Assembly (NCBI GenBank): GCA_018971605.1
Contig: JAGXAL010000002.1
Coordinates: 1 to 59,449 of the forward strand
Origin: Natronospirales bacterium
Lineage (GTDB): Bacteria; Pseudomonadota; Gammaproteobacteria; Natronospirales; REEB76
Length of the DNA: 59,449 nucleotides
Direction: 5' to 3'
Shown in pieces: positions 1 through 59,449 of this stretch. Positions within the stretch are counted from its first letter, which is position 1, and every line of letters starts with the position of its first letter. The notes below the pieces were generated by a model. It ran no database searches. It was not told where the DNA came from and saw only the letters and a program-made list of their open reading frames with translations. Both the position numbers and the translations under genes were made by a program.

Positions 1-404
1 CGCCCTCCGGCGAAGGCGCGGCGCGCTGCATGCGCATGGCGCTGGCCGACACCAAGGCGCCGGTGGATTACCTCAACACCCACGCCACTGCGACGCCGGT
101 GGGCGACATTGTGGAACTGCAAGCGGTACGCGAAGTGTTCGGCGACCAGGTGCCGCCGCTGTCGTCAACCAAAGCCCTGACCGGTCATTCCCTGGGCGCC
201 GCCAGCGTGCACGAAGCGATCTACAGCCTGCTCATGTTGCACGAGGGTTTCGTGGCCGGCTCCGCCAATATCGACGAACTGGATACACGCGCGCAGGGAT
301 TTCCGATCGTGCGTGAAAGCCGCGAGGCGAAATTGCACACCGTGATGTCGAACAGCTTCGGATTTGGGGGCACCAACGCCACGCTGGTGTTTGCCAAGGT
401 ATAA
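1..404 (+). CDS. fabB: beta-ketoacyl-ACP synthase I, C-terminal part (5' end outside window)
   Basis: The frame of ORF 30..404 stays open to the window edge. It contains the KAS His region ([11 protein letters not shown]), TGHSLGAAS, and the C-terminal [14 protein letters not shown] signature. It is collinear with the E. coli FabB C-terminus as I remember it. Confidence 0.85.
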
Positions 405-469
405 GTCACCGGTCCCGGCCGGATTCGCGCGGCGGCCAGCGCCGCATATATCCCGATGTGCAGTGTTGA

Positions 470-1402
470 TCAGGCGTGCTGTTGGGCGGCAGTGCGCGGT
501 TTCCTGCCGAGCAGCCAGTCGGCAATGAATCCCGCAACCTGGGGATGGAAAAAATACCCAAAGCAGCGGTGTGGCGCCGGCCCCTCGGCGGTGCCGTAGC
601 AGGTGTGCACACCGGCCGCCAGATCCTCGATGCTCTCCACCAGTCCCAAGCGGCGCATGCGGTCAAAGTCGTTGGCGAGCCGCCGATCGGTGGCGATCAC
701 ATCGCCGCTCGCCGTCACGTTGATCCAACGCCGGATGTTCCCGGGATAGCGGCGCGCAGAGTGCTCGCGGCGGCCCAGCAGACGGCGCTGCACGTAAAAC
801 ATGCCGAGCGGACTGCCGAGCGTCAGAAACAACGGGCAGCGCCAAACCCAGGCGTCGCGACGCGAAAGTTCCCAGAGTGTGTCGTAAGCCAGCACCGAAC
901 CGAGACTGTGGCCCAGCAGCATGATTTCGGCGCCCTGTGCCACCAGCGGCGCCAAGGTTTGCTTGATGGCCGCGCGTACCCGCGTGCCGATGCCGTCGCG
1001 GTCGCTGAAATAGCGTTCGGTGTCGGCGATGCGCGCCAGAATATCGGCATCACCCGCCCAACGCGCGAGCACCGGCAGCAAATCGCCGAGCGTGTACTTG
1101 GCACGCGTGCTCAGCACCGCCCAGCGCGAGGCTTCGGGCGCGCAATATTGCGCGCCGGCGCCGCGCAGCATGTGCTCCACCCAGGGGCGGTCCAATTCGA
1201 TATCGGCGTAAGCTGAGTAATAGATGTGGTTCCAGGCGGCCAGATGGAAGTGCGCGGCCAGCGGCGCGAGCTGGTCCGCGGCCACTTGCGCCTGCGCCGC
1301 GCCGCCTGCGATGCAACGCCACAGCAGGCGCTGATGTTCGGCCGGCGGCGGCTTGGGATTCATGCCCGGCACGAATACCACGTGGCGGTTATCATGATTC
1401 AC
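470..1402 (-). CDS. alpha/beta-fold hydrolase (lipase/esterase-like)
   Basis: 310 aa ORF with the nucleophile elbow GHSLGS and a later GSPLG motif. Ordinary amino-acid composition. ATG start at 1402. Confidence 0.7.
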   Translation of the reverse strand: MNHDNRHVVFVPGMNPKPPPAEHQRLLWRCIAGGAAQAQVAADQLAPLAAHFHLAAWNHIYYSAYADIELDRPWVEHMLRGAGAQYCAPEASRWAVLSTRAKYTLGDLLPVLARWAGDADILARIADTERYFSDRDGIGTRVRAAIKQTLAPLVAQGAEIMLLGHSLGSVLAYDTLWELSRRDAWVWRCPLFLTLGSPLGMFYVQRRLLGRREHSARRYPGNIRRWINVTASGDVIATDRRLANDFDRMRRLGLVESIEDLAAGVHTCYGTAEGPAPHRCFGYFFHPQVAGFIADWLLGRKPRTAAQQHA

Positions 1403-1424
1403 GGCTGCCTCCCGGGTGGACAGA

Positions 1425-2333
1425 ATGACGAAACTCGCGCCGCGCGTATTGCTGGTAGGCTACGGCCAAATGGGCCACGCCATGCGGGCGTTGCTCGCGC
1501 CCCGCGCGCGCTTGGCCGTCTGGCGGGTCACGCCGCAACGCCAAGTGCCGGGCGCCGTCATGCGCGCGACACTGGCGGCAAGCGATTTTGTGATTTTGTG
1601 CGTGCCCACGCTGGCGCTCGCGCCGCTGCTCGCGCGCATTATGCCGTGTGCCGCTCGCCAGGCGGTGTACTTGAGCTTTGCCAAAGGCTTGGACGATGCC
1701 GGCTGCACGGCGGCCGACATTTTCGAGGCGCGGCTCGGGCCTCGCGCTTCTTGGGGTGTGCTCGGCGGGCCGATGATTGCCGCCGAACTTTCCGCCGGGA
1801 GACACGGTTACGCCGAAATGGGCACACGCAGCGTGGCGGCGCGCCGCGCTACGCTGCGATTGTTCCGCGCTACGCCGCTGCATATCGCGGAGCGCGCGAG
1901 CCAGCCGCTCGCCGTGTCCTGGTGTGGCGTGCTCAAGAACATTTACACGCCGCTCTTCGGATTGGCGGACGGTCTGGGTTGGGGCGACAACGTGCGCGGT
2001 CGCCTGGCGAACGGCGCGCTCGCAGAAATCAGCCGCCTGATCGAGCGCTTCACCGGTGCGCCGCATGCCGCTGCCGGAGTCGCGGGCCTCGCCGATCTGG
2101 TCACCACGGCCACCAGCAAGAGTTCGCATCATCGCGCGCTCGGCCGGCGCGTGGCGCGCGGCGATTACTCGAGGCCCGAGGGCGAGGGACCGCATTCGCT
2201 GCGCGTGCTGCAACGGCTGCACCGCCTGCCGGCTGCGCAGGCTTTTCCGCTGCTGGCATGCGCCGCGCTGCTCGCGCGCCGCCCGGCGGCGGCTGGTGCA
2301 GAGCTGCGCGCCTGGCTCGCGGGTGGGGGCTAG
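1425..2333 (+). CDS. NAD(P)H-dependent glycerol-3-phosphate dehydrogenase-like protein (GpsA family)
   Basis: N-terminal Rossmann motif VLLVGYGQMGHA. It also has a GVLKNIY segment and GLADLVTTATSKSSHHRALG, which resembles the GpsA GLGDLVLTC..SRNRR region. I chose ATG 1425 over the GTG at 1416. Confidence 0.6.
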   Translation: MTKLAPRVLLVGYGQMGHAMRALLAPRARLAVWRVTPQRQVPGAVMRATLAASDFVILCVPTLALAPLLARIMPCAARQAVYLSFAKGLDDAGCTAADIFEARLGPRASWGVLGGPMIAAELSAGRHGYAEMGTRSVAARRATLRLFRATPLHIAERASQPLAVSWCGVLKNIYTPLFGLADGLGWGDNVRGRLANGALAEISRLIERFTGAPHAAAGVAGLADLVTTATSKSSHHRALGRRVARGDYSRPEGEGPHSLRVLQRLHRLPAAQAFPLLACAALLARRPAAAGAELRAWLAGGG

Positions 2334-2728
2334 AGCGTGGCGATGCGCGTAGCGCGGGTTTCGCGTTCGTGTTTGCGCTGGCAGGGCTCGCAGCGTTTGG
2401 CGGTGGGATAGGCATTCAGGCGTTCGTAGGGAACCGGCGCGCCGCAGTCGATGCACACGCCGTAGCTGCCGAGCCGCATGCGCTCCCAGGCGGCTTCGAT
2501 GTCGCGCAGTTCTTCCAGATCGCGGTCGATCTCCGCGAGACGCACGTCCACCAGCAGGCTGGCAAGCGCTTCGTCTCCGGAATCCGGCACTTCACCGGCG
2601 AGCTGCCGATAATCCTCATTGTCCGAAGCCAGCAACCCGGCGCGGATTTCCTCGCGCATCACGCCATGCCGTGCCCGGAGTTTGTGGCGCAGTGCCTCGC
2701 GCTGTTTGTCGGTCAGGGCCTCGTGCAT
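2330..2728 (-). CDS. DksA/TraR family C4-type zinc-finger protein
   Basis: 132 aa with a coiled-coil-like N-terminal half and the C-terminal CIDCGAPVPYERL....CEPC four-Cys zinc finger. Its stop overlaps the convergent GpsA-like stop. Confidence 0.8.
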   Translation of the reverse strand: MHEALTDKQREALRHKLRARHGVMREEIRAGLLASDNEDYRQLAGEVPDSGDEALASLLVDVRLAEIDRDLEELRDIEAAWERMRLGSYGVCIDCGAPVPYERLNAYPTAKRCEPCQRKHERETRATRIATL

Positions 2729-2785
2729 GGTGAGTCCTCGCGTTTGTTGGTGTTCCTATATCAACAGAGCGCCGGTGTCGGTGCC

Positions 2786-2799
2786 TTGACCTGGATCAC
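2786..2799 (-). promoter_or_regulatory. Crp/Fnr-family box (TTGACCTGGATCAC), likely class II promoter for the dksA-like gene
   Basis: 13/14 match to the window-wide 14-mer. The centre lies 64.5 nt upstream of ATG 2728. A TATA-rich segment (GATATAGG on the minus strand, 2755-2762) sits at roughly the -10 position. Confidence 0.6.
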
Positions 2800-2829
2800 G
2801 CGCACAAAGGGAATCCGCGGTTCCGGCAA

Positions 2830-2843
2830 TTGATCCAGGTCAG
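2830..2843 (+). promoter_or_regulatory. Crp/Fnr-family box (TTGATCCAGGTCAG), class II promoter for the flavoprotein-nrdJ operon
   Basis: The box centre is exactly 32 bp upstream of the centre of TAGTTT (2866-2871). It is 66.5 nt upstream of ATG 2903. Confidence 0.65.
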
Positions 2844-2902
2844 TGTGCCGGGCGGCTGCATGCACTAGTTTTGAACATACTTACAAATCGCAGGACAGCG
2901 CC

Positions 2903-4876
2903 ATGGACACGCCACTGCTTTCCACCCCCGGCCGCATCGGCGGCCTGACGCTCAAGAACCGTCTGCTGATGGCGCCGATGGTGCGCAACTATGCCGACGA
3001 ACGCGGCCGCATGAGCGAGCGCTATCTGGCGCATCTCGCGCGCATTGCCCGCGGCGGGGTCGCCGCCATGATTCTGGAGGCCAGCTTCGTGACTCCCGAA
3101 GGCCGCGGCTTCAGCCACGAGCTCGGTCTGCACGAAGACGGCGTGGTGCCCGGGTTGCGTCGCGCCGTGGAGCTGATCCACGCCGAAGGCGCGCTTGCCG
3201 GCATCCAGCTTTATCACGCGGGCCGTCAGACCAGCCAGCAGGTCACCGGCACGCAGCCGCTGGCGCCGTCGGCCATTCCCTGTCCGCTGCTGAATCAATT
3301 GCCGCGCGCGCTCACGCTCGCGGAAATCCAGACGCTGACAGGTGCTTTCGCAAGCGCGGCGGCCCGCGCGCAAGCCGCGGGTTTCGACTTCGTGGAAATC
3401 CACGCGGCCCACGGTTATCTCATCACCCAGTTCCTGTCGCCCTTCAGCAACCGGCGCAGCGACGCTTACGGCGGCAGCACGGAGAACCGCCGGCGCTTTC
3501 TCGACGAGATCATCACCGCAGTGCGCGCGCGCGTCGGTCCGCAGTTCACCGTGACGCTGCGCTTGTCGGCCGACGAGATGGTGCCGGGGGGGCTGGAGAT
3601 CGCCGACAGCTGCGAGCTGGCTGCGTGGCTCGAGCGGCGCGGCATCGCCGCGATTCACGTGTCGGTCGGCAATTACGCCTCCTACACGCGCGGGCGCATG
3701 ATTCCGCCAATGTCAGTGGAGGATGCGCCGCTACTGGCTTACGCCGAAGGCATCAAGCGACAGGTCAGGATTCCGGTGATCGCGGTGGGCAAGCTGCGCA
3801 CGCCGGCGCTGGCCGAAGCGGCTTTGCGCCAGGGACAGGCGGATTTCATTGCGCTCGGACGCGAGCTGCTCGCCGATCCGGACTGGCCGCGCAAGGCGCT
3901 GGCTGGCGAAGGCGAGCGCATTCACGAGTGCATCGCCTGCAACCAGGGCTGCATCAGCCGCCTGTTCGAACAGCGCGACGTGTGGTGCACCGTCAATCCC
4001 GAGTGCGGGCGCGAGCGCAAATTTGCCGCGTTCGCGGCCGACAACGGCCAGCGCAAAGTGCTGGTGGCCGGCGGCGGCCCGGCCGGCATGGCGGCCGCAT
4101 GCTACGCGGCGCGCGCCGGTTTCCAAGTGATCCTGTGCGAGGCGCGCAATGAATTGGGCGGCCAATTGCTGGCCGCGAGCGCCGCACCCCATCGTCCCGG
4201 CTGGCGCGAGCTGCGCGCGGGTATGCACACTGCCCTGCGGCAGTTGGGCGTGGAGTTGCGCTGCAACACGTGCGTGGACCGCACGTACGTGGAGCGCGAA
4301 CGGCCTTATGCGCTGGTGGTGGCCACCGGCGCAGTGCCGGTGCGTCCGCAGATTCCCGGCATCAACAAAGTCAACGTAATCAGCGCCCGCGACCTCCTGG
4401 AAGGCGGGGCCGAGGCCGAGGGCCGGGTGTTGGTGGTGGGCGGCGGCTGCTCCGGGGCGCAGACCGCCGAATATCTGGCGCAAGCGGGGCACGCGGTGAC
4501 CATGGTCGAGGCGGAAGGCGACATCGCCGCGGATGCGCCGCTCGACGAGCGTACGCTGCTCGTGGGACGGCTGCGCGCGCTCGGCGTGAACATCATGGCG
4601 CACACCCGCCTGCTCAGCATCGGCGAGTATCCGCTGCTGCAGTCAGCCGCCGGCGAACACTTTCAATTGCCGGTGGATACGGTGGTGCTGTGCCTGGGCG
4701 CGCGTTCGGTCAACAGTCTCGAGCAGGAAGCGCTCGGCCTGGTGTCGCGGGTATATACCGTGGGCGACGCCGTGCGCCCGCGCAAGGTCACGGAAGCGAT
4801 TGCGGAAGGCGCACTCGCCGGACTCGGTGCGGCGCGCGACAGCACGGGCCAAACTGCCCGCGCGCTGACGGCATGA
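2903..4876 (+). CDS. FadH-like NADH:flavin oxidoreductase (OYE-type FMN domain + 4Fe-4S Cys cluster + FAD/NAD(P) domain; 2,4-dienoyl-CoA reductase family)
   Basis: N-terminal OYE-like segments (LKNRLLMAPM, HAAHGYLITQFLSP). Cys cluster HECIACNQGC....WCTVNPECG. A GxGxxG motif (VLVAGGGPAGMAAA) and a second one (VLVVGGGCSGAQTA). Start taken at MDTPLL (ATG 2903). Confidence 0.85.
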   Translation: MDTPLLSTPGRIGGLTLKNRLLMAPMVRNYADERGRMSERYLAHLARIARGGVAAMILEASFVTPEGRGFSHELGLHEDGVVPGLRRAVELIHAEGALAGIQLYHAGRQTSQQVTGTQPLAPSAIPCPLLNQLPRALTLAEIQTLTGAFASAAARAQAAGFDFVEIHAAHGYLITQFLSPFSNRRSDAYGGSTENRRRFLDEIITAVRARVGPQFTVTLRLSADEMVPGGLEIADSCELAAWLERRGIAAIHVSVGNYASYTRGRMIPPMSVEDAPLLAYAEGIKRQVRIPVIAVGKLRTPALAEAALRQGQADFIALGRELLADPDWPRKALAGEGERIHECIACNQGCISRLFEQRDVWCTVNPECGRERKFAAFAADNGQRKVLVAGGGPAGMAAACYAARAGFQVILCEARNELGGQLLAASAAPHRPGWRELRAGMHTALRQLGVELRCNTCVDRTYVERERPYALVVATGAVPVRPQIPGINKVNVISARDLLEGGAEAEGRVLVVGGGCSGAQTAEYLAQAGHAVTMVEAEGDIAADAPLDERTLLVGRLRALGVNIMAHTRLLSIGEYPLLQSAAGEHFQLPVDTVVLCLGARSVNSLEQEALGLVSRVYTVGDAVRPRKVTEAIAEGALAGLGAARDSTGQTARALTA

Positions 4877-6663
4877 ACGACGCGCGGCCTGCGCCGTTCA
4901 GCAACGCGGTGTCGGCGCGCATCTGGGAGCAGCGCTACCGCTACCGCGTGGGCGAGCGCGCAATCGATGCCGATGTCGATGGCACCTGGCGCAGGGTGGC
5001 GCAGGCGCTGGCCGCGGTCGAGCGCGGGGATCAAAGCGGCTGGAGCGCACGCTTTCACGCCTTGCTCAAGGACTTTGCCTTTCTGCCGGGCGGCCGCATT
5101 TTGGCGGGCGCCGGCACCGCGCATCGCGTCACGCTGTTCAACTGTTTCAGCATGGGTGTGGTGCCGGATTCACTCGACGGCATCCTCACGCGTTTGCGCG
5201 AGGGCGCACTCACGCTGCAGCAGGGCGGCGGCATCGGCTGCGATTTCTCCGCCATCCGCCCCGCCGGGCTCACGGCGCGCGCCAGTGGCAATACCGCCAC
5301 CGGACCGGTGTCGTTCCTGCGCGTGTGGGATGCGGTCGCCGATACCATCCAGTCGCTGGGCGCGCGCCGCAGCGCCATGATGGCCACGCTGCGCTGCGAC
5401 CACCCCGATATCCTCGAGTTCATCAATGCCAAGCGCGCCGGCGGCCTGCGCAATTTCAACCTGTCGGTGCAGATCACCCGCGAATTCATGCAGGCGCTGG
5501 ACCAGGGCGGCGACTGGGAGCTGGTGTTCCCGGCCGACGTCTGGCCCGAGGGCCTCGGCGAGGCGCAGACGCTGCTGCGCCGCTGGCCCGGCCGCGACGC
5601 GCCGCTGCGTTGTCGCGTGTTGCGGCGTCTGCCAGCGCGGGAGTTGTGGCAGGCGCTGGCGAGCGCGGCGGCGGCCTGCGGCGATCCCGGGGTGTTGTTC
5701 GTGGATCGCATCAACGAGGAAAACAATCTGTGGTATTGCGAATACCTGAGTACCACCAATCCCTGCGGCGAAGTGCCGTTGCCGGAGTATGGCGCCTGTA
5801 ATCTCGGCTCCTTCAACCTTACGCAGTTCGTGCGCGCGCCGTTCACTGCTGCGGCGGTCTTCGATTTCGCGCGGCTCGAGGCGCAGGTGCCGACGGCCGT
5901 GCGGCTGCTCGACGACGCCATCGAGGTTTCCCGGTTTCCGCTGCCGCAGCAGGCCGACAGCGTGCGCCGCAGCCGCCGCCTGGGCCTGGGCGTCACCGGC
6001 TTGGCCGACGCGCTCATCATGCTCGGCCTGCACTATGCCTCGGCGGCCGCGCGCGAATTTGCGCAGCGGGTTTTGCGGTTGCTGCGCGATGCGGCCTACA
6101 GCGCTTCGGTGACGCTCGCCGGTGAGCGCGGCGCGTTTCCGGCCTTCGATCCCGACGAGTACCTGCGCAGCGCTTTCGCGCAGCGCCTGCCCGAAGAGCT
6201 GCGTTCGCGCATTTTCATCCACGGCATCCGCAACAGCCACCTGCTGGCGATCGCACCCACCGGCACCATCAGCCTGCTGGCCAACAACATTTCCAGCGGT
6301 ATCGAGCCGGTATTCGATTTTCACGTGCGCCGGCGCCTGCGGGCTGCGGACGGCGGTGCCGAAGACTATCCGCTGACTGATTACGCTTGGCGGCTATGGC
6401 GCGGGCAGCGCGGTGAAGCCGCGCCCGGCCCGGCCTTGGTCACCGCGGCGCAAATACCGGCGGACGCGCAGCTCGCCATGTTGGCGGCCATGCAGCCTTA
6501 TGTGGATAACGCCATCTCCAAGACCATCAATCTCACGCAAGCCGGGCCCGCGGAAGTGAGCGGCATTTTCCTGGACGCCTGGCGCCTCGGCCTCAAGGGC
6601 TGCACTGCCTACGTCCACCAGGCCGGCCGCGACATCATAAGCTCGGCCCCGCCGCAGGGCTAA
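4873..6663 (+). CDS. nrdJ: adenosylcobalamin-dependent (class II) ribonucleotide reductase, short form without C-terminal Cys tail
   Basis: Contains the active-site motif STTNPCGEVPLPEYGACNLGSFNL, plus LPGGRIL, GGGIGCDFS and the C-terminal KGCTAY. ATG 4873 overlaps the upstream TGA (ATGA), so the two genes are translationally coupled. Confidence 0.85.
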   Translation: MNDARPAPFSNAVSARIWEQRYRYRVGERAIDADVDGTWRRVAQALAAVERGDQSGWSARFHALLKDFAFLPGGRILAGAGTAHRVTLFNCFSMGVVPDSLDGILTRLREGALTLQQGGGIGCDFSAIRPAGLTARASGNTATGPVSFLRVWDAVADTIQSLGARRSAMMATLRCDHPDILEFINAKRAGGLRNFNLSVQITREFMQALDQGGDWELVFPADVWPEGLGEAQTLLRRWPGRDAPLRCRVLRRLPARELWQALASAAAACGDPGVLFVDRINEENNLWYCEYLSTTNPCGEVPLPEYGACNLGSFNLTQFVRAPFTAAAVFDFARLEAQVPTAVRLLDDAIEVSRFPLPQQADSVRRSRRLGLGVTGLADALIMLGLHYASAAAREFAQRVLRLLRDAAYSASVTLAGERGAFPAFDPDEYLRSAFAQRLPEELRSRIFIHGIRNSHLLAIAPTGTISLLANNISSGIEPVFDFHVRRRLRAADGGAEDYPLTDYAWRLWRGQRGEAAPGPALVTAAQIPADAQLAMLAAMQPYVDNAISKTINLTQAGPAEVSGIFLDAWRLGLKGCTAYVHQAGRDIISSAPPQG

Positions 6664-6674
6664 ACAAGGCCGTG

Positions 6675-6688
6675 TTGATCCAGGTCAA
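6675..6688 (+). promoter_or_regulatory. Crp/Fnr-family box (TTGATCCAGGTCAA, the window consensus form), promoter of the hsp20 operon
   Basis: Matches the window consensus 14-mer exactly. CAAAAT lies at 6710-6715, 31 bp from the box centre. The box is 106 nt upstream of ATG 6788. Confidence 0.65.
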
Positions 6689-6787
6689 TGCAGCGGATCG
6701 GGCGCAGGACAAAATGTTCATGTTGATCAATGTGCAACAAGTGTGCGGCGGCAAGGGCTGCCGCGTCGTGTTACGAGGAGGAATGCC

Positions 6788-7237
6788 ATGTATCTCACAC
6801 GTTATGAACCGCGGAATTTCTTCCGCGACATGTCCGAGGAATTCAACCGCATGTTCGGCGGCCGTATGGGAAATTACCTGCCAGCCGATGGTGGGGATCT
6901 CGCGGCGACCGACTGGCTGCCGGCCGTGGACATCAAGGAAGAGGACAGCCGCTTCCTGGTGCGCGCCGACCTGCCGGGCGTGGATCCCAAGGACGTGGAA
7001 ATCACCCTGCAAAACGGCACGCTGGCCATCAAGGGCAAGCGCGAGTCCGAAGCCAAACGCGACGAGCAGGACTATTATCGGGTGGAGCGCGTTTACGGCG
7101 AGTTCTTCCGCCGCTTCACGCTGCCGGATTCCGCCGACCCCGACAAGGTGACCGCCAAGTACGACAAGGGCGTGCTGGAGATCGAGATCGGCAAGTCCGA
7201 GGCGCGCAAGCCCCGGCGCATCACGGTGAAGTCCTGA
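6788..7237 (+). CDS. Hsp20/alpha-crystallin family small heat-shock protein
   Basis: Alpha-crystallin domain (WLPAVDIKEEDSRFLVRADLPGVDPKDVEITLQNGTLAIKG ... GEFFRRFTLP ... AKYDKGVLEIEI). RBS AGGAGGA at 6775-6781 precedes ATG 6788. Confidence 0.9.
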   Translation: MYLTRYEPRNFFRDMSEEFNRMFGGRMGNYLPADGGDLAATDWLPAVDIKEEDSRFLVRADLPGVDPKDVEITLQNGTLAIKGKRESEAKRDEQDYYRVERVYGEFFRRFTLPDSADPDKVTAKYDKGVLEIEIGKSEARKPRRITVKS

Positions 7238-7284
7238 AAGCTCCGCGATCGGGGCCATAGCCATTCAGGGTGCAGGAGATGGAT

Positions 7285-7494
7285 ATGTTCCGCAGATTCG
7301 TGCGTTTGCGTTGCCCCGAGTGCGACGAAGGGATTGCGCTGCCGCGGCGCAAGCTCGCCGTCGGCCAGAGCGTGCGCTGCCTGCACTGCGGCGCCGGCTT
7401 GTACGTCAATCGCGTGCACGCCGAGCCCGACAGCACGCGCCTCTGGCAACTGGAGAGCCGCGATCCCCTGGAAGAGGAGCGGCTCGGCACATGA
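7285..7494 (+). CDS. small zinc-ribbon protein (CPEC...CLHC), function unknown
   Basis: 69 aa with two CxxC pairs. RBS AGGAG at 7274-7278 precedes ATG 7285. Its stop overlaps the ATG of the next gene (ATGA). Confidence 0.5.
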   Translation: MFRRFVRLRCPECDEGIALPRRKLAVGQSVRCLHCGAGLYVNRVHAEPDSTRLWQLESRDPLEEERLGT

Positions 7495-7940
7495 GCGGCG
7501 GCGCGCTGGTACTGGTAGCGGACAGTGCCCGCGCGCGCTTGTTCAGTTGGGAGCGTGGCATCCCGCAGTTGCAGGAAATCGACGACTGGGTGAATGCCGA
7601 GGCGCGCTTGCCGCAACGCGCCTTGGCCAGCGACCGTCAGGGTCGCGGCTTCAATCGTCAGCGCGGCAGCCGCACTGCGCTGGGCAGCACCAGCTTACAG
7701 CGCAACAGCGCGCAAAAATTCGCGCTGCGCGTGGGCCGGCGCCTGGCCGCCGAGTCGAACGCACGCCGTGCCGCGCGCTTGTTCGTTTTCGCCGAAGCGG
7801 AATTTCTCGGCCTGTTGCGCAATGCGCTGCGCAGCCGCCGCCCCGGATTGCCGGTGCGCGGCATTGCCAAAAACCTGACGCGGGCCACGCCGCAACGCAT
7901 CCGCGAGTATCTGCCGAAATATATGGGGTTCAGCGCCTGA
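7491..7940 (+). CDS. host attachment protein family (Host_attach) protein
   Basis: 149 aa. The N-terminal LVLVADSARARLF, the central DRQGRGFN....S block, and the later FA..V...L.......RL.VFAEAEFLGLLRNAL pattern match my recollection of this family. Confidence 0.7.
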   Translation: MSGGALVLVADSARARLFSWERGIPQLQEIDDWVNAEARLPQRALASDRQGRGFNRQRGSRTALGSTSLQRNSAQKFALRVGRRLAAESNARRAARLFVFAEAEFLGLLRNALRSRRPGLPVRGIAKNLTRATPQRIREYLPKYMGFSA

Positions 7941-7967
7941 GTCTTACGTGTCGCGGGTTGCCGGTGG

Positions 7968-8546
7968 TCAACCGGCGGGTTGGCGGGCGCCCCGCATGCG
8001 CCAGAACAAAATCAGGCGCACCGAGCCGCTGAACAGCAGGTTCACGCCCAGCAAGCTGCCGATGGCCCACAATGAACTTGAGGGCCAGTTGAGGGCAATC
8101 AACAAGCCGAGCACCAAGGCGAGTACCGCGTTCACCAGCAGCCAGCGCGCACCGGGCAGCCGGCGCAGGCGCAGGAAGGCACCCAGCATGGCGCCGGCTT
8201 CCAGCAGGAACAACACCGCCAGCACCAGGGTGAGCGAGGCCAGGCTCTCGCGCGGATGCAGCAGCAGGTAAACGCCGGCGATCAGGTACACCAGGCCCAC
8301 AGACAGGCCCCATGCCAGATCGCCGGCCGCGCGTGCATTCCAGGCGTACACAATGTGCGCCAAGCCGCTGAACACCACGGTCCATATGACCAGGATCGCC
8401 ACGGCGACGCCGAGCGCGCCCGGCAGCATCAATGCCAGCAAGCCGAGCAGGATGAGCAACAGCGCCATGCCCACGGAAATCGCGGTTTCGCGGCGCGCCG
8501 CTTCGGCGGGAGCCGAGCGCAGGCCGGTAACCGATCCGGATATCAT
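7968..8546 (-). CDS. HdeD/DUF308-type multi-pass membrane protein
   Basis: 192 aa with about six hydrophobic helices. The repeated GxxxL/W pattern is typical of HdeD-like acid-resistance membrane proteins. Confidence 0.6.
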   Translation of the reverse strand: MISGSVTGLRSAPAEAARRETAISVGMALLLILLGLLALMLPGALGVAVAILVIWTVVFSGLAHIVYAWNARAAGDLAWGLSVGLVYLIAGVYLLLHPRESLASLTLVLAVLFLLEAGAMLGAFLRLRRLPGARWLLVNAVLALVLGLLIALNWPSSSLWAIGSLLGVNLLFSGSVRLILFWRMRGARQPAG

Positions 8547-8719
8547 CCAGGCGCTCCCGTGAATCTGCCGCGTCGCGGCTGTACTCGATGGCTTGGCCGG
8601 TCTACGTCCGTGATGCGTCCCTTGTTGCGTGCCGCATAAAACACGCTCTTGCCCTTTTCCGGGCCGTACTCTTTTTGCATTTGCTGCAGAATCTTGCGGC
8701 CTTTCGCGGTCAGCGGCAT
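8543..8719 (-). CDS. small basic hypothetical protein (58 aa, below the ORF-track cutoff)
   Basis: My own translation gives MPLTAKGRKILQQMQKEYGPEKGKSVFYAARNKGRITDVD.... Its TGA overlaps the hdeD-like ATG (ATGA). Its ATG lies 10 nt inside the end of the USP gene. Confidence 0.35.
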   Translation of the reverse strand: MPLTAKGRKILQQMQKEYGPEKGKSVFYAARNKGRITDVDRPSHRVQPRRGRFTGAPG

Positions 8720-9696
8720 GCGCTGCTCCTGCGGGGTGCCGCCAGTGGCTCGTCGTCGAATTGCACTTTTCCGAGTTCCGTCTGCAGGCGCTGCGCGAAA
8801 CCTTCGGGTTTGAGCGCCAGCACGTCGCAGTTCAGGCGTTGCAACAGGCCCTCGGCCACGCTGCCCAGCGTGAGCCGCTGCAGAAAATTGCGTTGTACCG
8901 TGCCCATGACCACCACGTCGCTACCGTGTTCGGCGGCAAACTCGGCGATGCTGCGGTCCGGCCGGCCGTCGAGCATGTACAACCGCGCCGGCGGAATACC
9001 GAATTCCTTGCCGAGTTTCTGCAACTCGTCGAGGTGCAGGCCGCGCAATTCTTCCGCGAGGGTGAAATCCGGCAGCCAGCTGGTCATGTATTCGCCATCC
9101 ATCGGCGGCGGGATGAACTCGAATGCGTGCACCACGTCCAGTTGCGCTGCGCATTGCATGGCCAGCCGGTTCGCGGCCTTGAGCACCTGCGCCGTGAGCT
9201 CGTGGGGCCGATCGTGCTCGTCGAGTGGATCCACCGCGGCCAGAATGCGTTGCGGCAGCGAGTGCGCTCCGCCGCGCACCAGCATCAGCGGCGCCGGGCA
9301 CTGGCGCAGCAGATCCAGGTCTTCGGGCGTGAACAGCAGACGTTTCAGCGCCGGCTCGGCACGCACGTCCTTCACCACCAGTTGCGGCTTTTCGGCCAGT
9401 ATTGCCAGCAGCATGCGCGCCATGAGCGGCCGTCCCCAGAACACCCGGGTGTCCACCGTCAAATCGTCACTGCGCACGAGGGCGGCCAGGGCTTCCAGTT
9501 TCTGGCGCCGGCCGTCGAGGTAAGCCTGCAGGTCGAAACCCTGGCCTGCGGCGCGTTCAATTACCCGATCAAATTCGAAGCGTGCCAGCAGCAGGGACTC
9601 GCCGCTTTTGCGCGCCAAGGCCGCGGCCCGTACCAGCGCCGGTGTCAGCCGCAGATCCTGGTCCACGATCACCATCAGAGAAGTGGGGGTAGCCAT
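8710..9696 (-). CDS. tandem-domain universal stress protein (UspE-like)
   Basis: 328 aa with two Usp-like halves, each ending in a G..G......GS(V/T) ATP-loop-like segment (for example VVVMGTVQRNFLQRLTLGSVAEGLL). Confidence 0.85.
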   Translation of the reverse strand: MATPTSLMVIVDQDLRLTPALVRAAALARKSGESLLLARFEFDRVIERAAGQGFDLQAYLDGRRQKLEALAALVRSDDLTVDTRVFWGRPLMARMLLAILAEKPQLVVKDVRAEPALKRLLFTPEDLDLLRQCPAPLMLVRGGAHSLPQRILAAVDPLDEHDRPHELTAQVLKAANRLAMQCAAQLDVVHAFEFIPPPMDGEYMTSWLPDFTLAEELRGLHLDELQKLGKEFGIPPARLYMLDGRPDRSIAEFAAEHGSDVVVMGTVQRNFLQRLTLGSVAEGLLQRLNCDVLALKPEGFAQRLQTELGKVQFDDEPLAAPRRSSACR

Positions 9697-9768
9697 GGAA
9701 ACTCGCTTTGCGCCCTGGGCGCAACTGTATCCGTGGCGACAATATGAATTGGAATGGGCGGGGGGACG

Positions 9769-9782
9769 ATGACCTGGATCAA
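9769..9782 (-). promoter_or_regulatory. Crp/Fnr-family box (minus-strand reading TTGATCCAGGTCAT), promoter of usp-small ORF-hdeD
   Basis: The centre lies 79.5 nt upstream of ATG 9696. The minus-strand hexamer CATATT (9741-9746) is exactly 32 bp from the box centre. Confidence 0.65.
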
Positions 9783-9813
9783 GCGTCCGGTGTTCAGCAC
9801 ATAAGGATCGCGC

Positions 9814-10488
9814 TCAACCCGACCCGGCAAGGCGCGCCAGCGCGGCGCGGTCGCGGATCACGATGCGTTCGCGCCCGAGCTCGATCCAGTGGCGGCCTTC
9901 AAAGCTGCGCAGCAGCCGTGAGACGATCTCGCGCACCGAGCCGAGCTCGTCGGCCAGCGCCTGGTGGGTGACCTGCAGCGCATCCTCGCCGCGCGCCAGC
10001 AGCCTGGCCGCGAGCCGTTGATCGAGGCGCTGGAAGACCACGGCCTCGACCACCTGCATGAGCGTGCCCAGGCGCTCGCCGAATTCGCCGAATACGTAGT
10101 GGCGGAATTCGGGGCTTTCATCGAGCAGCGCCAGAAACGTGGCCGGCGGCAGCAACACCATGACCAGCGGCTGTTCGGCAAGCGCCGTGGCGGTGTAGCT
10201 GATCTTGCCGAGCAGACAGGAGGCGCTCAGCAGGCAACTCTCTCCGCGTTTGACGCGGTAGAGCTCGACCTCGCGTCCGTTGGCGCCGCGCTGGAACACG
10301 CGCAGGCTGCCGTCAAGGATCAACGGCAGGCCGCGGCAGGGAGCATGTTCATCAAACACGACTTTGCCGGCCGGATGGGCGTAGTACTGGGCTTCGGCCG
10401 CGACGCGCCGCTGCAGCGCGGGCGGCAGGCGCGCAAACGTCGGGAAGCGCTCTTCCAGCGTGTGCAGGGCGGAATCGGACAACGGCAT
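9814..10488 (-). CDS. Crp/Fnr family transcriptional regulator (Dnr/NnrR-like, no FNR Cys cluster)
   Basis: Has a cNMP-binding-like beta-roll and a C-terminal [27 protein letters not shown], carrying the E--SR motif. There is no N-terminal CxxCxxxxxC. I chose ATG 10488 over the TTG at 10506. Confidence 0.85.
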
Positions 10489-10525
10489 ACGCAGCTCCCG
10501 TAGCAATTATAAGGCGCGAGGCTTG

Positions 10526-10541
10526 CGTGACTTAAGTCACG
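10526..10541. promoter_or_regulatory. perfect 16-bp palindrome CGTGACTTAAGTCACG (TGA-N6-TCA core) between the regulator gene and the DUF302 gene
   Basis: Shares the half-site spacing of the FNR-type boxes but has G/C flanks. TAGGCT (10563-10568) is exactly 32 bp from its centre on the plus strand. The palindrome lies 38-53 nt upstream of the regulator ATG. Confidence 0.5.
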
Positions 10542-10609
10542 GAAGCGCGCCCCCGGGGCGCCTAGGCTTGCTGCGAATGATTCATGAGCAGCAACGCGGA
10601 GCGCAGGCA

Positions 10610-10999
10610 ATGTACGGATTTAGCACGACCCTCACGGGACCCTTCAATACGGCGGTGAGCCGTGTAACCGAGGCGCTCAAGGGCGAAGGCTTCGGCGTGC
10701 TCGCCGACATCGATGTGCAGGCGACGCTCAAGGCCAAACTCGGCATCGAACATCGGCCCTACCGCATTCTCGGCGCCTGCAATCCGCCGCTCGCGCATCG
10801 CGCGCTTGCGGCCGATCCCGACATCGGGCTGCTCTTGCCCTGCAACGTGGTGGTGCGCGAGGAAGCCGACGGCCGCGTGTGGGTGGGGTTTATGGATCCG
10901 CAGGCGGTGCTCAAGCTGGTGGACAAGCCGGGCATAGCGGCGCTTGCCACAGAGGTGCGCACGCGTCTGGAGCGCGTGCGCGCGAATCTCACGCAGTGA
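10610..10999 (+). CDS. DUF302 domain protein
   Basis: 129 aa. The segments [18 protein letters not shown]...YRILGACNP and LLPCNVVV are typical of DUF302, a family often found next to sqr. Confidence 0.75.
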
Positions 11000-11008
11000 A
11001 ACGCAGGT

Positions 11009-11022
11009 TTGACCTGGATCAT
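11009..11022 (+). promoter_or_regulatory. Crp/Fnr-family box (TTGACCTGGATCAT) upstream of sqr
   Basis: 81.5 nt upstream of ATG 11097. CAGAAT lies at 11046-11051, 33 bp from the box centre. Confidence 0.6.
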
Positions 11023-11096
11023 GGTGGTGGCTTGCACAGGCAGCGCAGAATTCTGCATCAGGCTTGGCGGTTTTCGATCCACGGGAGGTAAGTGTC

Positions 11097-12374
11097 ATGG
11101 CCAAGATCGTCGTTCTGGGCGCCGGCATCGGCGGCTGTTCCGTGGCCTACGAGTTGCGTAGCGTGCTCGGCAAGGCCCACGAAATCACCGTGGTGAACGC
11201 CACGGATTATTTTCAATTCGTGCCTTCCAATCCGTGGGTGGCCATCGGCTGGCGCGAGCGCAGCCAGACCACGCTGCCGATTGGCAAATATCTGGCGCGC
11301 AAAGACATCGAGTTCATCGCGCAGGCAGCCACTGCGGTGGATCCGGAAAAACGCACGCTGACGCTGGCCTCGGGCGAGTCGCTGGCCTTCGATTACCTGG
11401 TTATTGCCACCGGCGCCAAGCTGGCTTTCGACGAGATCCCGGGACTGGGGCCCGAGGCTCATACCCAGTCCATCTGCACGGTCGAGCATGCCGAGCGCGC
11501 CTGGAATGCCTATCAGATATTTGTCGGGAACCTCGGGCCGGTGGTGATTGGCGCGGTGCAGGGCGCGAGCTGCTTCGGCCCGGCTTATGAATTCGCACTG
11601 ATCGTGGATACCGATCTGCGCCGCCGCAAGCTGCGCGATCGCGTGCCCATGACTTTCGTCACCGCCGAACCCTACATCGGGCATCTCGGCCTGGGCGGCG
11701 TGGGCGACTCCAAGGAACTGCTGGAGCACGAGTTCCGCCAGCGCCATATAAAGTGGATCACCAACGCCAAGTTGCTCAAGGCCGGCGCCGAAGAGCTGGA
11801 GATTGCCGAGCATAACCGCGACGGCAAGCTGGCCCGCGAGCACAAGCTGCCGAGCAAGTTCACCATGTTCATTCCCGCCTTCAAGGGCGTGGACGCGGTG
11901 GCCGGCGCCAAGGAACTATGCAATCCGCGCGGCTTCGTGCTGGTGGACAAGTACCAGCGCAATCCGCGCCACCCGCAGGTGTACGCGCTGGGCGTGGGCA
12001 TCGCGATTCCGCCGGCGGAGCCCACGCCGGTACCGGTGGGCGTGCCCAAGACCGGTTACATGATCGAATCCATGGCCATCGCCATCGCCCGCAATATCCG
12101 CGATGCCATCGCGCAGCGTCAACCGGTGTCCGAGGCTACCTGGAACGCCGTGTGTCTCGCCGACATGGGTGACGACGGCATCGCTTTCGTGGCCCTGCCG
12201 CAGATTCCGCCGCGCAACGTCACCTGGGCCAAGACCGGCAAGTGGGTGCATTTCGCCAAGCTGGCCTTCGAAAAGTATTTCCTGCGCAAGATGAAGCGCG
12301 GCAGCGCGGCGCCGCTGCACGAGCGTTACATACTCAAGATGCTCGGCATCAAGCTGCTCAAGGTCCCATCCTGA
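11097..12374 (+). CDS. sqr: sulfide:quinone oxidoreductase, type I
   Basis: Starts with GAGIGG. Contains FQFVPSNPWV and the three conserved Cys contexts (QSICTV, GASCFGPAYE, NAVCLADMGD). Near-collinear with Acidithiobacillus SQR as I remember it. RBS GGGAGG at 11083-11088. Confidence 0.85.
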   Translation: MAKIVVLGAGIGGCSVAYELRSVLGKAHEITVVNATDYFQFVPSNPWVAIGWRERSQTTLPIGKYLARKDIEFIAQAATAVDPEKRTLTLASGESLAFDYLVIATGAKLAFDEIPGLGPEAHTQSICTVEHAERAWNAYQIFVGNLGPVVIGAVQGASCFGPAYEFALIVDTDLRRRKLRDRVPMTFVTAEPYIGHLGLGGVGDSKELLEHEFRQRHIKWITNAKLLKAGAEELEIAEHNRDGKLAREHKLPSKFTMFIPAFKGVDAVAGAKELCNPRGFVLVDKYQRNPRHPQVYALGVGIAIPPAEPTPVPVGVPKTGYMIESMAIAIARNIRDAIAQRQPVSEATWNAVCLADMGDDGIAFVALPQIPPRNVTWAKTGKWVHFAKLAFEKYFLRKMKRGSAAPLHERYILKMLGIKLLKVPS

Positions 12375-12399
12375 TTCCGCAAACACGAGGAGTAAATCC

Positions 12400-12603
12400 A
12401 TGAATGTCACGCGCATGGTGTTGGCTTTCGCCGGCACGCTGATTCTGCTGAGCCTGCTGGCGTCGGTGTACTGGAGTCATTACTGGTTGTGGCTCACGGC
12501 CTTCGTGGGCGCCAACCTGCTGCAGAGCGCGTTCACCGGCTTCTGCCCGATTGCCATGTTGTTCAAGAAGCTCGGCGCGCGGCCCGGCACCGCGTTCAAT
12601 TGA
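12400..12603 (+). CDS. DUF2892 (YgaP transmembrane-domain-like) small membrane protein
   Basis: 67 aa with two TM helices and the conserved LQSAFTGFCP motif. RBS GAGGAG at 12386-12391. Confidence 0.75.
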   Translation: MNVTRMVLAFAGTLILLSLLASVYWSHYWLWLTAFVGANLLQSAFTGFCPIAMLFKKLGARPGTAFN

Positions 12604-12640
12604 AGCGCTGCCGCTGATTGAGGTGCGCGGGGGTAAGGCT

Positions 12641-14071
12641 ATGCGCCGCGGCGTAGGTGCACGCTGGGCCGCGGTCGCGCTGACGGCGCTCGCTGTGCTC
12701 GCCGTGCCGCCGGCGAACGCCGCAGACGACACGTCCATCGGCTTTCAGCAGGCGGTCGAGCGCGCACTCGCCGCCAACCCGCGGGCGCTGGCCAGCCGTG
12801 CCGACGTCGAGGCTGCGAAGGCCGGAGCCGATGCCGCGCTGGGTCAGGCCTTGCCGTCGCTCGCTTTGCAATTGTCCGCGGCGCGCAGCAACAACCCGCT
12901 GGACGTGTTCGGCTACCGTCTGGCCGAGCGCCAGGCCACGTTCGCCGATTTCGGCCTCGCGCAATACGCGGGGCCGGCTTCGCTCACGACCGCACCGCTG
13001 GCGCTCAACCAGCCCGGCTATGCCAACAACTACGACACCGGCGTGGTGCTGCGCGTGCCGCTGTTTGCCGGCGGACGCAATGCCGCAAACCTGCGTGCCA
13101 CGCGTGCGCTCGCGCAAGCCGCGCAGGCGGGCGACGCGGCGGCGCGTGCCGCACTTACCTACGAGGTGCTGCAAGCCTATGCGGGCGTGCAGGCTGCCGC
13201 TGCGCTGGTGAGCGCCGCGCACCAATCGCTGGACGCGGCAGAAGCGGATCTCAAAACCGCCGAGTCGCTGTTCCGTCAGGGTCTGGTGATTCAGAGCGAC
13301 GTGTTGCTGGCGCGTGCGCGCCGCGAATCGGCGCAAGCGGCGCTCGCGACCGCCGAGGCCGGCGCACGCGACCAGCTGGAAAGTTTCCGCACGCTGCTGG
13401 GCGCGCCTGCGAGCGACCTGGTGCCGGGCGCGCCGGTCGCGGTGAGCCTGCCGCAGGGCACACTCGCCGATCTCGAGGGCCGCGCGCTTGATGCCAACCC
13501 CCAACTGCAAGCGCTGGCCGCACAGGCGGCGGCCGGACAAGCGGCGCGCGGCGCCGCGAGTGCCGGCAACTGGCCGCAGTTCGATCTGATTCTGCGTCAT
13601 GACTGGAATGCCGACAGTCTTGCCTTGCGCGCGCCGTCCAACACCGTGATGGCGACCGTTTCCTGGCAGTTGTTCAGCTCCGGCGCCCAGTCCGCCGAGG
13701 TGCGCCGCGCCGCAGCCGAAGCCAATGCCGCGGCCGAGCGTTACCGCGGCGCCGCCGACGATACGCGGCTGGCGGTGGCGCGCGCCTGGCGTGCGGCCGA
13801 AAGTGCCGCGACCACGGCGCAGGCGAGCGTGCTGGCCGCGGAACAAACCGACGAGGCCGCGCGGCTTTTGGCACTGCGCTATGCGCAGGGCTTGGCGACG
13901 CTCGCGCAGTTGCAGGACAGCGAGGCGCGGCGGGACGCCGAGCGCGCGCAAAGCGTCGAGTCGGCCTATCGCGCGCTGCTGGCGCGCGCCCAAGTGCGGC
14001 TGCTGCTGAACCAGTTGGATCCCGCAGCTTTTAATGTTGTCCCCACATCGGCATCCGAACCGGGCTCATGA
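12641..14071 (+). CDS. TolC-family outer-membrane efflux protein
   Basis: Signal peptide ending ANAADD. Two repeats rich in coiled-coil Ala/Gln/Arg, typical of OEP proteins. Start taken at MRRGVG (ATG 12641). Confidence 0.8.
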   Translation: MRRGVGARWAAVALTALAVLAVPPANAADDTSIGFQQAVERALAANPRALASRADVEAAKAGADAALGQALPSLALQLSAARSNNPLDVFGYRLAERQATFADFGLAQYAGPASLTTAPLALNQPGYANNYDTGVVLRVPLFAGGRNAANLRATRALAQAAQAGDAAARAALTYEVLQAYAGVQAAAALVSAAHQSLDAAEADLKTAESLFRQGLVIQSDVLLARARRESAQAALATAEAGARDQLESFRTLLGAPASDLVPGAPVAVSLPQGTLADLEGRALDANPQLQALAAQAAAGQAARGAASAGNWPQFDLILRHDWNADSLALRAPSNTVMATVSWQLFSSGAQSAEVRRAAAEANAAAERYRGAADDTRLAVARAWRAAESAATTAQASVLAAEQTDEAARLLALRYAQGLATLAQLQDSEARRDAERAQSVESAYRALLARAQVRLLLNQLDPAAFNVVPTSASEPGS

Positions 14072-14072
14072 C

Positions 14073-15134
14073 ATGAAATCCATCTATCTTCTGCTTGCCC
14101 TATTCGCGATCATGGCGCTGGCTGCTTGCGGCCGTGCGCCGCAGGGCGGCACACCTGCCGCGGCCGCGCCATTCGCAACTTTCACGGTCAAGAGCGTCGA
14201 GCTCACCGACGCGGTGGAAACTCCGGGCACGGTCATCGGCAGCGAGCATGCGGAACTGGCCTCGCGCAACGGCGGGCGGGTGACGCGCGTGGCGATCACG
14301 GCCGGCCAACGCGTGGCGCGCGGCGCACTGCTGCTGGAAGTGGACCCGGCGGCGGGAGAGGCGGCAGTCGCCGCTGCCGCCGCGCGCGCTGCCGCCGCGC
14401 GTGCCGATGCCGACCAGGCCGAGCGGGATTTCCAGCGCTACGACTCCTTATATAAGGAGCAGGCCGTTTCGGTGCACGAGTTCGAGGAGGTGCGCGACCG
14501 GCGTGAAACCAGCACCGCTGCCGCCCAAGCCGCCGACAGCGCGCTGGCGGCGACGCGTACCGAACTTGGCTACGCGGTGATGCGTGCGCCCTTCGCCGGC
14601 GTGGTGGCCGCCAAGAACGTGCGTACCGGCGACTATGCCGCGCCCGGCGCAGCGCTCATCGTTCTCGACGGCGGTCGCCCGCAGGTTGAAACCCAAGTAG
14701 GTGAGGCGCTGCTTGCCGCAACCCATCTTGGCGAAGCCGTGAGCGTGACCGTCGGGGCGCAGAGTTATAGCGCGCACGTCGTCGAGCGCGTGGCTGCCGC
14801 CGATCCGGTGACGCGCACGCATCTCGTCAAGCTCGACCTGCCCGCCGACGCCAAGGTGGCGAGCGGCGCCTATGCCAGCGTCGCCTTCCCGCTGGCGCAG
14901 CGTACGGCGCTGGTGGTGCCGAGTAGCGCGCTGTTGCAGCGCGCGGGGTTGAACGGCGTGTTCGTGGTGAATGCCGACGGCGTGGCCGCGTTCCGCCTGG
15001 TGCGCGCGGGCGCGGCGCAGGGCGGACTGACTGAAATCCTCGCGGGGCTGGCCGCCGGTGAGCGTGTGGTATCCGCACCGGGACCGGATTTCGACAACGG
15101 CACGCGCGTCGCTCCGGCCGGCCCACATGGCTGA
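14073..15134 (+). CDS. efflux RND periplasmic adaptor (membrane fusion protein), lipoprotein
   Basis: Lipobox LAAC. Has a coiled-coil hairpin and a beta-barrel segment (YAVMRAPFAGVVAAKNV). Starts 2 nt after the OMP stop. Confidence 0.8.
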   Translation: MKSIYLLLALFAIMALAACGRAPQGGTPAAAAPFATFTVKSVELTDAVETPGTVIGSEHAELASRNGGRVTRVAITAGQRVARGALLLEVDPAAGEAAVAAAAARAAAARADADQAERDFQRYDSLYKEQAVSVHEFEEVRDRRETSTAAAQAADSALAATRTELGYAVMRAPFAGVVAAKNVRTGDYAAPGAALIVLDGGRPQVETQVGEALLAATHLGEAVSVTVGAQSYSAHVVERVAAADPVTRTHLVKLDLPADAKVASGAYASVAFPLAQRTALVVPSSALLQRAGLNGVFVVNADGVAAFRLVRAGAAQGGLTEILAGLAAGERVVSAPGPDFDNGTRVAPAGPHG

Positions 15135-18100
15135 CTCCCGCTCCGGCCGCCCGGCGCTGAATCCCGCCGGCCGTCTCGCCAAACTTTTCCTGCACTCCAA
15201 GCTCACGCCTCTCATGGCGGTAGCGGCGACGCTCTTCGGCCTGCTCGCGATCCTGGCCACGCCGCGCACCTACAACCCGGAAATCGTGGTGCCGGTGGTC
15301 AATATTTCGGTGAGCCGTCCGGGCAGCAACGCCCAAGAAATGCTTGACCAGGTAGTGCGGCCGCTGGAGGCGCTGATGGCCGCGATCCCCGGCGTGGATC
15401 ATAGTTACGGCATGGCGCGCGACGATTCCGCCATGGTCACGGTGCGCTTCCGCGTGGGTCAGGACGAGGAGCGCAGTCTGGTCAAGGTTTACAACCAGTT
15501 GAACAGCCACTTGGACAGCATGCCGCCCGGCACCGCCCTGCCGCTGGTGCAATCGGTAAGCCTGTACGACGTGCCGCTGGTCACGCTCACGCTCAGTTCC
15601 GCGCGCTACGACGCCCTGCAGTTGCGGCGCATCGCCGCGCACCTCATGCAACAGCTGCGCAGCGTGCCCGGCGTGGGCAAGAGCTGGATTGCCGGCGTGC
15701 CGCCGCCCGCGGTGCGCGTGTGGCTGGATCCCGCGCGCCTCGCCGCGCAGCACATGCCGCTGCCGCAACTGCTGGCGGCACTCAGCGCCAACAACACGGC
15801 GCTCGAGGCCGGGCGCCTGGCGAACGACGACCGCGAGCTGCCGCTGCGCGTCAGCGCCGAACTGCTTAACGCCGACGACGTGGGCAGCGTGGTGGTCGGC
15901 GTGTGGCAGGACAAGCCGGTATTCCTGCGCGACGTGGCGCGCATCAGCACCGCGCCTGCCAACGACGACGTGGCTTCGCTGTTGGCTTTCGGTCCGGCGG
16001 CGGGGAAAGCGCAGGCCGTGGGTCAGCCGCAAACTGCGGTGACGCTGGCGCTGGCCCGCCAACAAGGCAGCAACGGCGTCCAGGTTGCCGATGCCTTGCT
16101 CGCACGGCTGCACGCCATCGAGCAGGCGGCGCTGCCCGAGGGCGTGACGCTGACCGTGACGCGCAACTACGGGGCCGATGCCGACGACGCGGTCAACACG
16201 CTCATTGAACATCTCGGCATTTCGATTCTGGCGGTGGTGGCGATCCTGCTGGTGTTCCTCGGCTGGCGCGAGGCTTCGGTGGTGACGCTCTCGATTCCCC
16301 TGATTTTGTTCGTGGTGCTCGGTATCGGCTGGATCTCGGGGCAGACCATCAACCGCATCACGCTGTTCGCGCTCATCCTGTCGCTGGGGTTGCTGGTGGA
16401 CGACAGCATCGTGGTGATCGAGAACATCCATCGGCATCTGCACCGCAGCCGCGAGCGCAACTTCGGGCGCCTGGTGGTCGCGGCCGCCAACGAGATCGGC
16501 AAGCCCACCATCATCGCCACCTTCACCGTGATCCTGGCGCTCATCCCTATGGCTTTCGTCAGCGGCATGATGGGACCGTTCATGGCGCCGATCCCGTTCA
16601 ATGCGCCGATTGCGATGCTCGTTTCGCTGCTCATCGCCTACACCATCGTGCCTTACGTGGCCTATCGCTGGCTCAAATCCCGGGCCCGCGGCGTGTGGGC
16701 GGAAGCCGCGGCGCCGACGCTCGAAGAGCGCGACGCGCAACCGCAGGATTGGCTGCATCGCAGCTACACGCGCCTGTTTCGCCCGCTCATGAATTCACGC
16801 CGGCGGCGACGCTGGTTTCTGGCTGTGGTCGCGGCGCTGCTGCTGCTGGCCCTGTTGCAACCGCTGTGGCAGTTGATCCGCCCCGGCGGCGCCAACGGTC
16901 CGCTGTCGACATTCGGCGTGGCGCTCAAGATGCTGCCCGACGACAACGTCAATACCCTGCTCGTTGAAATCGACAGCCCCGCGGGCACCGCGCTCGAAGC
17001 CACCGGACGCGCGGCGGCGGCCGTGGGCGCGGTGCTGGCGCGCGATCGTTACGTTACCGATTACCAGACGTTTCTCGGTGAGGCCGCGCCCGAGGATTTC
17101 GCCGCGCTGGTGCGCGGCGATCCCGAACGTCGCGGCGGCGACTTCGCCCAGATCCGCGTCAATCTCACCGACAAGCACGCGCGCGCCAGCGGCTCGCACC
17201 GCATCGCGCAGCAGTTGTATGCGGAACTCGCGCCGCTGCGCAGTGCATTTCCCGGAACGCGCATCAAGATTTTCGAGACCCCGCCGGGCCCGCCGGTGCG
17301 CTCGCAGATGGAGGCCGCGCTCTACGGTCCGGATTACACCGAACTTGAACATCTTGCGAACCGCATCCGCGACGGTTATTACCCGAGGGTCTACGGCATG
17401 ATCAACGTGGACGACTCGGTGCCGGCCGATGTGCCAGGTTTCCGCGTGGCGGTGGACAGGAGCGCCGCCGCGCTCGCCGGCCTTAGTCCCGCGCGCATTG
17501 CGCGGCAAGTGCAGGCGTACTTCGGCGGCGTTACTGCCGGTAGCGTGCACGCGCCCGGTGCGCTCGAGCCCGAGGACATCGTGCTGCGCCTGCCGGCCGC
17601 GGCGCGCACCAGCCCCGCGGCGCTCGGCAACCTGTATCTGCTCAACGATCAGAACCGGCCGGTGGTGCTGTTGAGCGTCGCGCAACTTGAACCAGCGCTG
17701 GAAGACAAGCCGATTTACACCCGCGACCAGCATGCGGTGGTGTACCTGGGCGGCGAGATGCTGCACTCGAGCCCCGTGTATGCGGTGGTGAGCCTCACAA
17801 ATGGGCTGCGCGGGCTCAAGCTTCCCGACGGCAGCCGGCTGCAGGTCGGGAATCTTGGATTCACACCCTCGCAGTCGCAGGACTTGCGTCATTACCAGCT
17901 GTTCTGGGAAGGCGAGATGCGCTTGACGCTCGACGTGTTCCGGGACCTGGGCACGGCGTTCATGGTGGCGCTGCTTTTGATTTATCTGCTGCTGGTCGGT
18001 TACTACCGCTCGTTCTTCATGCCCTTGGTGGTAATGGGCGCGATTCCCTTGACGCTCATTGGCGTGTTCCCCGGTCATTGGCTGCTCGGCCAGCCGTTCA

Positions 18101-18432
18101 CCGCCACTTCCATGATCGGAGTGATTGCGCTGGCCGGCATCGTGGTGCGCAACTCGCTGCTGCTCATTGACTTCATCATCGAGCGCCGGCATCAGGGCCA
18201 CGCTCTCGAGACCGCGGTGCTGGAGGCGGGCGCGGTGCGCCTGCGGCCGATTCTGCTGACCGCGCTGGCGATCATTCTGGGTTCCGCAGTCATGCTCAGC
18301 GATCCGGTGTTCGGCGGGCTGGCGATTGCGCTGATGTTCGGCGCTCTGGCCTCGACGGTGCTCACGCTGTTCGTGATCCCGCTGGTGTATCTCTCCTGGC
18401 AGCGGCGCATGGGCAAGAAAGCCGCAGGCTGA
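15127..18432 (+). CDS. efflux RND transporter permease (AcrB/CzcA superfamily)
   Basis: About 1100 aa with a 12-TM architecture. Contains the conserved LSLGLLVDDSIVVIENI and GIVVRNSLLLIDF segments. ATG 15127 overlaps the end of the MFP gene. The gene order OMP-MFP-RND is czcCBA-like. Confidence 0.85.
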   Translation: MADSRSGRPALNPAGRLAKLFLHSKLTPLMAVAATLFGLLAILATPRTYNPEIVVPVVNISVSRPGSNAQEMLDQVVRPLEALMAAIPGVDHSYGMARDDSAMVTVRFRVGQDEERSLVKVYNQLNSHLDSMPPGTALPLVQSVSLYDVPLVTLTLSSARYDALQLRRIAAHLMQQLRSVPGVGKSWIAGVPPPAVRVWLDPARLAAQHMPLPQLLAALSANNTALEAGRLANDDRELPLRVSAELLNADDVGSVVVGVWQDKPVFLRDVARISTAPANDDVASLLAFGPAAGKAQAVGQPQTAVTLALARQQGSNGVQVADALLARLHAIEQAALPEGVTLTVTRNYGADADDAVNTLIEHLGISILAVVAILLVFLGWREASVVTLSIPLILFVVLGIGWISGQTINRITLFALILSLGLLVDDSIVVIENIHRHLHRSRERNFGRLVVAAANEIGKPTIIATFTVILALIPMAFVSGMMGPFMAPIPFNAPIAMLVSLLIAYTIVPYVAYRWLKSRARGVWAEAAAPTLEERDAQPQDWLHRSYTRLFRPLMNSRRRRRWFLAVVAALLLLALLQPLWQLIRPGGANGPLSTFGVALKMLPDDNVNTLLVEIDSPAGTALEATGRAAAAVGAVLARDRYVTDYQTFLGEAAPEDFAALVRGDPERRGGDFAQIRVNLTDKHARASGSHRIAQQLYAELAPLRSAFPGTRIKIFETPPGPPVRSQMEAALYGPDYTELEHLANRIRDGYYPRVYGMINVDDSVPADVPGFRVAVDRSAAALAGLSPARIARQVQAYFGGVTAGSVHAPGALEPEDIVLRLPAAARTSPAALGNLYLLNDQNRPVVLLSVAQLEPALEDKPIYTRDQHAVVYLGGEMLHSSPVYAVVSLTNGLRGLKLPDGSRLQVGNLGFTPSQSQDLRHYQLFWEGEMRLTLDVFRDLGTAFMVALLLIYLLLVGYYRSFFMPLVVMGAIPLTLIGVFPGHWLLGQPFTATSMIGVIALAGIVVRNSLLLIDFIIERRHQGHALETAVLEAGAVRLRPILLTALAIILGSAVMLSDPVFGGLAIALMFGALASTVLTLFVIPLVYLSWQRRMGKKAAG

Positions 18433-18436
18433 AGGT

Positions 18437-21127
18437 TTACGCCGGGGACGTGCCGCCGAGTGTCAGGCGCGCGATCACGGTGTCCAGCTCGCCCGCAACC
18501 TGTCCGAGGTGAAAACCCAGGCGCGTGCACAAGTCCAGCATGTTGCGGTTCTCGCGCAACACCAGGCCGTGAATCTCCCGGATCCCGCGGCTGCGGGCGT
18601 AGTCGATGAGCGTCCGCATGAGGCGCGTGCCGACGCCGCGCCCGGCGTACTCGTGCGATACCAGCAGTGCGAACTCGGCGCGCTCGAAATCGGGGTCGGC
18701 GGCGAGTTGGGCGAGGGCGTGGATGTCGCTGCGGCCGGGAAGCCCGGGCGCGCACAGCACCCAGCTCATTTCACGCTCGTAGTCGATTTGCGTGAGGCGC
18801 GCGGCCAGCGCGCGCGGCAGGATTTTCATGCTGTGCATGAAACGCAGGTAGATTTCCTCGGGCGTGAGCACGCTGAACAGGCGTTGCAGCGCGTGCTCGT
18901 CCTCGGGCAGCACCGGCCTGAGCGTCAAACTGCGCCCGTCGTCGAGCCGAAAGTCACACTCAAGTTCGCGCGGGTAAGGGCGAATCGCGAGCCGGGATTC
19001 CGCGGCTTTGTTCGCGCGCACGAGCCGCACGCGCGCATCCAGCGCCAGCACGCCTTCACCGTCGGCCAGCAGCGGATTGATGTCGAGTTCCGCGACCTCG
19101 GTGAGTTCGGCGGCGAGCTGCGCAAGTTTCACCAGCGTCAGCGCCACGGCGTCGCGCTTCGCGGCGGGCCGGTCGCGATAACCCGCGAGCAGGCGCGCGA
19201 CACGCGTCTGCTGCATGAGCATGCCGGCGAGATGCAGATTGAGCGGCGGCAGGGCCAGGGCGATGTCACCGATCACCTCGGCCGCGGTGCCGCCCTGGCC
19301 GAACAGTACTACCGGACCGAATTGCGCATCGCTGCCGATGCCGGCGATGAGTTCGTGCGCCTGGCGACGCTGCACCATGGTCTGCACGGCGAAGCCCGCG
19401 AGCGTCGCATCCGGGCGACGCGCGGCCACTTGGGCACGCATGTTTTGCGCGGCAGCAGCCACCGCGGCGGCATCCGGCAGACCCAGCGCCACGCCGCCCA
19501 CGTCCGACTTGTGGGTGATCTGCGGCGAAACGATTTTCAGCACATAGGGCGGCGCGAGTTCACTCGCCAAGCCTGCGGCGTCCTCGGGCGTAGCGGCGAA
19601 GCGCGTGGCCACGGTGGGGATCGCGTAACACTCGAGCAAGCTCTTGGATTCGATCTCGCTGAGCCACTCGCGGCCCTCGGCAAGCGCCGCACTGATGAGC
19701 GTACGCGCACCTTGGGTGTCCGGCAGAAACTCCTCCGGCGAGGATGGCGGAGTCTGGGTCAGCATTTCCTGGTTGTCGCGATAGTCGGCGAGGTACATGA
19801 AGGCCTGCACCGCCGCCTCCGGCGTGTCGTAACTCGGTACGCGCGCCGCAGCCAGCGCGCTGCGTGCGGACAGGACCGCCTCGCCGCCCACCCAGCTTGC
19901 CAGCAGTGGTTTGGCATCCTGGGCGCACGCCGCGACGATGACTTCCCGGGCCACCTCCTGCGGGTCGCTTACGCCCGTCGGGCAGTAAAGCGCGAGCATG
20001 GCATCCAGCCCCGGATCGCCCGCAAGCGCTTGCAAGGCGGTGCGGTAACGCGCGCCATCGGCGTCGCCGATGATGTCCACGGGATTGGCGTGCGACCAGG
20101 TGTGCGGCAGCCGCGCGTCGAGCGCGGCCAGCGTTTCCGGTTGGAGTTCCGCGAGCGCGCCGCCGCGGTCGAGCAGCGCGTCGGTGGCGAGCACGCCCAG
20201 GCCGCCGCCGTTGGTGACGATGCCGAGGCGCCGTCCCCGCGGCGGGCGCGCGGCAGTCAGAATGTCCGCAGCGCCGAAGAGCGCACCCAGATGCGGCACG
20301 CGCAACATGCCGGCGCGGCGGAAAGCGGCGTCGTAGACGCGGTCGCTGCCGGCGAGTGCGCCAGTGTGCGTGGCGGCCGCTTGCGCCGCCTGCGCGTGGC
20401 GTCCGCCTTTCACCACCACCACCGGTTTCAAACGTGCGGCGGCGCGCGCCGCGCTCATGAATTTGCGCGCCTCACGGATGCCTTCGATGTAGAGCAGCAC
20501 CGCCTGGGTTTCGGGATCGGTGGCCAGCCAGTCGAGCAAGTCGCCGAAGTCCACGTCCGCCATGTCGCCGAGCGAGATCAAATGCGAGAAGCCGATGCCG
20601 CGCGGCCGCGCCCAGTCGAGCACCGCCGAGAGCAGCGCGCCGGATTGCGTAAGGAAGGCGAGCCGTCCGGGCGCCGCAGAGGCCGGCGCGAAGCTGGCGT
20701 TGAGCGCGAGCGGCGGGTTGAGCACGCCGATGCAATTGGGACCGATGATGCGCAGGGTGTAGGGCCGGGCCGCATCCAGGATTGCCTGCTGCAACGCGCG
20801 GCCTGCATCGCCGGCTTCGCCGAAACCGGCGCTGACCACGATGGCGGCACGCGTGCCGCGCTCGCCGAGCGCCTGCACCACTTGCGGCACCGTGGCGGCC
20901 GGTGTGCAGATCACCGCGAGATCCGGAGCTTCGGGCAGCGCCGCCGCATCCGGGAAGCACGGCCGGCCATTGAGCGTCGCGTGCTTGGGGTTGAGGAAAT
21001 AAAGTTCGCCCTTGAAGTCCAGCAGATTGCGGGCCAGCGCTGCGCCCACCGTACCGGGTGTGGCGCTGGCCCCAATCAGTGCCACGCTTTGCGGTCGCAG
21101 CAGGAATTGCAGGTTGCGCAGGCTCAT
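18437..21127 (-). CDS. Pat/YfiQ-type protein lysine acetyltransferase (NDP-forming acyl-CoA synthetase-like domains + C-terminal GNAT)
   Basis: The N-terminus has a CoA-binding segment (PQSVALIGAS ... FLNPKH). The middle has succinyl-CoA-synthetase-like and ATP-grasp segments. The C-terminus has the GNAT motif (VSHEYAGRGVGTRLM). Start taken at MSLRNL (ATG 21127). Confidence 0.85.
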   Translation of the reverse strand: MSLRNLQFLLRPQSVALIGASATPGTVGAALARNLLDFKGELYFLNPKHATLNGRPCFPDAAALPEAPDLAVICTPAATVPQVVQALGERGTRAAIVVSAGFGEAGDAGRALQQAILDAARPYTLRIIGPNCIGVLNPPLALNASFAPASAAPGRLAFLTQSGALLSAVLDWARPRGIGFSHLISLGDMADVDFGDLLDWLATDPETQAVLLYIEGIREARKFMSAARAAARLKPVVVVKGGRHAQAAQAAATHTGALAGSDRVYDAAFRRAGMLRVPHLGALFGAADILTAARPPRGRRLGIVTNGGGLGVLATDALLDRGGALAELQPETLAALDARLPHTWSHANPVDIIGDADGARYRTALQALAGDPGLDAMLALYCPTGVSDPQEVAREVIVAACAQDAKPLLASWVGGEAVLSARSALAAARVPSYDTPEAAVQAFMYLADYRDNQEMLTQTPPSSPEEFLPDTQGARTLISAALAEGREWLSEIESKSLLECYAIPTVATRFAATPEDAAGLASELAPPYVLKIVSPQITHKSDVGGVALGLPDAAAVAAAAQNMRAQVAARRPDATLAGFAVQTMVQRRQAHELIAGIGSDAQFGPVVLFGQGGTAAEVIGDIALALPPLNLHLAGMLMQQTRVARLLAGYRDRPAAKRDAVALTLVKLAQLAAELTEVAELDINPLLADGEGVLALDARVRLVRANKAAESRLAIRPYPRELECDFRLDDGRSLTLRPVLPEDEHALQRLFSVLTPEEIYLRFMHSMKILPRALAARLTQIDYEREMSWVLCAPGLPGRSDIHALAQLAADPDFERAEFALLVSHEYAGRGVGTRLMRTLIDYARSRGIREIHGLVLRENRNMLDLCTRLGFHLGQVAGELDTVIARLTLGGTSPA

Positions 21128-21160
21128 GCGTGGCTTATTCCCGCACGCGCCGCACAATGC

Positions 21161-21538
21161 TCAGGGTTGCGATTTGTCGCGCTCACCGCAGAAGATGTAG
21201 TTGCCGCCGAACTGCGGTTCGGACCAGCAGGCAAATCGCTCGCGGTCCAGCGGACGAAACTCGCCCACCGTACTCGGTGCCGGCGGCGGCGTCATGGCTT
21301 GGGGACTGGCGGCAGTGTGGGCCATCTCCAAGCTCTTCCATTGGCGATAAGCACGTGCGTTCTGCAGCCGGTAACGGCAGTCGACATAAGCCGTATCGGG
21401 GTAGTGCAGGCCCTGACCGACGCAGTACTCGTCATCCTGACGCATGTTCTGCAGTTCGTTGGCATGCCGGCGCGCTTCGAGATTTGCGCAGCCGGCAGTC
21501 AGCACCACTAGGGTCAACAGGATCAACGTGCGTTGCAT
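21161..21538 (-). CDS. hypothetical lipoprotein
   Basis: Signal peptide with lipobox LTAGC. 125 aa with 5 further Cys residues. Lies 33 nt upstream of pat on the same strand. Confidence 0.55.
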   Translation of the reverse strand: MQRTLILLTLVVLTAGCANLEARRHANELQNMRQDDEYCVGQGLHYPDTAYVDCRYRLQNARAYRQWKSLEMAHTAASPQAMTPPPAPSTVGEFRPLDRERFACWSEPQFGGNYIFCGERDKSQP

Positions 21539-21610
21539 GAGGCACCTCCGGCTGTCGGCGGGATCGCGGCAGCCACGCGCACAAATTAGACGCTCACCGC
21601 CGCGCCGTCC

Positions 21611-21624
21611 CTGATTTGGATCAA
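21611..21624 (-). promoter_or_regulatory. Crp/Fnr-family box (CTGATTTGGATCAA), probable promoter of lipoprotein-pat
   Basis: The minus-strand hexamer TAATTT (21583-21588) is exactly 32 bp from the box centre. The box lies 79.5 nt upstream of ATG 21538. Confidence 0.55.
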
Positions 21625-21649
21625 GTCAGGCCCTGCACCGCGCCAGTGT

Positions 21650-21663
21650 ATGACCTGGATCAA
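21650..21663 (+). promoter_or_regulatory. Crp/Fnr-family box (ATGACCTGGATCAA), probable promoter of the flavodoxin gene
   Basis: TATCTT at 21687-21692 is 33 bp from the box centre. The box lies 84.5 nt upstream of ATG 21741. Confidence 0.55.
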
Positions 21664-21740
21664 TGCCCGGCGCGGCCCGCAGCGAGTATCTTTTCCGGCA
21701 GCGGCAGTTGCCGGCATTGGGCATGCAAGCGGAGGCGTTG

Positions 21741-22226
21741 ATGAACAGGGCATTGCTGGTTTACTACTCGCGCACCGGGTACACGGCTGCGATTGCCAAG
21801 GACTTGGCCAACGCGGGCGGCTGGGACGTCGAGCAAATTCACGATCGGCATCCGCGCCTGGGCGGCTGGGGTTTTCTGCGCTGCCTGTTCGACGTGGTGT
21901 CCGGCCGGCATCCCGCCATTCAGCCCACGGAAAAAAATCCCGGCGACTATGGACTAGTGATTCTGGGCGCGCCGGTGTGGATGGGCAGACTGTCCGCGCC
22001 GCTGCACACTTACATCGCGCAACAGCGGCAAGGCTTCAGGCGCATCGCCTTCTTTTGTACCTATGGCGGCAAGGGTGCGGAGCGCGCGGCGCAAGACTGC
22101 GCGCAGTTCGTCGGCCGACCTCTGGAGGCGACGCTCGCCATCACCGATGCGGAGATCGATACCGGCCGTTACTGGGACAAGCTCGGCGAGTTCCAGCGCC
22201 GGGTTGCCGGGCTCGCCGGCGAATAG
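21741..22226 (+). CDS. flavodoxin-fold family protein
   Basis: N-terminal LLVYYSRTGYT, a flavodoxin-like FMN loop. Also has LVILGAPVW and FFCTYGG strands. RBS GGAGG at 21731-21735. Confidence 0.7.
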   Translation: MNRALLVYYSRTGYTAAIAKDLANAGGWDVEQIHDRHPRLGGWGFLRCLFDVVSGRHPAIQPTEKNPGDYGLVILGAPVWMGRLSAPLHTYIAQQRQGFRRIAFFCTYGGKGAERAAQDCAQFVGRPLEATLAITDAEIDTGRYWDKLGEFQRRVAGLAGE

Positions 22227-22247
22227 CCGCGGCGGCGTGCGCAGTGG

Positions 22248-22261
22248 CTGATCCAGGTCAA
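22248..22261 (+). promoter_or_regulatory. Crp/Fnr-family box (CTGATCCAGGTCAA), promoter of the CBS-APH/P-loop operon
   Basis: TAAGCT (22284-22289) is exactly 32 bp from the box centre. The box lies 73.5 nt upstream of ATG 22328. Confidence 0.65.
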
Positions 22262-22327
22262 GACATGCCGTGAGCCTGCGCCCTAAGCTGGGTATAGGTT
22301 GGCTGTGGAAGAATTGGAGGATGCAAC

Positions 22328-22777
22328 ATGAATATCGGAGATATTTGCAGCCGTGCGGTGGTCAGCATCGGTGTCAACGACCCGGTGCGGCAGGCCGCGG
22401 AAATGATGAGGAATTACCACGTCGGCAGCCTAGTGGTGACCGAGAGCAGCGACGGTGGTCTGACGCCGGTCGGCATGCTCACCGATCGTGACATCGTGGT
22501 CGGCATCGTGGCCAAGGATGTGGATCCGCTGACGGTCACGGTGGGCGACATCATGAGTCCGGATCCGCTGATTGCCGCGGAAGACGACGATGTCGCGGAA
22601 ATCCTCGAGGACATGCGCAAGCAAGGCGTGCGCCGCATCCCGGTGGTGGATGAGGCTGACAAGCTGATCGGTATCTTCGCGCTGGACGACCTGCTGCAAT
22701 TGCTGGCGGTGCAGATGGACCTGGTGGCCGGCATCGTGGGCTCGCAGCGCCTCGAGGAAACCCGCCTACGCGCCTGA
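22328..22777 (+). CDS. CBS domain pair protein
   Basis: 149 aa with two CBS repeats (HVGSLVV...GMLTDRDIV and VRRIPVVD...IGIFALDDLL). RBS GGAGG at 22316-22320. Confidence 0.85.
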   Translation: MNIGDICSRAVVSIGVNDPVRQAAEMMRNYHVGSLVVTESSDGGLTPVGMLTDRDIVVGIVAKDVDPLTVTVGDIMSPDPLIAAEDDDVAEILEDMRKQGVRRIPVVDEADKLIGIFALDDLLQLLAVQMDLVAGIVGSQRLEETRLRA

Positions 22778-22818
22778 CCGTGCGCGACAGTTCCGACACG
22801 CAATATCGCGAGCGGGCC

Positions 22819-24387
22819 ATGACGGCTGAAACGGAGGTCGGGGTGCTGATCTCCGCTTTGCGCGATTCGCGTTGTTATCGGCACGCGGTCACTGGAATTG
22901 AAGTCGTGGAGACGCATGCCTCCTGGGTGCTGCTCACCGGCGAGCATGCCTACAAGATCAAGAAGCCGGTGAATCTGGGGTTTCTGGATTATTCGACGCT
23001 CGCAAAACGCCGTGCGGCCTGCACCGAGGAGCTGCGCCTGAGCCGCGCGCTCGCGCCGGAACTTTATCTCGACGTGGTGCCCATCACCGGCTCGGTGCGG
23101 GCACCGGTCATGAACGGTGCCGGTACGCCAATCGAATACGCACTGCACATGCGCGAGTTCGACCGCAGCCAGCAACTGGATGCGCTGCTCGCTGCCGGGC
23201 GGCTCGGCGAGCGCGACATGGACACTGTGGCCGATTACGTAGCCGCGTTTCACCTCGGCGCGCCGCGCGCCGCAGCGCCAGGCCCTTATGGCGTGCCCGC
23301 GGAGTTGCAGGCGGCGGCGCAGGACAACTTCGCTACGCTCGCGCCGCTGCTCGCCGGTCATTACGCCGCAGCACTCGCGCGCGTTCAGGCGTGGAGCGCT
23401 GCCGAGTACCTGCGCTGCCGCGAACTCATGGAAAACCGCCGGGCACAAGGCTGGATACGCGAGTGCCACGGCGACCTGCATCTTGCCAATCTCGCGCGTT
23501 ACGGCGGACGCCTGCTCGCTTTCGACCGCATCGAATTCGATCCGGTCTTGCGCTGGCTCGACGTGCTGAACGATACCGCGTTCCTGGTGATGGATCTGCT
23601 GGCGCGCGGGCGCCGCGATCTGGCTTGGCGTTTCCTGAACGGTTATCTGCAGCACACCGGCGATTACCGCGGGCTGTCACTCTTGCGCTATTACCTGGTG
23701 TATCGCGCGTTGGTGCGCGCCAAGGTCACGCTCTTGAAAGCGCGTCAGGCAGGCGTGGCCTTCGGCCTGGTGCCGGCCGAGGCCGAGCGCTATCTCGAGT
23801 TGGCGAGTGCGCTGGTCGAACCCACGCAGCCGCGGCTGGTGCTGATGCACGGTCTTTCGGGCTCCGGCAAGACCTGGTTGAGCGAGCGGCTCATGACCCG
23901 GCTGCCCGCGATCCGCCTGCGCTCGGACATCGAGAGGAAGCGCCTGCATGGCCTGATGCCTCTGGCACGCAGCGGCTCAGCCCCGGGGGCGCATTTATAT
24001 GATGTAGATACCACGGCCGAGACCTATCACGAGCTTCTGGCGCTCGCCGAGATCGGACTCGCCGCCGGTTACCACGTGATCGTGGACGCCGTGTTCCTGC
24101 TGCGCTGGCAGCGGCGGCTGTTCCGCGAACTCGCGGCGCGGCGTGCCTGGCCCTGGGTGATCGTCGAATGCCGCGCGCCGGAAATCCTGCTGCGCGAGCG
24201 CCTCGAGGCGCGGGGCGCGGCGGCTAACGACGCCTCGGAAGCCGGACTCGCGGTGCTCGATTACCAGTTGCGCTCGCGCGAGACGCTCGACCGGCGTGAG
24301 CGTGAGCATGTCATCGTAGTGGACAACCGGACTGCGCCCGATCCCGCCGCCGTCAGCGCCCGCGTCTTGAGCTGGTCGCAGGTGTGA
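22819..24387 (+). CDS. bifunctional aminoglycoside-phosphotransferase-like / P-loop ATP-binding protein
   Basis: The N-terminal half is APH/kinase-like (ETHASWVLLTGEHAYKIKKP; HGDLHLAN catalytic loop). The C-terminal half has the Walker A motif GLSGSGKT. Confidence 0.75.
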   Translation: MTAETEVGVLISALRDSRCYRHAVTGIEVVETHASWVLLTGEHAYKIKKPVNLGFLDYSTLAKRRAACTEELRLSRALAPELYLDVVPITGSVRAPVMNGAGTPIEYALHMREFDRSQQLDALLAAGRLGERDMDTVADYVAAFHLGAPRAAAPGPYGVPAELQAAAQDNFATLAPLLAGHYAAALARVQAWSAAEYLRCRELMENRRAQGWIRECHGDLHLANLARYGGRLLAFDRIEFDPVLRWLDVLNDTAFLVMDLLARGRRDLAWRFLNGYLQHTGDYRGLSLLRYYLVYRALVRAKVTLLKARQAGVAFGLVPAEAERYLELASALVEPTQPRLVLMHGLSGSGKTWLSERLMTRLPAIRLRSDIERKRLHGLMPLARSGSAPGAHLYDVDTTAETYHELLALAEIGLAAGYHVIVDAVFLLRWQRRLFRELAARRAWPWVIVECRAPEILLRERLEARGAAANDASEAGLAVLDYQLRSRETLDRREREHVIVVDNRTAPDPAAVSARVLSWSQV

Positions 24388-24406
24388 GCGGGCTTTCCGT
24401 GCCCGC
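24388..24406. terminator. GC-rich hairpin between convergent genes (GCGGGC-N7-GCCCGC), weak terminator candidate
   Basis: A 6-bp perfect stem with a 7-nt loop fills the 22-bp gap between two convergent stop codons. There is no U-run on either strand, so it is not a canonical intrinsic terminator. Confidence 0.25.
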
Positions 24407-24409
24407 ACT

Positions 24410-26701
24410 TCAGGCGTGCGCGAGGCTCTGGTAAATCTCCTCCTCCTGCGCGAAGTGCAGCCGCAGTATGGCGTCGAGCGCATACAGCAGCCGCTGCAAA
24501 TCACGCAGGGCTTCGGCATCCGGGCCTGGCGCGGGCAGCCGTGTGACGAGGCTGCTGAATTGTCGATGCAGACGGAAAATTTCCCGGTGGCTGCGGCTCA
24601 TCGCCGCCATCGGGTCATCGCCGCCCAGCAGCGCGGCCACCGCCGGATAGACCTGGCGGTCGTCGGCGCGTTCGTGCGGCAACAACTGCTGCTGCAGCAG
24701 CGTATCGAGTTCCTTGAGCACCGCCGGCACCTCGGTGCGTGGCAAGCCCGGCAGGCGATCGGCCACCGTGGTCAGCCGGTCGAGCACCGGCGCGAGCAGG
24801 GCGTGCTCTTGGCGCAGGCGCTCGGATTCCTCCGGGGTCAGGTTGTGCTGGCTGGCGCGCAAGGGATGGATGCGCAAGGCGCGCAGCGCATTGAGAATCA
24901 CCGCCACGTCGATAATCTCCTGCAGGATGGCGCCGTACAGCGGCGGCAGGTAACCGGCGGCGGCCACCAGCATGGCCGCGAGCGACAAGCCCATGCCGGC
25001 GAACACGCTCTGCAGCGCGATGCGGCGTGTGGCCCGCGCGATGTGCAGCGCCTCAGCCAGCCGGTCGAGACGATCCACCAGCAGCACGATGCCGGCGGCC
25101 TCCGCGGAGGCGGTGGCGCCGCGTGCGCCCATGGCCACGCCGACGCTGGCGGCGGCGAGCGCCGGGGCATCGTTCACCCCGTCGCCCACCATCACGGTCG
25201 GTCCCGCACTGCGCGCTGCCTTGAGCATTTCCAGTTTATGCGCCGGCGTTTGCTCGGCGAGCACTTCGTCCACGCCCAATCCGCTGCCGATAGCTTCGGC
25301 GACGTCGCGGCGGTCGCCGGTCAGCATCACGATTCGGCGGAAGCCCGCACGCCGCAGCAGGCGCAAGGCCCGCGGGGTTTCCATGCGCAGCTGGTCGGCG
25401 AGCAGCAGCACGCCGGCAAATTTTCCGTCAATGGCCACGAGCACGGTCGACGTGCCTTCGGTGCCGGCACGCTCCAGCAGCTCGCGCACCGCTGCCGGCA
25501 CCGGCGCGATGCGTGCGAGATAGCCGAGCGAACCCGCGACCACGCGTTTGCCGTCAACCGTGCCGCGCATGCCGGCGCCCACGGTTTCCACCACGTCTTT
25601 GGGAATGCTGAGCGCCAATCCGCGCGCCTGCGCCGCGCGCACTACCGCAGCGGCGATCACATGATGCGACATCTGTTCCAGCGAAGCCGCGGTCGCCAGC
25701 AGTTCATTCTCCCCGCCGGCGGCCGTGCTCTTGATCTCCACTAGGCGCGCCTCGCCGCCGGTGAGTGTGCCGGTCTTGTCGAAGAACAGGGTGCGCGCGC
25801 CCGCCAGGGTTTCCAGCGCGGCGCCGCCCTTGACCAGAATTCCGCGCTTGGCGCAGCGCGACATTCCGGAAACCATGGCCACCGGTACGGCCAGAATCAG
25901 CGGGCAGGGCGTGGCCACCACCACCACTGCCAAAGCCCGCAGCGCTTCGCCGCTCACGGCCCAGGCGATAGCGGCCAGCACCAGAGTTACCGGGATGAAC
26001 CACAGCGCGTAGCGGTCGGCCAGCCGCGAGGCGGGCGCGCGCGAACGCTGCGCCGCTTCCACCAGCTTCACGATGCCGGCAAAAGTGCTGTCGGCCGCCG
26101 TCGCGGAGGCCAGCAGGTCAAAAGAATCCGCGGCATTCAGCGTGCCGCTGTGCAGCCACGCGCCCCGCTCATAGGCCACCGGCACGGATTCGCCGGTGAG
26201 CGCCGCTTCATCCAGGACTGCGCGTGCCGCAATCAGAGTCCCGTCCACCGGCACCACTTCGCCGTGCCTTACGAGCAGGCGATCACCGGCGTTGACTGCG
26301 GCGAGGGGTACAGCAATGAGCTGGCCGTTGCTGTAACGACTGACAGTACGCGGGACCCTGGCGAGCAGGGCCGACATCTCGCGGCCGGCGCGGCGTTCCG
26401 CAAAACTCTCCAGCAGCCGGCCGCTCGCCAGCATCACCGCGATCACCGCGGCCGTCAGATTCTGGTGCAAGGCGATCGCCGCCACGATTGAAATCAGCGC
26501 CAGCAGGTCCACGCCCAGTTCGCGCCGCCACAGCGCCGCCAGCATTCCCTGCAGGAGCGACGCGACCGCCGGCACCGCGGCCGCCGCCCATACCCAGCCG
26601 GCCGTATCGCGAAGACCCGCAAGGCCAAGCACTGCACCCACGAGCAGACCGGCCGTACAGGCGGCGAACACGGCGATGTCGATGTGCCAGCGGATTTTCA
26701 T
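24410..26701 (-). CDS. P1B-type heavy-metal ATPase, P1B-5-like (TPCP motif, no N-terminal metal-binding domain, C-terminal hemerythrin-like domain)
   Basis: Contains DKTGTLT, TGD, GDGVNDAP, and the TM motif VVATPCPLILAVP. The last ~150 aa carry H/E-rich hemerythrin-type helices (HREIFRLHRQF ... LRLHFAQEEE). Start taken at MKIRWH (ATG 26701). Confidence 0.85.
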   Translation of the reverse strand: MKIRWHIDIAVFAACTAGLLVGAVLGLAGLRDTAGWVWAAAAVPAVASLLQGMLAALWRRELGVDLLALISIVAAIALHQNLTAAVIAVMLASGRLLESFAERRAGREMSALLARVPRTVSRYSNGQLIAVPLAAVNAGDRLLVRHGEVVPVDGTLIAARAVLDEAALTGESVPVAYERGAWLHSGTLNAADSFDLLASATAADSTFAGIVKLVEAAQRSRAPASRLADRYALWFIPVTLVLAAIAWAVSGEALRALAVVVVATPCPLILAVPVAMVSGMSRCAKRGILVKGGAALETLAGARTLFFDKTGTLTGGEARLVEIKSTAAGGENELLATAASLEQMSHHVIAAAVVRAAQARGLALSIPKDVVETVGAGMRGTVDGKRVVAGSLGYLARIAPVPAAVRELLERAGTEGTSTVLVAIDGKFAGVLLLADQLRMETPRALRLLRRAGFRRIVMLTGDRRDVAEAIGSGLGVDEVLAEQTPAHKLEMLKAARSAGPTVMVGDGVNDAPALAAASVGVAMGARGATASAEAAGIVLLVDRLDRLAEALHIARATRRIALQSVFAGMGLSLAAMLVAAAGYLPPLYGAILQEIIDVAVILNALRALRIHPLRASQHNLTPEESERLRQEHALLAPVLDRLTTVADRLPGLPRTEVPAVLKELDTLLQQQLLPHERADDRQVYPAVAALLGGDDPMAAMSRSHREIFRLHRQFSSLVTRLPAPGPDAEALRDLQRLLYALDAILRLHFAQEEEIYQSLAHA

Positions 26702-26807
26702 GGGGTCACTGCCACCTGCCTTGCCAGGCAGCCGGGTTTTACTGTCGGCCGGTGCGACCGGGAATGCATGACGGTGCAGCACCTTAGGCCCTGACGAGCG
26801 TGAAAAA

Positions 26808-26821
26808 ATTGATCCATGTCA
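26808..26821. promoter_or_regulatory. Crp/Fnr-family box (TTGATCCATGTCAA) positioned to serve both divergent promoters
   Basis: TAGTTT (26844-26849, plus strand) and TAAGGT (26780-26785, minus-strand reading) each lie exactly 32 bp from the box centre. Confidence 0.65.
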
Positions 26822-26996
26822 AGGCCCGGCCCGACGGACCTGCGTAGTTTATACGGCGTTCCGCTGTGCTGATCGTCGTAATCCGCTGGCTGGATTCACG
26901 CGGTGATCAAGCCTTGGGCACGCCTTTTGAGGCGGGCCAGTGGTAGCGGCAGGGATGCGTAAATGGATACCGCTCTATGGCGCAACAGGAGGAGGC

Positions 26997-27581
26997 ATGC
27001 ACACGTTGATGGACCAACCCTTGGATAAAGTATCGCGATTTTTGCACCTGGGCCTCGCGGTCTTCGGTGTCGCGGCCTGGCTGATCGGTTCCGGCTGGAT
27101 CGGCGCCGGCGCCGGCGATTACGATCACGCCGATCATTTCTGGTACCTCCAGCACCGCTGGATCGGTATCACCTTCACCGCATTCCTGCTGGCGCGCGTG
27201 CTCTGGGGATTCGTCGGGCCCGCGAGTGCGCGTTTCGTGAATTGGGTGCCCTGGAGCTGGGCGCGCTTCAAGCTGGTCATCGAGGATGTGCAGGGCCTGC
27301 TCAGATTCCGCATACCCGACCGGTCGAGCCACCAGGGGCTGTCCGGCCTGGTGCAGTCGCTGGGCTTGCTGGTGTTTCTGTGGCTGGGAGTGAGCGGCCT
27401 CATGAATGCAGTCGCGATCACGCCCGGCGTGAAACTCACCGGCTGGATGCGCGAGGTCAAGGAGCTGCACGAAATCGGCGACGTGCTGGTGCCCGCGTAT
27501 CTCATCCTGCACGTCGGCGGCGCGTTATTGCACAGCCTGACCGGCAGGCCGGTGTGGAAGAAGATGGTGTTTCTTGAATGA
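26997..27581 (+). CDS. cytochrome b561 / Ni-hydrogenase b-type cytochrome family membrane protein
   Basis: Four predicted TM helices with conserved His residues (HLGLAVF, HQGLSG, HEIGDVLVPAYLILHVGGALLH). RBS GGAGGAGG precedes ATG 26997. Confidence 0.7.
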   Translation: MHTLMDQPLDKVSRFLHLGLAVFGVAAWLIGSGWIGAGAGDYDHADHFWYLQHRWIGITFTAFLLARVLWGFVGPASARFVNWVPWSWARFKLVIEDVQGLLRFRIPDRSSHQGLSGLVQSLGLLVFLWLGVSGLMNAVAITPGVKLTGWMREVKELHEIGDVLVPAYLILHVGGALLHSLTGRPVWKKMVFLE

Positions 27582-27630
27582 GCCGACTTTTTCAACAGGC
27601 GAACAGAGGTCTGACCTCAAGGAGATGGTT

Positions 27631-28251
27631 ATGAGAACGCGTATTTCCAGTGGATTCCTGTTGGCGGCGATGCTGGGCATCATCGCCTTAGCAGTGTCGG
27701 TGACGGCAACGGCCGGCGGCCATGCCGCATTGGATAGTTCACAGGCAGCAGGCGGGGCGCCGCCGGCGACGGAGGCAAGTATGAAATTTCCAGTCCCGGA
27801 TTCATTGACCGCGGAACATGCGGCCTTGCACGCCGAACTCGAGCAGATTATCCATACGGGCGGCAAGACCGGTCAGGCCGCACAAGCCGTGGCGGCGGTC
27901 CTGCAACCGCACTTCGTGAAGGAGGAAAAGTACGCGCTGCCGCCGCTGGCCCTGTTGGGTGATTTGGCGAGCGGCAATGTTTCGCCGGGGATGGCCGCGA
28001 TCCTGCCCTTGACGGACGAGCTTAAACGCAGCTTGCCGGAGATGCTGGCCGAACATCAGCAAATCCTCGCGGCGTTGCATCACCTCAGCGCGGTCGCCAA
28101 GGCGGAGCACAAGCCGGACGCCGAGCGCTTTGCGCACGAATTGATCCACCATGCGCAGACCGAAGAGCAGATCACCTATCCCGCGGCCATTCTCGTCGGC
28201 GAGTACGTGAAGCTGAGATTGAGCGCGGGAAACACCTCATCCGGCAGCTAA
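27631..28251 (+). CDS. secreted hemerythrin-like (HHE cation-binding) domain protein
   Basis: Has a signal peptide (MRTRISSGFLLAAMLGIIALAVSVTATA). H/E ligand-like motifs include AEHAALHAELE, HFVKEE, LAEHQQIL and HELIHHAQTEE. RBS AAGGAG at 27619-27624. Confidence 0.6.
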   Translation: MRTRISSGFLLAAMLGIIALAVSVTATAGGHAALDSSQAAGGAPPATEASMKFPVPDSLTAEHAALHAELEQIIHTGGKTGQAAQAVAAVLQPHFVKEEKYALPPLALLGDLASGNVSPGMAAILPLTDELKRSLPEMLAEHQQILAALHHLSAVAKAEHKPDAERFAHELIHHAQTEEQITYPAAILVGEYVKLRLSAGNTSSGS

Positions 28252-28343
28252 GCCAGTGACTTGAGGGCGGGCGGATATCAGGCCGCGCACAGCCAGCGCC
28301 TTGCCCCTGCCCGCCGAAGGCTTGCCAGCGTTACGATGCCTGC

Positions 28344-30062
28344 ATGCCTGCCGACAACGCTGAAATTGCCGCGCTCTTCGACCGCTACGCGGACCTGCTG
28401 GAAATCCAGGATGCCAATCCGTTCCGGGTGCGCGCTTACCGCAATGCCGCGCGTGTGGTGTCCGGTTCGCCGCGCAGCATGGCGGAACTGCTGGCCGAAG
28501 GCCGCGATCTCGAGGAGCTGCCGGGCATCGGCAAGGATCTGGCCGCCAAAATCGCGACCATCGTGCGCACCGGTGCGCTGCCCCAGCTCGAACAACTGCA
28601 GCAGCGCGTGCCGCGTGCGCTCAGCGATCTCATGGGGCTGCCGGGGCTTGGCCCGAAGCGCGTCAAGCTCCTGTACCGTGAGCTCAACATCCGCAGCATC
28701 GAGGATCTGCAGCGTGCCGCGCGCAGCGGGGCACTGGAAAAACTGCCGGGTTTTGGCGCCAAGACCATAGCGCGCATCCTCGGCGGTATCGAAAGCCGCG
28801 GCAGCGTGCCGCAGCGCTTCAAACTTGCCGACGCGGAACAGGCGGCTGCGCCGCTGGTTGCCTACCTGGAAAAAATCCGCGGCGTGAAGACCGTCACCGT
28901 GGCCGGTAGTTACCGGCGCCGGCGTGACACGGTCGGCGATCTCGACATTCTGGTGACCGCGCGGCGCGGCACGCCGGTAATGCGGCGTTTCACGCGTTAT
29001 GACGCGGTCGCCGAGGTGCTGTCGGCGGGTGCCACGCGCGCTTCCGTGCGACTGCGCAACGGCATGCAGGTGGACTTGAGGCTGGTGCCGGAAGCGAGCT
29101 ATGGCGCGGCGCTCTATTATTTCACCGGCTCCAAGGCGCACAACATCGCGGTGCGCAAGATCGCCGTCGGCAAGGGGCTGAAGATCAACGAATACGGCGT
29201 GTACCGCGGCGCGCGGCGCATCGCCGGGCGCAGTGAGGCGGAGTTGTTCGCCGCGGTGAATCTGCCATACGTGCCGCCGGAATTGCGTGAGAACCGCGGC
29301 GAGATCGAAACCGCGCGCAATGGCAAACTCCCCGAACTCGTGAGCTTGGCGGATCTGCGCGGCGATCTGCATGCGCATACCACGGCCAGCGACGGGCACG
29401 ACACGCTGGCTGCCATGGCCGGGGCCGCGCGCACCCTCGGCTATGCTTATCTGGCGATCACCGACCACACGCGCCAGGTGCGTGTGGCCCACGGGCTTAA
29501 CGCCCGAGAATTGCGCGCGCACTTCGCCGCCATCGACCGGCTGAATGCCGGCTTCAGGGATTTCCGCCTGCTCAAGAGCGCCGAAGTGGACATCCTCGAT
29601 GACGGCAGTCTGGACTTGCCCGCTGCGCTGCTGGCGGAAATGGACGTGGTCGTGGCCGCCGCGCATTACCACTTGGCACTGAGCGCCGAGCGGCAGACTG
29701 CGCGCATCCTCAAGGCGCTCGACAACCGCTGCGTGCACGTGCTCGCGCATCCCACGACCCGCTTGATAAATCAGCGCCCGGAGTTCTCCGCCGACATGCA
29801 GAAAATCTTTGCGGCCGCAGCCGAACGCCATGTGGCCATGGAAATCAACGCGCAGCCCGAGCGGCTGGACCTGGATGACATCCAGGCGCGCGCCGCCTGC
29901 GCCGCGGGCTGCAAGCTGGTGATTTCCAGCGACGCGCACAGTGCCGCGGGTCTCGCCAACCTGCGCTACGGCGTGGATCAGGCGCGCCGCGCCTGGCTTT
30001 CCAAGGAAGACGTGCTCAATACCCTGCCTTTGGATCGGCTGTTGCAGACATTCCACCACTGA
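28344..30062 (+). CDS. polX: family X DNA polymerase with C-terminal PHP domain
   Basis: The N-terminus has HhH motifs (FRVRAYRNAA, LPGIGKDLAAKI, LPGLGPKRV). The nucleotidyltransferase motif is GSYRRRRDTVGDLDIL. The PHP His motifs are DLHAHTTASDG and HPT. Confidence 0.9.
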   Translation: MPADNAEIAALFDRYADLLEIQDANPFRVRAYRNAARVVSGSPRSMAELLAEGRDLEELPGIGKDLAAKIATIVRTGALPQLEQLQQRVPRALSDLMGLPGLGPKRVKLLYRELNIRSIEDLQRAARSGALEKLPGFGAKTIARILGGIESRGSVPQRFKLADAEQAAAPLVAYLEKIRGVKTVTVAGSYRRRRDTVGDLDILVTARRGTPVMRRFTRYDAVAEVLSAGATRASVRLRNGMQVDLRLVPEASYGAALYYFTGSKAHNIAVRKIAVGKGLKINEYGVYRGARRIAGRSEAELFAAVNLPYVPPELRENRGEIETARNGKLPELVSLADLRGDLHAHTTASDGHDTLAAMAGAARTLGYAYLAITDHTRQVRVAHGLNARELRAHFAAIDRLNAGFRDFRLLKSAEVDILDDGSLDLPAALLAEMDVVVAAAHYHLALSAERQTARILKALDNRCVHVLAHPTTRLINQRPEFSADMQKIFAAAAERHVAMEINAQPERLDLDDIQARAACAAGCKLVISSDAHSAAGLANLRYGVDQARRAWLSKEDVLNTLPLDRLLQTFHH

Positions 30063-30185
30063 GCTTCCGGCCTTGTGTCCGAACCGCAATTACTGAGTTC
30101 CACGCGGAGCGTTCCAGCCGGTTCACGAGACGAGCTTGGCTGACAGGGGGCAGCTTGGCCAGAACAGGATCTAAGTGGAAAACAC

Positions 30186-30199
30186 TTGACCTAGATCAA
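30186..30199 (+). promoter_or_regulatory. Crp/Fnr(Dnr/NnrR)-type box (TTGACCTAGATCAA), promoter of nor cassette 1
   Basis: TAATAT at 30223-30228 is 33 bp from the box centre. The box lies 67.5 nt upstream of the norC GTG at 30260. Confidence 0.7.
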
Positions 30200-30259
30200 G
30201 ACTCGGCAACGGCTGCTGTTTCTAATATCCCGCGGAACCGTCGTTGGGGAGGCACGCAG

Positions 30260-30850
30260 GTGAGTATCCAGGAACCCGGCTTCTGGCGCGCGGGGGCGAT
30301 CAGCACCACCGCCGTCATGATCGTGGTGCTGATCTTCCTCTCGATCGACAGCATCCAGGTGATTTCGGCGGGCGGCGCCAACGTGCCTAGGTACGACGTC
30401 ATCAATCAGCAGATCGGCTACCGCTACGACTGGACCCGGCGCATGGATGTCCCGGTCATCGGCGGTCCCGAGCCCTTGTTCGGCACGGTTTACAGCGAGA
30501 CCGGGGCGCAAGCCCTCATCGCCAAGGGCAAGCTCGTGATCCAGAGTCGCGCCTGCATGGATTGCCACACCTTCTTCGGCAACGGCGCCTATTACGGTCC
30601 GGACCTTACCAAGTCCTGGCTGGATCCCGCTTGGTCACAGATCTGGATGCCCGCGACCGGCGCCAAGACCCGCGAGGACGCCATGGTGATGTTCCTCATG
30701 AATCCGGATCGTTACCCCACCTGGACACGCCAAATGCCCAACCTGCAGCTCACGCGCGAGGAAGCCCAGGCGGCGGTGGCTTATCTGAAATGGATGGCGT
30801 CGGTCGATACCAACGGATTCCCAGCCAACTTCGGGATGAAACAGCCATGA
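30260..30850 (+). CDS. norC: nitric-oxide reductase cytochrome c subunit NorC-like (with ~40-aa insertion after the TM anchor)
   Basis: N-terminal TM helix and heme motif CMDCH. Contains GNGAYYGPDL and MPNL...YLKWM..VDTNGFP, as in NorC. GTG 30260 is preceded by RBS GGGAGG at 30246-30251. The paralog starts at the equivalent GTG. Confidence 0.8.
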   Translation: MSIQEPGFWRAGAISTTAVMIVVLIFLSIDSIQVISAGGANVPRYDVINQQIGYRYDWTRRMDVPVIGGPEPLFGTVYSETGAQALIAKGKLVIQSRACMDCHTFFGNGAYYGPDLTKSWLDPAWSQIWMPATGAKTREDAMVMFLMNPDRYPTWTRQMPNLQLTREEAQAAVAYLKWMASVDTNGFPANFGMKQP

Positions 30851-32262
30851 TTTCCGGAGGCCAGACCATGTACCGCTCGCAGAAACTCGCGCTGCACTAC
30901 TTCGCTGCGGCCGTCATCTTTTTCGGCGTGATGACCCTCTTTGGATTGTTGTCGGCGCTGTATTACCTCTACCCGTCGATGCTGTTCCATACCTTTGATT
31001 TCCAGATGTCGAAAATCATGCACATCGACACCCTGGTGATCTGGCTGCTCATGGGCATGCTGGGCGCGGTGTATTGGTTCCTGCCGAAGGAGCTGGGGCG
31101 CGAGGTCAAAGGCATCTGGCTCGCGGAAATCCTGTTTTGGGTGTTTTGCGCGGCGGTGGTGGTGGTGGCGCTGGTGTTCCTGTTCGTGCAGTACGGTTCG
31201 AGCGACCAATTCAGCATGTGGTTCATCAATCAGGGCCGCAAGTACGTGGAAGCGCCGCGCTGGGCGGCCATCGGCATCGTGATCGTGATGCTGGTGTTCG
31301 CCTACAACGTCATCGGCACCGCCATCGCCACCCGCAGGATGACCGGCATCCTCTGGGTGCTGTGCATCGACCTGGTGCCGTTGTGCCTGGTGTACCTCGA
31401 CGCCTTCCCGCAGTTCACCAACATGTCGGTGGACTTGTACTGGTGGTGGTGGCTGGTGCACATGTGGGTGGAGGGCACTTGGGAGGTGCTGATCGGCTGC
31501 ATCATGGCGTGGATGCTCATGGAAGTGGCCGGCACTTCGCGGCGCATCGTCGAAACCTGGCTGTACATCGAAGTTATGCTGGTGCTGGGCGCGGGCATTC
31601 TCGGGCTTGGCCACCATTATTTCTGGATCGGCACGCCGCAGTACTGGCTCAGTATCGGCGGGTTTTTCTCGGCCCTGGAACCCTTGCCGCTGCTCGGTAT
31701 GGTGGTGCACGCGATTTACGATGCCGGCACGCATCACCTGAAGACCACCAACCAGCCGGGGTTCTACTGGATCACGGCGGAGGCCTTCGGCAATTTCATC
31801 GGCGCCGGGGTGTGGGGCTTCATGATGACCCTGCCGCAGATCAACCTGTTCTCGCACGGCACCCAGTGGACCGTGTCGCACGGGCACTTCGCCTTCTGGG
31901 GTGCGTACGCCTGCGGCGTGATCGCGGTGCTGTACGTGGCCAAGCAGAAGACCTCGGGTATCGATTACCTTTCGGGGCGCGCCTGGAAGTGGGGTTTCGG
32001 GCTGCTGAATTTCGGCATGCTCGGCATGGTGATGGGTTTGCTGCTCGCGGGCATGGCGCAGGCTTTCTACGGGCGCGCTATGGGCGGCTCGACGCTCATG
32101 GCCTTCACCCAGTCTTCCGAAAATCCCTGGTTCGTGTCCGGCATGTGGGCACGCACGGGCTTCGGCGTGGTGTTTGCGCTCGGCTACATCGTGCTGGTGT
32201 ATGACCTGGTGACGGCGACGCGGCGCATGCCGAAAGCGGTGGCGCCTCCGGAGCCCGCATGA
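30847..32262 (+). CDS. norB: nitric-oxide reductase large subunit NorB (cNOR type)
   Basis: All cNOR ligand contexts are present: MHIDTLVIWLL, VHMWVEGTWE, GLGHHYFWIG and VSHGHFAFWG. ATG 30847 overlaps the norC TGA. Confidence 0.9.
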   Translation: MISGGQTMYRSQKLALHYFAAAVIFFGVMTLFGLLSALYYLYPSMLFHTFDFQMSKIMHIDTLVIWLLMGMLGAVYWFLPKELGREVKGIWLAEILFWVFCAAVVVVALVFLFVQYGSSDQFSMWFINQGRKYVEAPRWAAIGIVIVMLVFAYNVIGTAIATRRMTGILWVLCIDLVPLCLVYLDAFPQFTNMSVDLYWWWWLVHMWVEGTWEVLIGCIMAWMLMEVAGTSRRIVETWLYIEVMLVLGAGILGLGHHYFWIGTPQYWLSIGGFFSALEPLPLLGMVVHAIYDAGTHHLKTTNQPGFYWITAEAFGNFIGAGVWGFMMTLPQINLFSHGTQWTVSHGHFAFWGAYACGVIAVLYVAKQKTSGIDYLSGRAWKWGFGLLNFGMLGMVMGLLLAGMAQAFYGRAMGGSTLMAFTQSSENPWFVSGMWARTGFGVVFALGYIVLVYDLVTATRRMPKAVAPPEPA

Positions 32263-32558
32263 CGCCCGCGGCGCTTTTGTACAGCGCGGGTTTGATGGGC
32301 TGCCTGGCGCTCGCGGGCGGCGGCTACGGCGGCCTGTATACATGGAGCCGGATGCGGCTCAATGCCGGATTGCGTTACACGGCATTCGTCTGCTACGGCC
32401 TGGTCCTGTTGTTCGCGGTGCTGATTGCCGCAAGCACGCCGCTGGCGCCCGTATGGAAGACCCTGGTAGTGGCGAGTGCGCTGATCTACGCCTTGGTGCC
32501 GCCGCTCACGTGGCGCTTTCTGGTCAAAATGCACGAGCCGGGAGAGCAACACCCATGA
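32259..32558 (+). CDS. small 3-TM membrane protein, translationally coupled to norB (unknown family)
   Basis: 99 aa. Its ATG overlaps the norB stop (ATGA). The conserved C-terminus VPPLTWRFLVKMHEPGEQH is shared with its paralog at 35882..36178. Confidence 0.6.
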   Translation: MTPAALLYSAGLMGCLALAGGGYGGLYTWSRMRLNAGLRYTAFVCYGLVLLFAVLIAASTPLAPVWKTLVVASALIYALVPPLTWRFLVKMHEPGEQHP

Positions 32559-32890
32559 TTGCAAACATCCTCAACACGCTGGTGGGACTGGCGCTGGCCT
32601 GCCTGACGGTGCTCAAGCCCTTGTGGATCGAGCGTCAGTATCTGCCGCTGCTGGTGTTCGCGGCGGTGATTTTCCTGCTGGCCTGGTGGGCGCGGCGCAG
32701 CGATCCAGCGCGCTGGTTCAGCTCTGTGAACATGGTGATGGCGGTGTTGCTTGCAATCCTCGCGCTCCTGCCGCTGGCGACGCTGCCGAACCTGTCGTTC
32801 TGGGGGGCATTCTGGATCGGTGTCATCGTGCCGGTGGTGGCGCTGTGGGCCGCGTTGTATCGCCCCGAGTCGCGGGTGGCGGCGGAGTAA
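32555..32890 (+). CDS. small 4-TM membrane protein (unknown family)
   Basis: 111 aa with an ATGA overlap with the preceding gene. Strongly conserved against the paralog at 36175..36510 (MI.NILNT.VGL ... RPLWIERQ ... DPARWFS ... VPVVALWAALY.PES). Confidence 0.6.
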   Translation: MIANILNTLVGLALACLTVLKPLWIERQYLPLLVFAAVIFLLAWWARRSDPARWFSSVNMVMAVLLAILALLPLATLPNLSFWGAFWIGVIVPVVALWAALYRPESRVAAE

Positions 32891-32943
32891 CCGGTTTTGG
32901 AATTGATGCGGATCGCGGTTAACAGCATGAGGAGTATCGGCTC

Positions 32944-33261
32944 ATGAAAAAGATTTATGCGGTGACAGGGCTCGCAGTGATGGCATCGCTGGCTTTGCCG
33001 GCGGCCTGGTCTGCAGATCCGGGAGCCGGCCAGAAGCTTTTTCAAACGACATGTATCGCCTGCCATGGACAGAACGGCGTGGGCATCGCGCCCATGTATC
33101 CGAATCTCGCCGGCCAGAAAATGGAGTACATCGTGGCCCAGCTCAAAGCCTTCCGCGACGGCCAGCGCGTGAATCCGATCATGAGCCCCATGGCCAAGGG
33201 CTTGTCGGATACCGATATCGCGAATTTGGCCGAGTATCTGAGCACATTGAAGCCGCAGTGA
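32944..33261 (+). CDS. monoheme class I cytochrome c (c-551/c-552-like), periplasmic
   Basis: Has a signal peptide, heme motif CIACHG, and a distal Met context ([13 protein letters not shown]). RBS GAGGAG at 32929-32934. Confidence 0.8.
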   Translation: MKKIYAVTGLAVMASLALPAAWSADPGAGQKLFQTTCIACHGQNGVGIAPMYPNLAGQKMEYIVAQLKAFRDGQRVNPIMSPMAKGLSDTDIANLAEYLSTLKPQ

Positions 33262-33870
33262 CCTGCGCAGCCGGCCTGTGGCGGGACGGCTCTCCAATCA
33301 GAACTGCAAAGTCACTGCAAATCGGATTTGTGTGATGGCTCCGGTGCTGATTGCACCGGGGGGTGCACCGTGAGAGTCCGGACGGGCGCAAGCGCTTGAG
33401 TCCGCATGCCGATTCCAAAAGTCGTCAACCGCTCCGCAGCCGTGATGTTGAGGTTGCTGCACGCCGTGACGTCCGCCCAAGTGTCGGCCTGCGCTTCAGT
33501 CAGGCGCGGGCATGCGTTCACGCGGTGGTGAGCTGCGTGTAACGGCTTGATGCCGCAGTCATTGCCCAACTTGGATACCCGCCGTGCGTGAGCTGCTGAC
33601 CAGGTAAACGGGGTCACATTGCCTGGATTGCCAATGAAAATAAGCGCGTGCCGAATGCTGCGTGTACCGCGCATGTTTGTCTTGGGGGCAAACTGGTGCT
33701 TTAATAATCCTCGGCAGCGGCTGGCAAAGGGAAATCCGGTCGACCATCGATGATCGCGACACCAGCGGCCAAGATGCACTTTGTTACGCGGATTGTTGCC
33801 TGATCGCGCGTTGGGTTCATGGCCAACATTTTTTTGACGCACGCAATCTCATCTGACGGGGAGCCACAGC

Positions 33871-34467
33871 GTGGATATCCAGGAACCGGGATTTTGGCGG
33901 GCCGGGGCGATCAGCACCACGGCGGTAATGATCGTGGTGCTGATATTCCTTTCCATCAACAGCTCGCAGGCGATCGCGGTCGGTGGCAGTCACGTGCCGG
34001 ATTACAGCGTGATCAACCGGCAGATCGGTTACCGTTATGATTGGACGCGTCGCGAGGACGTGCCGGTGATCGGCGGGCCGCAGCCGCTGTTCGGCAAGGT
34101 GTACAACGAAGGCCAGGCCACGGCGCTCATGAACCGGGCCAAGCTCGTCATTCAGAGCCGCAACTGCATCAATTGCCATACCTTTTTCGGTAACGGCGCC
34201 TATTACGGCCCGGACCTTACCAAGTCCTGGCTGGACCCGGCTTGGCATCAGATTTTCATGCCGATGACCGGCGCCAAGACCCAGGAAGAGGCGATGGTGA
34301 TGTTCCTGATGGACCCGCCCAAGTACCCCACTTGGGATCGCCGGATGCCCAATCTGCATCTTAGCGAGCAGGATGCGCAAGCCGTGGTCGCCTATCTCAA
34401 GTGGATGTCGGCCGTGGATACCAATGGCTTTCCCGCGAACTTTGGCATGCAGGGGGAGAAACCGTGA
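33871..34467 (+). CDS. norC: NorC-like cytochrome c subunit, paralog 2
   Basis: GTG start, TM anchor, heme motif CINCH, and the same insertion and C-terminal YLKWM..VDTNGFPANFGM as copy 1. Confidence 0.8.
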   Translation: MDIQEPGFWRAGAISTTAVMIVVLIFLSINSSQAIAVGGSHVPDYSVINRQIGYRYDWTRREDVPVIGGPQPLFGKVYNEGQATALMNRAKLVIQSRNCINCHTFFGNGAYYGPDLTKSWLDPAWHQIFMPMTGAKTQEEAMVMFLMDPPKYPTWDRRMPNLHLSEQDAQAVVAYLKWMSAVDTNGFPANFGMQGEKP

Positions 34468-35885
34468 GCACCGCAGAGATCGGCTTGTACCGTTCGCAGA
34501 AACTCGCACTGCGCTATTTCACCGCCGCCGTCATTTTGTTCGGTGTCATGATTCTGTTCGGGTTCCTGTCCTCGCTCTATTACCTGCATCCTTCGATGCT
34601 GTTCAAGGTCTTCGACTTCAACACCTCGAAGATGCTGCACATTGACACCCTGGTGATCTGGCTGCTGATGGCGCTCATGGGTTCGATTTACTGGTTCCTG
34701 CCCAAGGAAATCGGCGGCGAGATTGCCGGCATCCGCTTCGCGGAGATCATGTTCTGGGCGTTCTGCGTGATCGTGGCGATTGTCGCCGTGGTCTTTATCT
34801 TCGTGCAGTACGGCCACGCGGATGAATTCAGTCTGTGGTTCATCAATCAGGGACGCAAGTACCTGGAGGCGCCGCGCTGGGCTTCGCTCGGTATCGTGGC
34901 GGTGCTGCTGACCTTCTCCTATAACGTGATCGGAAGTGCCATCAAACGGCGCAAGATGACCGGAATACTCTGGGTGCTGTGCCTGGACCTGATCCCGCTG
35001 GTGCTGGTTTACACCGACGCCTTCGCCGCGCAGACCAACATGTCGGTGGATCTCTACTGGTGGTGGTGGATCGTGCACATGTGGGTGGAGAGCACCTGGG
35101 AGGTGCTGATCGGCTGCATCATGGCGATGATGCTGATGGAAATTGCCGGCACTTCGCGGCGCATCGTCGAAACCTGGCTATACATCGAGGTCATGCTGGT
35201 GCTGGGCGCCGGCATTCTCGGCCTGGGCCATCATTACTTCTGGATCGGTACCCCGGAGTACTGGCTGAGCATCGGTGGTTTCTTCTCGGCACTCGAACCT
35301 TTGCCGCTCCTGGGCATGGTGGTGCATGCAATTTATGACGCCGGCAGCCACCACCTGAAAAACACCAATACCCCCGCCTTCTGGTGGATTACTGCCGAGG
35401 CCTTCGGTAATTTCATCGGGGCCGGAGTGTGGGGCTTCATGATGACGCTGCCGCAGATCAATCTGTTCTCGCACGGCACACAGTGGACGGTGTCGCACGG
35501 GCACTTCGCCTTCTACGGCGCGTATGTCTGTGGCGTGATCGCGGTGTTTTATCTCGCACGGCAGAAGTACACCGGCATTGAGCACCTGCACGGCAAGGGC
35601 TGGTGGTGGGGGTTTGGACTCCTGAATTTCGGTATGCTCGGCATGGTGATGGCGCTGCTGCTCGCGGGTATGGCGCAAGCCTTCTACGGGCGCGCCATCG
35701 GCGGCTCGACGCTCATGGCCTTCACCGACGCCTCGCAAAATGCCTGGTTCGTGGCCGGCATGTGGGCGCGTACCGGCTTCGGCGTGGTGTTCGCGCTCGG
35801 CTACGTGGCGCTGGTCTGGGATCTGCTGGCGATCCGCAAGCGCCTGCCGCAAGCCGCTGCCGTGTCGTCGCCGGAGCCGGCATGA
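34464..35885 (+). CDS. norB: NorB (cNOR large subunit), paralog 2
   Basis: GTG 34464 overlaps the norC2 TGA (GTGA). RBS GGGGGAG at 34452-34458. All His ligands are conserved. The active-site segment reads VHMWVESTWE, where copy 1 has G instead of S. Confidence 0.9.
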   Translation: MSTAEIGLYRSQKLALRYFTAAVILFGVMILFGFLSSLYYLHPSMLFKVFDFNTSKMLHIDTLVIWLLMALMGSIYWFLPKEIGGEIAGIRFAEIMFWAFCVIVAIVAVVFIFVQYGHADEFSLWFINQGRKYLEAPRWASLGIVAVLLTFSYNVIGSAIKRRKMTGILWVLCLDLIPLVLVYTDAFAAQTNMSVDLYWWWWIVHMWVESTWEVLIGCIMAMMLMEIAGTSRRIVETWLYIEVMLVLGAGILGLGHHYFWIGTPEYWLSIGGFFSALEPLPLLGMVVHAIYDAGSHHLKNTNTPAFWWITAEAFGNFIGAGVWGFMMTLPQINLFSHGTQWTVSHGHFAFYGAYVCGVIAVFYLARQKYTGIEHLHGKGWWWGFGLLNFGMLGMVMALLLAGMAQAFYGRAIGGSTLMAFTDASQNAWFVAGMWARTGFGVVFALGYVALVWDLLAIRKRLPQAAAVSSPEPA

Positions 35886-36178
35886 GTCCCGAGGCGGTAC
35901 TCTATAGCGCGGGCCTCTGTGGCCTGCTGACCTTGGCGGCGTTCGGCTACGGGGCGTTCTACGTGGGCAGCAAGATGCTCGCCGTTAAGCTGATTTATGG
36001 CGCGCATGGTTGCTACTTCATTGTGGCGGCGCTCGCGATTCTGATCTTTCTGTCCACCCCGTTGGGGATCGGTTGGAAGATCCTAATCGTTGCGAGCGCC
36101 GTGGTGTACGCCGCGGTGCCGCCAGTGACGTGGCGTTTTCTCGTGAAGCTGCATGCGCCAGAGGAGCAGCACTCATGA
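35882..36178 (+). CDS. small 3-TM membrane protein, paralog of 32259..32558
   Basis: ATGA overlap with norB2. The C-terminus is VPPVTWRFLVKLHAPEEQH. Confidence 0.6.
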   Translation: MSPEAVLYSAGLCGLLTLAAFGYGAFYVGSKMLAVKLIYGAHGCYFIVAALAILIFLSTPLGIGWKILIVASAVVYAAVPPVTWRFLVKLHAPEEQHS

Positions 36179-36510
36179 TTCCGAATATTCTCAATACCTG
36201 TGTCGGGCTGTTTCTGTCCTACCTGGTCATCATCCGGCCGCTATGGATCGAAAGACAGTTTTTCCCGCTGTTGGTATTCGCCGCCGTGATGTTCCTGCTG
36301 GCGCTCTGGGCACGGCGTACGGATCCGGCGCGCTGGTTCAGCACCATGAATATGGTGCTCGCGGTATTGCTTGGGGTCTTGGCGCTTTTGCCGCTCCCTC
36401 TGTTGCCGAATCTCACTTTCTGGGGCGGGTTCTGGGTCGGCATTCTGGTGCCGGTGGTGGCGCTGTGGGCGGCTCTCTACAAGCCCGAGTCACCGGCGGT
36501 GGAACCATGA
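36175..36510 (+). CDS. small 4-TM membrane protein, paralog of 32555..32890
   Basis: ATGA overlap with the preceding gene. High similarity to the copy 1 protein along its whole length. Confidence 0.6.
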   Translation: MIPNILNTCVGLFLSYLVIIRPLWIERQFFPLLVFAAVMFLLALWARRTDPARWFSTMNMVLAVLLGVLALLPLPLLPNLTFWGGFWVGILVPVVALWAALYKPESPAVEP

Positions 36511-36574
36511 CGCGCTGCGGCACTGAGCTGCAGCATCATTGCGAGATTCAATCAAGCTTGAGGAGGAAGCGATC

Positions 36575-36931
36575 GTGAAAAAAATTCTTGTGTTGCTGGC
36601 GGCAGTGTTGTCTCTGGCCTCGGTGCTCCCGGCGGCGCGCGCCGCTGATCCCGCCGCCGGCGCGAAGCTCTACAACGCGACCTGCGTCGCCTGCCATGGG
36701 CAGGATGGCATATCGGTGGCCCCGATTTACCCGAACTTGGCGGGCCAGAAGGAACAGTATCTGGTCACCCAGCTCAAGGCGTTCCGCGACGGTACCCGCG
36801 TCAACCCCATCATGAACCCAATGGCCAAGGGCTTGTCGGATACCGACATCGCCAATCTGGCTTTGTATCTGAGCAGCCTGGGCGCAGCCGTTCCGCCGCC
36901 TGCCGCATCGTCAGGTCAAAGCCAGAGATAA
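36575..36931 (+). CDS. monoheme class I cytochrome c, paralog 2 (with Ala/Pro-rich C-terminal extension)
   Basis: GTG 36575 follows RBS AGGAGG at 36561-36566. Has a signal peptide, CVACHG and [13 protein letters not shown]. Confidence 0.8.
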
Positions 36932-36971
36932 ATCCGGGATCGTCGGCGTTCTGCCGGAGCCGCACGGCCAG

Positions 36972-37736
36972 TCAATCTTTGACGAGGCCGCCGTCAACCA
37001 CAAGATTCTGGCCGGTCACCGCGCGCGCCCAGGGTGAGGCGAAAAACAACACCGCGTCGGCAAACTCCTCCGGGGTGGTGACCTGCCGTAGCGGGGTGCT
37101 GGCCGCAATCATGTCGAACACCGCGGCCGGCGTTGCCTTGCTGGCATCGGTGGTACGCAACAGCCCGCCCGACACCATATTCACCGTGATGCCATCCGGC
37201 CCGAGGTCGGCCGCCAGCGTGCGCGTGAGCGCCAGCAGCGCGGCCTTGGCGGCAATGTAATCGTGATAGGCGACCACCGGATTCTGGAATAAATTGCTGC
37301 CGATGTTGATGACGCGTCCGTAGTGTCCCCGGCGCATGGCCGGAGCCGCTGCCTGAATCGTATTGAGCGCGCCGCCGACGCTGCCCTGGAATTGGGCGGC
37401 GAAGGCCTCCCAGCGGATGTCGAGCGCCTTGGCACGGGCCTCGCCGTTGAAGGAATAATCCGGCAGCGCGTTGTTGACCACCGTGGTGATCGGCGCGCCG
37501 AAATGCCGCGCGGCCAAGTCGAACATCGCGCGTACCTGCTCAGGCCGGGTGACGTCCGCGGCCACTGCCAGGCCTTTTTGTCGGCCGAATTCCCGGGCGA
37601 TCATTTCCGCCGGCGCGCGGCTGCGCCGGTAGTTCACCACCACGCACGCGCCTTGTGCGGCGAAGGCCCTGGCTATGGCGATGCCCAGGCCGCGGCCTGC
37701 ACCGGTCACCAGTACGATTTGTTCTGCCAGTTGCAT
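36972..37736 (-). CDS. SDR family oxidoreductase (3-oxoacyl-ACP reductase FabG-like)
   Basis: Contains TGAGRGLG, NNA, the catalytic Y..AK motif (YHDYIAAKAAL), and the C-terminal TGQNLVVDGG. Confidence 0.8.
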   Translation of the reverse strand: MQLAEQIVLVTGAGRGLGIAIARAFAAQGACVVVNYRRSRAPAEMIAREFGRQKGLAVAADVTRPEQVRAMFDLAARHFGAPITTVVNNALPDYSFNGEARAKALDIRWEAFAAQFQGSVGGALNTIQAAAPAMRRGHYGRVINIGSNLFQNPVVAYHDYIAAKAALLALTRTLAADLGPDGITVNMVSGGLLRTTDASKATPAAVFDMIAASTPLRQVTTPEEFADAVLFFASPWARAVTGQNLVVDGGLVKD

Positions 37737-37799
37737 GCAGGCCGTGGGCTTTGTTGAGCGCTCGGTGGCGCAAGCTAGCGAAGACCGTCGTCAAAGTAA

Positions 37800-37813
37800 T
37801 TGATGGGCATCAA
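37800..37813 (-). promoter_or_regulatory. perfect FNR-consensus box TTGATGGGCATCAA, positioned for the SDR gene
   Basis: The minus-strand hexamer TAGCTT (37772-37777) is exactly 32 bp from the box centre. The box lies 70.5 nt upstream of ATG 37736. No -10-like hexamer sits at the equivalent plus-strand position toward metE. Confidence 0.6.
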
Positions 37814-37989
37814 GACGGGACGGGCGCTTCCGCCTCTGAACAGCAAGCCTGCGGGCTCCGCACTTGATGGAAATCATGGACACGGGCAGGCGGCATGCGC
37901 AGCATGCGGCCTTGGTCGCACTGGTAGGCTGGAAGACATTTTTTGCGAAATGCCTGGCGAGCAGAACCGCTGCAAGAGGAACAAGCATC

Positions 37990-40275
37990 ATGGCACTGGT
38001 CACTTACGCGGGATTTCCGCGTATCGGTCTGAAACGCGAGCTTAAGCGCGCGCTGGAAGCCTATTGGCGTGGCGAGATCGCGGCGGACGCGCTGCAGGAC
38101 ACGGCGCGTGCGCTGCGTGCACGCCATTGGAAACTGGGCCGCGATGCCGGCGCGGACATCGTGCCGTGCAACGATTTCAGCCTCTACGACCATGTGCTGG
38201 ATACCGCGGTGCTGTTCGATGCCATTCCCGAGCGTTATCGGCCGGTGTTTGCCAACAACCGGCTGGACGGCTATTTCGCCATGGCCCGCGGGCACAAGCG
38301 CGGCGGCTACGACTTGCACGCGTTGGAAATGACCAAGTGGTTCGACACCAACTACCACTACATCGTGCCCGAGCTGCACGCGGGACAGCGTTTCGCCCTG
38401 CGGGGTGACAAGCCCGTTGCGGAATTTCTCGAGGCCAGGGCGCTGGGCATCTACGCCCGCCCGGTCGTGTTGGGGCCGGTATCGTTTCTGCTGCTGTCCA
38501 AGACCTCCGATCGCAGCCAACCGCTCACGTTGCTTGGCGCTCTGCTGCCGGCTTACACGGCGCTGTTGCAGCGCCTCGCGGCCGCCGGCGCCGATTGGGT
38601 GCAACTGGACGAACCCTGTCTGGTGCTCGACCTCGATGCGGCCGCCCAGGCGGCGCTGCGTCAGGCTTACGCTGCCTTGGCGGCATCCAGCGGTCTCAAG
38701 ATTTTGCTGGCCAGTTATTTCGGCGCGCTCGGCGGCAATCTCGATTTGGCGGTGCAGTTGCCGGTGAACGGCCTGCATGTTGACCTGGTACGCGCACCCG
38801 AACAACTGGATGCGGTACTGGAGGCCTTGTCGCCTGCGCGGGTACTCAGCGCCGGCGTCATCGACGGACGCAACATCTGGCGCAGCCGTCCCGATCAGGT
38901 GTTGCCGCGGCTACAGCGCGCCCAAGCCCGGCTGGGTGCCGAACGTCTGTGGCTGGCGCCGTCCTGCTCCCTGCTGCACGTGCCTATCGACGTGCAGGCC
39001 GAGACCGCGCTGGAACCGGCGCGCCGCGCCGCAATGGCGTTCGCGCGCCAGAAAATCGAGGAGCTGCGCCTTTATGCGGACGCCCTGGCTGGTGGTGCGC
39101 AGGCCGCCGCGTCACTGGCGGCGCAGCAACAGCGCCTGGGTGCACAGGCACAGCTGCCGGGAGTGGTTGATCCCGAAGTGCGCGCGCGGCTGCGCAAACT
39201 CGGCCCGCAGGCGGCACGGCGCCGCTCCGATTATGCCCAGCGCCGCGCGGCGCAGGCCAAAGCGCTGCCGCTGCCGCCGCTGCCGACCACCACCATCGGC
39301 TCGTTCCCGCAAACCGACGAGTTGCGCCAGGCGCGCGCCGCGCAGCGTGCCGGCAAGCTTTCCGCTTCCGACTACGGCCAGCGCATGCGCGCTGAGATCG
39401 AGCGCGTGGTGCGCTTCCAGGAAAACATCGGGCTGGACGTGCTGGTGCACGGCGAACCCGAACGCAACGACATGGTGGAGTATTTCGGCGAACAACTCGA
39501 CGGTTATCTGTTCACCCAGCACGGCTGGGTGCAAAGTTACGGCTCGCGCTGCGTCAAGCCGCCGGTGATCTGGGGCGACATCGCGCGGCGCGCACCCATG
39601 ACCGTCGCCTGGGCGCGCTATGCGCAATCGCTCACCCAGAAACCCGTGAAGGGCATGCTCACCGGCCCGGTCACCATGCTGCAGTGGTCGTTCGTGCGCG
39701 ATGATTTGCCGCGCGCCACGGTCTGCCGGCAGCTCGCGCTGGCGCTGCGCGACGAAGTGCGGGATCTGGAAGCCGCGGGTATCCGCGTGATCCAGATCGA
39801 CGAACCGGCGTTTCGCGAAGGCCTGCCGCTGCGGCGCGCGGACTGGGCCGCGTACCTGGCCTGGGCAGTGGAGTGCTTCCGCATCGCCACGGGCGGCGCC
39901 GGCGACAGCACCCAGATCCACTCGCACATGTGTTACTCGGAATTCAACGACATCATCGAAGCCGTGGCGGCCATGGATGCCGACGTGATTTCCATCGAGA
40001 GCAGCCGTTCGCGCATGCAACTGCTCGAGGCCTTCGTGCGCTTCCGTTATCCGAACGGCATCGGACCCGGGGTTTATGACATTCACTCGCCGCGGGTGCC
40101 GGAAGGCGGCGAGATGCTCGAGCTCCTGCACAAGGCGCTGGGCGTGCTGCAGCCGCAGCAGCTGTGGGTCAATCCCGATTGCGGCCTGAAAACCCGCAAC
40201 TGGTCCGAGGTGGAGCCGGCGCTGCGGCACATGGTGGCCAGCGCGCAAAAACTGCGCAGCGAGCTGCGGCTTTGA
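37990..40275 (+). CDS. metE: cobalamin-independent methionine synthase
   Basis: 761 aa. The N-terminus GFPRIGLKRELKRALEAYW and the C-terminal Zn-site contexts (HMCYSEF, NPDCGLKTR) match MetE. Start taken at MALVTY (ATG 37990). Confidence 0.9.
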   Translation: MALVTYAGFPRIGLKRELKRALEAYWRGEIAADALQDTARALRARHWKLGRDAGADIVPCNDFSLYDHVLDTAVLFDAIPERYRPVFANNRLDGYFAMARGHKRGGYDLHALEMTKWFDTNYHYIVPELHAGQRFALRGDKPVAEFLEARALGIYARPVVLGPVSFLLLSKTSDRSQPLTLLGALLPAYTALLQRLAAAGADWVQLDEPCLVLDLDAAAQAALRQAYAALAASSGLKILLASYFGALGGNLDLAVQLPVNGLHVDLVRAPEQLDAVLEALSPARVLSAGVIDGRNIWRSRPDQVLPRLQRAQARLGAERLWLAPSCSLLHVPIDVQAETALEPARRAAMAFARQKIEELRLYADALAGGAQAAASLAAQQQRLGAQAQLPGVVDPEVRARLRKLGPQAARRRSDYAQRRAAQAKALPLPPLPTTTIGSFPQTDELRQARAAQRAGKLSASDYGQRMRAEIERVVRFQENIGLDVLVHGEPERNDMVEYFGEQLDGYLFTQHGWVQSYGSRCVKPPVIWGDIARRAPMTVAWARYAQSLTQKPVKGMLTGPVTMLQWSFVRDDLPRATVCRQLALALRDEVRDLEAAGIRVIQIDEPAFREGLPLRRADWAAYLAWAVECFRIATGGAGDSTQIHSHMCYSEFNDIIEAVAAMDADVISIESSRSRMQLLEAFVRFRYPNGIGPGVYDIHSPRVPEGGEMLELLHKALGVLQPQQLWVNPDCGLKTRNWSEVEPALRHMVASAQKLRSELRL

Positions 40276-40285
40276 TATTCATCAA
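40272..40285 (+). promoter_or_regulatory. perfect FNR-consensus box TTGATATTCATCAA, overlapping the metE stop and upstream of the PrpD-family gene
   Basis: CAAGAT (40308-40313) is 32 bp from the box centre, but it is a weaker -10 than the others. The box lies 138.5 nt upstream of ATG 40417. Confidence 0.45.
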
Positions 40286-40416
40286 ATCGCAAGCTTGCCT
40301 GGAAACTCAAGATTCTGTTCAGGGTGCCGGTGTTGCGCTTGCGGAACGCACTTGAATTTCGCGGGGCTCGCCCCATTTTTATGACATGCAGGGACGCACA
40401 GCATCCGTGAACTTGC

Positions 40417-41811
40417 ATGACCGAAGTACAAAAACTTGCTGAATTTGTCGAAGCTGCGAATTTCAAAAACCTCAGCAGCGCCGCCGCAGCTCAGCTCAAG
40501 ATCCGCGTGCTGGATACCCTTGGCGTGGCCATCGCGGCCTTGGATGCCGCGCCCATGCGCGCCGTGCATGCGTTGACGAACTCCCTCGGCGGCAACACCG
40601 CAGCCACGCTCATCGGCGGCGGAACGTCAGCGCCGGATCGCGCCGCGTTCCACAACATTGCGCTTAGCCGTTATCTCGATTACATGGACAGTTACCTCGC
40701 GCCCGGAGAAACCTGTCACCCGTCGGACAATATCGGCGCAGTGCTGGCGGCGGCGGAAAGCGCGCAGGCCAGCGGCAAGGATTTCCTGACGGCCGTCGCG
40801 GTGGCCTACCAGGTGCAAACCCGCTTGTCGGATGTGGCGCCGGTGAGGGCGCGCGGCTTCGACCATACGGTGCAGGGCGCCTACGCGGTGCCTGCGGCTG
40901 CCGCCAAAGCCTTGAGGCTGCCCGCCGCGCAGATCGCCAACGCCATCGCGATTTCCGGCACCGCCAACAATGCCTTGCGGGTCACGCGCACCGGCGATCT
41001 GTCCAACTGGAAGGGCCTGGCCTACCCCGAGGTCGGCAAGGAAGGCGTGTTCGCCGCGCTGCTCGCGGGTGCCGGCATCACCGGACCTGCGCAGGTGTTT
41101 GAAGGCAACAAGGGTTTCAAGCAGACCATCGCCGGCAATTTTTCCATCGATTGGTCGCGCGAGGACCTGGAAAGCGTGCTGCGCACCATCATCAAGAAGC
41201 ACAATGCCGAAATCCATTCGCAGTCCACGCTGGACGCCGCGCTCGCGGTCCGCCGGCAGACCGGCTTCGATGCAAGCCGCATCCGCGCGGTGCGCGTCAG
41301 GACTTTCCAGGTGGCTTACGACATCATCGGCGGAGGCGAAGAGGGCGACAAACACTCGATCCGCAGCAAAGAGGAAGCCGACCACTCGCTGCCCTACATG
41401 GTGGCTGCGGCCCTGCTGGATGGCGAGGTGCAGCCGGCGCAGTACGCGCAGGAGCGCATCAGCCGCGGCGACATCCAGGCCTTGCTGCAGAAGGTGATGG
41501 TCTCGCCCGATGCGGGTTTCTCGAAGCGCTTTCCGTCCGAAATGCCGAGTGCCGTCGAAGTTGAATTGGACGACGGCACCCGGCTTTCAACAACCGCCGC
41601 CGTGTATCACGGGTTTCACAGCCAGCCTTTCGACTGGGACGCGGCGCTGGAAAAATTCAATAGGCTGGCGACGCCATTTGCCGGCAATAAATTGCGCGAC
41701 CGCATTGCGGAGACCGTGCAGCGCCTGGATGACCACCCAATACAAGATCTGACACAGCTGCTGGCACAAGTGCCGAGGGAGCGGACAGCATTTACCCGGA
41801 AGGCAGGCTGA
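40417..41811 (+). CDS. MmgE/PrpD family protein (2-methylcitrate dehydratase-like fold)
   Basis: 464 aa. The N-terminal pattern (LAEFV....F..L...A....K....D.LG) and the overall length match PrpD-family members. Confidence 0.75.
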   Translation: MTEVQKLAEFVEAANFKNLSSAAAAQLKIRVLDTLGVAIAALDAAPMRAVHALTNSLGGNTAATLIGGGTSAPDRAAFHNIALSRYLDYMDSYLAPGETCHPSDNIGAVLAAAESAQASGKDFLTAVAVAYQVQTRLSDVAPVRARGFDHTVQGAYAVPAAAAKALRLPAAQIANAIAISGTANNALRVTRTGDLSNWKGLAYPEVGKEGVFAALLAGAGITGPAQVFEGNKGFKQTIAGNFSIDWSREDLESVLRTIIKKHNAEIHSQSTLDAALAVRRQTGFDASRIRAVRVRTFQVAYDIIGGGEEGDKHSIRSKEEADHSLPYMVAAALLDGEVQPAQYAQERISRGDIQALLQKVMVSPDAGFSKRFPSEMPSAVEVELDDGTRLSTTAAVYHGFHSQPFDWDAALEKFNRLATPFAGNKLRDRIAETVQRLDDHPIQDLTQLLAQVPRERTAFTRKAG

Positions 41812-41844
41812 TGCGCCTGCCTCCCCACAGCAAGGAGAACCACC

Positions 41845-42681
41845 ATGTTCAACACCAGTTTTGATTTCATTCCGCGCGCCTATCGTCCGGAGAAGCCGCG
41901 CAAATTCGGCATCACCGAGATCCGCGCGCCGTATTATTCGACCTTTGGCACCCGCCACCTGGCCGACGTGCTCGACGTCGCCGGGCAATGGGTGGACGGC
42001 ATCAAGTGGGCGGGCGGCTCCTTCTCGCTGGTGCCGCGCGAACAGGTGCGCGCCTTCAGCGAGCTCGCGCACAAGCACGATGCCTACGTATCCTCGGGCG
42101 GCTGGATCGAGACCGTGCTGCGCTACGGGCCGGAGGCCGTGGAGAAATATCTCAAGCAAGCCCGGGAAATGGGCTTCGACGTGATCGAGATTTCCGCGGG
42201 CTTCGTGACCATGCCCATGAGCGGCATGTTGCGGCTTATCGAGCAGGTGAAGAAGGCCGGCTTCAAGGCCAAACCCGAACTCGGCATCCAGTTCGGCTCG
42301 GGCGGCGATTCCGGCGAAGCCGAACTGGCCGCGGAAGGCAAGAAAGACACCGGCGATCTGGTCAAACGCGTCAAGCGGGTGCTGGATGCCGGCGCCGACA
42401 TTGTGATGATCGAGTCCGAAGGCATCACCGAGAACGTGGTGAAATGGAACACCGCGCCCGCGGCCGCGGTCATCAACGGCGTGGGCACCGAGCACGTGAT
42501 GTTCGAAGCCGCCGATCCGCCGGTATTCGAGTGGTACATCAAGAATTACGGCAACGAGGTGAACCTGTTCTGCGATCACTCGCAGATCCTGCAACTTGAA
42601 GGCCTGCGCCAGAACATCTGGGGCAACAAGTCTACCTGGGGCCGGGTGGTGAATCCGGCGCCGCTTTCGGCAAAGAAGTGA
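41845..42681 (+). CDS. phosphosulfolactate synthase (ComA) family protein
   Basis: 278 aa. Contains KPRKFGITEIR, DGIKWAGGSFSL, FDVIEISAG and IVMIESEGI, a TIM-barrel pattern I associate with (2R)-phospho-3-sulfolactate synthase. RBS AAGGAG at 41832-41837. Confidence 0.7.
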   Translation: MFNTSFDFIPRAYRPEKPRKFGITEIRAPYYSTFGTRHLADVLDVAGQWVDGIKWAGGSFSLVPREQVRAFSELAHKHDAYVSSGGWIETVLRYGPEAVEKYLKQAREMGFDVIEISAGFVTMPMSGMLRLIEQVKKAGFKAKPELGIQFGSGGDSGEAELAAEGKKDTGDLVKRVKRVLDAGADIVMIESEGITENVVKWNTAPAAAVINGVGTEHVMFEAADPPVFEWYIKNYGNEVNLFCDHSQILQLEGLRQNIWGNKSTWGRVVNPAPLSAKK

Positions 42682-42709
42682 TCCGGCGCGCTGCGCAAGC
42701 GGCGCCGGC

Positions 42710-44122
42710 TTAAGCCAGCACTTTCCCGGGATTCATGATGCCCTGCGGGTCGAGCGCCGCCTTAATGCGGTGCATGAGCGTCATTTCCGCCGGATCCTTG
42801 TAGCGCGACAGCAGCTCGCGCTTGAGCTGGCCCACGCCATGCTCGGCGCTTATGGAACCGCCCGCGGCATGCACCCGGGCGTGCACCAGCGCAAAAATAT
42901 CATCTTGCCGCGCAAGCAATTGGTCTTCGGACCAGTTCGCGCCGCAGGCGACGTTGTAGTGCAGATTGCCGTCGCCCAGGTGGCCGAAGATCACCAGTTC
43001 GATTCCCGGAAACGCCGCCTGCAGTGCCGCACTCGTGTCGCGCACGAATTCCGCCATGCGCGACACCGGAATCGAGATGTCGTGCTTGATGCTCTTGCCG
43101 GCTTCTTTTTCCGCCAGCGGAATACTTTCGCGCAAATGCCAGAGCGCGCGGCTTTGGGCAACGGATTCTGCGATGACCGCATCCTTGACGCAGCCGGCCT
43201 CGATGGCCGCACCCACCACCGCCTCGAAGCGTGCGCGCGCATGCGCTTCGGACTCGCTGTCCGACACTTCCAGGAGCGCGTACCACGGAAGCTTTGCCGA
43301 GGGTCCGTCGAAAGGCAACTGCTGCTGCGGGAAACAACGCACCACTGTGTGCAGGCAGTTGCCGGCCATGAGCTCGAATGCCGTCAGTGATGCGGCGAAG
43401 CCGGCCCGGGCGCGCGCCAGTAAATCAATCGCGGCTTCGATGGAATCCAGAGCCAGCAGGGCGGTGCATTGCGCGACCGGCAGCGGGTAGAGCTTGAGCG
43501 TGGCCGCAGTGATCACGCCGAGCGTACCTTCGCTGCCGATGAAGAGATCCCGCAGATCGTAGCCGCTGTTGTCCTTGCGCAGGCCCCGCAAGCCGTGCCA
43601 GACCTCGCCCTGCGCCGTGACCACCTCCAGCCCCAGCGTGAGTTCGCGCATGCTGCCGTAGCGCAGCACTTGCGTGCCACCGGCATTGGTCGCGAGATTC
43701 CCGCCGATGGTGCAGCTGCCTTCGGCCGCGAGACTCAGCGGGAACAAGCGGCCCGCGTCGCGCGCCGCCTGTTGCACCGCTTGCAGGATGCAGCCGGCCT
43801 CGACTTCCATGCTGTCGTTGGCGGTGTCGATGCCGCGAATCCGGTTGAGGCGCTGCAGCAACAGGATCAACGCCCGGCCGGAGGCGTCCGGCGTGGCTCC
43901 GCCGCACAACCCCGTATTGCCGCCCTGCGGCACGAGCGGGATGCCGGCTTGGGCACAGTGGCGCACCACGGCGGCGACTTCGCCGGTGGATGCCGGCCGT
44001 ACGGCGGCAAGCGCGCGCCCGCTGTAGCGTCCGCGCCAGTCCACGGCGAACGCTTGGGCATCCGCGCCGGTCAATACCTGCGATGCGCCCACGATTTCCC
44101 GCAATGCGTCCAACTGGTCCAC
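42710..44122 (-). CDS. FAD-linked oxidase (GlcD / D-2-hydroxyacid dehydrogenase family)
   Basis: FAD-binding PCMH-type domain (VVPQGGNTGLCGG). I placed the start at GTG 44122 (VDQLDALREIVG), giving about 470 aa. The longer track ORF adds a Cys/Arg-rich extension, so the start is uncertain. Confidence 0.75.
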   Translation of the reverse strand: MDQLDALREIVGASQVLTGADAQAFAVDWRGRYSGRALAAVRPASTGEVAAVVRHCAQAGIPLVPQGGNTGLCGGATPDASGRALILLLQRLNRIRGIDTANDSMEVEAGCILQAVQQAARDAGRLFPLSLAAEGSCTIGGNLATNAGGTQVLRYGSMRELTLGLEVVTAQGEVWHGLRGLRKDNSGYDLRDLFIGSEGTLGVITAATLKLYPLPVAQCTALLALDSIEAAIDLLARARAGFAASLTAFELMAGNCLHTVVRCFPQQQLPFDGPSAKLPWYALLEVSDSESEAHARARFEAVVGAAIEAGCVKDAVIAESVAQSRALWHLRESIPLAEKEAGKSIKHDISIPVSRMAEFVRDTSAALQAAFPGIELVIFGHLGDGNLHYNVACGANWSEDQLLARQDDIFALVHARVHAAGGSISAEHGVGQLKRELLSRYKDPAEMTLMHRIKAALDPQGIMNPGKVLA

Positions 44123-44311
44123 GGCCTGGAATTCCCGTATCGATCCGATGAATGGAGTCCATTGTAATCGGCACGAGTTGCAGCGTGCTTGTTTTGCCGT
44201 GAAAGTACCGTGGGGACAGGCCCGCTGGCATGCACCGCCCCGCCGCGCGCCTGGAGTAGTGGACGCCGGCGACATCCGGAATAGAATGCGCGGCAGCGGA
44301 AGGTGAAACCC

Positions 44312-44950
44312 ATGATCAAGATATTAATCGCGGACGATCACCCGATCTTCCGGGAAGGCCTGAGCAAGCTGCTGCACGCCATGCAGGATGTAAGGGTGGT
44401 GGCGGAGGCGGCCAGCGGCAGGCAGGCGGTGGAACTGGCCGGCAGCCTGCGGCCCGACATGGTGGTGATGGACCTGGCCATGGGCGATATCAACGGCCTG
44501 GATGCCACTGCCAGGATTCATGACCGGCATCCCGGCATTCGCGTCATCGTGCTGTCCATGCACGCCAACGAAGAATACGTGCAGCAGGCGCTGGCGGCGG
44601 GCGCATCGGCCTACGTGTTGAAAGAGGCCACGCCTGATGAAATGCGCACGGCGATCGATACCGTGGCCGGCGGCGAGACTTTCCTGAGTGCAGCGATTGC
44701 CAAGGTCGGCACGCCAGCAGACGGCGGCGCCGGCAAGTCGGGGCAGGCCAAGCCGTTGACTCCGCGGCAGCGGCAGATCCTGCAGCTGATCGCGGAGGGC
44801 AAGAACGTCAAGGAAATCGCTTATCAGCTGGAACTGAGCGTCAAGACCGTGGAGAGCCATCGTGCCGAACTCATGGAGCGGCTCGGCATCCGCAATGCCG
44901 CGGCGCTGGTGCGCTATGCGGCACGCATGCTGCCGCTGTCGGGCAGGTAA
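44312..44950 (+). CDS. NarL/FixJ-family response regulator (REC + LuxR-type HTH)
   Basis: Contains ILIADDHPIFREGL, the phospho-acceptor context MVVMDLAM, and the C-terminal LTPRQRQILQLIAEGKNVKEIAYQLELSVKTVESH. Confidence 0.9.
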   Translation: MIKILIADDHPIFREGLSKLLHAMQDVRVVAEAASGRQAVELAGSLRPDMVVMDLAMGDINGLDATARIHDRHPGIRVIVLSMHANEEYVQQALAAGASAYVLKEATPDEMRTAIDTVAGGETFLSAAIAKVGTPADGGAGKSGQAKPLTPRQRQILQLIAEGKNVKEIAYQLELSVKTVESHRAELMERLGIRNAAALVRYAARMLPLSGR

Positions 44951-45056
44951 TTTCCTAGTATCCGAGCGCGTGCCGGCTGCTACGCTTTATATATAGTGTC
45001 GGCAGGGAGTTGAGGGGATTGATCGCCGGCGCGCTGCACATAAAGAAGCCCTGGAC

Positions 45057-47906
45057 ATGAAATTCAAGTGGCTGGCGAGTCTGCGTGCGCACCTGATAGC
45101 GCTGGTGGTGATTTGCACGCTGCCGGCCCTGGCGCTGGTGGTCTACACCGCGACGGACAATTACCGAATACAAACCCGATACGCTCACGAAGTCAGCTGG
45201 CTTGCCATCAACGGCGTGATCAGCCGCTACAACGACCTGGTGACTGCCGGCCGCAACCTGTTGCCGATGCTGGCCAGGTTGCCTGCGATTCACGACTCTG
45301 TGGATTCCTGCAATCAAGCCTTGGCGCAAATGCGCAGCCAAGTGCCGCTCTTCGAATACCTGGATGTGGTGTCGCTGGACGGGGATTTGCGCTGCAGTTC
45401 CCAGCCGTTCGCGCATCCGGTGAACATGGCTGATCGGGGCTGGTTCCGGCAGGTGCTGGCTACCCATCAATTTGCAGCCGAGGTGGTTTCCAAGGGCAAA
45501 ATGACGGCACACGCCCTGCTGATTCTTTCTGCGCCGGACTTCGATGCGCACGGCAATTTGATCGGCATGCTGAACGCGGTGATACCCGCGGCGTCGCTAC
45601 AGCCATCCTCCGACAACCTGTTGTTGGCCCACGACGTGGAATTGGTGGCCTTCAGCCGCAACGGCACGGTATTGATGCGCTATCCGCAGGCGGACGGCTT
45701 GCTCAATGGCGACCAGTCGCGCTCCGCACTGTTCCGGCTGCTCGTCACTACCTCCGGCCCCAGCAATCAGACCCTGGCCGGGATTGATGGCGTGCCGCGG
45801 CTTTATGCCTTGCAGCGTTTTACCACCGGCAAACCCGGCAATTTGGTGTATCTGGCGAGCGGGGTGGATCTGGCCTTCGTCCGGCAGGCGGTGTGGTGGC
45901 CGCTGCTGCGTGACTTGGCGCTGCTCGCCGCCATCGTGCTGTTCATCGTGGCCTGCATCTGGCTGTTCACCAACAGGCTCATCGGACGCAACGTGCGGCC
46001 GCTGCTCGGGACCTTGCAGCGGATCGGCAAAGGCGAGTTGCAGGCGCGCACCGGTCTCGCGGGCGGCAGCGGCGAGTTCGGCGAGATTGCGCGCGGCGTG
46101 GACCGCATGGCGGAGAACCTGCAGGCACGCATCACCGCGCAGCATGCCGCCGAGCAGGCCCGCGATCGCAGCGAACGGCGGCAGGCGGAGTTCATGCAGC
46201 AGGCCATGGACGGCATCATGATCCGGCGGTCTTCCGGGGAATTGCTCTTTGTGAACCCGGCATTTTGCCGGATGCTGGGTTATAGCGAAGCGGAATTGCT
46301 CGGCATGCAAGCCGGGCAACTGCTGGATGACTCCGACCCCGAGCCGGGGATGATCATGTTGCAATCAGGGGAAATGCGCTACTGCAATGGACGGCTGCGC
46401 CACAAGAGCGGCCGGGTGGTGGACGTGGAAGTCAGTGCGGTATGTCTGGTGAACGACGAGCTGCAGCTCATCATCCGTGACATCAGCGAGCGCCTGGAGG
46501 CCGAACGGCGTTTGGCGGGCAGCGAACGCCAGTACCGTGAATTGGTGGAACAAAGCGTGCTCGGCATTCTGGTGCTGCGCCCGCCGACGCAGATCAGCTT
46601 TGTCAACCAGGCTCTGTGCCGCATGAGCGGATACCCGCAGGACGCTATGCTGCAGTTATCGCTCACCGCTCTGGTCGTGCCGGAGGACATCGGCGTGGTG
46701 CAACGCCTGCAGCAAATCCGTGAGGGTGAAAACTTCGGGTTCCAGTGCCGGCTGCGCAAGCCCGAGGGTGATCCGCTGCTGGTGCAGATCAGCGCGCGGC
46801 GCCTCGGTAACAACAACATCCAGATGGTCATCAATGACATCAGCGCCCGCGCGGTGGCCGAGCAGCGTTTTGCCGAGGAGCGCAATTTTGCCTTGAACGC
46901 CCTCAACACGCTGCCCGGGATCTTTTTTGTGGCCAACGCGCAAGGACAGTTGCTGCGCTGGAACCGGCGGCTGGAGGATGTCAGCGGTTACAGCATGGAG
47001 GAATTGCGGCAGTGCAATTACTTTGACTTGGCACCGCCCGAGCTGCGCGGCAAGTTTGCGTCGGCCTTCACGCGGGTCTTGAGCGGTATGCGCACCGAAG
47101 GCGAAGCCGAGGTCTTCTGCAAGGGCGGCGCCCGCGTCCCCTATTATTTCGTGAGCGACCGGCTCGAGTCGCAGGGCCAAGCCTGCGTCGTGGGCGTGGG
47201 GGTGGACATCTCCGAACGCAAGCAAGCCGAGCAGCGCATGAACAAGTATCTGGAGGAGCTGCAGCAGTTGTCGGCGCGCCTGCTGGCGGTCCAGGAAGAG
47301 GAGCGCCGCGGCATTGCCCGCGAGTTGCACGATGAATTCGGCCAGGGCCTGACCGCTGCGCTCATGAACCTCAAGGAATTGGCCGCGGCCTCCGGCTCCG
47401 CAGCCGTGGCGGGGCCGCTGCGTCAGGTGAGCGCCATTCTTACCCAGCTCACACAGCAAGTACGCACGCTGTCGCTGAATCTGCGGCCGTCGGTGCTGGA
47501 CGATCTGGGACTGCTGGCGGCGGTGCGCTGGTATCTGCGCGAGCGCATCGAGCCCGCGGGCCTGCGGGTCAGGCTGGATGCCGACGAGAAACTGCCGCGT
47601 CTGGACAGCGTGATTGAAACCACCTGTTTCCGGGTGTTGCAGGGCGCCCTCACCAATGTGCTGCGCCACGCGCAGGCCCGGGAGGTACATGTCGGCCTGC
47701 ATCGGGTCGATGGCGAGCTGCGGCTCAGCGTGCGCGATGACGGCCGCGGCTTCGACGTGCAACGTGCGCGCCGCGATGCGGTGGGTGGCAAGAGCCTGGG
47801 GCTGCTGGGCATGGAAGAACGCGTGCGCCTGGCCGGGGGCAGTTATGCGATCAGCTCAAAACCCGGGGAGGGCTCCGAGTTGCGGGTCGCGCTGCCGGCG
47901 GCTTGA
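45057..47906 (+). CDS. multi-PAS sensor histidine kinase (periplasmic sensor domain, HAMP, three PAS, HisKA_3 + HATPase_c)
   Basis: Two TM segments flank a ~260-aa extracytoplasmic region. Has a HAMP domain, repeated PAS cores, the H-box HDEFGQGLTA, and N/G boxes (LTNVLRHA; DDGRGF; GLLGMEER). Confidence 0.9.
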   Translation: MKFKWLASLRAHLIALVVICTLPALALVVYTATDNYRIQTRYAHEVSWLAINGVISRYNDLVTAGRNLLPMLARLPAIHDSVDSCNQALAQMRSQVPLFEYLDVVSLDGDLRCSSQPFAHPVNMADRGWFRQVLATHQFAAEVVSKGKMTAHALLILSAPDFDAHGNLIGMLNAVIPAASLQPSSDNLLLAHDVELVAFSRNGTVLMRYPQADGLLNGDQSRSALFRLLVTTSGPSNQTLAGIDGVPRLYALQRFTTGKPGNLVYLASGVDLAFVRQAVWWPLLRDLALLAAIVLFIVACIWLFTNRLIGRNVRPLLGTLQRIGKGELQARTGLAGGSGEFGEIARGVDRMAENLQARITAQHAAEQARDRSERRQAEFMQQAMDGIMIRRSSGELLFVNPAFCRMLGYSEAELLGMQAGQLLDDSDPEPGMIMLQSGEMRYCNGRLRHKSGRVVDVEVSAVCLVNDELQLIIRDISERLEAERRLAGSERQYRELVEQSVLGILVLRPPTQISFVNQALCRMSGYPQDAMLQLSLTALVVPEDIGVVQRLQQIREGENFGFQCRLRKPEGDPLLVQISARRLGNNNIQMVINDISARAVAEQRFAEERNFALNALNTLPGIFFVANAQGQLLRWNRRLEDVSGYSMEELRQCNYFDLAPPELRGKFASAFTRVLSGMRTEGEAEVFCKGGARVPYYFVSDRLESQGQACVVGVGVDISERKQAEQRMNKYLEELQQLSARLLAVQEEERRGIARELHDEFGQGLTAALMNLKELAAASGSAAVAGPLRQVSAILTQLTQQVRTLSLNLRPSVLDDLGLLAAVRWYLRERIEPAGLRVRLDADEKLPRLDSVIETTCFRVLQGALTNVLRHAQAREVHVGLHRVDGELRLSVRDDGRGFDVQRARRDAVGGKSLGLLGMEERVRLAGGSYAISSKPGEGSELRVALPAA

Positions 47907-48051
47907 GGCCGGTGCAAGTGACTGGTGGTTAAGGAATTTTCCGGTATCCCGCGGCGCTTTTTTAAGGGTTTTTCCGATGGTTGGACGGTGTTGGCTGGCA
48001 CAGACTTTGTGCCATGAATAGCGCATTCAATGACTGTGTGAGCGATTGGGG

Positions 48052-48516
48052 ATGAGCGTGCACGATGCAGCCGCCGGGCGCGAGGCCGGCATGCGGGTAA
48101 TCCTGGTCGATGACAGCGCCCTGTTCCTGGAGACGCTGGCGGCGCAGTTGACACGCAATCCGGCGGTCCGGATCGTGGGGCGGGCGACCGGCGGCGCCGA
48201 GGGTCTGAAGCTCGCACGGGAGCTCGAGCCGGACGTGGCCATCGTGGATTTGGCCATGCCCGACATGAATGGCCTGGAACTGGCGCAGGGCCTCAAGCGG
48301 CTGGCGTCGCCGCCGCGCGTGGTGATGCTGTCCATGTACGACGAACCCGAATATCGCGAAGGCGCCCAGCTCATGGGCGTGGACGCCTATATAAGCAAAA
48401 ACAACGTGCATGCCGAGCTGCTACCCCTATTGCAGCTCTTGCAAGCGCAAATTCTGCCGCAGGCCGCGCCGGGCTCCGCGACGCAAGCCGTGCAACCGTC
48501 CGACTATCACCATTAG
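48052..48516 (+). CDS. stand-alone receiver (REC) domain protein
   Basis: Contains RVILVDDSALF, VAIVDLAMPDMNG and DAYISK. No output domain. The start is uncertain (ATG 48052 or ATG 48091). Confidence 0.75.
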   Translation: MSVHDAAAGREAGMRVILVDDSALFLETLAAQLTRNPAVRIVGRATGGAEGLKLARELEPDVAIVDLAMPDMNGLELAQGLKRLASPPRVVMLSMYDEPEYREGAQLMGVDAYISKNNVHAELLPLLQLLQAQILPQAAPGSATQAVQPSDYHH

Positions 48517-48531
48517 ACACGAGTGCCCGGC

Positions 48532-49809
48532 ATGTTGACCGCAGAGACTGCCCCCGCCGAATTCAATGAGAAACAGGAAGTCGCGCGCTTGCTGACCAGC
48601 CCGCCGCGCTGGCTGCCATTCCCGGCGCAGACCGAGGCCGTGTTCCTCAAGTCCTACGCCCATCACAACCGGTTGCGCATGCGCTTTACGCTGGCGCTTG
48701 CCTTGCTGCTGTTCGTGGCGGCGGGGTTGCTTGCCTGGCGGCTGGATCCGACCGGGCGCAGCGCGTTGTGGCAAATGCGTTTCGCGGCCACGGCGATATT
48801 CATTGCCGCGGCGCTGGCGGTGATCCTGCGCAGCAAGCGCGACAGCCTGATCCAAATACTGTATACGGGTGCGGCGCTGGCCGCCGGCACCGGCATGGCG
48901 GCGTTTTTGGCGACGCCGTTTCCAATCTATGGTTATGCCGTCGGTGCCGGCGCAGTGCTGCTGTACATTTATGTGATTTCCGGTTTGCGTAGCGGTTACG
49001 CGCTGGTCTGCGCGCTGGCCCTCACCGGCGTTTTTGCTGCCGGCGCCCTCGCGTTCATGCCCGTTGGGCATCCGGCATTCGGCATGCTCGGGGCGCAACT
49101 GCTGGTCGCCAATCTCGCCGGCGCCTACGCCGCTTGGCGCCTGGAGCAGGCCGCACGGCGCAGTTTCCTGCATGGGCGCATGGTGCGGCTGCTGAGCGAG
49201 GAAATGGTGGAGCTGGCGGGCGTGGACGAATTGACAGGACTCGCTAATCGCCGCCGCCTCGATGATTACCTCACGAATACCTGGGCGCGCGCGCAGCGCG
49301 ACAAGGTGGAACTCAGCCTGTTGTTGCTGGACGTGGATTATCTGCAGATGTTGAACGACCATCTGGGCCGGCCGGTGGGCGACATCTGCCTGCGCAAGAT
49401 CGGCACCGTGCTGCAGCATTACCGCCAGCGGCCGGGAGACCTCGCGGCGCGTTACGCCGGCGGGAAATTCCTGGTGGCGCTGTACGGCTGCAATCAGCGT
49501 CACGCCCGCAACATCGCCGAGCGTCTGCGTCACGACATCGATGGCCTGAACCTCATGAATCCCGCTTCGCCCATCGGCTGGACGGTGACCGTGAGCCTGG
49601 GCGTGCACAGCCTGGTGCCGGACCGCCGCGAGAGCGCGGCGGGCGCGCTGGCGGCGGCCGAAACGCTGCTGCAGATCGCGAAAAGGACCGGCCACAATCG
49701 CGTCGTGGGCGATGCCGACAGCCTGCCCGAGCCACATCCGGCCGCTGCCCGGGAAGGCCCGCAGCCGGACCGCACTTTGATCCTGCCGCGCTCCAGCGTG
49801 GCCAGTTAG
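48532..49809 (+). CDS. membrane-anchored GGDEF-domain protein with degenerate active site (AGGKF)
   Basis: About six N-terminal TM helices. The GGDEF fold has LTGLANRRRLDDYL and LLLLDVDYLQMLNDHLGRPVGD, but RYAGGKFLVAL replaces RYGGDEF. Confidence 0.8.
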   Translation: MLTAETAPAEFNEKQEVARLLTSPPRWLPFPAQTEAVFLKSYAHHNRLRMRFTLALALLLFVAAGLLAWRLDPTGRSALWQMRFAATAIFIAAALAVILRSKRDSLIQILYTGAALAAGTGMAAFLATPFPIYGYAVGAGAVLLYIYVISGLRSGYALVCALALTGVFAAGALAFMPVGHPAFGMLGAQLLVANLAGAYAAWRLEQAARRSFLHGRMVRLLSEEMVELAGVDELTGLANRRRLDDYLTNTWARAQRDKVELSLLLLDVDYLQMLNDHLGRPVGDICLRKIGTVLQHYRQRPGDLAARYAGGKFLVALYGCNQRHARNIAERLRHDIDGLNLMNPASPIGWTVTVSLGVHSLVPDRRESAAGALAAAETLLQIAKRTGHNRVVGDADSLPEPHPAAAREGPQPDRTLILPRSSVAS

Positions 49810-49838
49810 CCGCACCTGCGGCCCGCGTCGGGCGCGGT

Positions 49839-51047
49839 TCAATCACAGCGCAGGCAAGCGAAGTCCCTGCGTAGCTCCACGTCTTCTTGGTAGTCCACGT
49901 CGCTGCGGGCAAAACCGAACAGCTGCAGGAATTCGCGCTGGTAATGCGCGTAATCCGTAAGCTCACGCAGGTTTTGCGTGGTGAGCTGCGGCCAGAGTTC
50001 CAGGCAGGCCTGCTGCACGTCCGCACGTAACTCCCGGTCATCCAGCCGCCAGCGGTCGTGCGCGTCCGCGGGCGGCGCCTGCCCGTCCGCGCGATACAGG
50101 AAATCGCGGAACAGGCGCTGCTGCTGCGCGAGACAGTCCTCATCCAGTTTGCGAGTGCGCAGGATGCGCTGCATCACCGACAGGTACAGCGGCATCGCCG
50201 GGATCGCGGCACTCGCCTGGGTCACTGCCGATTTCATGATGGCCACGTGTGCGCGCAGCCCGCGCGCGGCATGCTGCGCGCGCAACTCGCGCGCGGTGGC
50301 TTCGAGATGTTGTTTGGCGCGGCCGATGGTGCCGTGCCAGTAAATCGGCCAGGTGATTTCCGGCCCGATGTAACTGTAGGCCACGGTGGTGGCGTTCTCG
50401 GCGAGCACGCCACTGTCAGCGAGTGTGCTCAGCCATGACGCCCAATTCTCACCGCCCATGACCGCAAGCGTGTCGCGGATTTCCGTGTCGCTGGCTGGCG
50501 GGACTGTCAGCTCGGTCACCGCGTCGCGGTCGGTGTCTATGGTCTTGGCGATGAACGTCGCGTCGATGGGCTTAAGCGCGGTGCGCGCCGTGCTGCCGTC
50601 GGGCAACCGGCGCAGCGGCGCCGCCAGCGAATAAATCACCAGATCCACCTGGCTGCCGAGTTGCCGTTGGATGGCGTCAATCGCGCAGGCGCGCGTGGCT
50701 GCCGCGAAGGCGTCGGCGTTGATGGACACGCACGCCAAACCCGCGTGCGCCGCGTATTGGTGCACGGCCGCCGAGTTGTACCAGCCGGCACTGGCGGTGC
50801 GGGTTGCGCTCGCGGGTTTTTCCAGGAACACGCCCAAAGTCGCAGCGCCGTAGCCGAAGGCGGCGGTGATGCGTGCCGCCAGTCCATAGCCGGTGGAGGC
50901 GCCGATCACCAATACGTTCCGGGGCCCGCCGCCGCCGGTCGCCACGCGCTGGCGTGCACGCTCGATCTGATCGCGCACGTTGCGTTCGCAGCCCAGCGGA
51001 TGCGCCGTGGTGCAGATGAAGCCCCAGATTTTTGGCTGAATAATCAT
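49839..51047 (-). CDS. fabV: trans-2-enoyl-CoA/ACP reductase
   Basis: 402 aa. Contains MIIQPKIWGFICTTAHPLGC, VLVIGASTGYGLA and YSYIGPE...YWHGTIGRAKQHLE, all characteristic of FabV/TER. Confidence 0.85.
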   Translation of the reverse strand: MIIQPKIWGFICTTAHPLGCERNVRDQIERARQRVATGGGGPRNVLVIGASTGYGLAARITAAFGYGAATLGVFLEKPASATRTASAGWYNSAAVHQYAAHAGLACVSINADAFAAATRACAIDAIQRQLGSQVDLVIYSLAAPLRRLPDGSTARTALKPIDATFIAKTIDTDRDAVTELTVPPASDTEIRDTLAVMGGENWASWLSTLADSGVLAENATTVAYSYIGPEITWPIYWHGTIGRAKQHLEATARELRAQHAARGLRAHVAIMKSAVTQASAAIPAMPLYLSVMQRILRTRKLDEDCLAQQQRLFRDFLYRADGQAPPADAHDRWRLDDRELRADVQQACLELWPQLTTQNLRELTDYAHYQREFLQLFGFARSDVDYQEDVELRRDFACLRCD

Positions 51048-51113
51048 CTCCGGGGTTCTGGTGCGCGTTGTAGTTATTCCATATTAATCGCCGGGCTCCC
51101 TGTGACTCGGGAG

Positions 51114-51539
51114 CTATTGCGGTTCACACCCCGATTTTTCGTCACATAAGGATTGCAGTGCGGTGTTGATGGAGTCTCTCAGATCGGCCGTCCAACGGTT
51201 GTAGCGTGGATTGATGGTGCCGGTACCTGGATTGAAGTCCATGTCTTGGCTGCTTTTGTAGTGGATGCTGTAGCTGTGCGCATCGAAAAATATATCCACG
51301 ACTACTTTACGTGGCGTTTCTATATGAGTTGCGACGATGTGCCCTGGCGCCACGGTGACGGTGGACCAAGCCTGCATGTAGCTGCCGTTATAAATTCCAC
51401 GTTCAATTTGTTTCACGTTCAACGATTGATTCTGGAATCCGAGGGCCGGTACATTGTCGTAATTCTGAAGGGGTATGGGTATGCAAGCTGTCAATGACAG
51501 AACCAACAACAAACAGGAAATCAGCATCGCGGTTTTCAT
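51114..51539 (-). CDS. hypothetical lipoprotein in a low-GC islet
   Basis: Signal peptide with lipobox LTAC. Its AT-rich codon usage is unlike the neighbouring genes. Start taken at MKTAML (ATG 51539). Confidence 0.55.
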   Translation of the reverse strand: MKTAMLISCLLLVLSLTACIPIPLQNYDNVPALGFQNQSLNVKQIERGIYNGSYMQAWSTVTVAPGHIVATHIETPRKVVVDIFFDAHSYSIHYKSSQDMDFNPGTGTINPRYNRWTADLRDSINTALQSLCDEKSGCEPQ

Positions 51540-51796
51540 GATGTTTGCCCCTGGTGGGAAGACCTGCGTTCGTGATCCACGACCGGCCTCCGGGTTATTG
51601 TTCCCCGGCAGTGCGCTGCGGGGTCGATAAGTAGCTGCTCGATTGCCGTAGTGCAGGCATTGTAACTTGTGCATCAGGGAAATGGCTTACAATCCATGTC
51701 AACAACGCCGCACAAATTCGCGTTGATCCGAGGGAGAGCATAGCTTGCATTTGCGAAACTCGTCCAGCGCTGTTTTGATGGCGCCGCAGTCCGCGC

Positions 51797-52501
51797 ATGT
51801 CTGAACCGGATCACGGCGAGCACTGGTTGCGGCGGGCGGCGTTACGCATCCAATGGCATTGGCTGCTCAAGGCGGTGGGCACCACGGCCGGTATCGCCGG
51901 GTTCATGTGCATTTATTTCCTGCTGCTCCGGCATCCGCTGTTTCCGGTCACGGTAATGCCGCTCACCGGCCTGGACTGGCTCGTGGGTTTTAAACCCTGG
52001 GCCATCGTGCCCTACGCCAGCTTGTGGCTGTACGTCTCGCTGGTGCCGATGCTGCTCGGCACGCGGCGTGAACTGCTGCCGTATGTGAGTGCGGTCACGG
52101 TTCTGAGTCTCGTGGGCTTCGCGATTTTCCTGTTCTGGCCGACAGCGGTGCCGCAGCCGGATATCGACTGGGCGCGCTACCCGTCGGTGGCCTTTCTGAA
52201 ATCGGCGGATGCTTCGGGCAACGCCTGTCCGTCGCTGCACGTCGCCTTTTCGGTGCTGAGCGGCCTGTGGCTGGAACGCGTGCTGCGCAAAATACGCGCG
52301 CCGGCCTGGCTGCGCGTGCTGAATGTCGGCTGGTGCGCGGTGATCGTGTATTCCACGCTGGCGACCAAACAGCATGTGGCGCTGGACATGGCAGCCGGCG
52401 CGGCCCTGGGCTGGGCCGTGGATGCCTTGCATTTCCATGTGTTCCCGGGGCTGGACCTGCGCTACGACGCCGCGGGAATCAGTCGGGCGCTCGACAAGTA
52501 G
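51797..52501 (+). CDS. PAP2-superfamily (PAP2_3-like) membrane phosphatase/transferase
   Basis: Multi-TM protein with the motifs ...CPSLHVAFS... and ...TKQHVALD..., which are PAP2 signatures. Confidence 0.65.
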   Translation: MSEPDHGEHWLRRAALRIQWHWLLKAVGTTAGIAGFMCIYFLLLRHPLFPVTVMPLTGLDWLVGFKPWAIVPYASLWLYVSLVPMLLGTRRELLPYVSAVTVLSLVGFAIFLFWPTAVPQPDIDWARYPSVAFLKSADASGNACPSLHVAFSVLSGLWLERVLRKIRAPAWLRVLNVGWCAVIVYSTLATKQHVALDMAAGAALGWAVDALHFHVFPGLDLRYDAAGISRALDK

Positions 52502-52511
52502 TACGACAGCG

Positions 52512-53753
52512 ATGCAATCCTCAATGCGGCGCGTGGTGGTGACCGGCATGGGCGGACTGACCGCCTTGGGCCATGACTGGCCGAGCATCCGCGCGCGACT
52601 CCAGGCGCGGCGCTCGGGGGTGGCCTATCTCACGGAACTCGACCGCTATCAGAGCTTGAGTACGCGCCTCGGGGCGCGCGTTGAGAAATTCGAGGTGCCC
52701 GCGCATTACACCCGCAAGCTCACCCGCAGCATGGGGCCGGTGGCGCTGATGTCGGTCATTTCCGCGGAGCGCGCCTTGCAGGACGCCGGCTTGCTCGGGG
52801 ACGCAATCCTCAAATCCGGCCGCACCGGAATCGCGCACGGCGCTTCCGCGGGCAGCGCGCAAGCCGTGGTGGCGTTTGGCAGCCTGGATGTTTTCTACAA
52901 GGTGCGCGGCGTCACGTCCAATACCTACGTGCAGATGATGAGCCATACCGGTGCGGTCAACATCGGCATGCTCTTCGGCATCACCGGCCGCGTCATCCCG
53001 TGCAGCAGCGCCTGCACCTCGGGCAGTCAGGCCATCGGCTTTGCCTATGAAACCATCAAGCACGGGCAGCAGACCGTGATGATCGCGGGTGGCGGCGAGG
53101 AATTCAGCATCGGGCCGGTGGCCATGTTCGACACCATGTACGGCGCCAGCACCCGCAACGATGCGCCGCACACCACGCCGCGGCCCTTCGACCGCGACCG
53201 TGACGGTTTGGTGCTGGGCGAGGGTGCGGTCACGCTGATTCTGGAAGAACTGGAATACGCGCGGGCGCGGGGCGCACGCATTTATGCCGAAGTGGCTGGC
53301 TTCGGCACCAGTTCGGACGGCGCGCACCTGACCCAGCCGCGCACCGACACCATGGTGCAGGCGATGCGCCTGGCGCTGGAGGATGCCGGCGTGGCGGCGG
53401 CTGAAATCGGCTACGTGAGTGCCCACGGCACGGCTACCGGGCCCGGCGACCTGGCCGAATCACTCGCGACGCGTGAAGTATTCGGGCGCGCGGTGCCGAT
53501 CAGTTCGCTGAAGAGCTATTTCGGGCATACGCTTGGCGCCTGCGGCGCGCTCGAGTCCTGGTTGCCCATCGAGATGATGCGCGAGGGCTGGTTCGCGCCC
53601 ACGCTGAATCTCGACAATCCGGACCCGCGCTGCGCCGAGCTTGACTACCTCAGCGGCGACGGCCGCCGGATTGATACCGCCCTGATCATGAACAACAACT
53701 TCGCATTTGGCGGCATCAATACCAGCCTGATATTCAGGCGCTGGCCGGCCTGA
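52512..53753 (+). CDS. beta-ketoacyl-ACP synthase (FabF/KAS II-like)
   Basis: Active-site Cys context SSACTSGSQAIG. His contexts SAHGTATGPGD and KSYFGHTLGACG. C-terminal NNFAFGGINTSLIF. Confidence 0.85.
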   Translation: MQSSMRRVVVTGMGGLTALGHDWPSIRARLQARRSGVAYLTELDRYQSLSTRLGARVEKFEVPAHYTRKLTRSMGPVALMSVISAERALQDAGLLGDAILKSGRTGIAHGASAGSAQAVVAFGSLDVFYKVRGVTSNTYVQMMSHTGAVNIGMLFGITGRVIPCSSACTSGSQAIGFAYETIKHGQQTVMIAGGGEEFSIGPVAMFDTMYGASTRNDAPHTTPRPFDRDRDGLVLGEGAVTLILEELEYARARGARIYAEVAGFGTSSDGAHLTQPRTDTMVQAMRLALEDAGVAAAEIGYVSAHGTATGPGDLAESLATREVFGRAVPISSLKSYFGHTLGACGALESWLPIEMMREGWFAPTLNLDNPDPRCAELDYLSGDGRRIDTALIMNNNFAFGGINTSLIFRRWPA

Positions 53754-53842
53754 GCGCTTGCCGAAACGCCCGGAGGGTGTGCGATGATATCGGCCAAAGT
53801 ACACGCGGCTGTGCCGGGGACAATTTCCATAAGTAATCTTCT

Positions 53843-54772
53843 ATGACTCCGAGGAAAGTCCTGGTCGTCCACTATGCCTCGCCCAGCGGCCAGTTGCGCG
53901 AGGTCATCCGCAAGCTGAGCGCACCGCTGGCCGAGGCCGGTCACATCGAAGTGCGCGAACTGATCCTGCGTCCCAAGGCGGCGTATCCGTTTCCCTGGCC
54001 GGTCTTGCAGTTTTTCGACACGTTTCCCGAGTGCATTTATCTCGACCCGCCGGAGCTGGAGCCCTTGGGGCTGGATGGCGGCGAACGCTTTGATCTGGTG
54101 ATTCTCGGCTACCAGGTGTGGTTCCTGTCGCCGTCATTGCCGACCACAGCGTTTCTCAAAAACCCTCTGGCACAGTCGGTGCTCAAGGACACACCGGTGG
54201 TGACGGTCATCGCCTGCCGCGACATGTGGCTCATGGCCCAGGAGCGCGTGAAGGAACTGCTGGCCAAAGCCGGCGCCAGACTGGTGGGCAACGTGGTGCT
54301 GGTGGACGAAGCTGGCAGCCTCGGCAGTTTTCTGGCGACGCCCTTGTGGATGCTGACCGGCAAACGCGGACCGCGACTGGGCGGCCTGATCCCGCGCGCC
54401 GGAGTCAAGCCCGAGCAGATTGACGCCAGCCGGCGATTCGGCGAACGCATCGCCCAGGTGTTGAGCCGGGAACAGCCGCTGGATGCCGGGCTGCTGCGCG
54501 ACCTGGGCGCGGTCCGGGTCAATACCCAGTTGATCGCCACCGAGCGCGCCGCGCGCCGCAGTTTTCTCGCCTGGGGGGCGTTGCTGCGCAAGCTCGGCAA
54601 GCAGGGCTCGCGCGCGCGCCAACCGGTGGTCATGATCTACATCGTGTTTCTGGTGCTGCTTCTTATCACGGTGCTGCCCGCGAGCGCGCTGCTGAAAACC
54701 TTGACCGCCCCACTGCTGCGCGCACGCATCGCCGCGCAGCGTGCCTATTTCAGTGAACCCTCCGGAAGTTGA
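53843..54772 (+). CDS. darA: dialkylresorcinol condensing enzyme DarA-like protein
   Basis: 309 aa with a flavodoxin-like N-terminus (VLVVHYASPSGQ), YQVWFLSPS and a C-terminal TM segment. It sits directly upstream of a KAS III-like gene, as in dar loci. The family was recognised from memory, not by search. Confidence 0.6.
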   Translation: MTPRKVLVVHYASPSGQLREVIRKLSAPLAEAGHIEVRELILRPKAAYPFPWPVLQFFDTFPECIYLDPPELEPLGLDGGERFDLVILGYQVWFLSPSLPTTAFLKNPLAQSVLKDTPVVTVIACRDMWLMAQERVKELLAKAGARLVGNVVLVDEAGSLGSFLATPLWMLTGKRGPRLGGLIPRAGVKPEQIDASRRFGERIAQVLSREQPLDAGLLRDLGAVRVNTQLIATERAARRSFLAWGALLRKLGKQGSRARQPVVMIYIVFLVLLLITVLPASALLKTLTAPLLRARIAAQRAYFSEPSGS

Positions 54773-54785
54773 AGCAGAGCCAGCC

Positions 54786-55943
54786 ATGACCGCGACGGCC
54801 TACATCACCAACCTTTCCGTCTTCCTGCCGAATGCGCCCGTGGGCAACGAACAGATGGAAGCGGTGCTCGGCATGATCGGTGGGCGTCCTTCGCGCGCGC
54901 GGCGCATCATCCTGCGCTCCAACGGTATCAAGACCCGTTATTACGCCGTGGATCCCGCCACCGGCAAAGCCACGCACACCAACGCGCAACTTACCGCGGA
55001 AGCCGTGCGTGGATTGGCCAACGGACATTTCCAACTGGATCAGATTGACTTGCTGGCCTGCGGCACCACCTTTGCGGATCAACTGGTGCCCAGCCATACC
55101 AACATGGTGCATGGTGAACTCAGGATTCCGCCTTGCGAGAACATTTCCACCTCCGGCGTCTGCATCAGCAGCACCACGGCGCTGAAATACGCGATGCTGG
55201 GCGTGGCCAGCGGGGAATTCCGGCACGCGGTAAGTGCCGGCTCGGAAACGCCGTCGTCGGTAATGCATGCCCGCAATTTCCAGGCGGAAAACGCCGCGCG
55301 CATCGCCGCCCTGGAGGAGCAGCCGGTGATGGCGTTTCAAAAGGACTTCATCCGCTGGATGCTGTCCGACGGCGCGGGTGCCGCGCTGATTGAACCGCAG
55401 CCCGCGCCCGAGGGCCTGTCGTTGCGGATAGACTGGATTGTGGAGCGCTCCTACGCCAACGAGCAACCGGCCTGCATGTATGGCGGCGCGGAAAAACTCG
55501 AAGACGGCCGGCTCAAGGGCTGGCCGCAATATGATCCCGCCGAGTGGGCGGAGCGCTCGGTGTTCACACTCAAGCAGGACGTGAAGCAGCTCAACGAGCA
55601 CGTGATGACGTACACTGTCGAGCGGCCGCTGCGGGAAATCCCGCAGCTTCGCAAGCTGAATCCTGCGGAGATTGATTTCTTCCTGCCGCACTACTCCTCG
55701 CATTATTTCCGCGACAAGGTGCGCGAGCACATGCTCAAGGCCGGTTTCGATATTCCCTTCGAGCGCTGGTTTACCAATTTGTACACCAAGGGCAATACCG
55801 GCGCGGCCTCGCTGTACATCATTCTCGAAGAGCTGTTTCATTCCGGCCGGCTTGAGCCCAGCCAGCGATTGCTGTGTTATGTGCCCGAGAGCGGACGCTT
55901 CAACACGGCTTGGGTGCACCTCACGGTGTGCGGGCCCAACTGA
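54786..55943 (+). CDS. darB: KAS III-like condensing enzyme (DarB-type)
   Basis: 385 aa with a thiolase/FabH-like fold. Active-site Cys context STSGVCISSTTAL. Later HY..H.F and NTGAAS motifs. Confidence 0.7.
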   Translation: MTATAYITNLSVFLPNAPVGNEQMEAVLGMIGGRPSRARRIILRSNGIKTRYYAVDPATGKATHTNAQLTAEAVRGLANGHFQLDQIDLLACGTTFADQLVPSHTNMVHGELRIPPCENISTSGVCISSTTALKYAMLGVASGEFRHAVSAGSETPSSVMHARNFQAENAARIAALEEQPVMAFQKDFIRWMLSDGAGAALIEPQPAPEGLSLRIDWIVERSYANEQPACMYGGAEKLEDGRLKGWPQYDPAEWAERSVFTLKQDVKQLNEHVMTYTVERPLREIPQLRKLNPAEIDFFLPHYSSHYFRDKVREHMLKAGFDIPFERWFTNLYTKGNTGAASLYIILEELFHSGRLEPSQRLLCYVPESGRFNTAWVHLTVCGPN

Positions 55944-55953
55944 GGCACCGCGC

Positions 55954-56358
55954 ATGAAAACCAACGAGGTTCCGCAGCAGAATGCCAAGGCATTCATGGG
56001 CCACAGCAAGCTGCTGTACGCCCAGGACCAGACGGGCCGCTACGTGGGCGCGCCTTCGAGCGGCTGGGAAGCCGAGGAAATCGTCCTGGACCAGGCGATT
56101 GGCGAGTACGTTCAGCTTGCGGCGGACGCCTGGCGGCGCGCCAAAGCCGGAGCGGCTTCCACGCTTGAATATCACATGTACCGTGAACGCATGGACGTGG
56201 TGCTGCTCGCGCAAAGCACGGGTTTTCCAAAATGGCGGGTGCGCCGGCATCTGAAATCCGGCGTATTTCAGAAATTACCGCTGCGTCACCGGCAGCGTTA
56301 TGCCGAGGCACTGGGCAAAACGCCGGAGCAGCTCGAGCGGCTGCCCGAACAGCCATGA
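55954..56358 (+). CDS. hypothetical protein, translationally coupled to the BtrH-like gene
   Basis: 134 aa. Its stop overlaps the next ATG (ATGA). The C-terminal half is basic and HTH-like (FPKWRVRRHLKSGVFQKL). I did not recognise a family. Confidence 0.5.
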   Translation: MKTNEVPQQNAKAFMGHSKLLYAQDQTGRYVGAPSSGWEAEEIVLDQAIGEYVQLAADAWRRAKAGAASTLEYHMYRERMDVVLLAQSTGFPKWRVRRHLKSGVFQKLPLRHRQRYAEALGKTPEQLERLPEQP

Positions 56359-57374
56359 ATGCCGTGACCGCGCCGGCGGACATCGAAATACCCTTCGACC
56401 ACCGGCAAAGCGCGCACTGCGAAAGCGGCGCGATCGCTTCGCTGTTGCGGCACGCGCAGCTGCCAATATCCGAACCCATGGCCTTCGGCATTGCCGCGGG
56501 GCTGACCTATGCCTACCTGCCGTTCCTGAAATTCGGCGGCCTGCCGCTGTTTGCCTACCGCATGCCTCCCGGCCACGTGATCCGCGGTCTGGCCAAGCGC
56601 CTCGGCATCCGCATGCATTTCGAAAGATTCACGCAGCCCGAGGCCGGCATGGCGGCGCTCGATGGTTATCTGGCCGCAGGCCGCGTGGTCGGCATCCAGA
56701 CCTCGGCCTATTGGCTGACGTATTTCCCGCCGGACATGCGCTTCCACTTCAACGCCCACAATCTGGTGGTTTACGGCAAGCGCGGCGATCAGTATCTGAT
56801 CAGCGATCCGGTGATTGACATCCGCGTGCAATGCGCAGCCCAGGCGCTCAAGAAAGCGCGCTTCACGCGCGGCGTGCTGGCGCCCAAGGGGCTGCTTTAC
56901 TATCCGCAATCCGTGCCGGCGCAGGTGGATTTCACGGGTGCCATCCGCAAGGCGATCCGCTTCACCACCGGCATGATGCTGTACACGCCGGCGCCGATCC
57001 TGGGCGTGCGCGGCATCCGCACCGTGGCGAGAAAAATCCGCAGACTCGATCCGCGCGCCGCGCATCACAACAAGCTGCTGCTGGGGCACATCGTGCGCAT
57101 GCAGGAGGAAATCGGCACCGGCGGCGCCGGCTTCCGTTTCCTGTACGCTTCGTTCCTGCAGGAAGCCGCCGTGGTGCTCGGCAAACCCGCGCTCACGCAA
57201 ATCGCCGACGAGCTGACCGCGGTCGGCGACGAATGGCGGCGCTTCGCGTTGCATGCCGCCAAAATGTGCAAGGACCGGATGCCGATGGATTACGCGCTGC
57301 TGTCCGGCCAATTGCTGGATTGCGCGAGTCGCGAAGAAAAAATTTACCGGTGGCTACGTGCCGAAGTGAAATAG
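56355..57374 (+). CDS. BtrH N-terminal (papain/C39-like) domain + DUF4872-type protein
   Basis: 339 aa. The N-terminus HRQSAHCESGAIASLL carries a candidate catalytic Cys, as in the butirosin BtrH N-terminal domain family. Confidence 0.6.
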   Translation: MNAVTAPADIEIPFDHRQSAHCESGAIASLLRHAQLPISEPMAFGIAAGLTYAYLPFLKFGGLPLFAYRMPPGHVIRGLAKRLGIRMHFERFTQPEAGMAALDGYLAAGRVVGIQTSAYWLTYFPPDMRFHFNAHNLVVYGKRGDQYLISDPVIDIRVQCAAQALKKARFTRGVLAPKGLLYYPQSVPAQVDFTGAIRKAIRFTTGMMLYTPAPILGVRGIRTVARKIRRLDPRAAHHNKLLLGHIVRMQEEIGTGGAGFRFLYASFLQEAAVVLGKPALTQIADELTAVGDEWRRFALHAAKMCKDRMPMDYALLSGQLLDCASREEKIYRWLRAEVK

Positions 57375-58217
57375 CGTCCAGTCCCGGTCCGGGGTTCCGC
57401 TTGCCAGATACAGGTTGCCCGCGGTTCCAGCAGCAACGAATTCCGTAACCCAGGCCGCCTCCAGGCTGTCGTGAAAGGGCGCGTTCGGGTGGGGTGCGGA
57501 GACCTCGGCGAATTGCCGTTGCAACGCCGCGGCTGTTGATGATTCCGTCCGTCCACTGCAGCGCAACTGGTCGCCCGGCCGCCACACTGATTTCAAGTAG
57601 TCTGAAATTTCCGCAAAACTTGCGAAGCGCTTTGTGGTCAGCACGCTGGCGGCGCTCGCAGAGGCTTGCAACAACAGCCAGTGACTGCCCTCGGCGACCG
57701 CTGTGCCTGCCGGCAAGCCTTGCCGCCGGCGATGGGCCGCGAGCGGCTGCGTGACTTCCTCCACAATTCCCACCAGCGCCTGCGTCATGATGCCGAGGGC
57801 CAGATCCGCCAGCGCTGTGTTCAACACCGCTTGCAGGCTGGCGCCGCGCCGCGAGATGAAAACATTTTGAGCGCTCAGCTCCAGGTTCCGGGCGATGTAA
57901 TAGCCGGCGCTGCCGCCCAGGGTGTTGATGAAATCGAAGGGCCTTGGGATGTTGCGCTCGCGGATCAGCTGCTCCTGGGTGGCGATGTTGCTGCCCATGG
58001 GGCCGAGTCCCGAGCCGAGATAAAGGCCGCAGTCCGGTTGCAGCGCCACACCCAGGGCGCAGCGTGCCGAGCCGAGCAGCGCCAGATGGATGAAGCGGTC
58101 CACGCGCCTGAAAGGTTCCCGGCACAATCCTGCAAGCATGTCGTCCAGCGCCGGCAGCGTGTCAGCATCACCGAGCGGCTGAAAGTAATGACTGGCGGCG
58201 GCAATGCCGATCTTCAC
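57354..58217 (-). CDS. ketosynthase chain-length-factor-like protein (no active-site Cys), aryl-polyene type
   Basis: 287 aa. Its GTG start overlaps the upstream KS stop (GTGA). It has a KS-like fold but no C-H-H triad context. Confidence 0.65.
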   Translation of the reverse strand: MKIGIAAASHYFQPLGDADTLPALDDMLAGLCREPFRRVDRFIHLALLGSARCALGVALQPDCGLYLGSGLGPMGSNIATQEQLIRERNIPRPFDFINTLGGSAGYYIARNLELSAQNVFISRRGASLQAVLNTALADLALGIMTQALVGIVEEVTQPLAAHRRRQGLPAGTAVAEGSHWLLLQASASAASVLTTKRFASFAEISDYLKSVWRPGDQLRCSGRTESSTAAALQRQFAEVSAPHPNAPFHDSLEAAWVTEFVAAGTAGNLYLASGTPDRDWTLFHFGT

Positions 58218-59362
58218 GCGGGTTTCTCCAGCACCAGCACCGTGTTGTTGCCGCCGAATCCGAAATGATTGAGCAGGTAATGTCCCGGCTCTGCGGATGC
58301 CTCTGTCCGCAGCGGATGTACTTCAAGCTGGGGGTCCGGAACCTCGAAGCCGGGCGTCGCGGGCAGGAAGCCCTGCTGCAGCGCGCCCGCATACAACACC
58401 AACTCGTTCACGCCGCAGGCCCCGAGCGTATGTCCGAGGTAGGGCTTGAGCACCGACAGCGGCGGCAGTTCCTCGAATACCTGTCGAAGTCCAAGCGCTT
58501 CGGCAGTGTCGCCGGCGGGGGTGGCGGTGCCGTGCGCCTTGATGCCGCACACTTGCGCCGCGTGCAACCCGGCGTTATCAAGACTGGCACGCAACACCGC
58601 GGCCACGGATTTTCCGTCCGGGTTGGCGGTCACCACGCTCCAGCCGTCGCAGTTGTTGGCGCCGCCCAGCAGGCGCAACTCGCCGGTCGAGCCGGGTTGC
58701 GCCGACAACAGCACCGCGCCGACACCTTCGCCCAGCACCAGACCCTGGCGCCGTGCGTCGAACGGCTGCACACGCTCCGCCGTGAGCTGCAAACCATGGA
58801 AGCCCGCAAGCGTGGTGCGATTCGCAAGCTCCGCACCGACCACGAGCGCCTGCGGGTATTCGCCCACGGCGAGCATGCGCAGCGCTGCCAGCAGCGCGTT
58901 GGCGGAGGAGGTGCAAGCGGTGTTGTAATTGTAAGTGTCGCCACGGCTGCCGAGGGCATGCTGCACTGCCGAGGCGATGCCCTGGTATCCGCAGAAGGGC
59001 ATGGGAATTGCGTTGCGCGCATCCCGCACGAGGGCTTGCGTATAGCCTGCTTCGCTGGAACCGATAGAAAAGCACGAGGAACCGACGAACACCGGCAGCG
59101 TTCGCCTCTCCGCGCTGCTCAGCCCGGCGCGCGCCAACACTTGGCGGACCACCTGCTGCAGCAGTGCCTGGAAACGTGCCGGGTCAAACGAACCCGCGCC
59201 GTCGGGAATGCGGTAGTACGGCAAGCGCAGTGGCTCGGCGAATCCGTCCACTATCAATTGTTCCGGGGAGGCTTTGCCGCTGCGCATGGCCGTCACGCAA
59301 GCCTCGGCATCAAGTCCGAGCGTACAACTCAGGCCCGTGCCGCGAATATAGGCAGCAGGCAT
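58214..59362 (-). CDS. beta-ketoacyl synthase (aryl-polyene-type KS)
   Basis: Active-site context YNTACTSSANAL. His contexts KAHGTATPAGD and KPYLGHTLGACG. C-terminal NHFGFGGNNTVLVLE. Confidence 0.85.
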   Translation of the reverse strand: MPAAYIRGTGLSCTLGLDAEACVTAMRSGKASPEQLIVDGFAEPLRLPYYRIPDGAGSFDPARFQALLQQVVRQVLARAGLSSAERRTLPVFVGSSCFSIGSSEAGYTQALVRDARNAIPMPFCGYQGIASAVQHALGSRGDTYNYNTACTSSANALLAALRMLAVGEYPQALVVGAELANRTTLAGFHGLQLTAERVQPFDARRQGLVLGEGVGAVLLSAQPGSTGELRLLGGANNCDGWSVVTANPDGKSVAAVLRASLDNAGLHAAQVCGIKAHGTATPAGDTAEALGLRQVFEELPPLSVLKPYLGHTLGACGVNELVLYAGALQQGFLPATPGFEVPDPQLEVHPLRTEASAEPGHYLLNHFGFGGNNTVLVLEKPA

Positions 59363-59368
59363 GCAGGT

Positions 59369-59449
59369 TCAGCGGCTGGAATCGGAAAGGATGAAGTCCG
59401 CAAGCGCATTCACGGAAGCCAGCGCCGCGCGCGTCTGGTTGCTGCCGTC
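59369..59449 (-). CDS. 3' end of an upstream gene (possibly an acyl carrier protein); start lies outside the window
   Basis: The open frame reads ...DGSNQTRAALASVNALADFILSDSSR* and ends 6 nt before the KS start. The ACP call rests only on context and a helix-like C-terminus. Confidence 0.3.
   Translation of the reverse strand, partial: DGSNQTRAALASVNALADFILSDSSR

Follow-up and report, generated by a model that had tools for sequence, protein, structure and literature searches.

We analysed a 59,449-nt stretch of DNA (the window) from the metagenome-assembled genome (MAG) of an uncultured gammaproteobacterium and found that its 2.3-33.3 kb part is likely to be a clustered chromosomal regulon under a Crp/Fnr-family activator, corresponding to the lxa locus of Burkholderia and the Anr stimulon of Pseudomonas. 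About 30 genes for stress, repair and nitric-oxide/sulfide detoxification lie in this one 31-kb stretch. Pfam and NCBIfam domain calls recovered all ten protein types that a first-pass annotation had listed, each at the place given for it (10/10), and SQR, the OEP/MFP/RND genes, PolX and two norCB pairs are, as it had also reported, present and contiguous. The following features were assigned (L numbers denote loci used for comparison).

2330..2728, minus strand: DksA/TraR-type zinc-finger protein (PF01258, 53.8 bits; gene call in L093; box at 2786)
2903..4876, plus strand: OYE/FadH-like Fe-S flavoenzyme (Oxidored_FMN and Pyr_redox_2)
4873..6663, plus strand: class II (B12-dependent) RNR NrdJ (TIGR02504 NrdJ_Z, 515 bits, cutoff 400)
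6788-7237, plus strand: Hsp20, first gene of operon 6788..7940
7285-7494, plus strand: Zn-ribbon protein, operon 6788..7940
7491-7940, plus strand: Host_attach/baeRF family 12 protein, operon 6788..7940
7968-8546, minus strand: DUF308/HdeD-like membrane protein, operon 7968..9696
within operon 7968..9696, minus strand: 58-aa ORF
8710-9696, minus strand: tandem USP with two Usp stretches (best PDB matches UspE and PA1789), operon 7968..9696
9814..10488, minus strand: Crp/Fnr-family regulator
10610..10999, plus strand: DUF302 protein
11097..18432, plus strand: operon of type I SQR, YgaP-like TM protein, OEP, MFP and RND pump
18437-21127, minus strand: Pat-type protein acetyltransferase (CoA-ligase-like domains and GNAT), operon 18437..21538
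21161-21538, minus strand: small lipoprotein, operon 18437..21538
21741..22226, plus strand: flavodoxin-like protein (weak: Flavodoxin_4, 33.8 bits against a cutoff of 24)
22328-22777, plus strand: stand-alone CBS-pair protein, operon 22328..24387
22819-24387, plus strand: kinase-like (APH fold)/AAA_33 P-loop fusion, operon 22328..24387
24410..26701, minus strand: heavy-metal P1B-type P-type ATPase (TPCP motif, C-terminal hemerythrin domain)
26997..30062, plus strand: probable operon of cytochrome b561, hemerythrin and PolX (Pol-beta-like and PHP)
30317..33261, plus strand: norC-norB (cNor), two small ORFs and cytochrome c
33871..36931, plus strand: second norC-norB-...-cytochrome c copy, without a strong box (GC 0.60)

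The nrdJ start overlaps the stop of the upstream gene, and nrdJ is missing from the related locus L087. SQR matches PDB entry 3sz0 (E = 2e-155), and the HGDLHxxN and GLSGSGKT motifs of the kinase/P-loop fusion were read directly in the sequence. The P1B-5 class of ATPases has been described (PMC9388753), and a link between baeRF proteins and ribosome hibernation has been proposed (PMC6514570). Two earlier readings had to be revised: the NO reductases, taken for quinol-type enzymes, are cNor (norC plus norB; best PDB match 3o0r_B, E = 6e-93), and the block, which had been extended to 37 kb, ends in its boxed part with the norCB-cytochrome c operon at about 33.26 kb. The nor genes at 33.9-36.9 kb, a second copy that is about 75% identical to the first in nucleotides and strain-variable, are probably outside the core regulon.

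Ten strong copies of the 14-bp Fnr-type box TTGAYCYRGRTCAA occur in the window between 2.7 and 30.2 kb, all in intergenic DNA (10/10), and the top ten sites of a PWM scan of the window are likewise intergenic without exception (10/10; range 2786-30199). Matches to TTGATNNNNATCAA exceeded expectation with at most one mismatch (9 observed, 0.63 expected, 14-fold over shuffles) as well as with at most two (30 observed, 8.7 expected). Eleven or twelve promoters of the block are boxed, with one 14-bp box apiece.

2786..2799, TTGACCTGGATCAC: dksA-like gene; kept in L087 and L099
2830..2843, TTGATCCAGGTCAG: OYE-nrdJ operon; TAGTTT 22 nt later
6675..6688, TTGATCCAGGTCAA: Hsp20-Zn ribbon-Host_attach operon; identical box in L087 at 3697
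9769..9782, ATGACCTGGATCAA: centre 79 nt upstream of the USP ATG; spacing equal in L087 and L089 (alignment A1)
10527..10540, GTGACTTAAGTCAC: variant palindrome between regulator and DUF302 genes; TAGGCT 22 nt downstream on the DUF302 side; kept in L091 and L106
11009..11022, TTGACCTGGATCAT: SQR-RND operon; L091 keeps it before SQR, L106 in degenerate form
21611..21624, CTGATTTGGATCAA (weaker): lipoprotein-Pat operon; TAATTT 22 nt downstream (alignment A2)
21650..21663, ATGACCTGGATCAA: flavodoxin-like gene
22248..22261, CTGATCCAGGTCAA: CBS-kinase/P-loop operon
26809..26822, TTGATCCATGTCAA: common to the divergent P-ATPase and cytochrome b561 promoters; TANNNT 22 nt off on both sides
30186..30199, TTGACCTAGATCAA: norCB; highest PWM score; TAATAT 23 nt downstream

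Nine of the 12 promoter orientations have a TANNNT hexamer 22-24 nt downstream of the box, against a background of 1% (binomial P about 2e-16); the dksA, Hsp20 and SQR promoters are the three that lack a clean one. No -35 element was recognisable at the boxed promoters, and a search of the block for sigma-70 consensus promoters found none. With 22-23 bp between the end of the box and the predicted -10 hexamers, the box centre falls near -41.5, the geometry of class II Crp/Fnr activation. Alignment with L087 and L089 (alignments A1 and A2) revealed the box and the -10 hexamer as conserved islands amid diverged intergenic DNA, and upstream of USP orthologues with 50-81% identity the same extended box recurs in six MAG loci. 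The proposed wiring to one shared Crp/Fnr-type box, which could have failed at this point, was borne out: orthologous promoters carry the box in related metagenome genomes, whose proteins are 50-90% identical, and the boxes are therefore real regulatory sites.

The lxa locus of B. cenocepacia J2315 is induced by low O2 and needed for anoxic survival, and it carries a TGA-N6-TCA Anr/Fnr-like motif at 17 intergenic points and an Anr-related CRP-family regulator (Sass et al., 2013; PMC3721108). The contrast that the first-pass annotation drew between such loci and a block "wired to" a Crp/Fnr box is thus lost, since lxa has motif and regulator too (PMC3721108; PMC12071387), and the overlap of lxa with DosR was published in 2013 (PMC3721108) and reviewed in 2025 (PMC12071387). 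Both lxa and the block form a single contiguous cluster in which many promoters have an Anr/Fnr-like motif and a CRP-family regulator is encoded, and both contain an alpha-crystallin Hsp20, USP, class II RNR, cation P-type ATPase and cytochrome b561, a likeness in the kinds of protein encoded. Six USPs, acetate kinase, Pta, alcohol dehydrogenases, PHA synthase, ribokinase, lysine decarboxylase and two two-component systems are found only in lxa, whereas cNor, SQR-RND, PolX, baeRF12/Host_attach, DUF308 and the hemerythrins are found only in the block, whose box moreover has a constrained C6/G9 core and whose host belongs to another class. Box-rich clusters with the same gene families lie on Burkholderiales chromids (16 boxes in 41 kb in B. 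stagnalis, 11 in Variovorax and 8 in C. metallidurans, against about 1.3 expected by our own composition estimate); the region on chromosome 2 of B. stagnalis encodes homologues of the kinase/P-loop fusion, CBS protein, Hsp20, USP and P-ATPase.

Anr of P. aeruginosa similarly uses TTGAT-N4-ATCAA/GTCAA boxes at class II positions, and norCB, nrdJ and a hemerythrin belong to its regulon. The USPs PA3309 and PA4352 are further members (PMC12071387), and the tandem USP of the block matches PA1789 (E = 8e-20). The Anr regulon is, however, dispersed round the chromosome while the genes in the window are contiguous, and Anr has an N-terminal [4Fe-4S] Cys cluster that the in-cluster regulator lacks. 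With the DosR (DevR) regulon of M. tuberculosis, whose gene list as given in the first-pass annotation agrees with Table 3 of PMC4090907, the block has in common hspX/Hsp20, USPs, the hrp1 CBS pair, nrdZ (same NrdJ_Z model), a P-type ATPase and, as a looser parallel, Rv2004c. The claimed likeness to the DosR and lxa gene sets holds for the set and partly by true homology: the CBS-pair protein matches Rv2626c (hrp1) over its full length (E = 1.4e-13) and the RNR fits the NrdJ/NrdZ model. The Rv2004c parallel is indirect, by way of relatives of the kinase/P-loop fusion that adjoin a GAF histidine kinase, USPs, PfkB and CBS proteins in Rhodococcus pDK1. For the ATPase the resemblance to CtpF goes no further than the superfamily, CtpF being a P2 ATPase and the one here a P1B enzyme with a hemerythrin domain. 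The tandem USP resembles UspE/PA1789, and Rv2623 is not among its matches at E < 1e-3. DosR itself is a NarL-type response regulator acting on a 20-bp box, for which a search here gave no match within 3 mismatches, and its genes are spread over several loci, unlike the contiguous, Crp/Fnr-boxed genes of the window. Rhizobial FixLJ-FixK, a cascade also proposed for the B. cepacia complex (PMC12071387), offers a Crp/Fnr activator without a Cys cluster and TTGA-N6-TCAA boxes; hemerythrin-tagged P1B-5 ATPases occur in the nodule bacterium S. meliloti (PMC9388753), and kinase fusion homologues on rhizobial symbiosis plasmids. The in-cluster regulator is not close to FixK, its NCBIfam FixK and FtrB scores lying far below cutoff and FixK2 being absent from its PDB matches, and the two-component pair at 44.3-47.9 kb, which has no box, contains a dCache/PAS/HisKA_3 kinase that is not FixL-like.

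The in-cluster regulator has no FNR/Anr-type N-terminal Cys cluster; its effector domain contains three invariant Cys (51, 85, 91), and its recognition helix, VREIVSR, is of the E--SR type typical of FNR-type half-site readers. Its best PDB match is the uncharacterised 3dv8, and FNR, FixK2 and Dnr are not among the matches at E < 1e-3. Most likely it binds the boxes, perhaps jointly with a canonical FNR whose gene lies elsewhere. It is possible, if somewhat doubtful, that a canonical [4Fe-4S] FNR/Anr from elsewhere in the genome is the reader and that the in-cluster regulator acts locally on the DUF302-SQR-RND cassette through GTGACTTAAGTCAC, which would leave a low-O2 regulon with its master outside the window. 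The locus of the close relative L087 has all the boxes and lacks the regulator. In L089 a gene next to hemN and 3.5 kb from the module encodes a canonical FNR (Cys16/19/25 plus about 117; ETVSR helix), so another Crp/Fnr protein may be the real binder. The regulator, moreover, always travels with the SQR/RND cassette, an SQR operon lying next to its orthologues in both L091 and L106, and it has its own distinct conserved palindrome there. According to established CRP/FNR specificity work, an Arg at the position of CRP R180 favours GTGA, and the regulator has Arg at the equivalent position, which would give it that preference. Against an external reader, the SQR operon is boxed even away from the stress block (fully in L091, in degenerate form in L106), and no canonical fnr was seen on this contig. 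The C6/G9 core common to the block boxes also suggests a distinct reader, because the canonical boxes at 37800 and 40272, the hemN-side box of L089 and the Burkholderiales boxes do not have it.

We consider it unlikely that the primary signal is a respiratory poison instead of O2, namely NO (in the manner of Dnr/NnrR) or sulfide/persulfide detected through the three invariant Cys, so that the block would be a nitrosative/sulfide stress regulon. Such a signal would suit the cNor and SQR among the boxed members, a regulator genetically fixed to SQR-DUF302-YgaP, an effector domain with three invariant Cys and no FNR cluster, and an organism from mine drainage and soil. Most members, however (NrdJ, Hsp20, USP, CBS, P-ATPase, cytochrome b561), make up the set classically associated with hypoxia in the lxa, Anr and DosR regulons, and known sulfide sensors (CstR, SqrR/BigR, FisR) are members of other families. 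Equally, the three Cys might, with a fourth ligand, coordinate an O2-labile Fe-S cluster in the manner of Bacillus Fnr. The block is mosaic: relatives differ in whether they have an 11.2-kb segment (9791-20978), nrdJ and the second norCB. The dksA-like gene shares 79% identity with that of L089 and only 50% with that of the otherwise closer L087, which suggests recombination. Kinase fusion homologues occur on chromids and megaplasmids, some conjugative, and the X25 strain does not cover the left flank (1-1.9 kb). A recently acquired mobile island that moves an anoxic survival module between genomes is nevertheless very improbable, and the earlier suggestion of a possibly transferable module finds no backing here: a search for integrase, transposase, relaxase and flanking repeats found none, the sole tRNA call is a 96-nt match within the ATPase gene, GC3 does not set the block apart (0.82 against 0.80 in the flanks), and the left hyd-gpsA-dksA synteny is kept in L087, L089 and L099. 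A 5' remnant of pat retained in L087 and L089 points to in situ deletion rather than insertion.

We infer that the clustered regulon is induced by low oxygen. Small 100%-identical contigs of the only true metatranscriptome found carry sequence of Hsp20, USP/DUF308, the regulator, SQR, Pat, CBS, the kinase fusion and the ATPase, a sign of thin transcription under unstated conditions. Failure of respiration (low O2, possibly NO or sulfide) would lead the activator, as a Crp/Fnr dimer touching RNA polymerase directly from the box (class II activation), to turn on a toolkit for non-growth survival. NrdJ would supply dNTPs independently of O2, Hsp20 would act as a chaperone and baeRF12 as a possible ribosome-silencing factor, and the USP, CBS and DksA-like proteins would serve as regulators alongside protein acetylation by Pat and the putative contribution of the kinase/P-loop fusion. 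The hemerythrin-tagged P1B ATPase may export metal, PolX may fill gaps in DNA repair, and cNor and SQR plus the RND pump would clear NO and sulfide, respectively, both respiratory poisons. The block adds one more case to the low-oxygen survival loci known from Burkholderia and Pseudomonas and is no new type of system.

The Pfam and NCBIfam scans recovered every protein type that the first-pass annotation had listed for the boxed gene cluster (the block), including a DksA/TraR zinc-finger protein, an Hsp20, a Host_attach/baeRF12 protein, a tandem USP, a flavodoxin-like protein, a stand-alone CBS pair and a P-type ATPase. The class II RNR scores above the cutoff of the NrdJ_Z model (TIGR02504) and is translationally coupled to an OYE/FadH-like flavoenzyme, and the Pat-type acetyltransferase combines NDP-forming CoA-ligase-like domains with a GNAT domain. 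The kinase fusion (22819-24387, plus strand) joins a kinase-like domain (HGDLHxxN) to an AAA_33 P-loop domain (GLSGSGKT); in this protein Pfam detects only AAA_33, confirmation of the kinase-like half coming from its motif and from its homologues, through their names and Pfam hits, and a PDB search with the fusion returned no relative. Also located were SQR (E = 2e-155 against the Acidithiobacillus enzyme), the RND pump with its OEP and MFP partners, PolX and two norCB pairs. Three details were corrected: the NO reductases are not quinol-type but cytochrome-c-dependent cNor (E = 6e-93 to 3o0r_B); the P-type ATPase resembles CtpF only at the level of the superfamily, being a heavy-metal P1B enzyme that carries a TPCP motif and, at its C-terminus, a hemerythrin domain, of the P1B-5 class (described in PMC9388753); and the run of boxed genes reaches about 33.3 kb. 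Rfam at gathering thresholds gave no match, and no B12/cobalamin riboswitch precedes nrdJ or metE.

The promoters of the block share a 14-bp Crp/Fnr-type inverted repeat, TTGA-N6-TCAA. Across the whole window, TTGATNNNNATCAA occurs nine times with at most one mismatch (0.63 expected) and 30 times with at most two (8.7 expected), and the sites within the block share the narrower consensus TTGAYCYRGRTCAA. A position weight matrix trained on nine in-block sites scored ten sites at 16.5-25.6, compared with at most 12.3 for all others; each of the ten falls in an intergenic stretch between 2786 and 30199, and the block has 11-12 sites within 28 kb. In the direction of the gene served, nine of the 12 promoter orientations show a TANNNT that begins 22-24 nt past the box, against a background of 1% (P ~2e-16). 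Judged from these predicted -10 elements, the spacing puts the box centre near -41.5, as at class II promoters that depend on Crp/Fnr. No consensus sigma-70 promoters were detected, the sigma-70 promoter and terminator scans giving no more hits than expected from shuffled sequence. We rejected the idea that the boxes are REP- or MITE-like repeats, as their flanks are unconserved and conservation of the boxes is confined to orthologous promoters. The predicted units are as follows.

Predicted transcription units of the block
Unit 1: dksA-like gene
Unit 2: OYE-nrdJ
Unit 3: hsp20-Zn ribbon-Host_attach
Unit 4: USP-DUF308
Unit 5: SQR-YgaP-OEP-MFP-RND
Unit 6: lipoprotein-pat
Unit 7: flavodoxin
Unit 8: CBS-kinase fusion
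Unit 9: P-ATPase
Unit 10: cyt b561-hemerythrin-PolX
Unit 11: norCB-cyt c

Three further elements were observed in the window.

37800-37813: perfect canonical FNR box TTGATGGGCATCAA, between divergent SDR and metE (B12-independent methionine synthase)
40272-40285: perfect canonical FNR box TTGATATTCATCAA, upstream of prpD
9700-9735: USP leader, hairpin GCGCC-N3-GGCGC immediately 5' of the USP ribosome-binding site

The two FNR boxes lack the C6/G9 core typical of the block boxes. The hairpin is kept in the window and in two related metagenome loci, L087 and L089 (alignment A1 of the USP promoter region), and may serve to control translation or RNA stability.

The window spans the entire 59,449-bp contig JAGWJX010000002.1 of MAG GCA_028865535.1. 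Near-identical DNA was found in mine-drainage and soil metagenomes, and the closest relatives in the genome collection are Gammaproteobacteria MAGs and a "Lysobacterales bacterium". The module is retained in L087 (about 85% nucleotide identity) and L089 (64-79% protein identity) with boxes at matching promoters; the centre of the USP box lies 78-80 nt 5' of the ATG in the window and in both of these loci, and box and -10 element stand out as conserved islands within diverged intergenic alignments. USP orthologues 50-71% identical in six further MAG loci carry the same extended box about 90 nt upstream, and conservation of the box at orthologous promoters extends over L087, L089, L091, L097 and L099-L102. 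The first-pass annotation had made its proposal depend on a box shared by close relatives, and the same promoters are indeed boxed in L087, L089 and other MAG loci. From this conservation we conclude that the sites are functional and that their clustering is a property of the clade. Among more distant loci, an Fnr-type box directly precedes the kinase-fusion gene in about 9 of 80, and in L090 the gene (about 57% identity) is solitary among unrelated neighbours. Gene order and membership of the module are fluid.

The block is mosaic. L087 lacks nrdJ and the counterpart of window positions 9791-20978, an 11.2-kb segment comprising the regulator, DUF302, SQR, YgaP, the RND system and most of pat; the segment corresponds to only 6816-6834 in L087 and 7880-8065 in L089, where the junction is in either case some 25-50 nt away from the USP box. 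Both loci keep the 5' end of pat (the first 50-60 codons) beside the lipoprotein gene, which argues for deletion in situ. The dksA-like gene is 79% identical to that of L089 versus 50% to that of L087, which points to recombination. The first-pass annotation had envisaged a possibly transferable module, a suggestion that we do not uphold because the window contains no integrase, transposase or credible tRNA, third-position GC is similar in the block (0.82) and its flanks (0.80), and the left flank (hyd-gpsA-dksA) is common to the window and its relatives. An ARAGORN tRNA-Gly call (25055-25150, minus strand, 96 nt, anticodon acc) lies inside the P-type ATPase gene and is almost certainly spurious. 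The data fit a hot-spot of cassette gain and loss on the chromosome.

Runs X25-X27, labelled RNA-Seq, were rejected as expression data: their coverage over genes and spacers is flat at about 55x, and they behave as DNA of a 95-99% identical strain. The left flank at 1-1900 (a KAS fragment, a hydrolase gene and part of the gpsA-like gene) is nearly uncovered in the otherwise 55x X25 strain, and beta-ketoacyl synthase genes lie at both contig ends. A second norC-norB-ORF-ORF-cyt c unit (33300-36931) is about 75% identical to the first, with a GC content of 0.60 and no strong box. It is absent from L087 and missing or divergent in the X25 strain, where coverage is low or none, and is a strain-variable duplicate or acquired copy.

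A close parallel to the block is the lxa locus of B. cenocepacia, which comprises 50 genes (Sass et al., 2013; PMC3721108), shows up to 240-fold induction at 6% O2 and is required for anoxic viability (PMC3721108). It carries the motif TGA-N6-TCA, compared by its authors with Anr/Fnr boxes, at 17 intergenic points, holds an internal Anr-related CRP regulator, and overlaps with DosR in alpha-crystallin, nitroreductase, RNR, PfkB and cation ATPase, as named by the same authors (PMC3721108). The proteins common to Anr, Lxa and DosR are tabulated in a 2025 review, which also proposes FixLJ-FixK as the driver of lxa (PMC12071387). Measured against the published description (PMC3721108), our block is likewise contiguous, repeats its motif in many of its intergenic spacers and has a CRP-family regulator inside it, and it holds alpha-crystallin, class II RNR, cation ATPase, cyt b561 and USP; it differs in having one (tandem) USP where lxa has six. 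Among the window ORFs scanned with Pfam there were no ackA, pta, ADHs, PHA synthase or ribokinase, all lxa-type genes.

Members of the kinase-fusion family occur on Burkholderiales chromids, inside box-rich clusters. Chromosome 2 of B. stagnalis has 16 boxes within 41 kb together with Hsp20, USP, CBS and ATPase homologues, in a region (L107) that is a candidate lxa orthologue from an unannotated record. In Variovorax boronicumulans (NZ_CP138497.1, 144-186 kb; L109), an annotated lxa-like cluster with 11 Fnr-type boxes encodes five USPs, Pat, TraR/DksA, flavodoxin, hemerythrin, three P-type ATPases, a BON-domain protein, acetate kinase, phosphoketolase, alcohol dehydrogenase and a kinase/P-loop fusion.

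The first-pass annotation had also drawn a DosR parallel, and its list of DosR genes proved accurate (PMC4090907). The CBS protein matches Rv2626c/Hrp1 (E = 1.4e-13), the RNR fits the NrdJ_Z model, and Hsp20 and USP belong to the same Pfam families as the DosR HspX and USP, the tandem USP being of the UspE/PA1789 rather than the Rv2623 type. The DosR box TTSGGGACTWWAGTCCCSAA has no match in the window at up to three mismatches. The parallel with Rv2004c is indirect, through relatives of the kinase fusion in Rhodococcus that are about 33% identical; on pDK1 of this genus the homologue is accompanied by a GAF histidine kinase, USPs, PfkB and CBS proteins, and of 28 actinobacterial loci seven have the fusion near NarL-type regulators. 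Searching with the Rhodococcus homologue gave no Mycobacterium match. Outside the block, 44303-49809 encodes a NarL-family response regulator, a dCache-HAMP-PASx3-HisKA_3 kinase, a receiver-only protein and a GGDEF protein. The response regulator (44303-44950) lies 11 kb away, with NarL as its best PDB match and DevR fifth. This pair differs from that of DosR in that the kinase has dCache/PAS rather than GAF domains; although its family is DosR/NarL-like, it is generic, and no box accompanies it. The Burkholderiales, Rhodococcus, actinobacterial and Rv2626c/Hrp1 findings strengthen the case for homology.

Next, we considered which protein reads the box. Two features at the regulator locus are relevant.

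9814-10488, minus strand: Crp/Fnr-family regulator, beside the DUF302-SQR-YgaP-OEP-MFP-RND cassette
10527-10540: palindrome GTGACYTARGTCAC, in the regulator-DUF302 spacer

The regulator has cNMP-binding-like and HTH_Crp_2 domains and an FNR-like E--SR recognition helix (VREIVSR). The N-terminal Cys-X2-Cys-X5-Cys and central Cys that hold the [4Fe-4S] cluster of FNR/Anr are absent from it. Across 24 homologues 53-84% identical, neither the recognition helix nor any of C51, C85 and C91 varies, and alignment A3 of the regulator defines a subfamily, one that lacks a close relative of characterised function, by PC.G.PL and GESCLLSxSCLLG in the effector domain and by an invariant GSVREIV(S/T)RLLR helix. 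By alignment with CRP, C85 and C91 appear to sit either side of the position of the cAMP phosphate-binding cassette. Its sole strong relative in the PDB is an uncharacterised structural-genomics protein, and FNR, FixK2 and Dnr are not among its PDB matches at E < 1e-3. The palindrome is conserved in L091 (7947) and L106 (5946), has a TAGGCT -10 element 22 nt away on the DUF302 side, and is CRP-like (GTGA...TCAC), not FNR-like; it may be an autoregulatory site. As a DosR-like site it was rejected: it agrees at 16 of 20 positions by eye, yet fails the three-mismatch search.

A scan of the genome collection with the regulator alone returned one locus. Orthologues in L091 and L106 (75% and 83% identity) are divergent to DUF302-SQR-YgaP-OEP-MFP-RND, away from any stress block, so that the regulator is linked to DUF302-SQR-YgaP-RND in all three cassettes seen (window, L091 and L106). 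Since SQR in these two loci is preceded by a TTGAYC...GRTCAA box (L091) or a degenerate copy (L106), the linkage suggests that the regulator itself reads the box. A serious rival is a canonical FNR encoded elsewhere in the genome, which would account for L087, where all boxes are kept and the locus has no regulator, and which has a candidate in L089, where a canonical FNR (Cys16/19/25 and ~117) adjoins hemN, 3.5 kb from the module; the boxed SQR cassettes of the regulator's orthologues speak against it. We consider the in-cluster regulator the more likely reader, and its action may overlap with that of FNR, as with Anr and Dnr. A bolder proposal, which we regard as rather doubtful, is that this protein founds a new Crp/Fnr subfamily in which a Cys triad at the cAMP site of CRP, rather than an N-terminal cluster as in FNR, would be the sensor, detecting respiratory failure through a new Fe-S site or sulfide persulfidation and driving sulfide detoxification and a dormancy-like regulon via TTGAYCYRGRTCAA.

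To judge by lxa, Anr and DosR, the block most probably readies a respiring bacterium for spells without usable oxygen. NrdJ would supply dNTPs independently of O2, Hsp20 and baeRF12, a family proposed as a partner of hibernation factors (PMC6514570), would preserve proteins and ribosomes, and PolX would carry out gap-filling repair of non-replicating DNA, while the DksA-like protein, USP, CBS and Pat would act in global regulation and other members in metal homeostasis and in clearing NO and sulfide, both poisons of cytochrome oxidase. In one soil metatranscriptome, short 100%-identical contigs cover many members, a thin record that carries no condition information.

We conclude that the block is a Crp/Fnr-boxed low-oxygen survival locus of a known class, from a new lineage and carrying some new cargo. 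The gene content described in the first-pass annotation stands; its interpretation is only partly supported and was largely anticipated, because the published lxa/DosR overlap and the Anr/Fnr-like lxa motif already contain both its central idea and the Crp/Fnr-box wiring, the concept of an Anr/Lxa/DosR overlap being in the literature. What the locus adds is that a clustered, Fnr-box-wired low-oxygen locus is not confined to Burkholderia, the same families and wiring occurring in uncultured mine-drainage and soil Gammaproteobacteria, and the same gene families occurring in Actinobacteria with DosR-type neighbours. It also adds PolX, Pat, baeRF12/Host_attach, the P1B-5 hemerythrin ATPase and SQR-RND as candidates to the toolkit, and its 11-12 near-identical predicted class II promoters within 28 kb are an unusually clean set for dissecting a Crp/Fnr regulator. 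The most interesting thread is the three-cysteine Crp/Fnr regulator tied to SQR, which, if the sensor proposal were true, would be the first Crp/Fnr-type sulfide or redox sensor over a DosR-like programme.

Follow-up and report, generated by a model that had tools for sequence, protein, structure and literature searches.

The 22-bp consensus site of Escherichia coli CRP is AAATGTGATCTAGATCACATTT. In Pseudomonas aeruginosa, the paralogous Crp/Fnr proteins Anr and Dnr share TTGAT-N4-(A/G)TCAA boxes at -41.5; their cascade controls USP genes and norCB, the latter from a Dnr-dependent promoter. Discussions of Anr are found in PMC3721108 and PMC9104464. In the lxa (low-oxygen-activated) locus of Burkholderia cenocepacia, which comprises 50 genes, an FNR/Anr-like inverted repeat, TGA-N6-TCA, occurs at 17 intergenic points (Sass et al. 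2013, PMC3721108). In Bradyrhizobium diazoefficiens, the FixK2 box is TTGA/C-N6-T/GCAA; TTGACCTGGATCAA and TTGATCCCGGTCAA are among those published, TTGAYC being generally preferred, and the targets include Hsp20 (hspC2), USP, one host-attachment and one CBS protein, an RND adaptor and a cytochrome c (PMC9104804). PgRsp of Porphyromonas gingivalis, modelled by its authors on the structure 3DV8, is reported to sense redox state, bind heme and regulate its own gene, and is assigned to a 'novel family' (PMC6955866).

The locus described here matches the lxa locus and the FixK2 regulon in gene content (USP, Hsp20, NrdJ, CBS, host-attachment, RND and norCB). The window, by which we mean the whole 59,449-nucleotide stretch of DNA that was analysed, contains ten near-identical boxes with the core TGATCCAGGTCA between positions 2786 and 30199. 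If the palindrome at 10527 is included, a box is found at 13 of 13 transcription units between 2.3 and 33.3 kb, as the units follow from gene calls and box positions, and the boxes would join these units (about 31 genes) in one co-induced stress regulon. Essentially each unit of the contiguous block is marked, in keeping with the earlier description of a regulon island with about one box per operon. The island encodes an oxygen-independent ribonucleotide reductase (NrdJ), USP, Hsp20, a DksA-like protein, CBS, hemerythrins and cytochrome b561, together with a P-type ATPase, an acyl-CoA synthetase/acetyltransferase, PolX, a sulfide:quinone reductase (SQR) with an RND pump, and NO reductase in two norCB cassettes. 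No nir or nos genes are present, a difference from the Anr/Dnr setting. The island is a 31-kb block of genes for stress from low oxygen, nitric oxide and sulfide. If the lxa and FixK2 regulons are a guide, respiratory inhibition is the probable trigger, through low O2 and possibly also NO or sulfide.

The likeness to lxa is close. Both are contiguous blocks of tens of genes with intergenic FNR-like boxes, and both have universal stress proteins, Hsp20/alpha-crystallin, a class II ribonucleotide reductase, cytochrome b561, a cation P-type ATPase, an outer-membrane/efflux system and an in-locus CRP-family regulator; in both the binding protein is only putative (PMC3721108). The island adds SQR and the two norCB cassettes and lacks the PHB, acetate kinase/Pta and alcohol dehydrogenase genes. 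As in regulons of the lxa/FixK2 type, USP, Hsp20, class II RNR and related stress genes are clustered, with an FNR-like box before each. The island is thus a further case of a known kind of regulon; its one unusual part is the particular regulator that it encodes.

The features are as follows. Scores in bits are from a matrix built from the ten CCAGG-type (class-B) sites and are circular for those sites, its training set.

2786-2799, minus: class-B box GTGATCCAGGTCAA, 23.3 bits, before the DksA/TraR-like gene 2330-2728 (minus); -10-like GATATA/TATAGG 23/25 nt downstream (about 2762-2755); box centre to ATG, 64 bp
2830-2843, plus: class-B box TTGATCCAGGTCAG, 24.2 bits, OYE-flavoenzyme/NrdJ operon 2903-6663; TAGTTT at 2866-2871, spacer 22 nt
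6675-6688, plus: class-B box TTGATCCAGGTCAA, the perfect consensus, 26.6 bits, hsp20, Zn-ribbon and host-attachment genes 6788-7940; weak -10 CAAAAT at 6710-6715
9769-9782, minus: class-B box TTGATCCAGGTCAT, 25.0 bits, usp/hyp58/DUF308 operon 9696-7968 (minus); TATTGT at 9744-9739
9814-10488, minus: Crp/Fnr-family regulator gene, 224 aa, cNMP_binding and HTH_Crp_2 domains
10527-10540, no strand assigned: class-A palindrome GTGACTTAAGTCAC, predicted shared operator of the regulator gene and the DUF302 gene
11009-11022, plus: class-B box TTGACCTGGATCAT, 24.1 bits, SQR/YgaP-TM/OEP/MFP/RND operon 11097-18432; -10-like CAGAAT at 11046-11051
21611-21624, minus: class-B variant TTGATCCAAATCAG, 20.3 bits, hyp125 and ADP-forming acyl-CoA synthetase/GNAT gene 21538-18437 (minus); TAATTT at 21588-21583, spacer 22 nt
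21650-21663, plus: class-B box ATGACCTGGATCAA, 25.0 bits, flavodoxin-like gene 21741-22226; TATCTT at 21687-21692, spacer 23 nt
22248-22261, plus: class-B box CTGATCCAGGTCAA, 23.3 bits, CBS and AAA_33 genes 22328-24387; TAAGCT at 22284-22289
26809-26822, bidirectional: class-B box TTGATCCATGTCAA, 24.7 bits, P-type ATPase-hemerythrin gene 26701-24410 (minus) and cyt b561/hemerythrin/PolX 26997-30062 (plus); TAGTTT at 26845-26850 and TAAGGT at 26786-26781, 22 nt from the box on either side
30186-30199, plus: class-B box TTGACCTAGATCAA, 24.4 bits, first norCB cassette 30317-33261 (NorB identified by a structure match to 3o0r_B, E=6e-93); TAATAT at 30223-30228, 23 nt downstream, so that the box precedes norCB at class II spacing
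37800-37813, minus: canonical symmetric FNR-type box TTGATGGGCATCAA, not class B, below 10 bits, SDR/metE divergent region; TAGCTT at 37777-37772, 22 nt off on the SDR side
37864-37877, towards metE: near-canonical box TTGATGGAAATCAT
40272-40285, plus: canonical symmetric FNR-type box TTGATATTCATCAA, 12.8 bits, 138 bp upstream of a PrpD-like gene; CAAGAT only, with no TAnnnT at class II spacing

Every box sequence listed by the first-pass annotation is present in the window. TTGATCCATGTCAA starts at 26809, one off from the listed 26808, and the 'related palindrome at 10526' is CGTGACTTAAGTCACG at 10526-10541, the 14-mer itself occupying 10527-10540. TTGATCCAGGTCAA has 13 matches in the window with up to three mismatches, against 2.0 +/- 1.3 in shuffles; TTGATNNNNATCAA with at most one mismatch was observed nine times in the window, against 0.63. 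Chance is excluded as the origin of the boxes. The best other match in the window, an independent point, scores 15.4 bits with the matrix that gives the ten sites their circular 20.3-26.6 bits. The same box had been claimed for 12 promoters: this holds for ten, whereas 37800 and 40272 belong to a canonical symmetric class, TTGAT-N4-ATCAA, with unrelated centres and less than 13 bits on the class-B matrix. Intergenic DNA makes up only 8.4% of the window, and the ten class-B boxes, the palindrome and the boxes at 37800, 37864 and 40272 all lie inside it, as the annotation had said of the sites it listed; 3 nt of box 40272 are shared with the stop codon of metE. The CCAGG/CCTGG centre, said to be common to seven sites, is exact at 2786, 2830, 6675, 9769, 11009, 21650 and 22248.

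We read the placement of the boxes through a -10 proxy: if the box centre is at -41.5, the hexamer falls at -12 to -7. A strict TAnnnT lies 22-24 nt past the box in 10 of 14 box/direction combinations, compared with a random rate of 0.56%, and in those ten the hexamer centre is 32-34 bp from the box centre. At 6675 and 11009 the hexamer with this spacing is nAnnnT (CAAAAT, CAGAAT). This pattern supports the class II (-41.5) geometry first proposed for these putative Crp/Fnr boxes. In relatives, the fixed 22-nt spacing is found at 19 of about 38 regulator-proximal GTGA-type boxes (five differ in one or both outer bases). Each box would be bound by a dimeric transcription activator of the Crp/Fnr family, the box centre lying about 41.5 bp upstream of the predicted transcription start. 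Overlapping the -35 region, the activator would recruit RNA polymerase to promoters that have a -10 but no good -35. What the sequence shows is the boxes, with their geometry and conservation; the binding protein, its signal and activation as such are inferred. The FixK2 regulon is alike in its class II-type Crp/Fnr activation, in that case under microoxia (PMC9104804).

What distinguishes these boxes from generic ones is their centre. Conservation resides in the inner 12-mer, and positions 1 and 14 each hold only about 0.4 bit. Information content is 20.3 bits, as opposed to 15.8 bits for 24 published FixK2 boxes, and the extra bits lie in the 'spacer'; conservation of the centre does exceed that in a generic FNR regulon. 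That this spacer is normally free was a premise in need of qualification, since the conserved centre fits TGA-YYY-RRR-TCA, the pattern of the CRP consensus TGATCTAGATCA; the centres TCCAGG, CTTAAG and TCTAGG all agree with its YYY-RRR. The 'spacer' would belong to the recognition element itself, whose central step is CA/TG; it was not inherited by copying. FixK2 boxes keep positions 1-3 and 12-14 while the centre varies, and the island boxes are the inverse, with a strong centre and weak positions 1 and 14. Likewise, the 6-bp centre of the lxa motif is non-conserved, whereas that of the island boxes is nearly invariant. For an assumed genome of 4 Mb, log2(2 x 4 Mb / 10 sites) is 19.6 bits; the closeness of 20.3 bits to this value is what a dedicated regulator with some ten sites in each genome would give, and is unlike a global FNR.

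The class-A palindrome is kept as GTGACTTARGTCAC/GTGACCTAAGTCAC in 7 of 7 aligned sequences (the window and six relatives). On the DUF302 side TAGGCT (10563-10568) lies 22 nt away, and a TAnnnT, usually TAGRCT, is kept at this spacing in the window, L010, L090, L091 and L092/L093, not in L011 and L012. On the regulator side, TATAAT (10511-10506) lies a variable 15-18 nt from the palindrome, which would thus overlap the -35 of the regulator promoter. We propose that the same regulator binds here to activate the DUF302 promoter at the fixed 22-nt spacing and, by occluding the -35 of its own TATAAT promoter, to repress itself. The operator conserved across the family always has G...C as outer bases (GTGA...TCAC). 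A sister clade with 54-57% regulator identity has the operator GTGATCCAGGTCAC beside the regulator gene, with an identical 12-mer core at class II spacing; in Gallionellaceae-type relatives the centre is TGCTGC and is therefore not invariant across the regulator family.

The label 'classical FNR' is not borne out for the product of 9814-10488. It has no N-terminal cysteine cluster (C-x2-C-x5-C) and no cysteine in its first 50 residues; its only cysteines, C51, C85 and C91, lie in the beta-roll pocket and are invariant. Its recognition helix, S-V-R-E-I-V-S-R, is a hybrid of the R-E of CRP and the S-R of FNR. Lacking the cluster, and with Arg before the Glu (R-E-x-x-S-R) where the E-x-x-S-R helix of FNR has Val, it is not FNR proper. 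The closest solved structure is 3dv8, a protein of unknown function (E=3e-28 with the single sequence, 4e-45 with the family profile). Among the best 60 of 97 PDB matches (E up to 1) there is no structure of FNR or FixK2, and Dnr (3dkw) is a weak match to the family profile (E=1.5e-8), behind CRP-, NtcA- and Vfr-like proteins; the regulator scores nearer to CRP-like structures. It resembles CRP in the R-E pair, in the conserved operator GTGA-N6-TCAC and in class II geometry. It differs in showing no sign of cAMP binding, since on our reading of the alignment three cysteines replace residues of the phosphate-binding cassette, and in the FNR-type Ser before the last Arg of the helix. The lxa regulators are described as Anr-related, and by that description differ from the island regulator, which lacks the FNR/Anr cysteine cluster. 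FixK2 differs in being encoded away from most of its targets, in its E-x-x-S-R helix and in its control by FixLJ and Cys183 oxidation. Judged by its sequence, the regulator is a member of an uncharacterised Crp/Fnr subfamily marked by three invariant pocket cysteines and a hybrid CRP/FNR helix. It is linked repeatedly, though not universally, to sulfide:quinone reductase and/or an RND-efflux operon via a GTGA-type operator.

Could the boxes have arisen by recent duplication of a promoter cassette, or as a small mobile repeat of the REP/MITE kind? Seven sites agree fully over at least 12 bp, and a very recent spread of one promoter module had been suggested. However, identity between the flanks of the boxes is 29.5%, against 27.3% for random sequences, and its maximum is 45%, against a random maximum of 46%. 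Orthologous boxes are kept in genomes with 71-85% regulator identity whose flanks have diverged: in the intergenic regions orthologous to that of box 9769, in L090, L091, L010 and L011, no block but the box is conserved, and upstream of the SQR operon GACCTGGATCAT is invariant in six sequences (the window and five relatives) amid diverged flanks. Unrelated flanks and orthologous boxes in diverged relatives together rule out a recently copied module, and an interspersed repeat is refuted by the flank analysis. The boxes also occur in both orientations relative to the promoter, strictly in intergenic DNA and at a fixed distance from the -10, which leaves copying with next to no probability. That the boxes are instead repression operators, where a protein over the -35 region keeps promoters off until a signal arrives, strikes us as very improbable. 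A site at -48 to -35 does overlap the place of the -35 element, and the palindrome at 10527, with its variable distance to TATAAT, is probably repressive for the regulator's own promoter. Yet the fixed 22-24 nt to a weak -10 with no evident -35 is a signature of class II activation, repressor operators have no need of spacing exact in helical phase, and the homologous regulons (lxa, FixK2, Anr) are activated.

Which activator, then, reads the ten boxes? We lean towards the regulator encoded in the island itself. It is the only Crp/Fnr gene on the 59-kb contig, and the gene content of the island parallels the lxa locus and the FixK2 regulon. The sister-clade operator described above, with its identical core at class II spacing, points the same way. 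So does the enrichment of TGAYCNNGRTCA, which occurs 45 times, against 3.4 expected, in 1.3 Mb of DNA for which presence of the regulator was the sole ground of selection. In regulator-bearing loci the TCCAGG centre, common in the family's own operators, is found in 0 of 40 exact TTGA-N6-TCAA boxes, all but one of which come from loci with regulator identity of at most 64%; the centre therefore tracks the island regulator's family and not generic FNR boxes. A reciprocal metagenome scan, seeded with the box only, recovered a locus (L109) in which a 44%-identical homologue lies beside SQR and YgaP, with TTGATCTAGGTCAA and TTGATCCAGGTCAA between the homologue and those genes. Against the island regulator, besides observations taken up below, a homologue of it is found in only 1 of 120 box-seeded metagenome loci, and the TGCTGC centre of the Gallionellaceae-type operator shows that the centre varies within the family.

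A real possibility, though we hold it to be somewhat improbable, is that two regulators divide the sites. A canonical FNR/Anr/FixK-type protein (E-x-x-S-R) encoded elsewhere would read the ten T-type boxes together with 37800 and 40272, the island being an ordinary hypoxia regulon like those of lxa and FixK2; the island regulator would act only on the palindrome at 10527 and there, following a second signal, control its own gene and the DUF302/SQR/RND operon. The outer bases are the pattern expected from two different proteins: G...C in the family operator, mostly T rather than the G of CRP in the ten boxes (T at 13 of 20 half-site positions, G at one). Box-seeded metagenome matches, with flanks left unspecified, have T (59%) and A (57%) there, as in FNR-type sites; yet the island boxes are least conserved at positions 1 and 14, the ones read by FNR-type proteins. 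The exact 14-mer is not island-specific. Canonical E-x-x-S-R regulators use it elsewhere, in a published FixK2 target (bll0330) and, as a predicted site, in a target from E. coli FNR ChIP; metagenomes contain it widely. On the other hand, the island boxes are far more uniform than those of known global FNR/FixK2 regulons, and generic T-type boxes in related loci lack the TCCAGG centre. In the SQR operon, DUF302 is preceded by a class-A promoter and SQR by a class-B one, a tandem that would be more natural with two regulators integrating two signals, and the perfect canonical boxes at 37800 and 40272 suggest that the organism also has a canonical FNR-type protein; no second Crp/Fnr gene is present on the contig. 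Another metagenome locus (L147) pairs an FNR-type protein with a CxxCx5C cluster with DksA-like and CBS homologues and the same boxes, whereas in L109 it is a family member that accompanies T-type boxes of this core. By analogy with Anr and Dnr, cross-talk or a hierarchy of two family members could realistically explain the split between class A and class B. Also in favour of two regulators, what recurs beside the regulator in distant relatives is SQR, the RND pump and a G-type operator, not USP, Hsp20 or NrdJ.

Returning to the island regulator as the reader of the boxes, we offer tentatively a joint reading that we consider rather unlikely as a whole. The regulator would be the founding example of an uncharacterised clade of Crp/Fnr sensors, perhaps heme- or thiol-based, of respiratory poisons (sulfide, NO, low O2). 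Its ancestral job would be an SQR/RND-efflux operon with a GTGA-YYYRRR-TCAC operator, activating the operon (class II) and repressing its own gene. Here it would have taken over a whole lxa-like hypoxia regulon through about ten boxes of very high information content that have one 12-bp core in common; because it reads the centre and not the outer T/A, it would be insulated from a canonical FNR in the same cell. Full-text literature searches found no Crp/Fnr-type regulator of sqr. The 3DV8 protein of E. rectale keeps the three cysteines; the likeness to PgRsp runs via 3DV8 only, its host and targets (hmu and oxidative-stress genes) being unrelated to the island (PMC6955866).

The window is a complete 59,449-bp contig from an uncultured proteobacterial MAG with 65% GC, whose closest genome representatives are MAGs labelled Gammaproteobacteria or Betaproteobacteria. 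Genes were taken from the public annotation, supplemented by family searches and PDB comparisons. The island between 2.3 and 33.3 kb encodes the following products:

DksA/TraR-like zinc-finger protein
OYE-type flavoenzyme and NrdJ (4873-6663), a class II, B12-dependent ribonucleotide reductase
Hsp20, zinc-ribbon protein and host-attachment/baeRF12 protein
Tandem-domain universal stress protein (USP) with DUF308
9814-10488, minus strand: Crp/Fnr-family regulator, 224 aa, with cNMP-binding and HTH_Crp_2 domains
DUF302 protein
Type I sulfide:quinone reductase (SQR; 3sz0, E=2e-155) with a YgaP-like membrane peptide and an OEP-MFP-RND pump
18437-21127, minus strand: 896-aa ADP-forming acetyl/acyl-CoA synthetase (alpha and beta domains) with a C-terminal GNAT fusion
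125-aa unknown protein, preceding the acyl-CoA synthetase/GNAT gene
Flavodoxin-like protein
CBS protein and AAA_33 kinase-like protein
24410-26701, minus strand: heavy-metal-type P-type ATPase with a hemerythrin domain
Cytochrome b561, hemerythrin (27781-28251) and PolX
30317-33261: norC-norB cassette, first copy (3o0r_B, E=6e-93)

Every box sequence listed in the first-pass annotation is found in the window, and the listed sites stand except for one start, which is 26809 rather than 26808. The claim that the same box occurs at 12 sites does not hold: ten are alike, and those at 37800 and 40272 are another element, a perfect symmetric TTGAT-N4-ATCAA with unrelated centres that scores below 13 bits. 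The ten CCAGG-type sites score 20.3-26.6 bits with a weight matrix for which they are themselves the training set; the best other match in the window, a figure independent of that training, reaches at most 15.4 bits. Two pattern counts are far above the dinucleotide-shuffled expectation (13 versus 2.0, and 9 versus 0.63). The ten sites, the GTGA-type palindrome at 10527 between the regulator and DUF302 genes, and three boxes around metE all lie in intergenic DNA, as had been proposed; such DNA makes up 8.4% of the window. The pattern TGA-N6-TCA has 27 matches in the window, 14 of them intergenic. Boxes, the palindrome included, precede 13 of the 13 transcription units between 2.3 and 33.3 kb, where units and coverage are inferred from gene layout combined with box positions.

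How are these boxes placed relative to promoters? Once each box is oriented towards its downstream gene, 10 of the 14 box/direction combinations have a strict TAnnnT hexamer starting 22-24 nt past the box; random positions have one in 0.56% of cases. The boxes at 6675 and 11009 have nAnnnT (CAAAAT and CAGAAT) at class II spacing; at 2786, the hexamer is GATATA (23 nt) or TATAGG (25 nt). Given a 22-nt spacer and a box centre at -41.5, the hexamer falls at -12 to -7, the class II arrangement common to CRP and FNR. Box geometry and coverage of the block's units thus bear out the earlier proposal of a class II regulon island, as a prediction from sequence. At 26809 the box is flanked by a hexamer on each side, both at 22 nt, and can therefore serve two divergent promoters; it precedes both the ATPase-hemerythrin gene and the cytochrome b561/hemerythrin genes. 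The box at 21611 is predicted to drive the acyl-CoA synthetase/GNAT gene via the gene for the 125-aa unknown protein. The fusion itself resembles Pat-type protein acetyltransferases. A second FNR-like sequence, TTCATGTTGATCAA at 6717-6730, has one mismatch to TTGAT-N4-ATCAA. It follows the hsp20 box by 42 bp, stands 64 bp away from the ATG of hsp20 and lacks a -10 at the spacing expected for class II.

In the ten boxes, positions 2-8 and 11-13 carry the most information and positions 1 and 14 the least (~0.4 bit each). This profile is the reverse of that of 24 published boxes for FixK2, the microoxic Crp/Fnr activator of Bradyrhizobium diazoefficiens (list from PMC9104804). Every site joins a TGATCC half to a TGACCT half, both of which fit TGAYCY. 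The halves depart from symmetry solely at positions 5/10 and in the CA/TG step at the centre, a step that is never self-complementary. All three Y/R combinations at 5/10 occur in relatives (TGATCCAGATCA, TGACCCAGGTCA and TGATCCAGGTCA). The CRP consensus TGATCTAGATCA has the same TGA-YYY-RRR-TCA pattern; the 'spacer' in this family is therefore not generally free. A strict orientation of the asymmetric box can be rejected: the window has seven cases with the TGATCC half distal and three with it proximal, plus one bidirectional case. In the operators of the sister clade this half is always distal. Orientation relative to the promoter is preferred, not obligatory. CCWGG occurs in the window about as often as expected (235 versus ~250), which gives no support to Dcm-like methylation of CCWGG as the origin of the CCAGG centre.

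Recent spread of one promoter module had been suggested to explain this uniformity. The flanks speak against it: they are 29.5% identical, versus 27.3% for random window segments. A copied promoter module or mobile repeat is rejected, as the flanks look random beyond the 14-mer and the -10. We compared five to six related contigs (L010, L011, L012, L090, L091 and L092) whose regulators are 64-85% identical. Upstream of SQR the sole conserved block is GACCTGGATCAT with a -10-like AAT; downstream of the regulator it is CTT(G/A)ATCCAG(G/A)TCA. We therefore take these boxes, centre included, to be old and under selection.

The regulator encoded in the island is not a classical FNR, since it has no cysteines of the FNR type at its N-terminus. 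C51, C85 and C91 are the sole cysteines in the protein; all three are unchanged across 12 aligned relatives (at least 55% identity), and a 44% homologue and the E. rectale structure 3dv8 share them. The recognition helix, SVREIVSR, unites CRP's R-E pair with FNR's S-R pair; by the logic of the classic CRP/FNR specificity swaps, such a helix could read either G or T as the outer base. Of the solved structures, 3dv8 heads the best 60 of 97 matches listed by a wide margin. Next are CRP-like proteins from actinobacteria and Thermus, NtcA, Vfr and CRP; Dnr reaches E=1.5e-8, and neither FNR nor FixK2 appears in these 60. The one functional study found to use 3DV8 deals with PgRsp; its authors assign this heme-binding redox sensor to a 'novel family' (PMC6955866). 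A full-text literature search found no Crp/Fnr-type regulator of sqr/DUF302.

We collected 80 genome loci on one criterion alone, a gene encoding a relative of this regulator. They have no universal neighbour. Recurring neighbours are an RND pump (MFP in 32 of 80, RND in 26), the YgaP-like peptide (24), SQR (15) and DUF302 (7); USP, Hsp20 and NrdJ do not recur near the relatives in these loci. Synteny of the regulator with DUF302, type I SQR, the YgaP-like TM peptide and the RND pump extends down to 44% identity (window 9814-18432; related loci L010, L052 and L090-L093; metagenome locus L109). In about half of the 80 loci, a GTGA-N6-TCAC box lies at most 400 bp upstream of the regulator gene. 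TAnnnT stands exactly 22 nt off on the side of the divergent operon in 19 of about 38 such regulator-proximal boxes (a set that includes five with one or both outer bases differing), and at 23 nt in one more. The operator in the window's own clade is GTGACTTARGTCAC. On its DUF302 side, the window, L010, L090, L091 and L092/L093 share a TAnnnT (usually TAGRCT) at an unvarying distance of 22 nt, and none is detected there in L011 or L012; on the regulator side, TATAAT lies at a variable 15-18 nt. Because spacing is fixed on one side and variable on the other, the palindrome may mediate class II activation of the divergent operon together with autorepression by occlusion of the -35. The sister-clade operator (54-57% identity) is GTGATCCAGGTCAC, whose 12-bp core is identical to that of the window's ten boxes.

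Which protein reads the ten boxes? We lean slightly towards the island regulator as their putative reader. It is the sole Crp/Fnr gene on the contig, and the core of the boxes recurs in its family's own operators. The TCCAGG centre appears in 0 of 40 exact T-type boxes of related loci. L109, found by a scan seeded with the box only, has a family member adjoining SQR and two such boxes. Moreover, 20.3 bits is about what roughly ten sites per 4-Mb genome need (genome size assumed). Set against these points, the family operator is strictly G...C outside, whereas the half-site outer positions of the ten boxes are T in 13 of 20 and G in 1 of 20, and the SQR operon has one promoter of each class.

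It is also possible, if somewhat doubtful, that an unlinked paralogue of the FNR/Anr/FixK type reads the boxes. Two canonical FNR boxes are also present in the window, and canonical regulators elsewhere use the exact 14-mer: the FixK2 target bll0330 has the box TTGACCTGGATCAA, and an E. coli FNR ChIP target has the predicted site ATGACCTGGATCAA. A useful comparator on the type of regulator is L147, a locus on metagenome contig Ga0184637_10004431 (66% GC) resembling lxa, the low-oxygen-activated locus of Burkholderia cenocepacia. Here an FNR-type protein with a CxxCx5C cluster lies beside homologues of the DksA-like and CBS proteins (55% and 47% identical to those of the window) with the same boxes (TTGATCTGGATCAA, TTGATCCATGTCAA and TTGATCCAGGTCAA). 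If the island regulator does read the boxes, as we favour, it would be a new sensor type and a natural case of paralogous Crp/Fnr factors dividing sites by the 'spacer'.

Among the matches listed from the box-seeded metagenome scan, the unspecified bases are biased: position 1 is T in 59% and position 14 is A in 57%, and both together occur in 39%, versus ~6% by chance. Hence the promoter type formed by the full box and its -10 is widespread. On L194, a metagenome contig of 33% GC, seven TTGAY-N5-TCAA boxes lie roughly 105-220 bp apart at 3179-3943, mostly at ~105-115 bp; TRF reported no tandem repeat in this array.

As a regulon island, the finding is ordinary: an environmental counterpart of lxa and of the rhizobial FixK2 hypoxia regulon. 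It is established that a Crp/Fnr dimer bound at -41.5 can turn on a hypoxia and stress package. The lxa locus is a close parallel: it spans 50 genes, has the TGA-N6-TCA motif in intergenic DNA at 17 points, and encodes USPs, Hsp20, a class II RNR, cytochrome b561, a cation ATPase and, within the locus itself, a CRP-family regulator (PMC3721108). The FixK2 regulon is parallel in its targets, among them Hsp20, USP, a host-attachment protein, a CBS protein and an RND adaptor (PMC9104804). Unlike both, the island has a near-invariant box centre, a box at all of the block's inferred transcription units, and a non-FNR regulator with an SQR link and two operator flavours. These comparisons suggest that uncultured Betaproteobacteria widely carry the USP/Hsp20/NrdJ/CBS/DksA-like/host-attachment package under FNR-type class II promoters. 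The boxes have practical value as an unusually complete, high-information training set for MAG regulon annotation (13/13 inferred units, exact spacing). The more interesting thread is the regulator, which represents a Crp/Fnr subfamily without the FNR cluster, repeatedly linked to SQR and an RND pump and accompanied by two operator flavours, GTGA-type and TTGA-type, with one common 12-bp core. Whether this Cys-triad protein reads the boxes, and in response to what signal, is the more novel question.

Several other features of the window bear mention. A five-gene nor cassette (norC-like cytochrome c, NorB, two small unknown proteins and a 105-118 aa cytochrome c) occurs twice in tandem, at 30317-33261 and 33928-36931. 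The two NorB copies are 79% identical, and a box precedes the first cassette only. The intervening 666 bp (33262-33927) hold no called gene; an uncalled 176-aa minus-strand ORF there has no Pfam match. A Pseudomonas-type denitrification island under Dnr is rejected, for norCB stands alone in the window annotation, with no nir, nos or nar. Horizontal acquisition of the island is likewise rejected: there is no clear GC or skew boundary and no integrase was seen, with GC ~5% lower in the norCB region only. The single tRNA called by ARAGORN, a 96-nt tRNA-Gly(acc) at 25055-25150 on the minus strand, is probably spurious because it lies inside the ATPase coding region.

An Rfam scan of the whole window, including the region upstream of metE, found no riboswitch or other known RNA, and hence no cobalamin riboswitch in the metE leader. 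This 253-bp leader (37737-37989), which precedes the gene for the B12-independent methionine synthase MetE, carries two FNR-type boxes, and the B12-dependent NrdJ belongs to the box regulon. Together, the metE boxes and NrdJ may hint at oxygen-linked switching of B12 use.

Follow-up and report, generated by a model that had tools for sequence, protein, structure and literature searches.

The greenhouse gas N2O is a product of cNOR, an enzyme whose subunit composition and route of FeB insertion are under active study. The window, which is the whole stretch of 59,449 nt analysed here, carries two tandem nor cassettes, each with the gene order norC-norB-orf3-orf4-cytochrome c. What do orf3 and orf4 encode, and do the two proteins belong to the reductase? 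A first-pass annotation of the DNA had taken both for candidate novel NOR components. This reading holds for orf4, which represents an unrecognised family and behaves in genomes like the gene of a subunit or assembly factor. It does not hold for orf3, a homologue of NorH. The features of the locus are as follows.

30186..30199, no strand assigned: FNR/DNR-type palindrome TTGACCTAGATCAA, ~67 bp 5' of the norC start of cassette 1
30260..30850, + strand: norC, cassette 1 (long-form, membrane-anchored mono-haem c subunit; Pfam Cytochrom_C and NorB_cytochrome_c-like)
30847..32262, + strand: norB, cassette 1 (cNOR catalytic subunit, NorQD-independent type; Pfam COX1)
32259..32558, + strand: orf3, norH homologue, cassette 1 (3-TM third subunit, 99 aa; NorH family, with its invariant Y23, W66, P81 and H92)
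32555..32890, + strand: orf4, cassette 1 (4-TM, SPW-like, 111 aa; candidate fourth subunit or assembly factor)
32944..33261, + strand: soluble mono-haem cytochrome c with signal peptide, cassette 1 (Pfam Cytochrom_C and Cytochrome_CBB3)
33871..34467, + strand: norC, cassette 2 (53% identity to Thermus NorC; match to 3o0r_C, E 9e-14)
34464..35885, + strand: norB, cassette 2 (52.6% identity to Thermus NorB; match to 3o0r_B, E 1.6e-89)
35882..36178, + strand: orf3', norH homologue, cassette 2 (98 aa; 29% full-length identity to T. thermophilus NorH, E 1e-6)
36175..36510, + strand: orf4', cassette 2 (111 aa; 75% identity to orf4)
36575..36931, + strand: soluble cytochrome c, cassette 2 (GTG start at 36575, preceded by GAGGAGG)

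The norC gene of cassette 1 starts with the GTG at 30260, preceded by GGGGAGG. norC and norB overlap by ATGA at 30847 in cassette 1 and by GTGA at 34464 in cassette 2. In both cassettes, 4-nt ATGA start/stop overlaps join norB to orf3 and orf3 to orf4, which confirms the chaining described in the first-pass annotation. Between the cassettes, the identity is 76–78% for NorB, 77% for NorC, 76% for cytochrome c, 58% for orf3, and 75% over 106 aa (71% global) for orf4. By these figures, orf4 does about match NorB in its degree of conservation, as the earlier reading by eye had it, and it exceeds the proven subunit NorH (75% versus 58%). NorB of cassette 1 also shares 90% identity with NorB of a related locus, L010. 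The dN/dS values between the cassettes are 0.135 for norC, 0.215 for norB, 0.287 for orf3, 0.194 for orf4, and 0.220 for cytochrome c. Both orf3 and orf4 are under purifying selection and are therefore real genes rather than chance reading frames of GC-rich DNA.

The palindrome TTGACCTAGATCAA deviates from TTGAT-N4-ATCAA by a single mismatch. Sites of this type number 30 in the 59-kb window, against 8.7 expected. Boxes with no more than one mismatch occur 5' of norC in 9 of 38 loci of the orf4 clade, compared with 1.7% of background windows. A sigma-70 promoter scan returned no match, and terminator-like matches were not more frequent than in shuffled sequences.

Judged by its sequence, the window NorB belongs to the NorQD-less cNOR clade. 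It shares 52.6% identity with Thermus NorB, compared with 36–40% with NorB of the norCBQD type. In the HMMER alignment to P. aeruginosa NorB, the two K-analogue channel positions, I244 and F290, are occupied by E and H, respectively. In addition, the motif of the NorD docking surface, 'gvDrE' in P. aeruginosa, reads 'gtSrR', with S and R in place of D and E. Hydrophilic K-analogue residues and the lack of an acidic D/E pair at the NorD surface are the criteria proposed for NorQD-independent NorB (PMC12067857), and the window NorB displays both. No NorQ or NorD homologue was found in the 59-kb window by tblastn with the Paracoccus proteins as queries, in agreement with the first-pass annotation, nor at any of 80 related loci; only two control loci matched. 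Native Thermus cNOR acquires full FeB without NorQD, whereas the enzyme produced in E. coli lacks FeB (0.12 per enzyme) and apparently does not bind NorH (PMC12067857).

orf3 is a homologue of NorH

Sequence comparison identifies orf3 as a homologue of NorH, the third subunit of the Thermus thermophilus cNOR. It is therefore not a new protein, and the earlier statement that neither small protein is NorH is incorrect in this respect. An hhalign comparison of 40 orf3-type sequences with NorH from Thermus, Hydrogenothermaceae and Anaerolineae gives a probability of 99.0% and an E value of 5.9e-18. In a pairwise alignment, orf3' shares 29% identity with Thermus NorH over 98 aa (E 1e-6). The alignment of 23 NorH-family sequences is nearly gapless, with Y23, W66, P81, and H92 invariant. 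Like Thermus NorH, which has 98 residues and whose gene overlaps the end of norB, orf3 and orf3' are small polytopic membrane proteins (99 and 98 aa) whose genes adjoin and overlap norB of a norQD-less cNOR.

The AF2 model of orf3' contains three long helices (pLDDT 88.7), as predicted earlier. Pfam and NCBIfam scans of orf3 gave only noise. A profile search of the PDB with NorH returned nothing relevant apart from one spurious match (E 0.018), and Foldseek found no match at E<=0.001, with CyoD appearing only at E 2.6 and a probability of 0.12.

As cited in PMC12067857 and PMC5748679, Bricio et al. 2014 described NorH as the third subunit of the heterotrimeric Thermus cNOR. Its co-purification with NorC and NorB is reported for Thermus only, as cited in PMC12067857. 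In contrast to the literature, NorH homologues are common in mesophilic Proteobacteria. Their hosts include iron oxidisers (Mariprofundus, Gallionellaceae, Sideroxydans), methanotrophs (Methylomonas), and Thiobacillaceae. The family comprises at least 1035 protein clusters, all unnamed, and its members flank NorB in 77 of 77 adequately covered genome loci of the NorQD-less clade. At locus L008, norB and norH form one fused reading frame, but comparison with the near-identical L007 traces this to one inserted base, 16 nt before the norB stop. Such a fusion would join the cytoplasmic C terminus of NorB to the predicted periplasmic N terminus of NorH and is treated as an assembly or strain indel that carries no weight as evidence.

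Fold, relatives, and distribution of orf4

The AF2 model of orf4 is a four-helix bundle with high confidence (pLDDT 92.3, pTM 0.83). The helices comprise residues 2–20 (continuing as 22–27), 29–46, 53–71, and 78–101 and are arranged as two 2-TM repeats, as in SPW proteins. The number of helices agrees with the earlier prediction. The modelled fold is generic: a PDB profile search found no match to the sequences, and the best Foldseek hit has an E value of 0.78 (nothing at E<=0.001). Residues G11, A46, R47, D50, W54, L66, W83, G89, and W98 are invariant in the family. They include no conserved cluster of His, Cys or Met, and thus no metal-binding motif.

Pfam and NCBIfam scans of the window orf4 gave only noise below threshold, and neither orf4 nor orf4' matches the SPW profile PF03779 at E<=1. 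However, 18 of 56 family members match this profile at E<=0.01 over positions 2–93 of 93, all below threshold, the best of them with 28.8 bits (E 1.8e-6) against a gathering score of 31.5 bits. In the reverse direction, an orf4 profile matches four confirmed SPW proteins (P0211, P0216, P0220, and P0224) with E values of 3e-6 to 3e-4. These matches, below curated thresholds, suggest that the orf4 family is remotely related to the SPW domain, whose function is unknown, and shares an origin with it. True SPW genes stand alone in unrelated contexts and do not adjoin respiratory genes, so the link to NOR is specific to the orf4 family. The orf4 family is small, with about 100–130 clusters. Apparent orf4 fusion proteins (P0161, P0185, P0188, and others) proved to be frameshifted, Arg-rich junk, and no natural fusion with a NOR component was identified.

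The genomic linkage of orf4 was viewed from both sides. Starting from NorB, norH followed by orf4 is present in 29 of 29 genome loci of one subclade with enough downstream DNA; three further loci, making 32 in all, are cut by contig ends. Starting from orf4, all seven look-ups lie directly after norB-norH. A metagenome scan, which used a narrower alignment than the full family, gave 16 intact copies whose upstream sequence is available, and all 16 occupy this position. Altogether, every intact member examined, at more than 50 loci in several phyla, immediately follows norB-norH. Outside nor loci, only three copies were seen, all of them 3' fragments that lack a start. The norH stop and the orf4 start overlap by 4 nt at 31 of 41 distinct loci; the rest are spaced by at most 8 nt or overlap more.

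In a simple neighbour-joining tree, which has no support values and only two canonical NorB sequences as its root, the 40 NorB proteins with an orf4 neighbour are monophyletic. They come from Gamma-, Beta-, and Alphaproteobacteria and from Binatota-like, Eremiobacterota-like, and Anaerolineae MAGs. Castellaniella and Comamonas MAGs are among the carriers of this operon type. All members of the subclade are MAGs or metagenome contigs, with no cultured isolate among the 32 genome loci. No orf4 homologue was detected on 72,556 plasmids, Thermus megaplasmids included. Sister clades T (Thermus-type norCBH) and B (proteobacterial norH-norC-norB) lack both NorQD and orf4. The literature surveyed on NorH/norCBH, the SPW repeat, and cNOR/NorQD contains no description of a NOR-linked fourth gene. 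orf4 therefore appears to be a new, strictly NOR-linked and previously undescribed component of one large NorB subclade.

Possible roles of orf4

orf4 is an uncharacterised protein encoded only in the position after norB-norH. This makes it a probable partner of the reductase, either as a fourth subunit within the membrane or as a dedicated assembly helper, and it would physically associate with the enzyme. norC-norB-norH-orf4 would then constitute a four-gene NOR module, present here twice in tandem. The gene may descend remotely from the SPW-domain family through a single recruitment at the base of one NorB subclade, and have been kept since. The overlap of the orf4 start with the norH stop points to translational coupling that would keep orf4 at a fixed ratio to NorB and NorH. 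The protein would pack against NorB and NorH. Predictions place its invariant A-R-R-S-D...W loop on the cytoplasmic face, where the invariant His of the NorH C-terminal tail would lie as well. In this position, orf4 could influence the stability or activity of the enzyme, or the access of protons or iron. The sister clades work without orf4, so this type of enzyme does not strictly require it.

A more specific form of this proposal is tentative. orf4 might be a true fourth subunit of a four-subunit NorC-NorB-NorH-orf4 cNOR, in which the Arg and Asp of the loop, together with the NorH His, help to form the cytoplasmic opening of the K-analogue channel. In that case, the small subunits might take part in chaperone-free FeB loading or in proton supply.

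Alternatively, orf4, alone or with NorH, could be a non-stoichiometric maturation system that replaces NorQD, delivering or admitting Fe(II) to the FeB site or aiding haem insertion. The first-pass annotation had considered this for the pair. NorQD is missing from the window and all related loci. The charged loop of orf4 (R47, D50) and the invariant H92 of NorH are both predicted to be cytoplasmic, and it is to this side that the K-analogue channel opens, a route proposed for iron entry without chaperones (PMC12067857). The lack of FeB in E. coli-made Thermus cNOR, to which NorH is apparently unbound, also makes a role for a small protein in FeB loading possible (PMC12067857). However, clades T and B dispense with both NorQD and orf4, native Thermus cNOR is fully loaded with FeB without any orf4 (PMC12067857), none of the plasmids, which include the Thermus megaplasmids, carries the gene, and orf4 contains no metal-binding motif. 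orf4 therefore cannot be a general replacement of NorQD and is at most a clade-specific addition, which makes this alternative unlikely. NorH itself may still participate in FeB acquisition.

It is quite improbable that orf4 is a mere passenger of the transcript, a generic membrane protein of the SPW type that acts in housekeeping or stress and has nothing to do with NO reduction. This would fit its apparent remote kinship to SPW proteins, which are encoded by stand-alone genes in varied contexts, and the interaction of orf4 with NOR is inferred. In some lineages, a passenger should have been lost or relocated, but the intact gene keeps its place after norB-norH at all of the more than 50 loci, mostly with the 4-nt overlap, and strays only as the three start-less fragments.

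The cytochrome c of cassette 1 is likely an electron donor, with no specific tie to orf4. That orf4 docks or tethers this soluble protein to NOR, as CcoQ stabilises CcoP on cbb3 oxidase, is very doubtful and was rejected on distribution: in the window and its closest relatives, the gene next to orf4 on the 3' side encodes a cytochrome c with a signal peptide, and in L094 it overlaps the orf4 stop, but about 16 orf4 loci (L005–L008, L026, L028, and L030–L041) have no such cytochrome c gene nearby, and about 10 clade-B loci have a homologous one directly after norB and no orf4, so that the two genes are not co-distributed. Moreover, predictions put the conserved loop of orf4 in the cytoplasm rather than the periplasm.

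If orf4 is a true subunit, a four-subunit cNOR would be widespread in uncultured bacteria of soil, groundwater, and wastewater. This would provide the first functional context for any SPW-type protein, and structural and heterologous-expression work on these reductases should include orf4. Annotation pipelines could name two families of 'hypothetical protein', the NorH type and orf4. The basic picture of NO reduction chemistry would stay unchanged.

Comparison with known systems

The closest known system is Thermus NorCBH. NorB and NorC of the window share 52.6% and 53% identity with their Thermus counterparts, norH directly follows and overlaps norB in both, norQD is absent, and NorB contains the same hydrophilic K-analogue residues. 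The two systems display several differences. First, the window operon contains orf4, which Thermus lacks. Second, hosts of the window type are mesophilic Proteobacteria-type MAGs rather than thermophiles. Third, the module is doubled in tandem in the window. In addition, the tail motif of NorH is PPxTWR[FY]L in the window clade and PQGMWWVV in Thermus.

NorE and NorF, from the Paracoccus norCBQDEF cluster, are also small membrane proteins of a nor cluster, and catalysis as such does not depend on them. NorE resembles COX3 and has about five TM helices. Neither orf3 nor orf4 matches COX3 (Pfam and NCBIfam, E<=1), and none of the 56 orf4 relatives does (Pfam). Moreover, NorE and NorF accompany NorQD-dependent enzymes, whereas NorQD is absent here. 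Two plasmid loci of the norCBQD type, L090 and L096, carry no annotated norEF.

SPW proteins (PF03779) resemble orf4 in having four TM helices, about 110–140 aa, and two 2-TM repeats. They differ in that the orf4 family carries WARRSDxxxW in place of the SPW motif, and in that SPW genes stand alone while orf4 occurs only after norB-norH.

Haem-copper oxidases offer a parallel of another kind. CcoQ of cbb3, CyoD or subunit IV of bo3 and aa3, and subunit IIa of ba3 are short, hydrophobic, operon-encoded proteins that stabilise the complex at the periphery of subunit I. Neither orf4 nor NorH shares sequence or significant fold similarity with these small subunits, but the concept is the same.

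The nor cassettes and their enzyme

The window contains two five-gene cassettes arranged in tandem on the plus strand.

Genes of the two nor cassettes
30260..30850, plus strand, norC, cassette 1
30847..32262, plus strand, norB, cassette 1
32259..32558, plus strand, orf3, cassette 1
32555..32890, plus strand, orf4, cassette 1
32944..33261, plus strand, soluble cytochrome c, cassette 1
33871..34467, plus strand, norC, cassette 2
34464..35885, plus strand, norB, cassette 2
35882..36178, plus strand, orf3', cassette 2
36175..36510, plus strand, orf4', cassette 2
36575..36931, plus strand, soluble cytochrome c, cassette 2

All junctions from norC to orf4 are 4-nt start/stop overlaps (ATGA or GTGA) in both cassettes. 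The two cassettes share 77% identity in NorC, 76-78% in NorB, 58% in orf3, 75% in orf4, and 76% in cytochrome c, with dN/dS ratios (Nei-Gojobori) of 0.135, 0.215, 0.287, 0.194, and 0.220, respectively. The ratios of orf3 and orf4 indicate that both are protein-coding genes under purifying selection. AlphaFold2 models display three helices for an orf3-type protein (pLDDT 88.7) and a four-helix bundle for orf4 (pLDDT 92.3, pTM 0.83). The first-pass annotation had described the coordinates, overlaps, helix counts, and conservation of the two genes correctly, including that orf4 is about as conserved as the catalytic subunit.

The cassettes are not recent duplicates, because the cassette 1 NorB resembles NorB of other genomes (90% identity to L010, 85% to L011) more closely than it does that of cassette 2 (78%). 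L010, the source of the closest NorB, is an unclassified Gammaproteobacteria MAG. In the NorB tree, cassette 2 branches outside the group formed by cassette 1, L010, and L011.

NorB matches Pseudomonas aeruginosa 3o0r_B (E 1.6e-89) and is assigned as a genuine catalytic subunit of cytochrome c-dependent NO reductase (cNOR). NorC is of the long form, matches 3o0r_C (E 9e-14), and shows 53% identity to its Thermus counterpart. The top NorB match in a set of 72,556 plasmids lies on Thermus thermophilus pTHTHE1601 (52.6% identity), and norCBQD-type NorB reaches only 36-40%. As first annotated, the 59-kb window contains no homolog of the chaperone pair NorQ and NorD, and none was found in any related locus. 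When NorB is aligned to that of P. aeruginosa, the 'K-analogue' positions (Pa I244 and F290) are E and H, and the acidic NorD-docking pair is replaced by S/R. Such a pattern is the signature given for cNORs working without NorQD in PMC12067857.

NorH and its distribution

In the Thermus locus, a 98-residue 'hypothetical protein' gene overlapping the norB end (L009:5421-5717) is norH, whose product has been described as a third subunit in Thermus cNOR (PMC12067857; PMC5748679). orf3' aligns end to end with Thermus NorH (29% identity, E 1e-6). Profile-profile comparison of 40 orf3-type sequences with NorH from Thermus, Hydrogenothermaceae, and Anaerolineae gives a probability of 99.0% (E 5.9e-18). 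The alignment of 23 NorH/orf3 sequences from all groups is nearly gapless, with invariant Y23, W66, P81, and H92. By sequence, orf3 is thus identified as the already known NorH. The first-pass annotation had recognized neither protein as NorH and proposed both as candidate novel NOR subunits or assembly factors; the sequence and profile comparisons overturned both statements for orf3, but they stand for orf4.

One genome per GTDB species was scanned with a NorB alignment as query, and the resulting 80 loci (90% down to 51% identity) were searched with HMMs for NorB, NorH, and orf4. A neighbor-joining NorB tree, rooted with two norCBQD enzymes, splits into three monophyletic groups.

Gene order in the three NorB groups
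Group A: norC-norB-norH-orf4; NorB at least 59% identical to the window; 29/29 loci with sufficient downstream DNA, 3 more ending at contig edges; Gamma-, Beta-, and Alphaproteobacteria, Binatus/Binataceae, Cybelea/Baltobacteraceae, Anaerolineae, all MAGs
Group T: norC-norB-norH without orf4; NorB about 52-56%; 4 loci (two Thermus, Hydrogenothermaceae, one Anaerolineae)
Group B: norH-norC-norB without orf4; NorB about 51-56%; 44/44 loci with upstream DNA; Gallionellaceae, Sideroxydans, Ferrigenium, Thiobacillaceae, Methylomonas, Methylococcaceae, Mariprofundus, others

Co-occurrence of the two small genes with this NorB clade is complete in the group A loci with sufficient downstream DNA, and norH goes without orf4 in groups T and B. 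The HMM search found neither gene at canonical norCBQD loci. NorH has been stated to be confined to a small subset of thermophiles (PMC12067857), and in the literature found it is described for Thermus and Aquificales only. The distribution found here contradicts that statement, since norH is present in all group A and group B loci with sufficient flanking DNA and the family comprises at least 1035 protein clusters in a profile search. None of the 120 NorH-family matches listed carries an informative name or Pfam domain.

Group B (L042-L089) is a large proteobacterial set that takes in iron oxidizers, methanotrophs, and Thiobacillaceae. Its norH overlaps the norC start, as in Mariprofundus sp. 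EBB-1 (L085:5003-7401), where nirK follows the cluster. The group B NorH tail bears a conserved Cys beside the invariant His (W-x-L-C-x-G-T-H). All 32 genome-collection loci of the orf4-bearing clade (L010-L041) belong to MAGs, with source habitats such as soil, groundwater, and bioreactors, and none to a cultured isolate; the lack of isolates may be why orf4 went unnoticed. In one metagenome contig, one extra base located 16 nt ahead of the norB stop codon (L008:6690-6710) creates a 562-residue NorB-NorH fusion ORF. The near-identical L007 has normal overlapping norB and norH, and the topologically implausible fusion probably reflects an indel of assembly or strain origin.

Regulation and genomic neighborhood

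An FNR/DNR-type box, TTGACCTAGATCAA, is located at 30186, 67 bp upstream of norC of cassette 1. Such boxes precede norC in 9 of 38 group A loci versus 1.7% of background windows, which fits a putative anaerobic or NO-responsive expression. In contrast to cassette 1, no FNR-type box lies in the 600-bp spacer ahead of cassette 2 (33262..33870). The 14-nt FNR/DNR-type palindrome TTGAYCYRGRTCAA occurs at 30 sites in the window with at most two mismatches, versus 8.7 expected. Sites lie upstream of genes for Hsp20, universal stress protein, an old-yellow-enzyme-type oxidoreductase, a DksA-like protein, flavodoxin, CBS, P-type ATPase, cytochrome b561, and NorC of cassette 1. Together with a Crp/Fnr-family regulator gene, the boxes look like a putative hypoxia/NO stress regulon.

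Regulatory and neighboring features
2786, 2830, 6675, 9769, 11009, 21611, 21650, 22248, 26809, 30186, intergenic 14-nt FNR/DNR-type sites
9814..10506, minus strand, Crp/Fnr-family regulator
24410..26782, minus strand, P-type ATPase with C-terminal hemerythrin domain, just upstream of the nor cassettes
26940..27581, plus strand, cytochrome b561-type gene, just upstream of the nor cassettes
27574..28251, plus strand, separate hemerythrin-domain gene overlapping the cytochrome b561 gene

The divergent ATPase and cytochrome b561 genes have the 26809 site between them. The window is free of nir and nos genes. The cobalamin-independent methionine synthase gene metE (37864..40275) adjoins the nor module, as it does in a Rhodanobacteraceae MAG (L001:7766-10060), where nosZ-nosR-apbE are also found just upstream; a related genomic backbone is suggested.

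orf4 and its link to NO reductase

In all seven look-ups of orf4 relatives, close to very distant, orf4 directly follows a gene of about 98-103 codons, itself preceded by a COX1-family gene wherever the contig is long enough. A metagenome scan yielded 20 orf4 loci, with norH immediately upstream in 16/16 having upstream sequence; one ends at a contig edge and three contain only the 3' half of orf4. norH and orf4 overlap by 4 nt at 31 of 41 distinct loci; at the others the two genes are at most 8 nt apart or overlap further. orf4 is also better conserved between the cassettes than the accepted subunit NorH. orf4 was gained once, no loss was seen over several phyla, and its translational coupling is conserved, all of which points to a product acting together with the enzyme at a constant ratio. 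In the reading with most support, orf4 would fairly probably be a fourth membrane subunit or dedicated assembly partner of a NorCBH-type cNOR, in physical contact with it.

A passenger gene is hard to reconcile with the exclusive synteny with norB-norH. A dock for the downstream cytochrome c would suit the nearer relatives, the only ones in which that gene follows orf4, but is contradicted by about 16 orf4 loci without that gene and about 10 group B loci with it and no orf4. Replacement of NorQD, first suggested for the pair, fails as a role for orf4: neither NorQD nor orf4 is present in groups T and B, and Thermus cNOR in its native form has its full content of the non-heme iron FeB (PMC12067857). 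In the same study, the Thermus enzyme made in E. coli was without FeB and apparently without bound NorH. Given this latter finding, the small proteins may contribute to FeB loading, NorH more probably than orf4.

The three partial loci (L114:1327-1575, L115:2980-3162, and L116:563-760; soil metagenome) encode TM3-TM4 nearly identical to the orf4-family protein P0090, with neither a start codon nor nor genes upstream. The L114 fragment adjoins an ABC-transporter permease gene. All three appear to be what is left of a nor cluster after deletion. Long orf4 'fusion' matches are frameshift artifacts, and no natural fusion to a NOR component was found among them.

orf4 matches no Pfam or NCBIfam family and has no PDB relative by sequence, the best Foldseek match by fold having E 0.78. 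The family is small, with 94 clusters at 90% identity, every one 'hypothetical', and 128 representatives at E<=1e-3, many of them fragments, among 1.84 billion proteins. Residues G11, A46, R47, D50, W54, L66, W83, G89, and W98 are invariant; the positive-inside rule would place the WARRSDxxxW loop and both termini in the cytoplasm. This membrane protein, exclusive to NOR loci, appears not to have been described before. The SPW repeat (PF03779), a Pfam entry of unknown function, gives full-length sub-threshold matches in 18 of 56 members (best 28.8 bits; gathering score 31.5), and the orf4 profile in turn picks up confirmed SPW proteins (E 3e-6 to 3e-4). Given these matches in both directions, orf4 appears to be a remote SPW-like offshoot and not a member of the curated family. 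True SPW genes stand alone in unrelated neighborhoods, whereas orf4 directly follows norB-norH.
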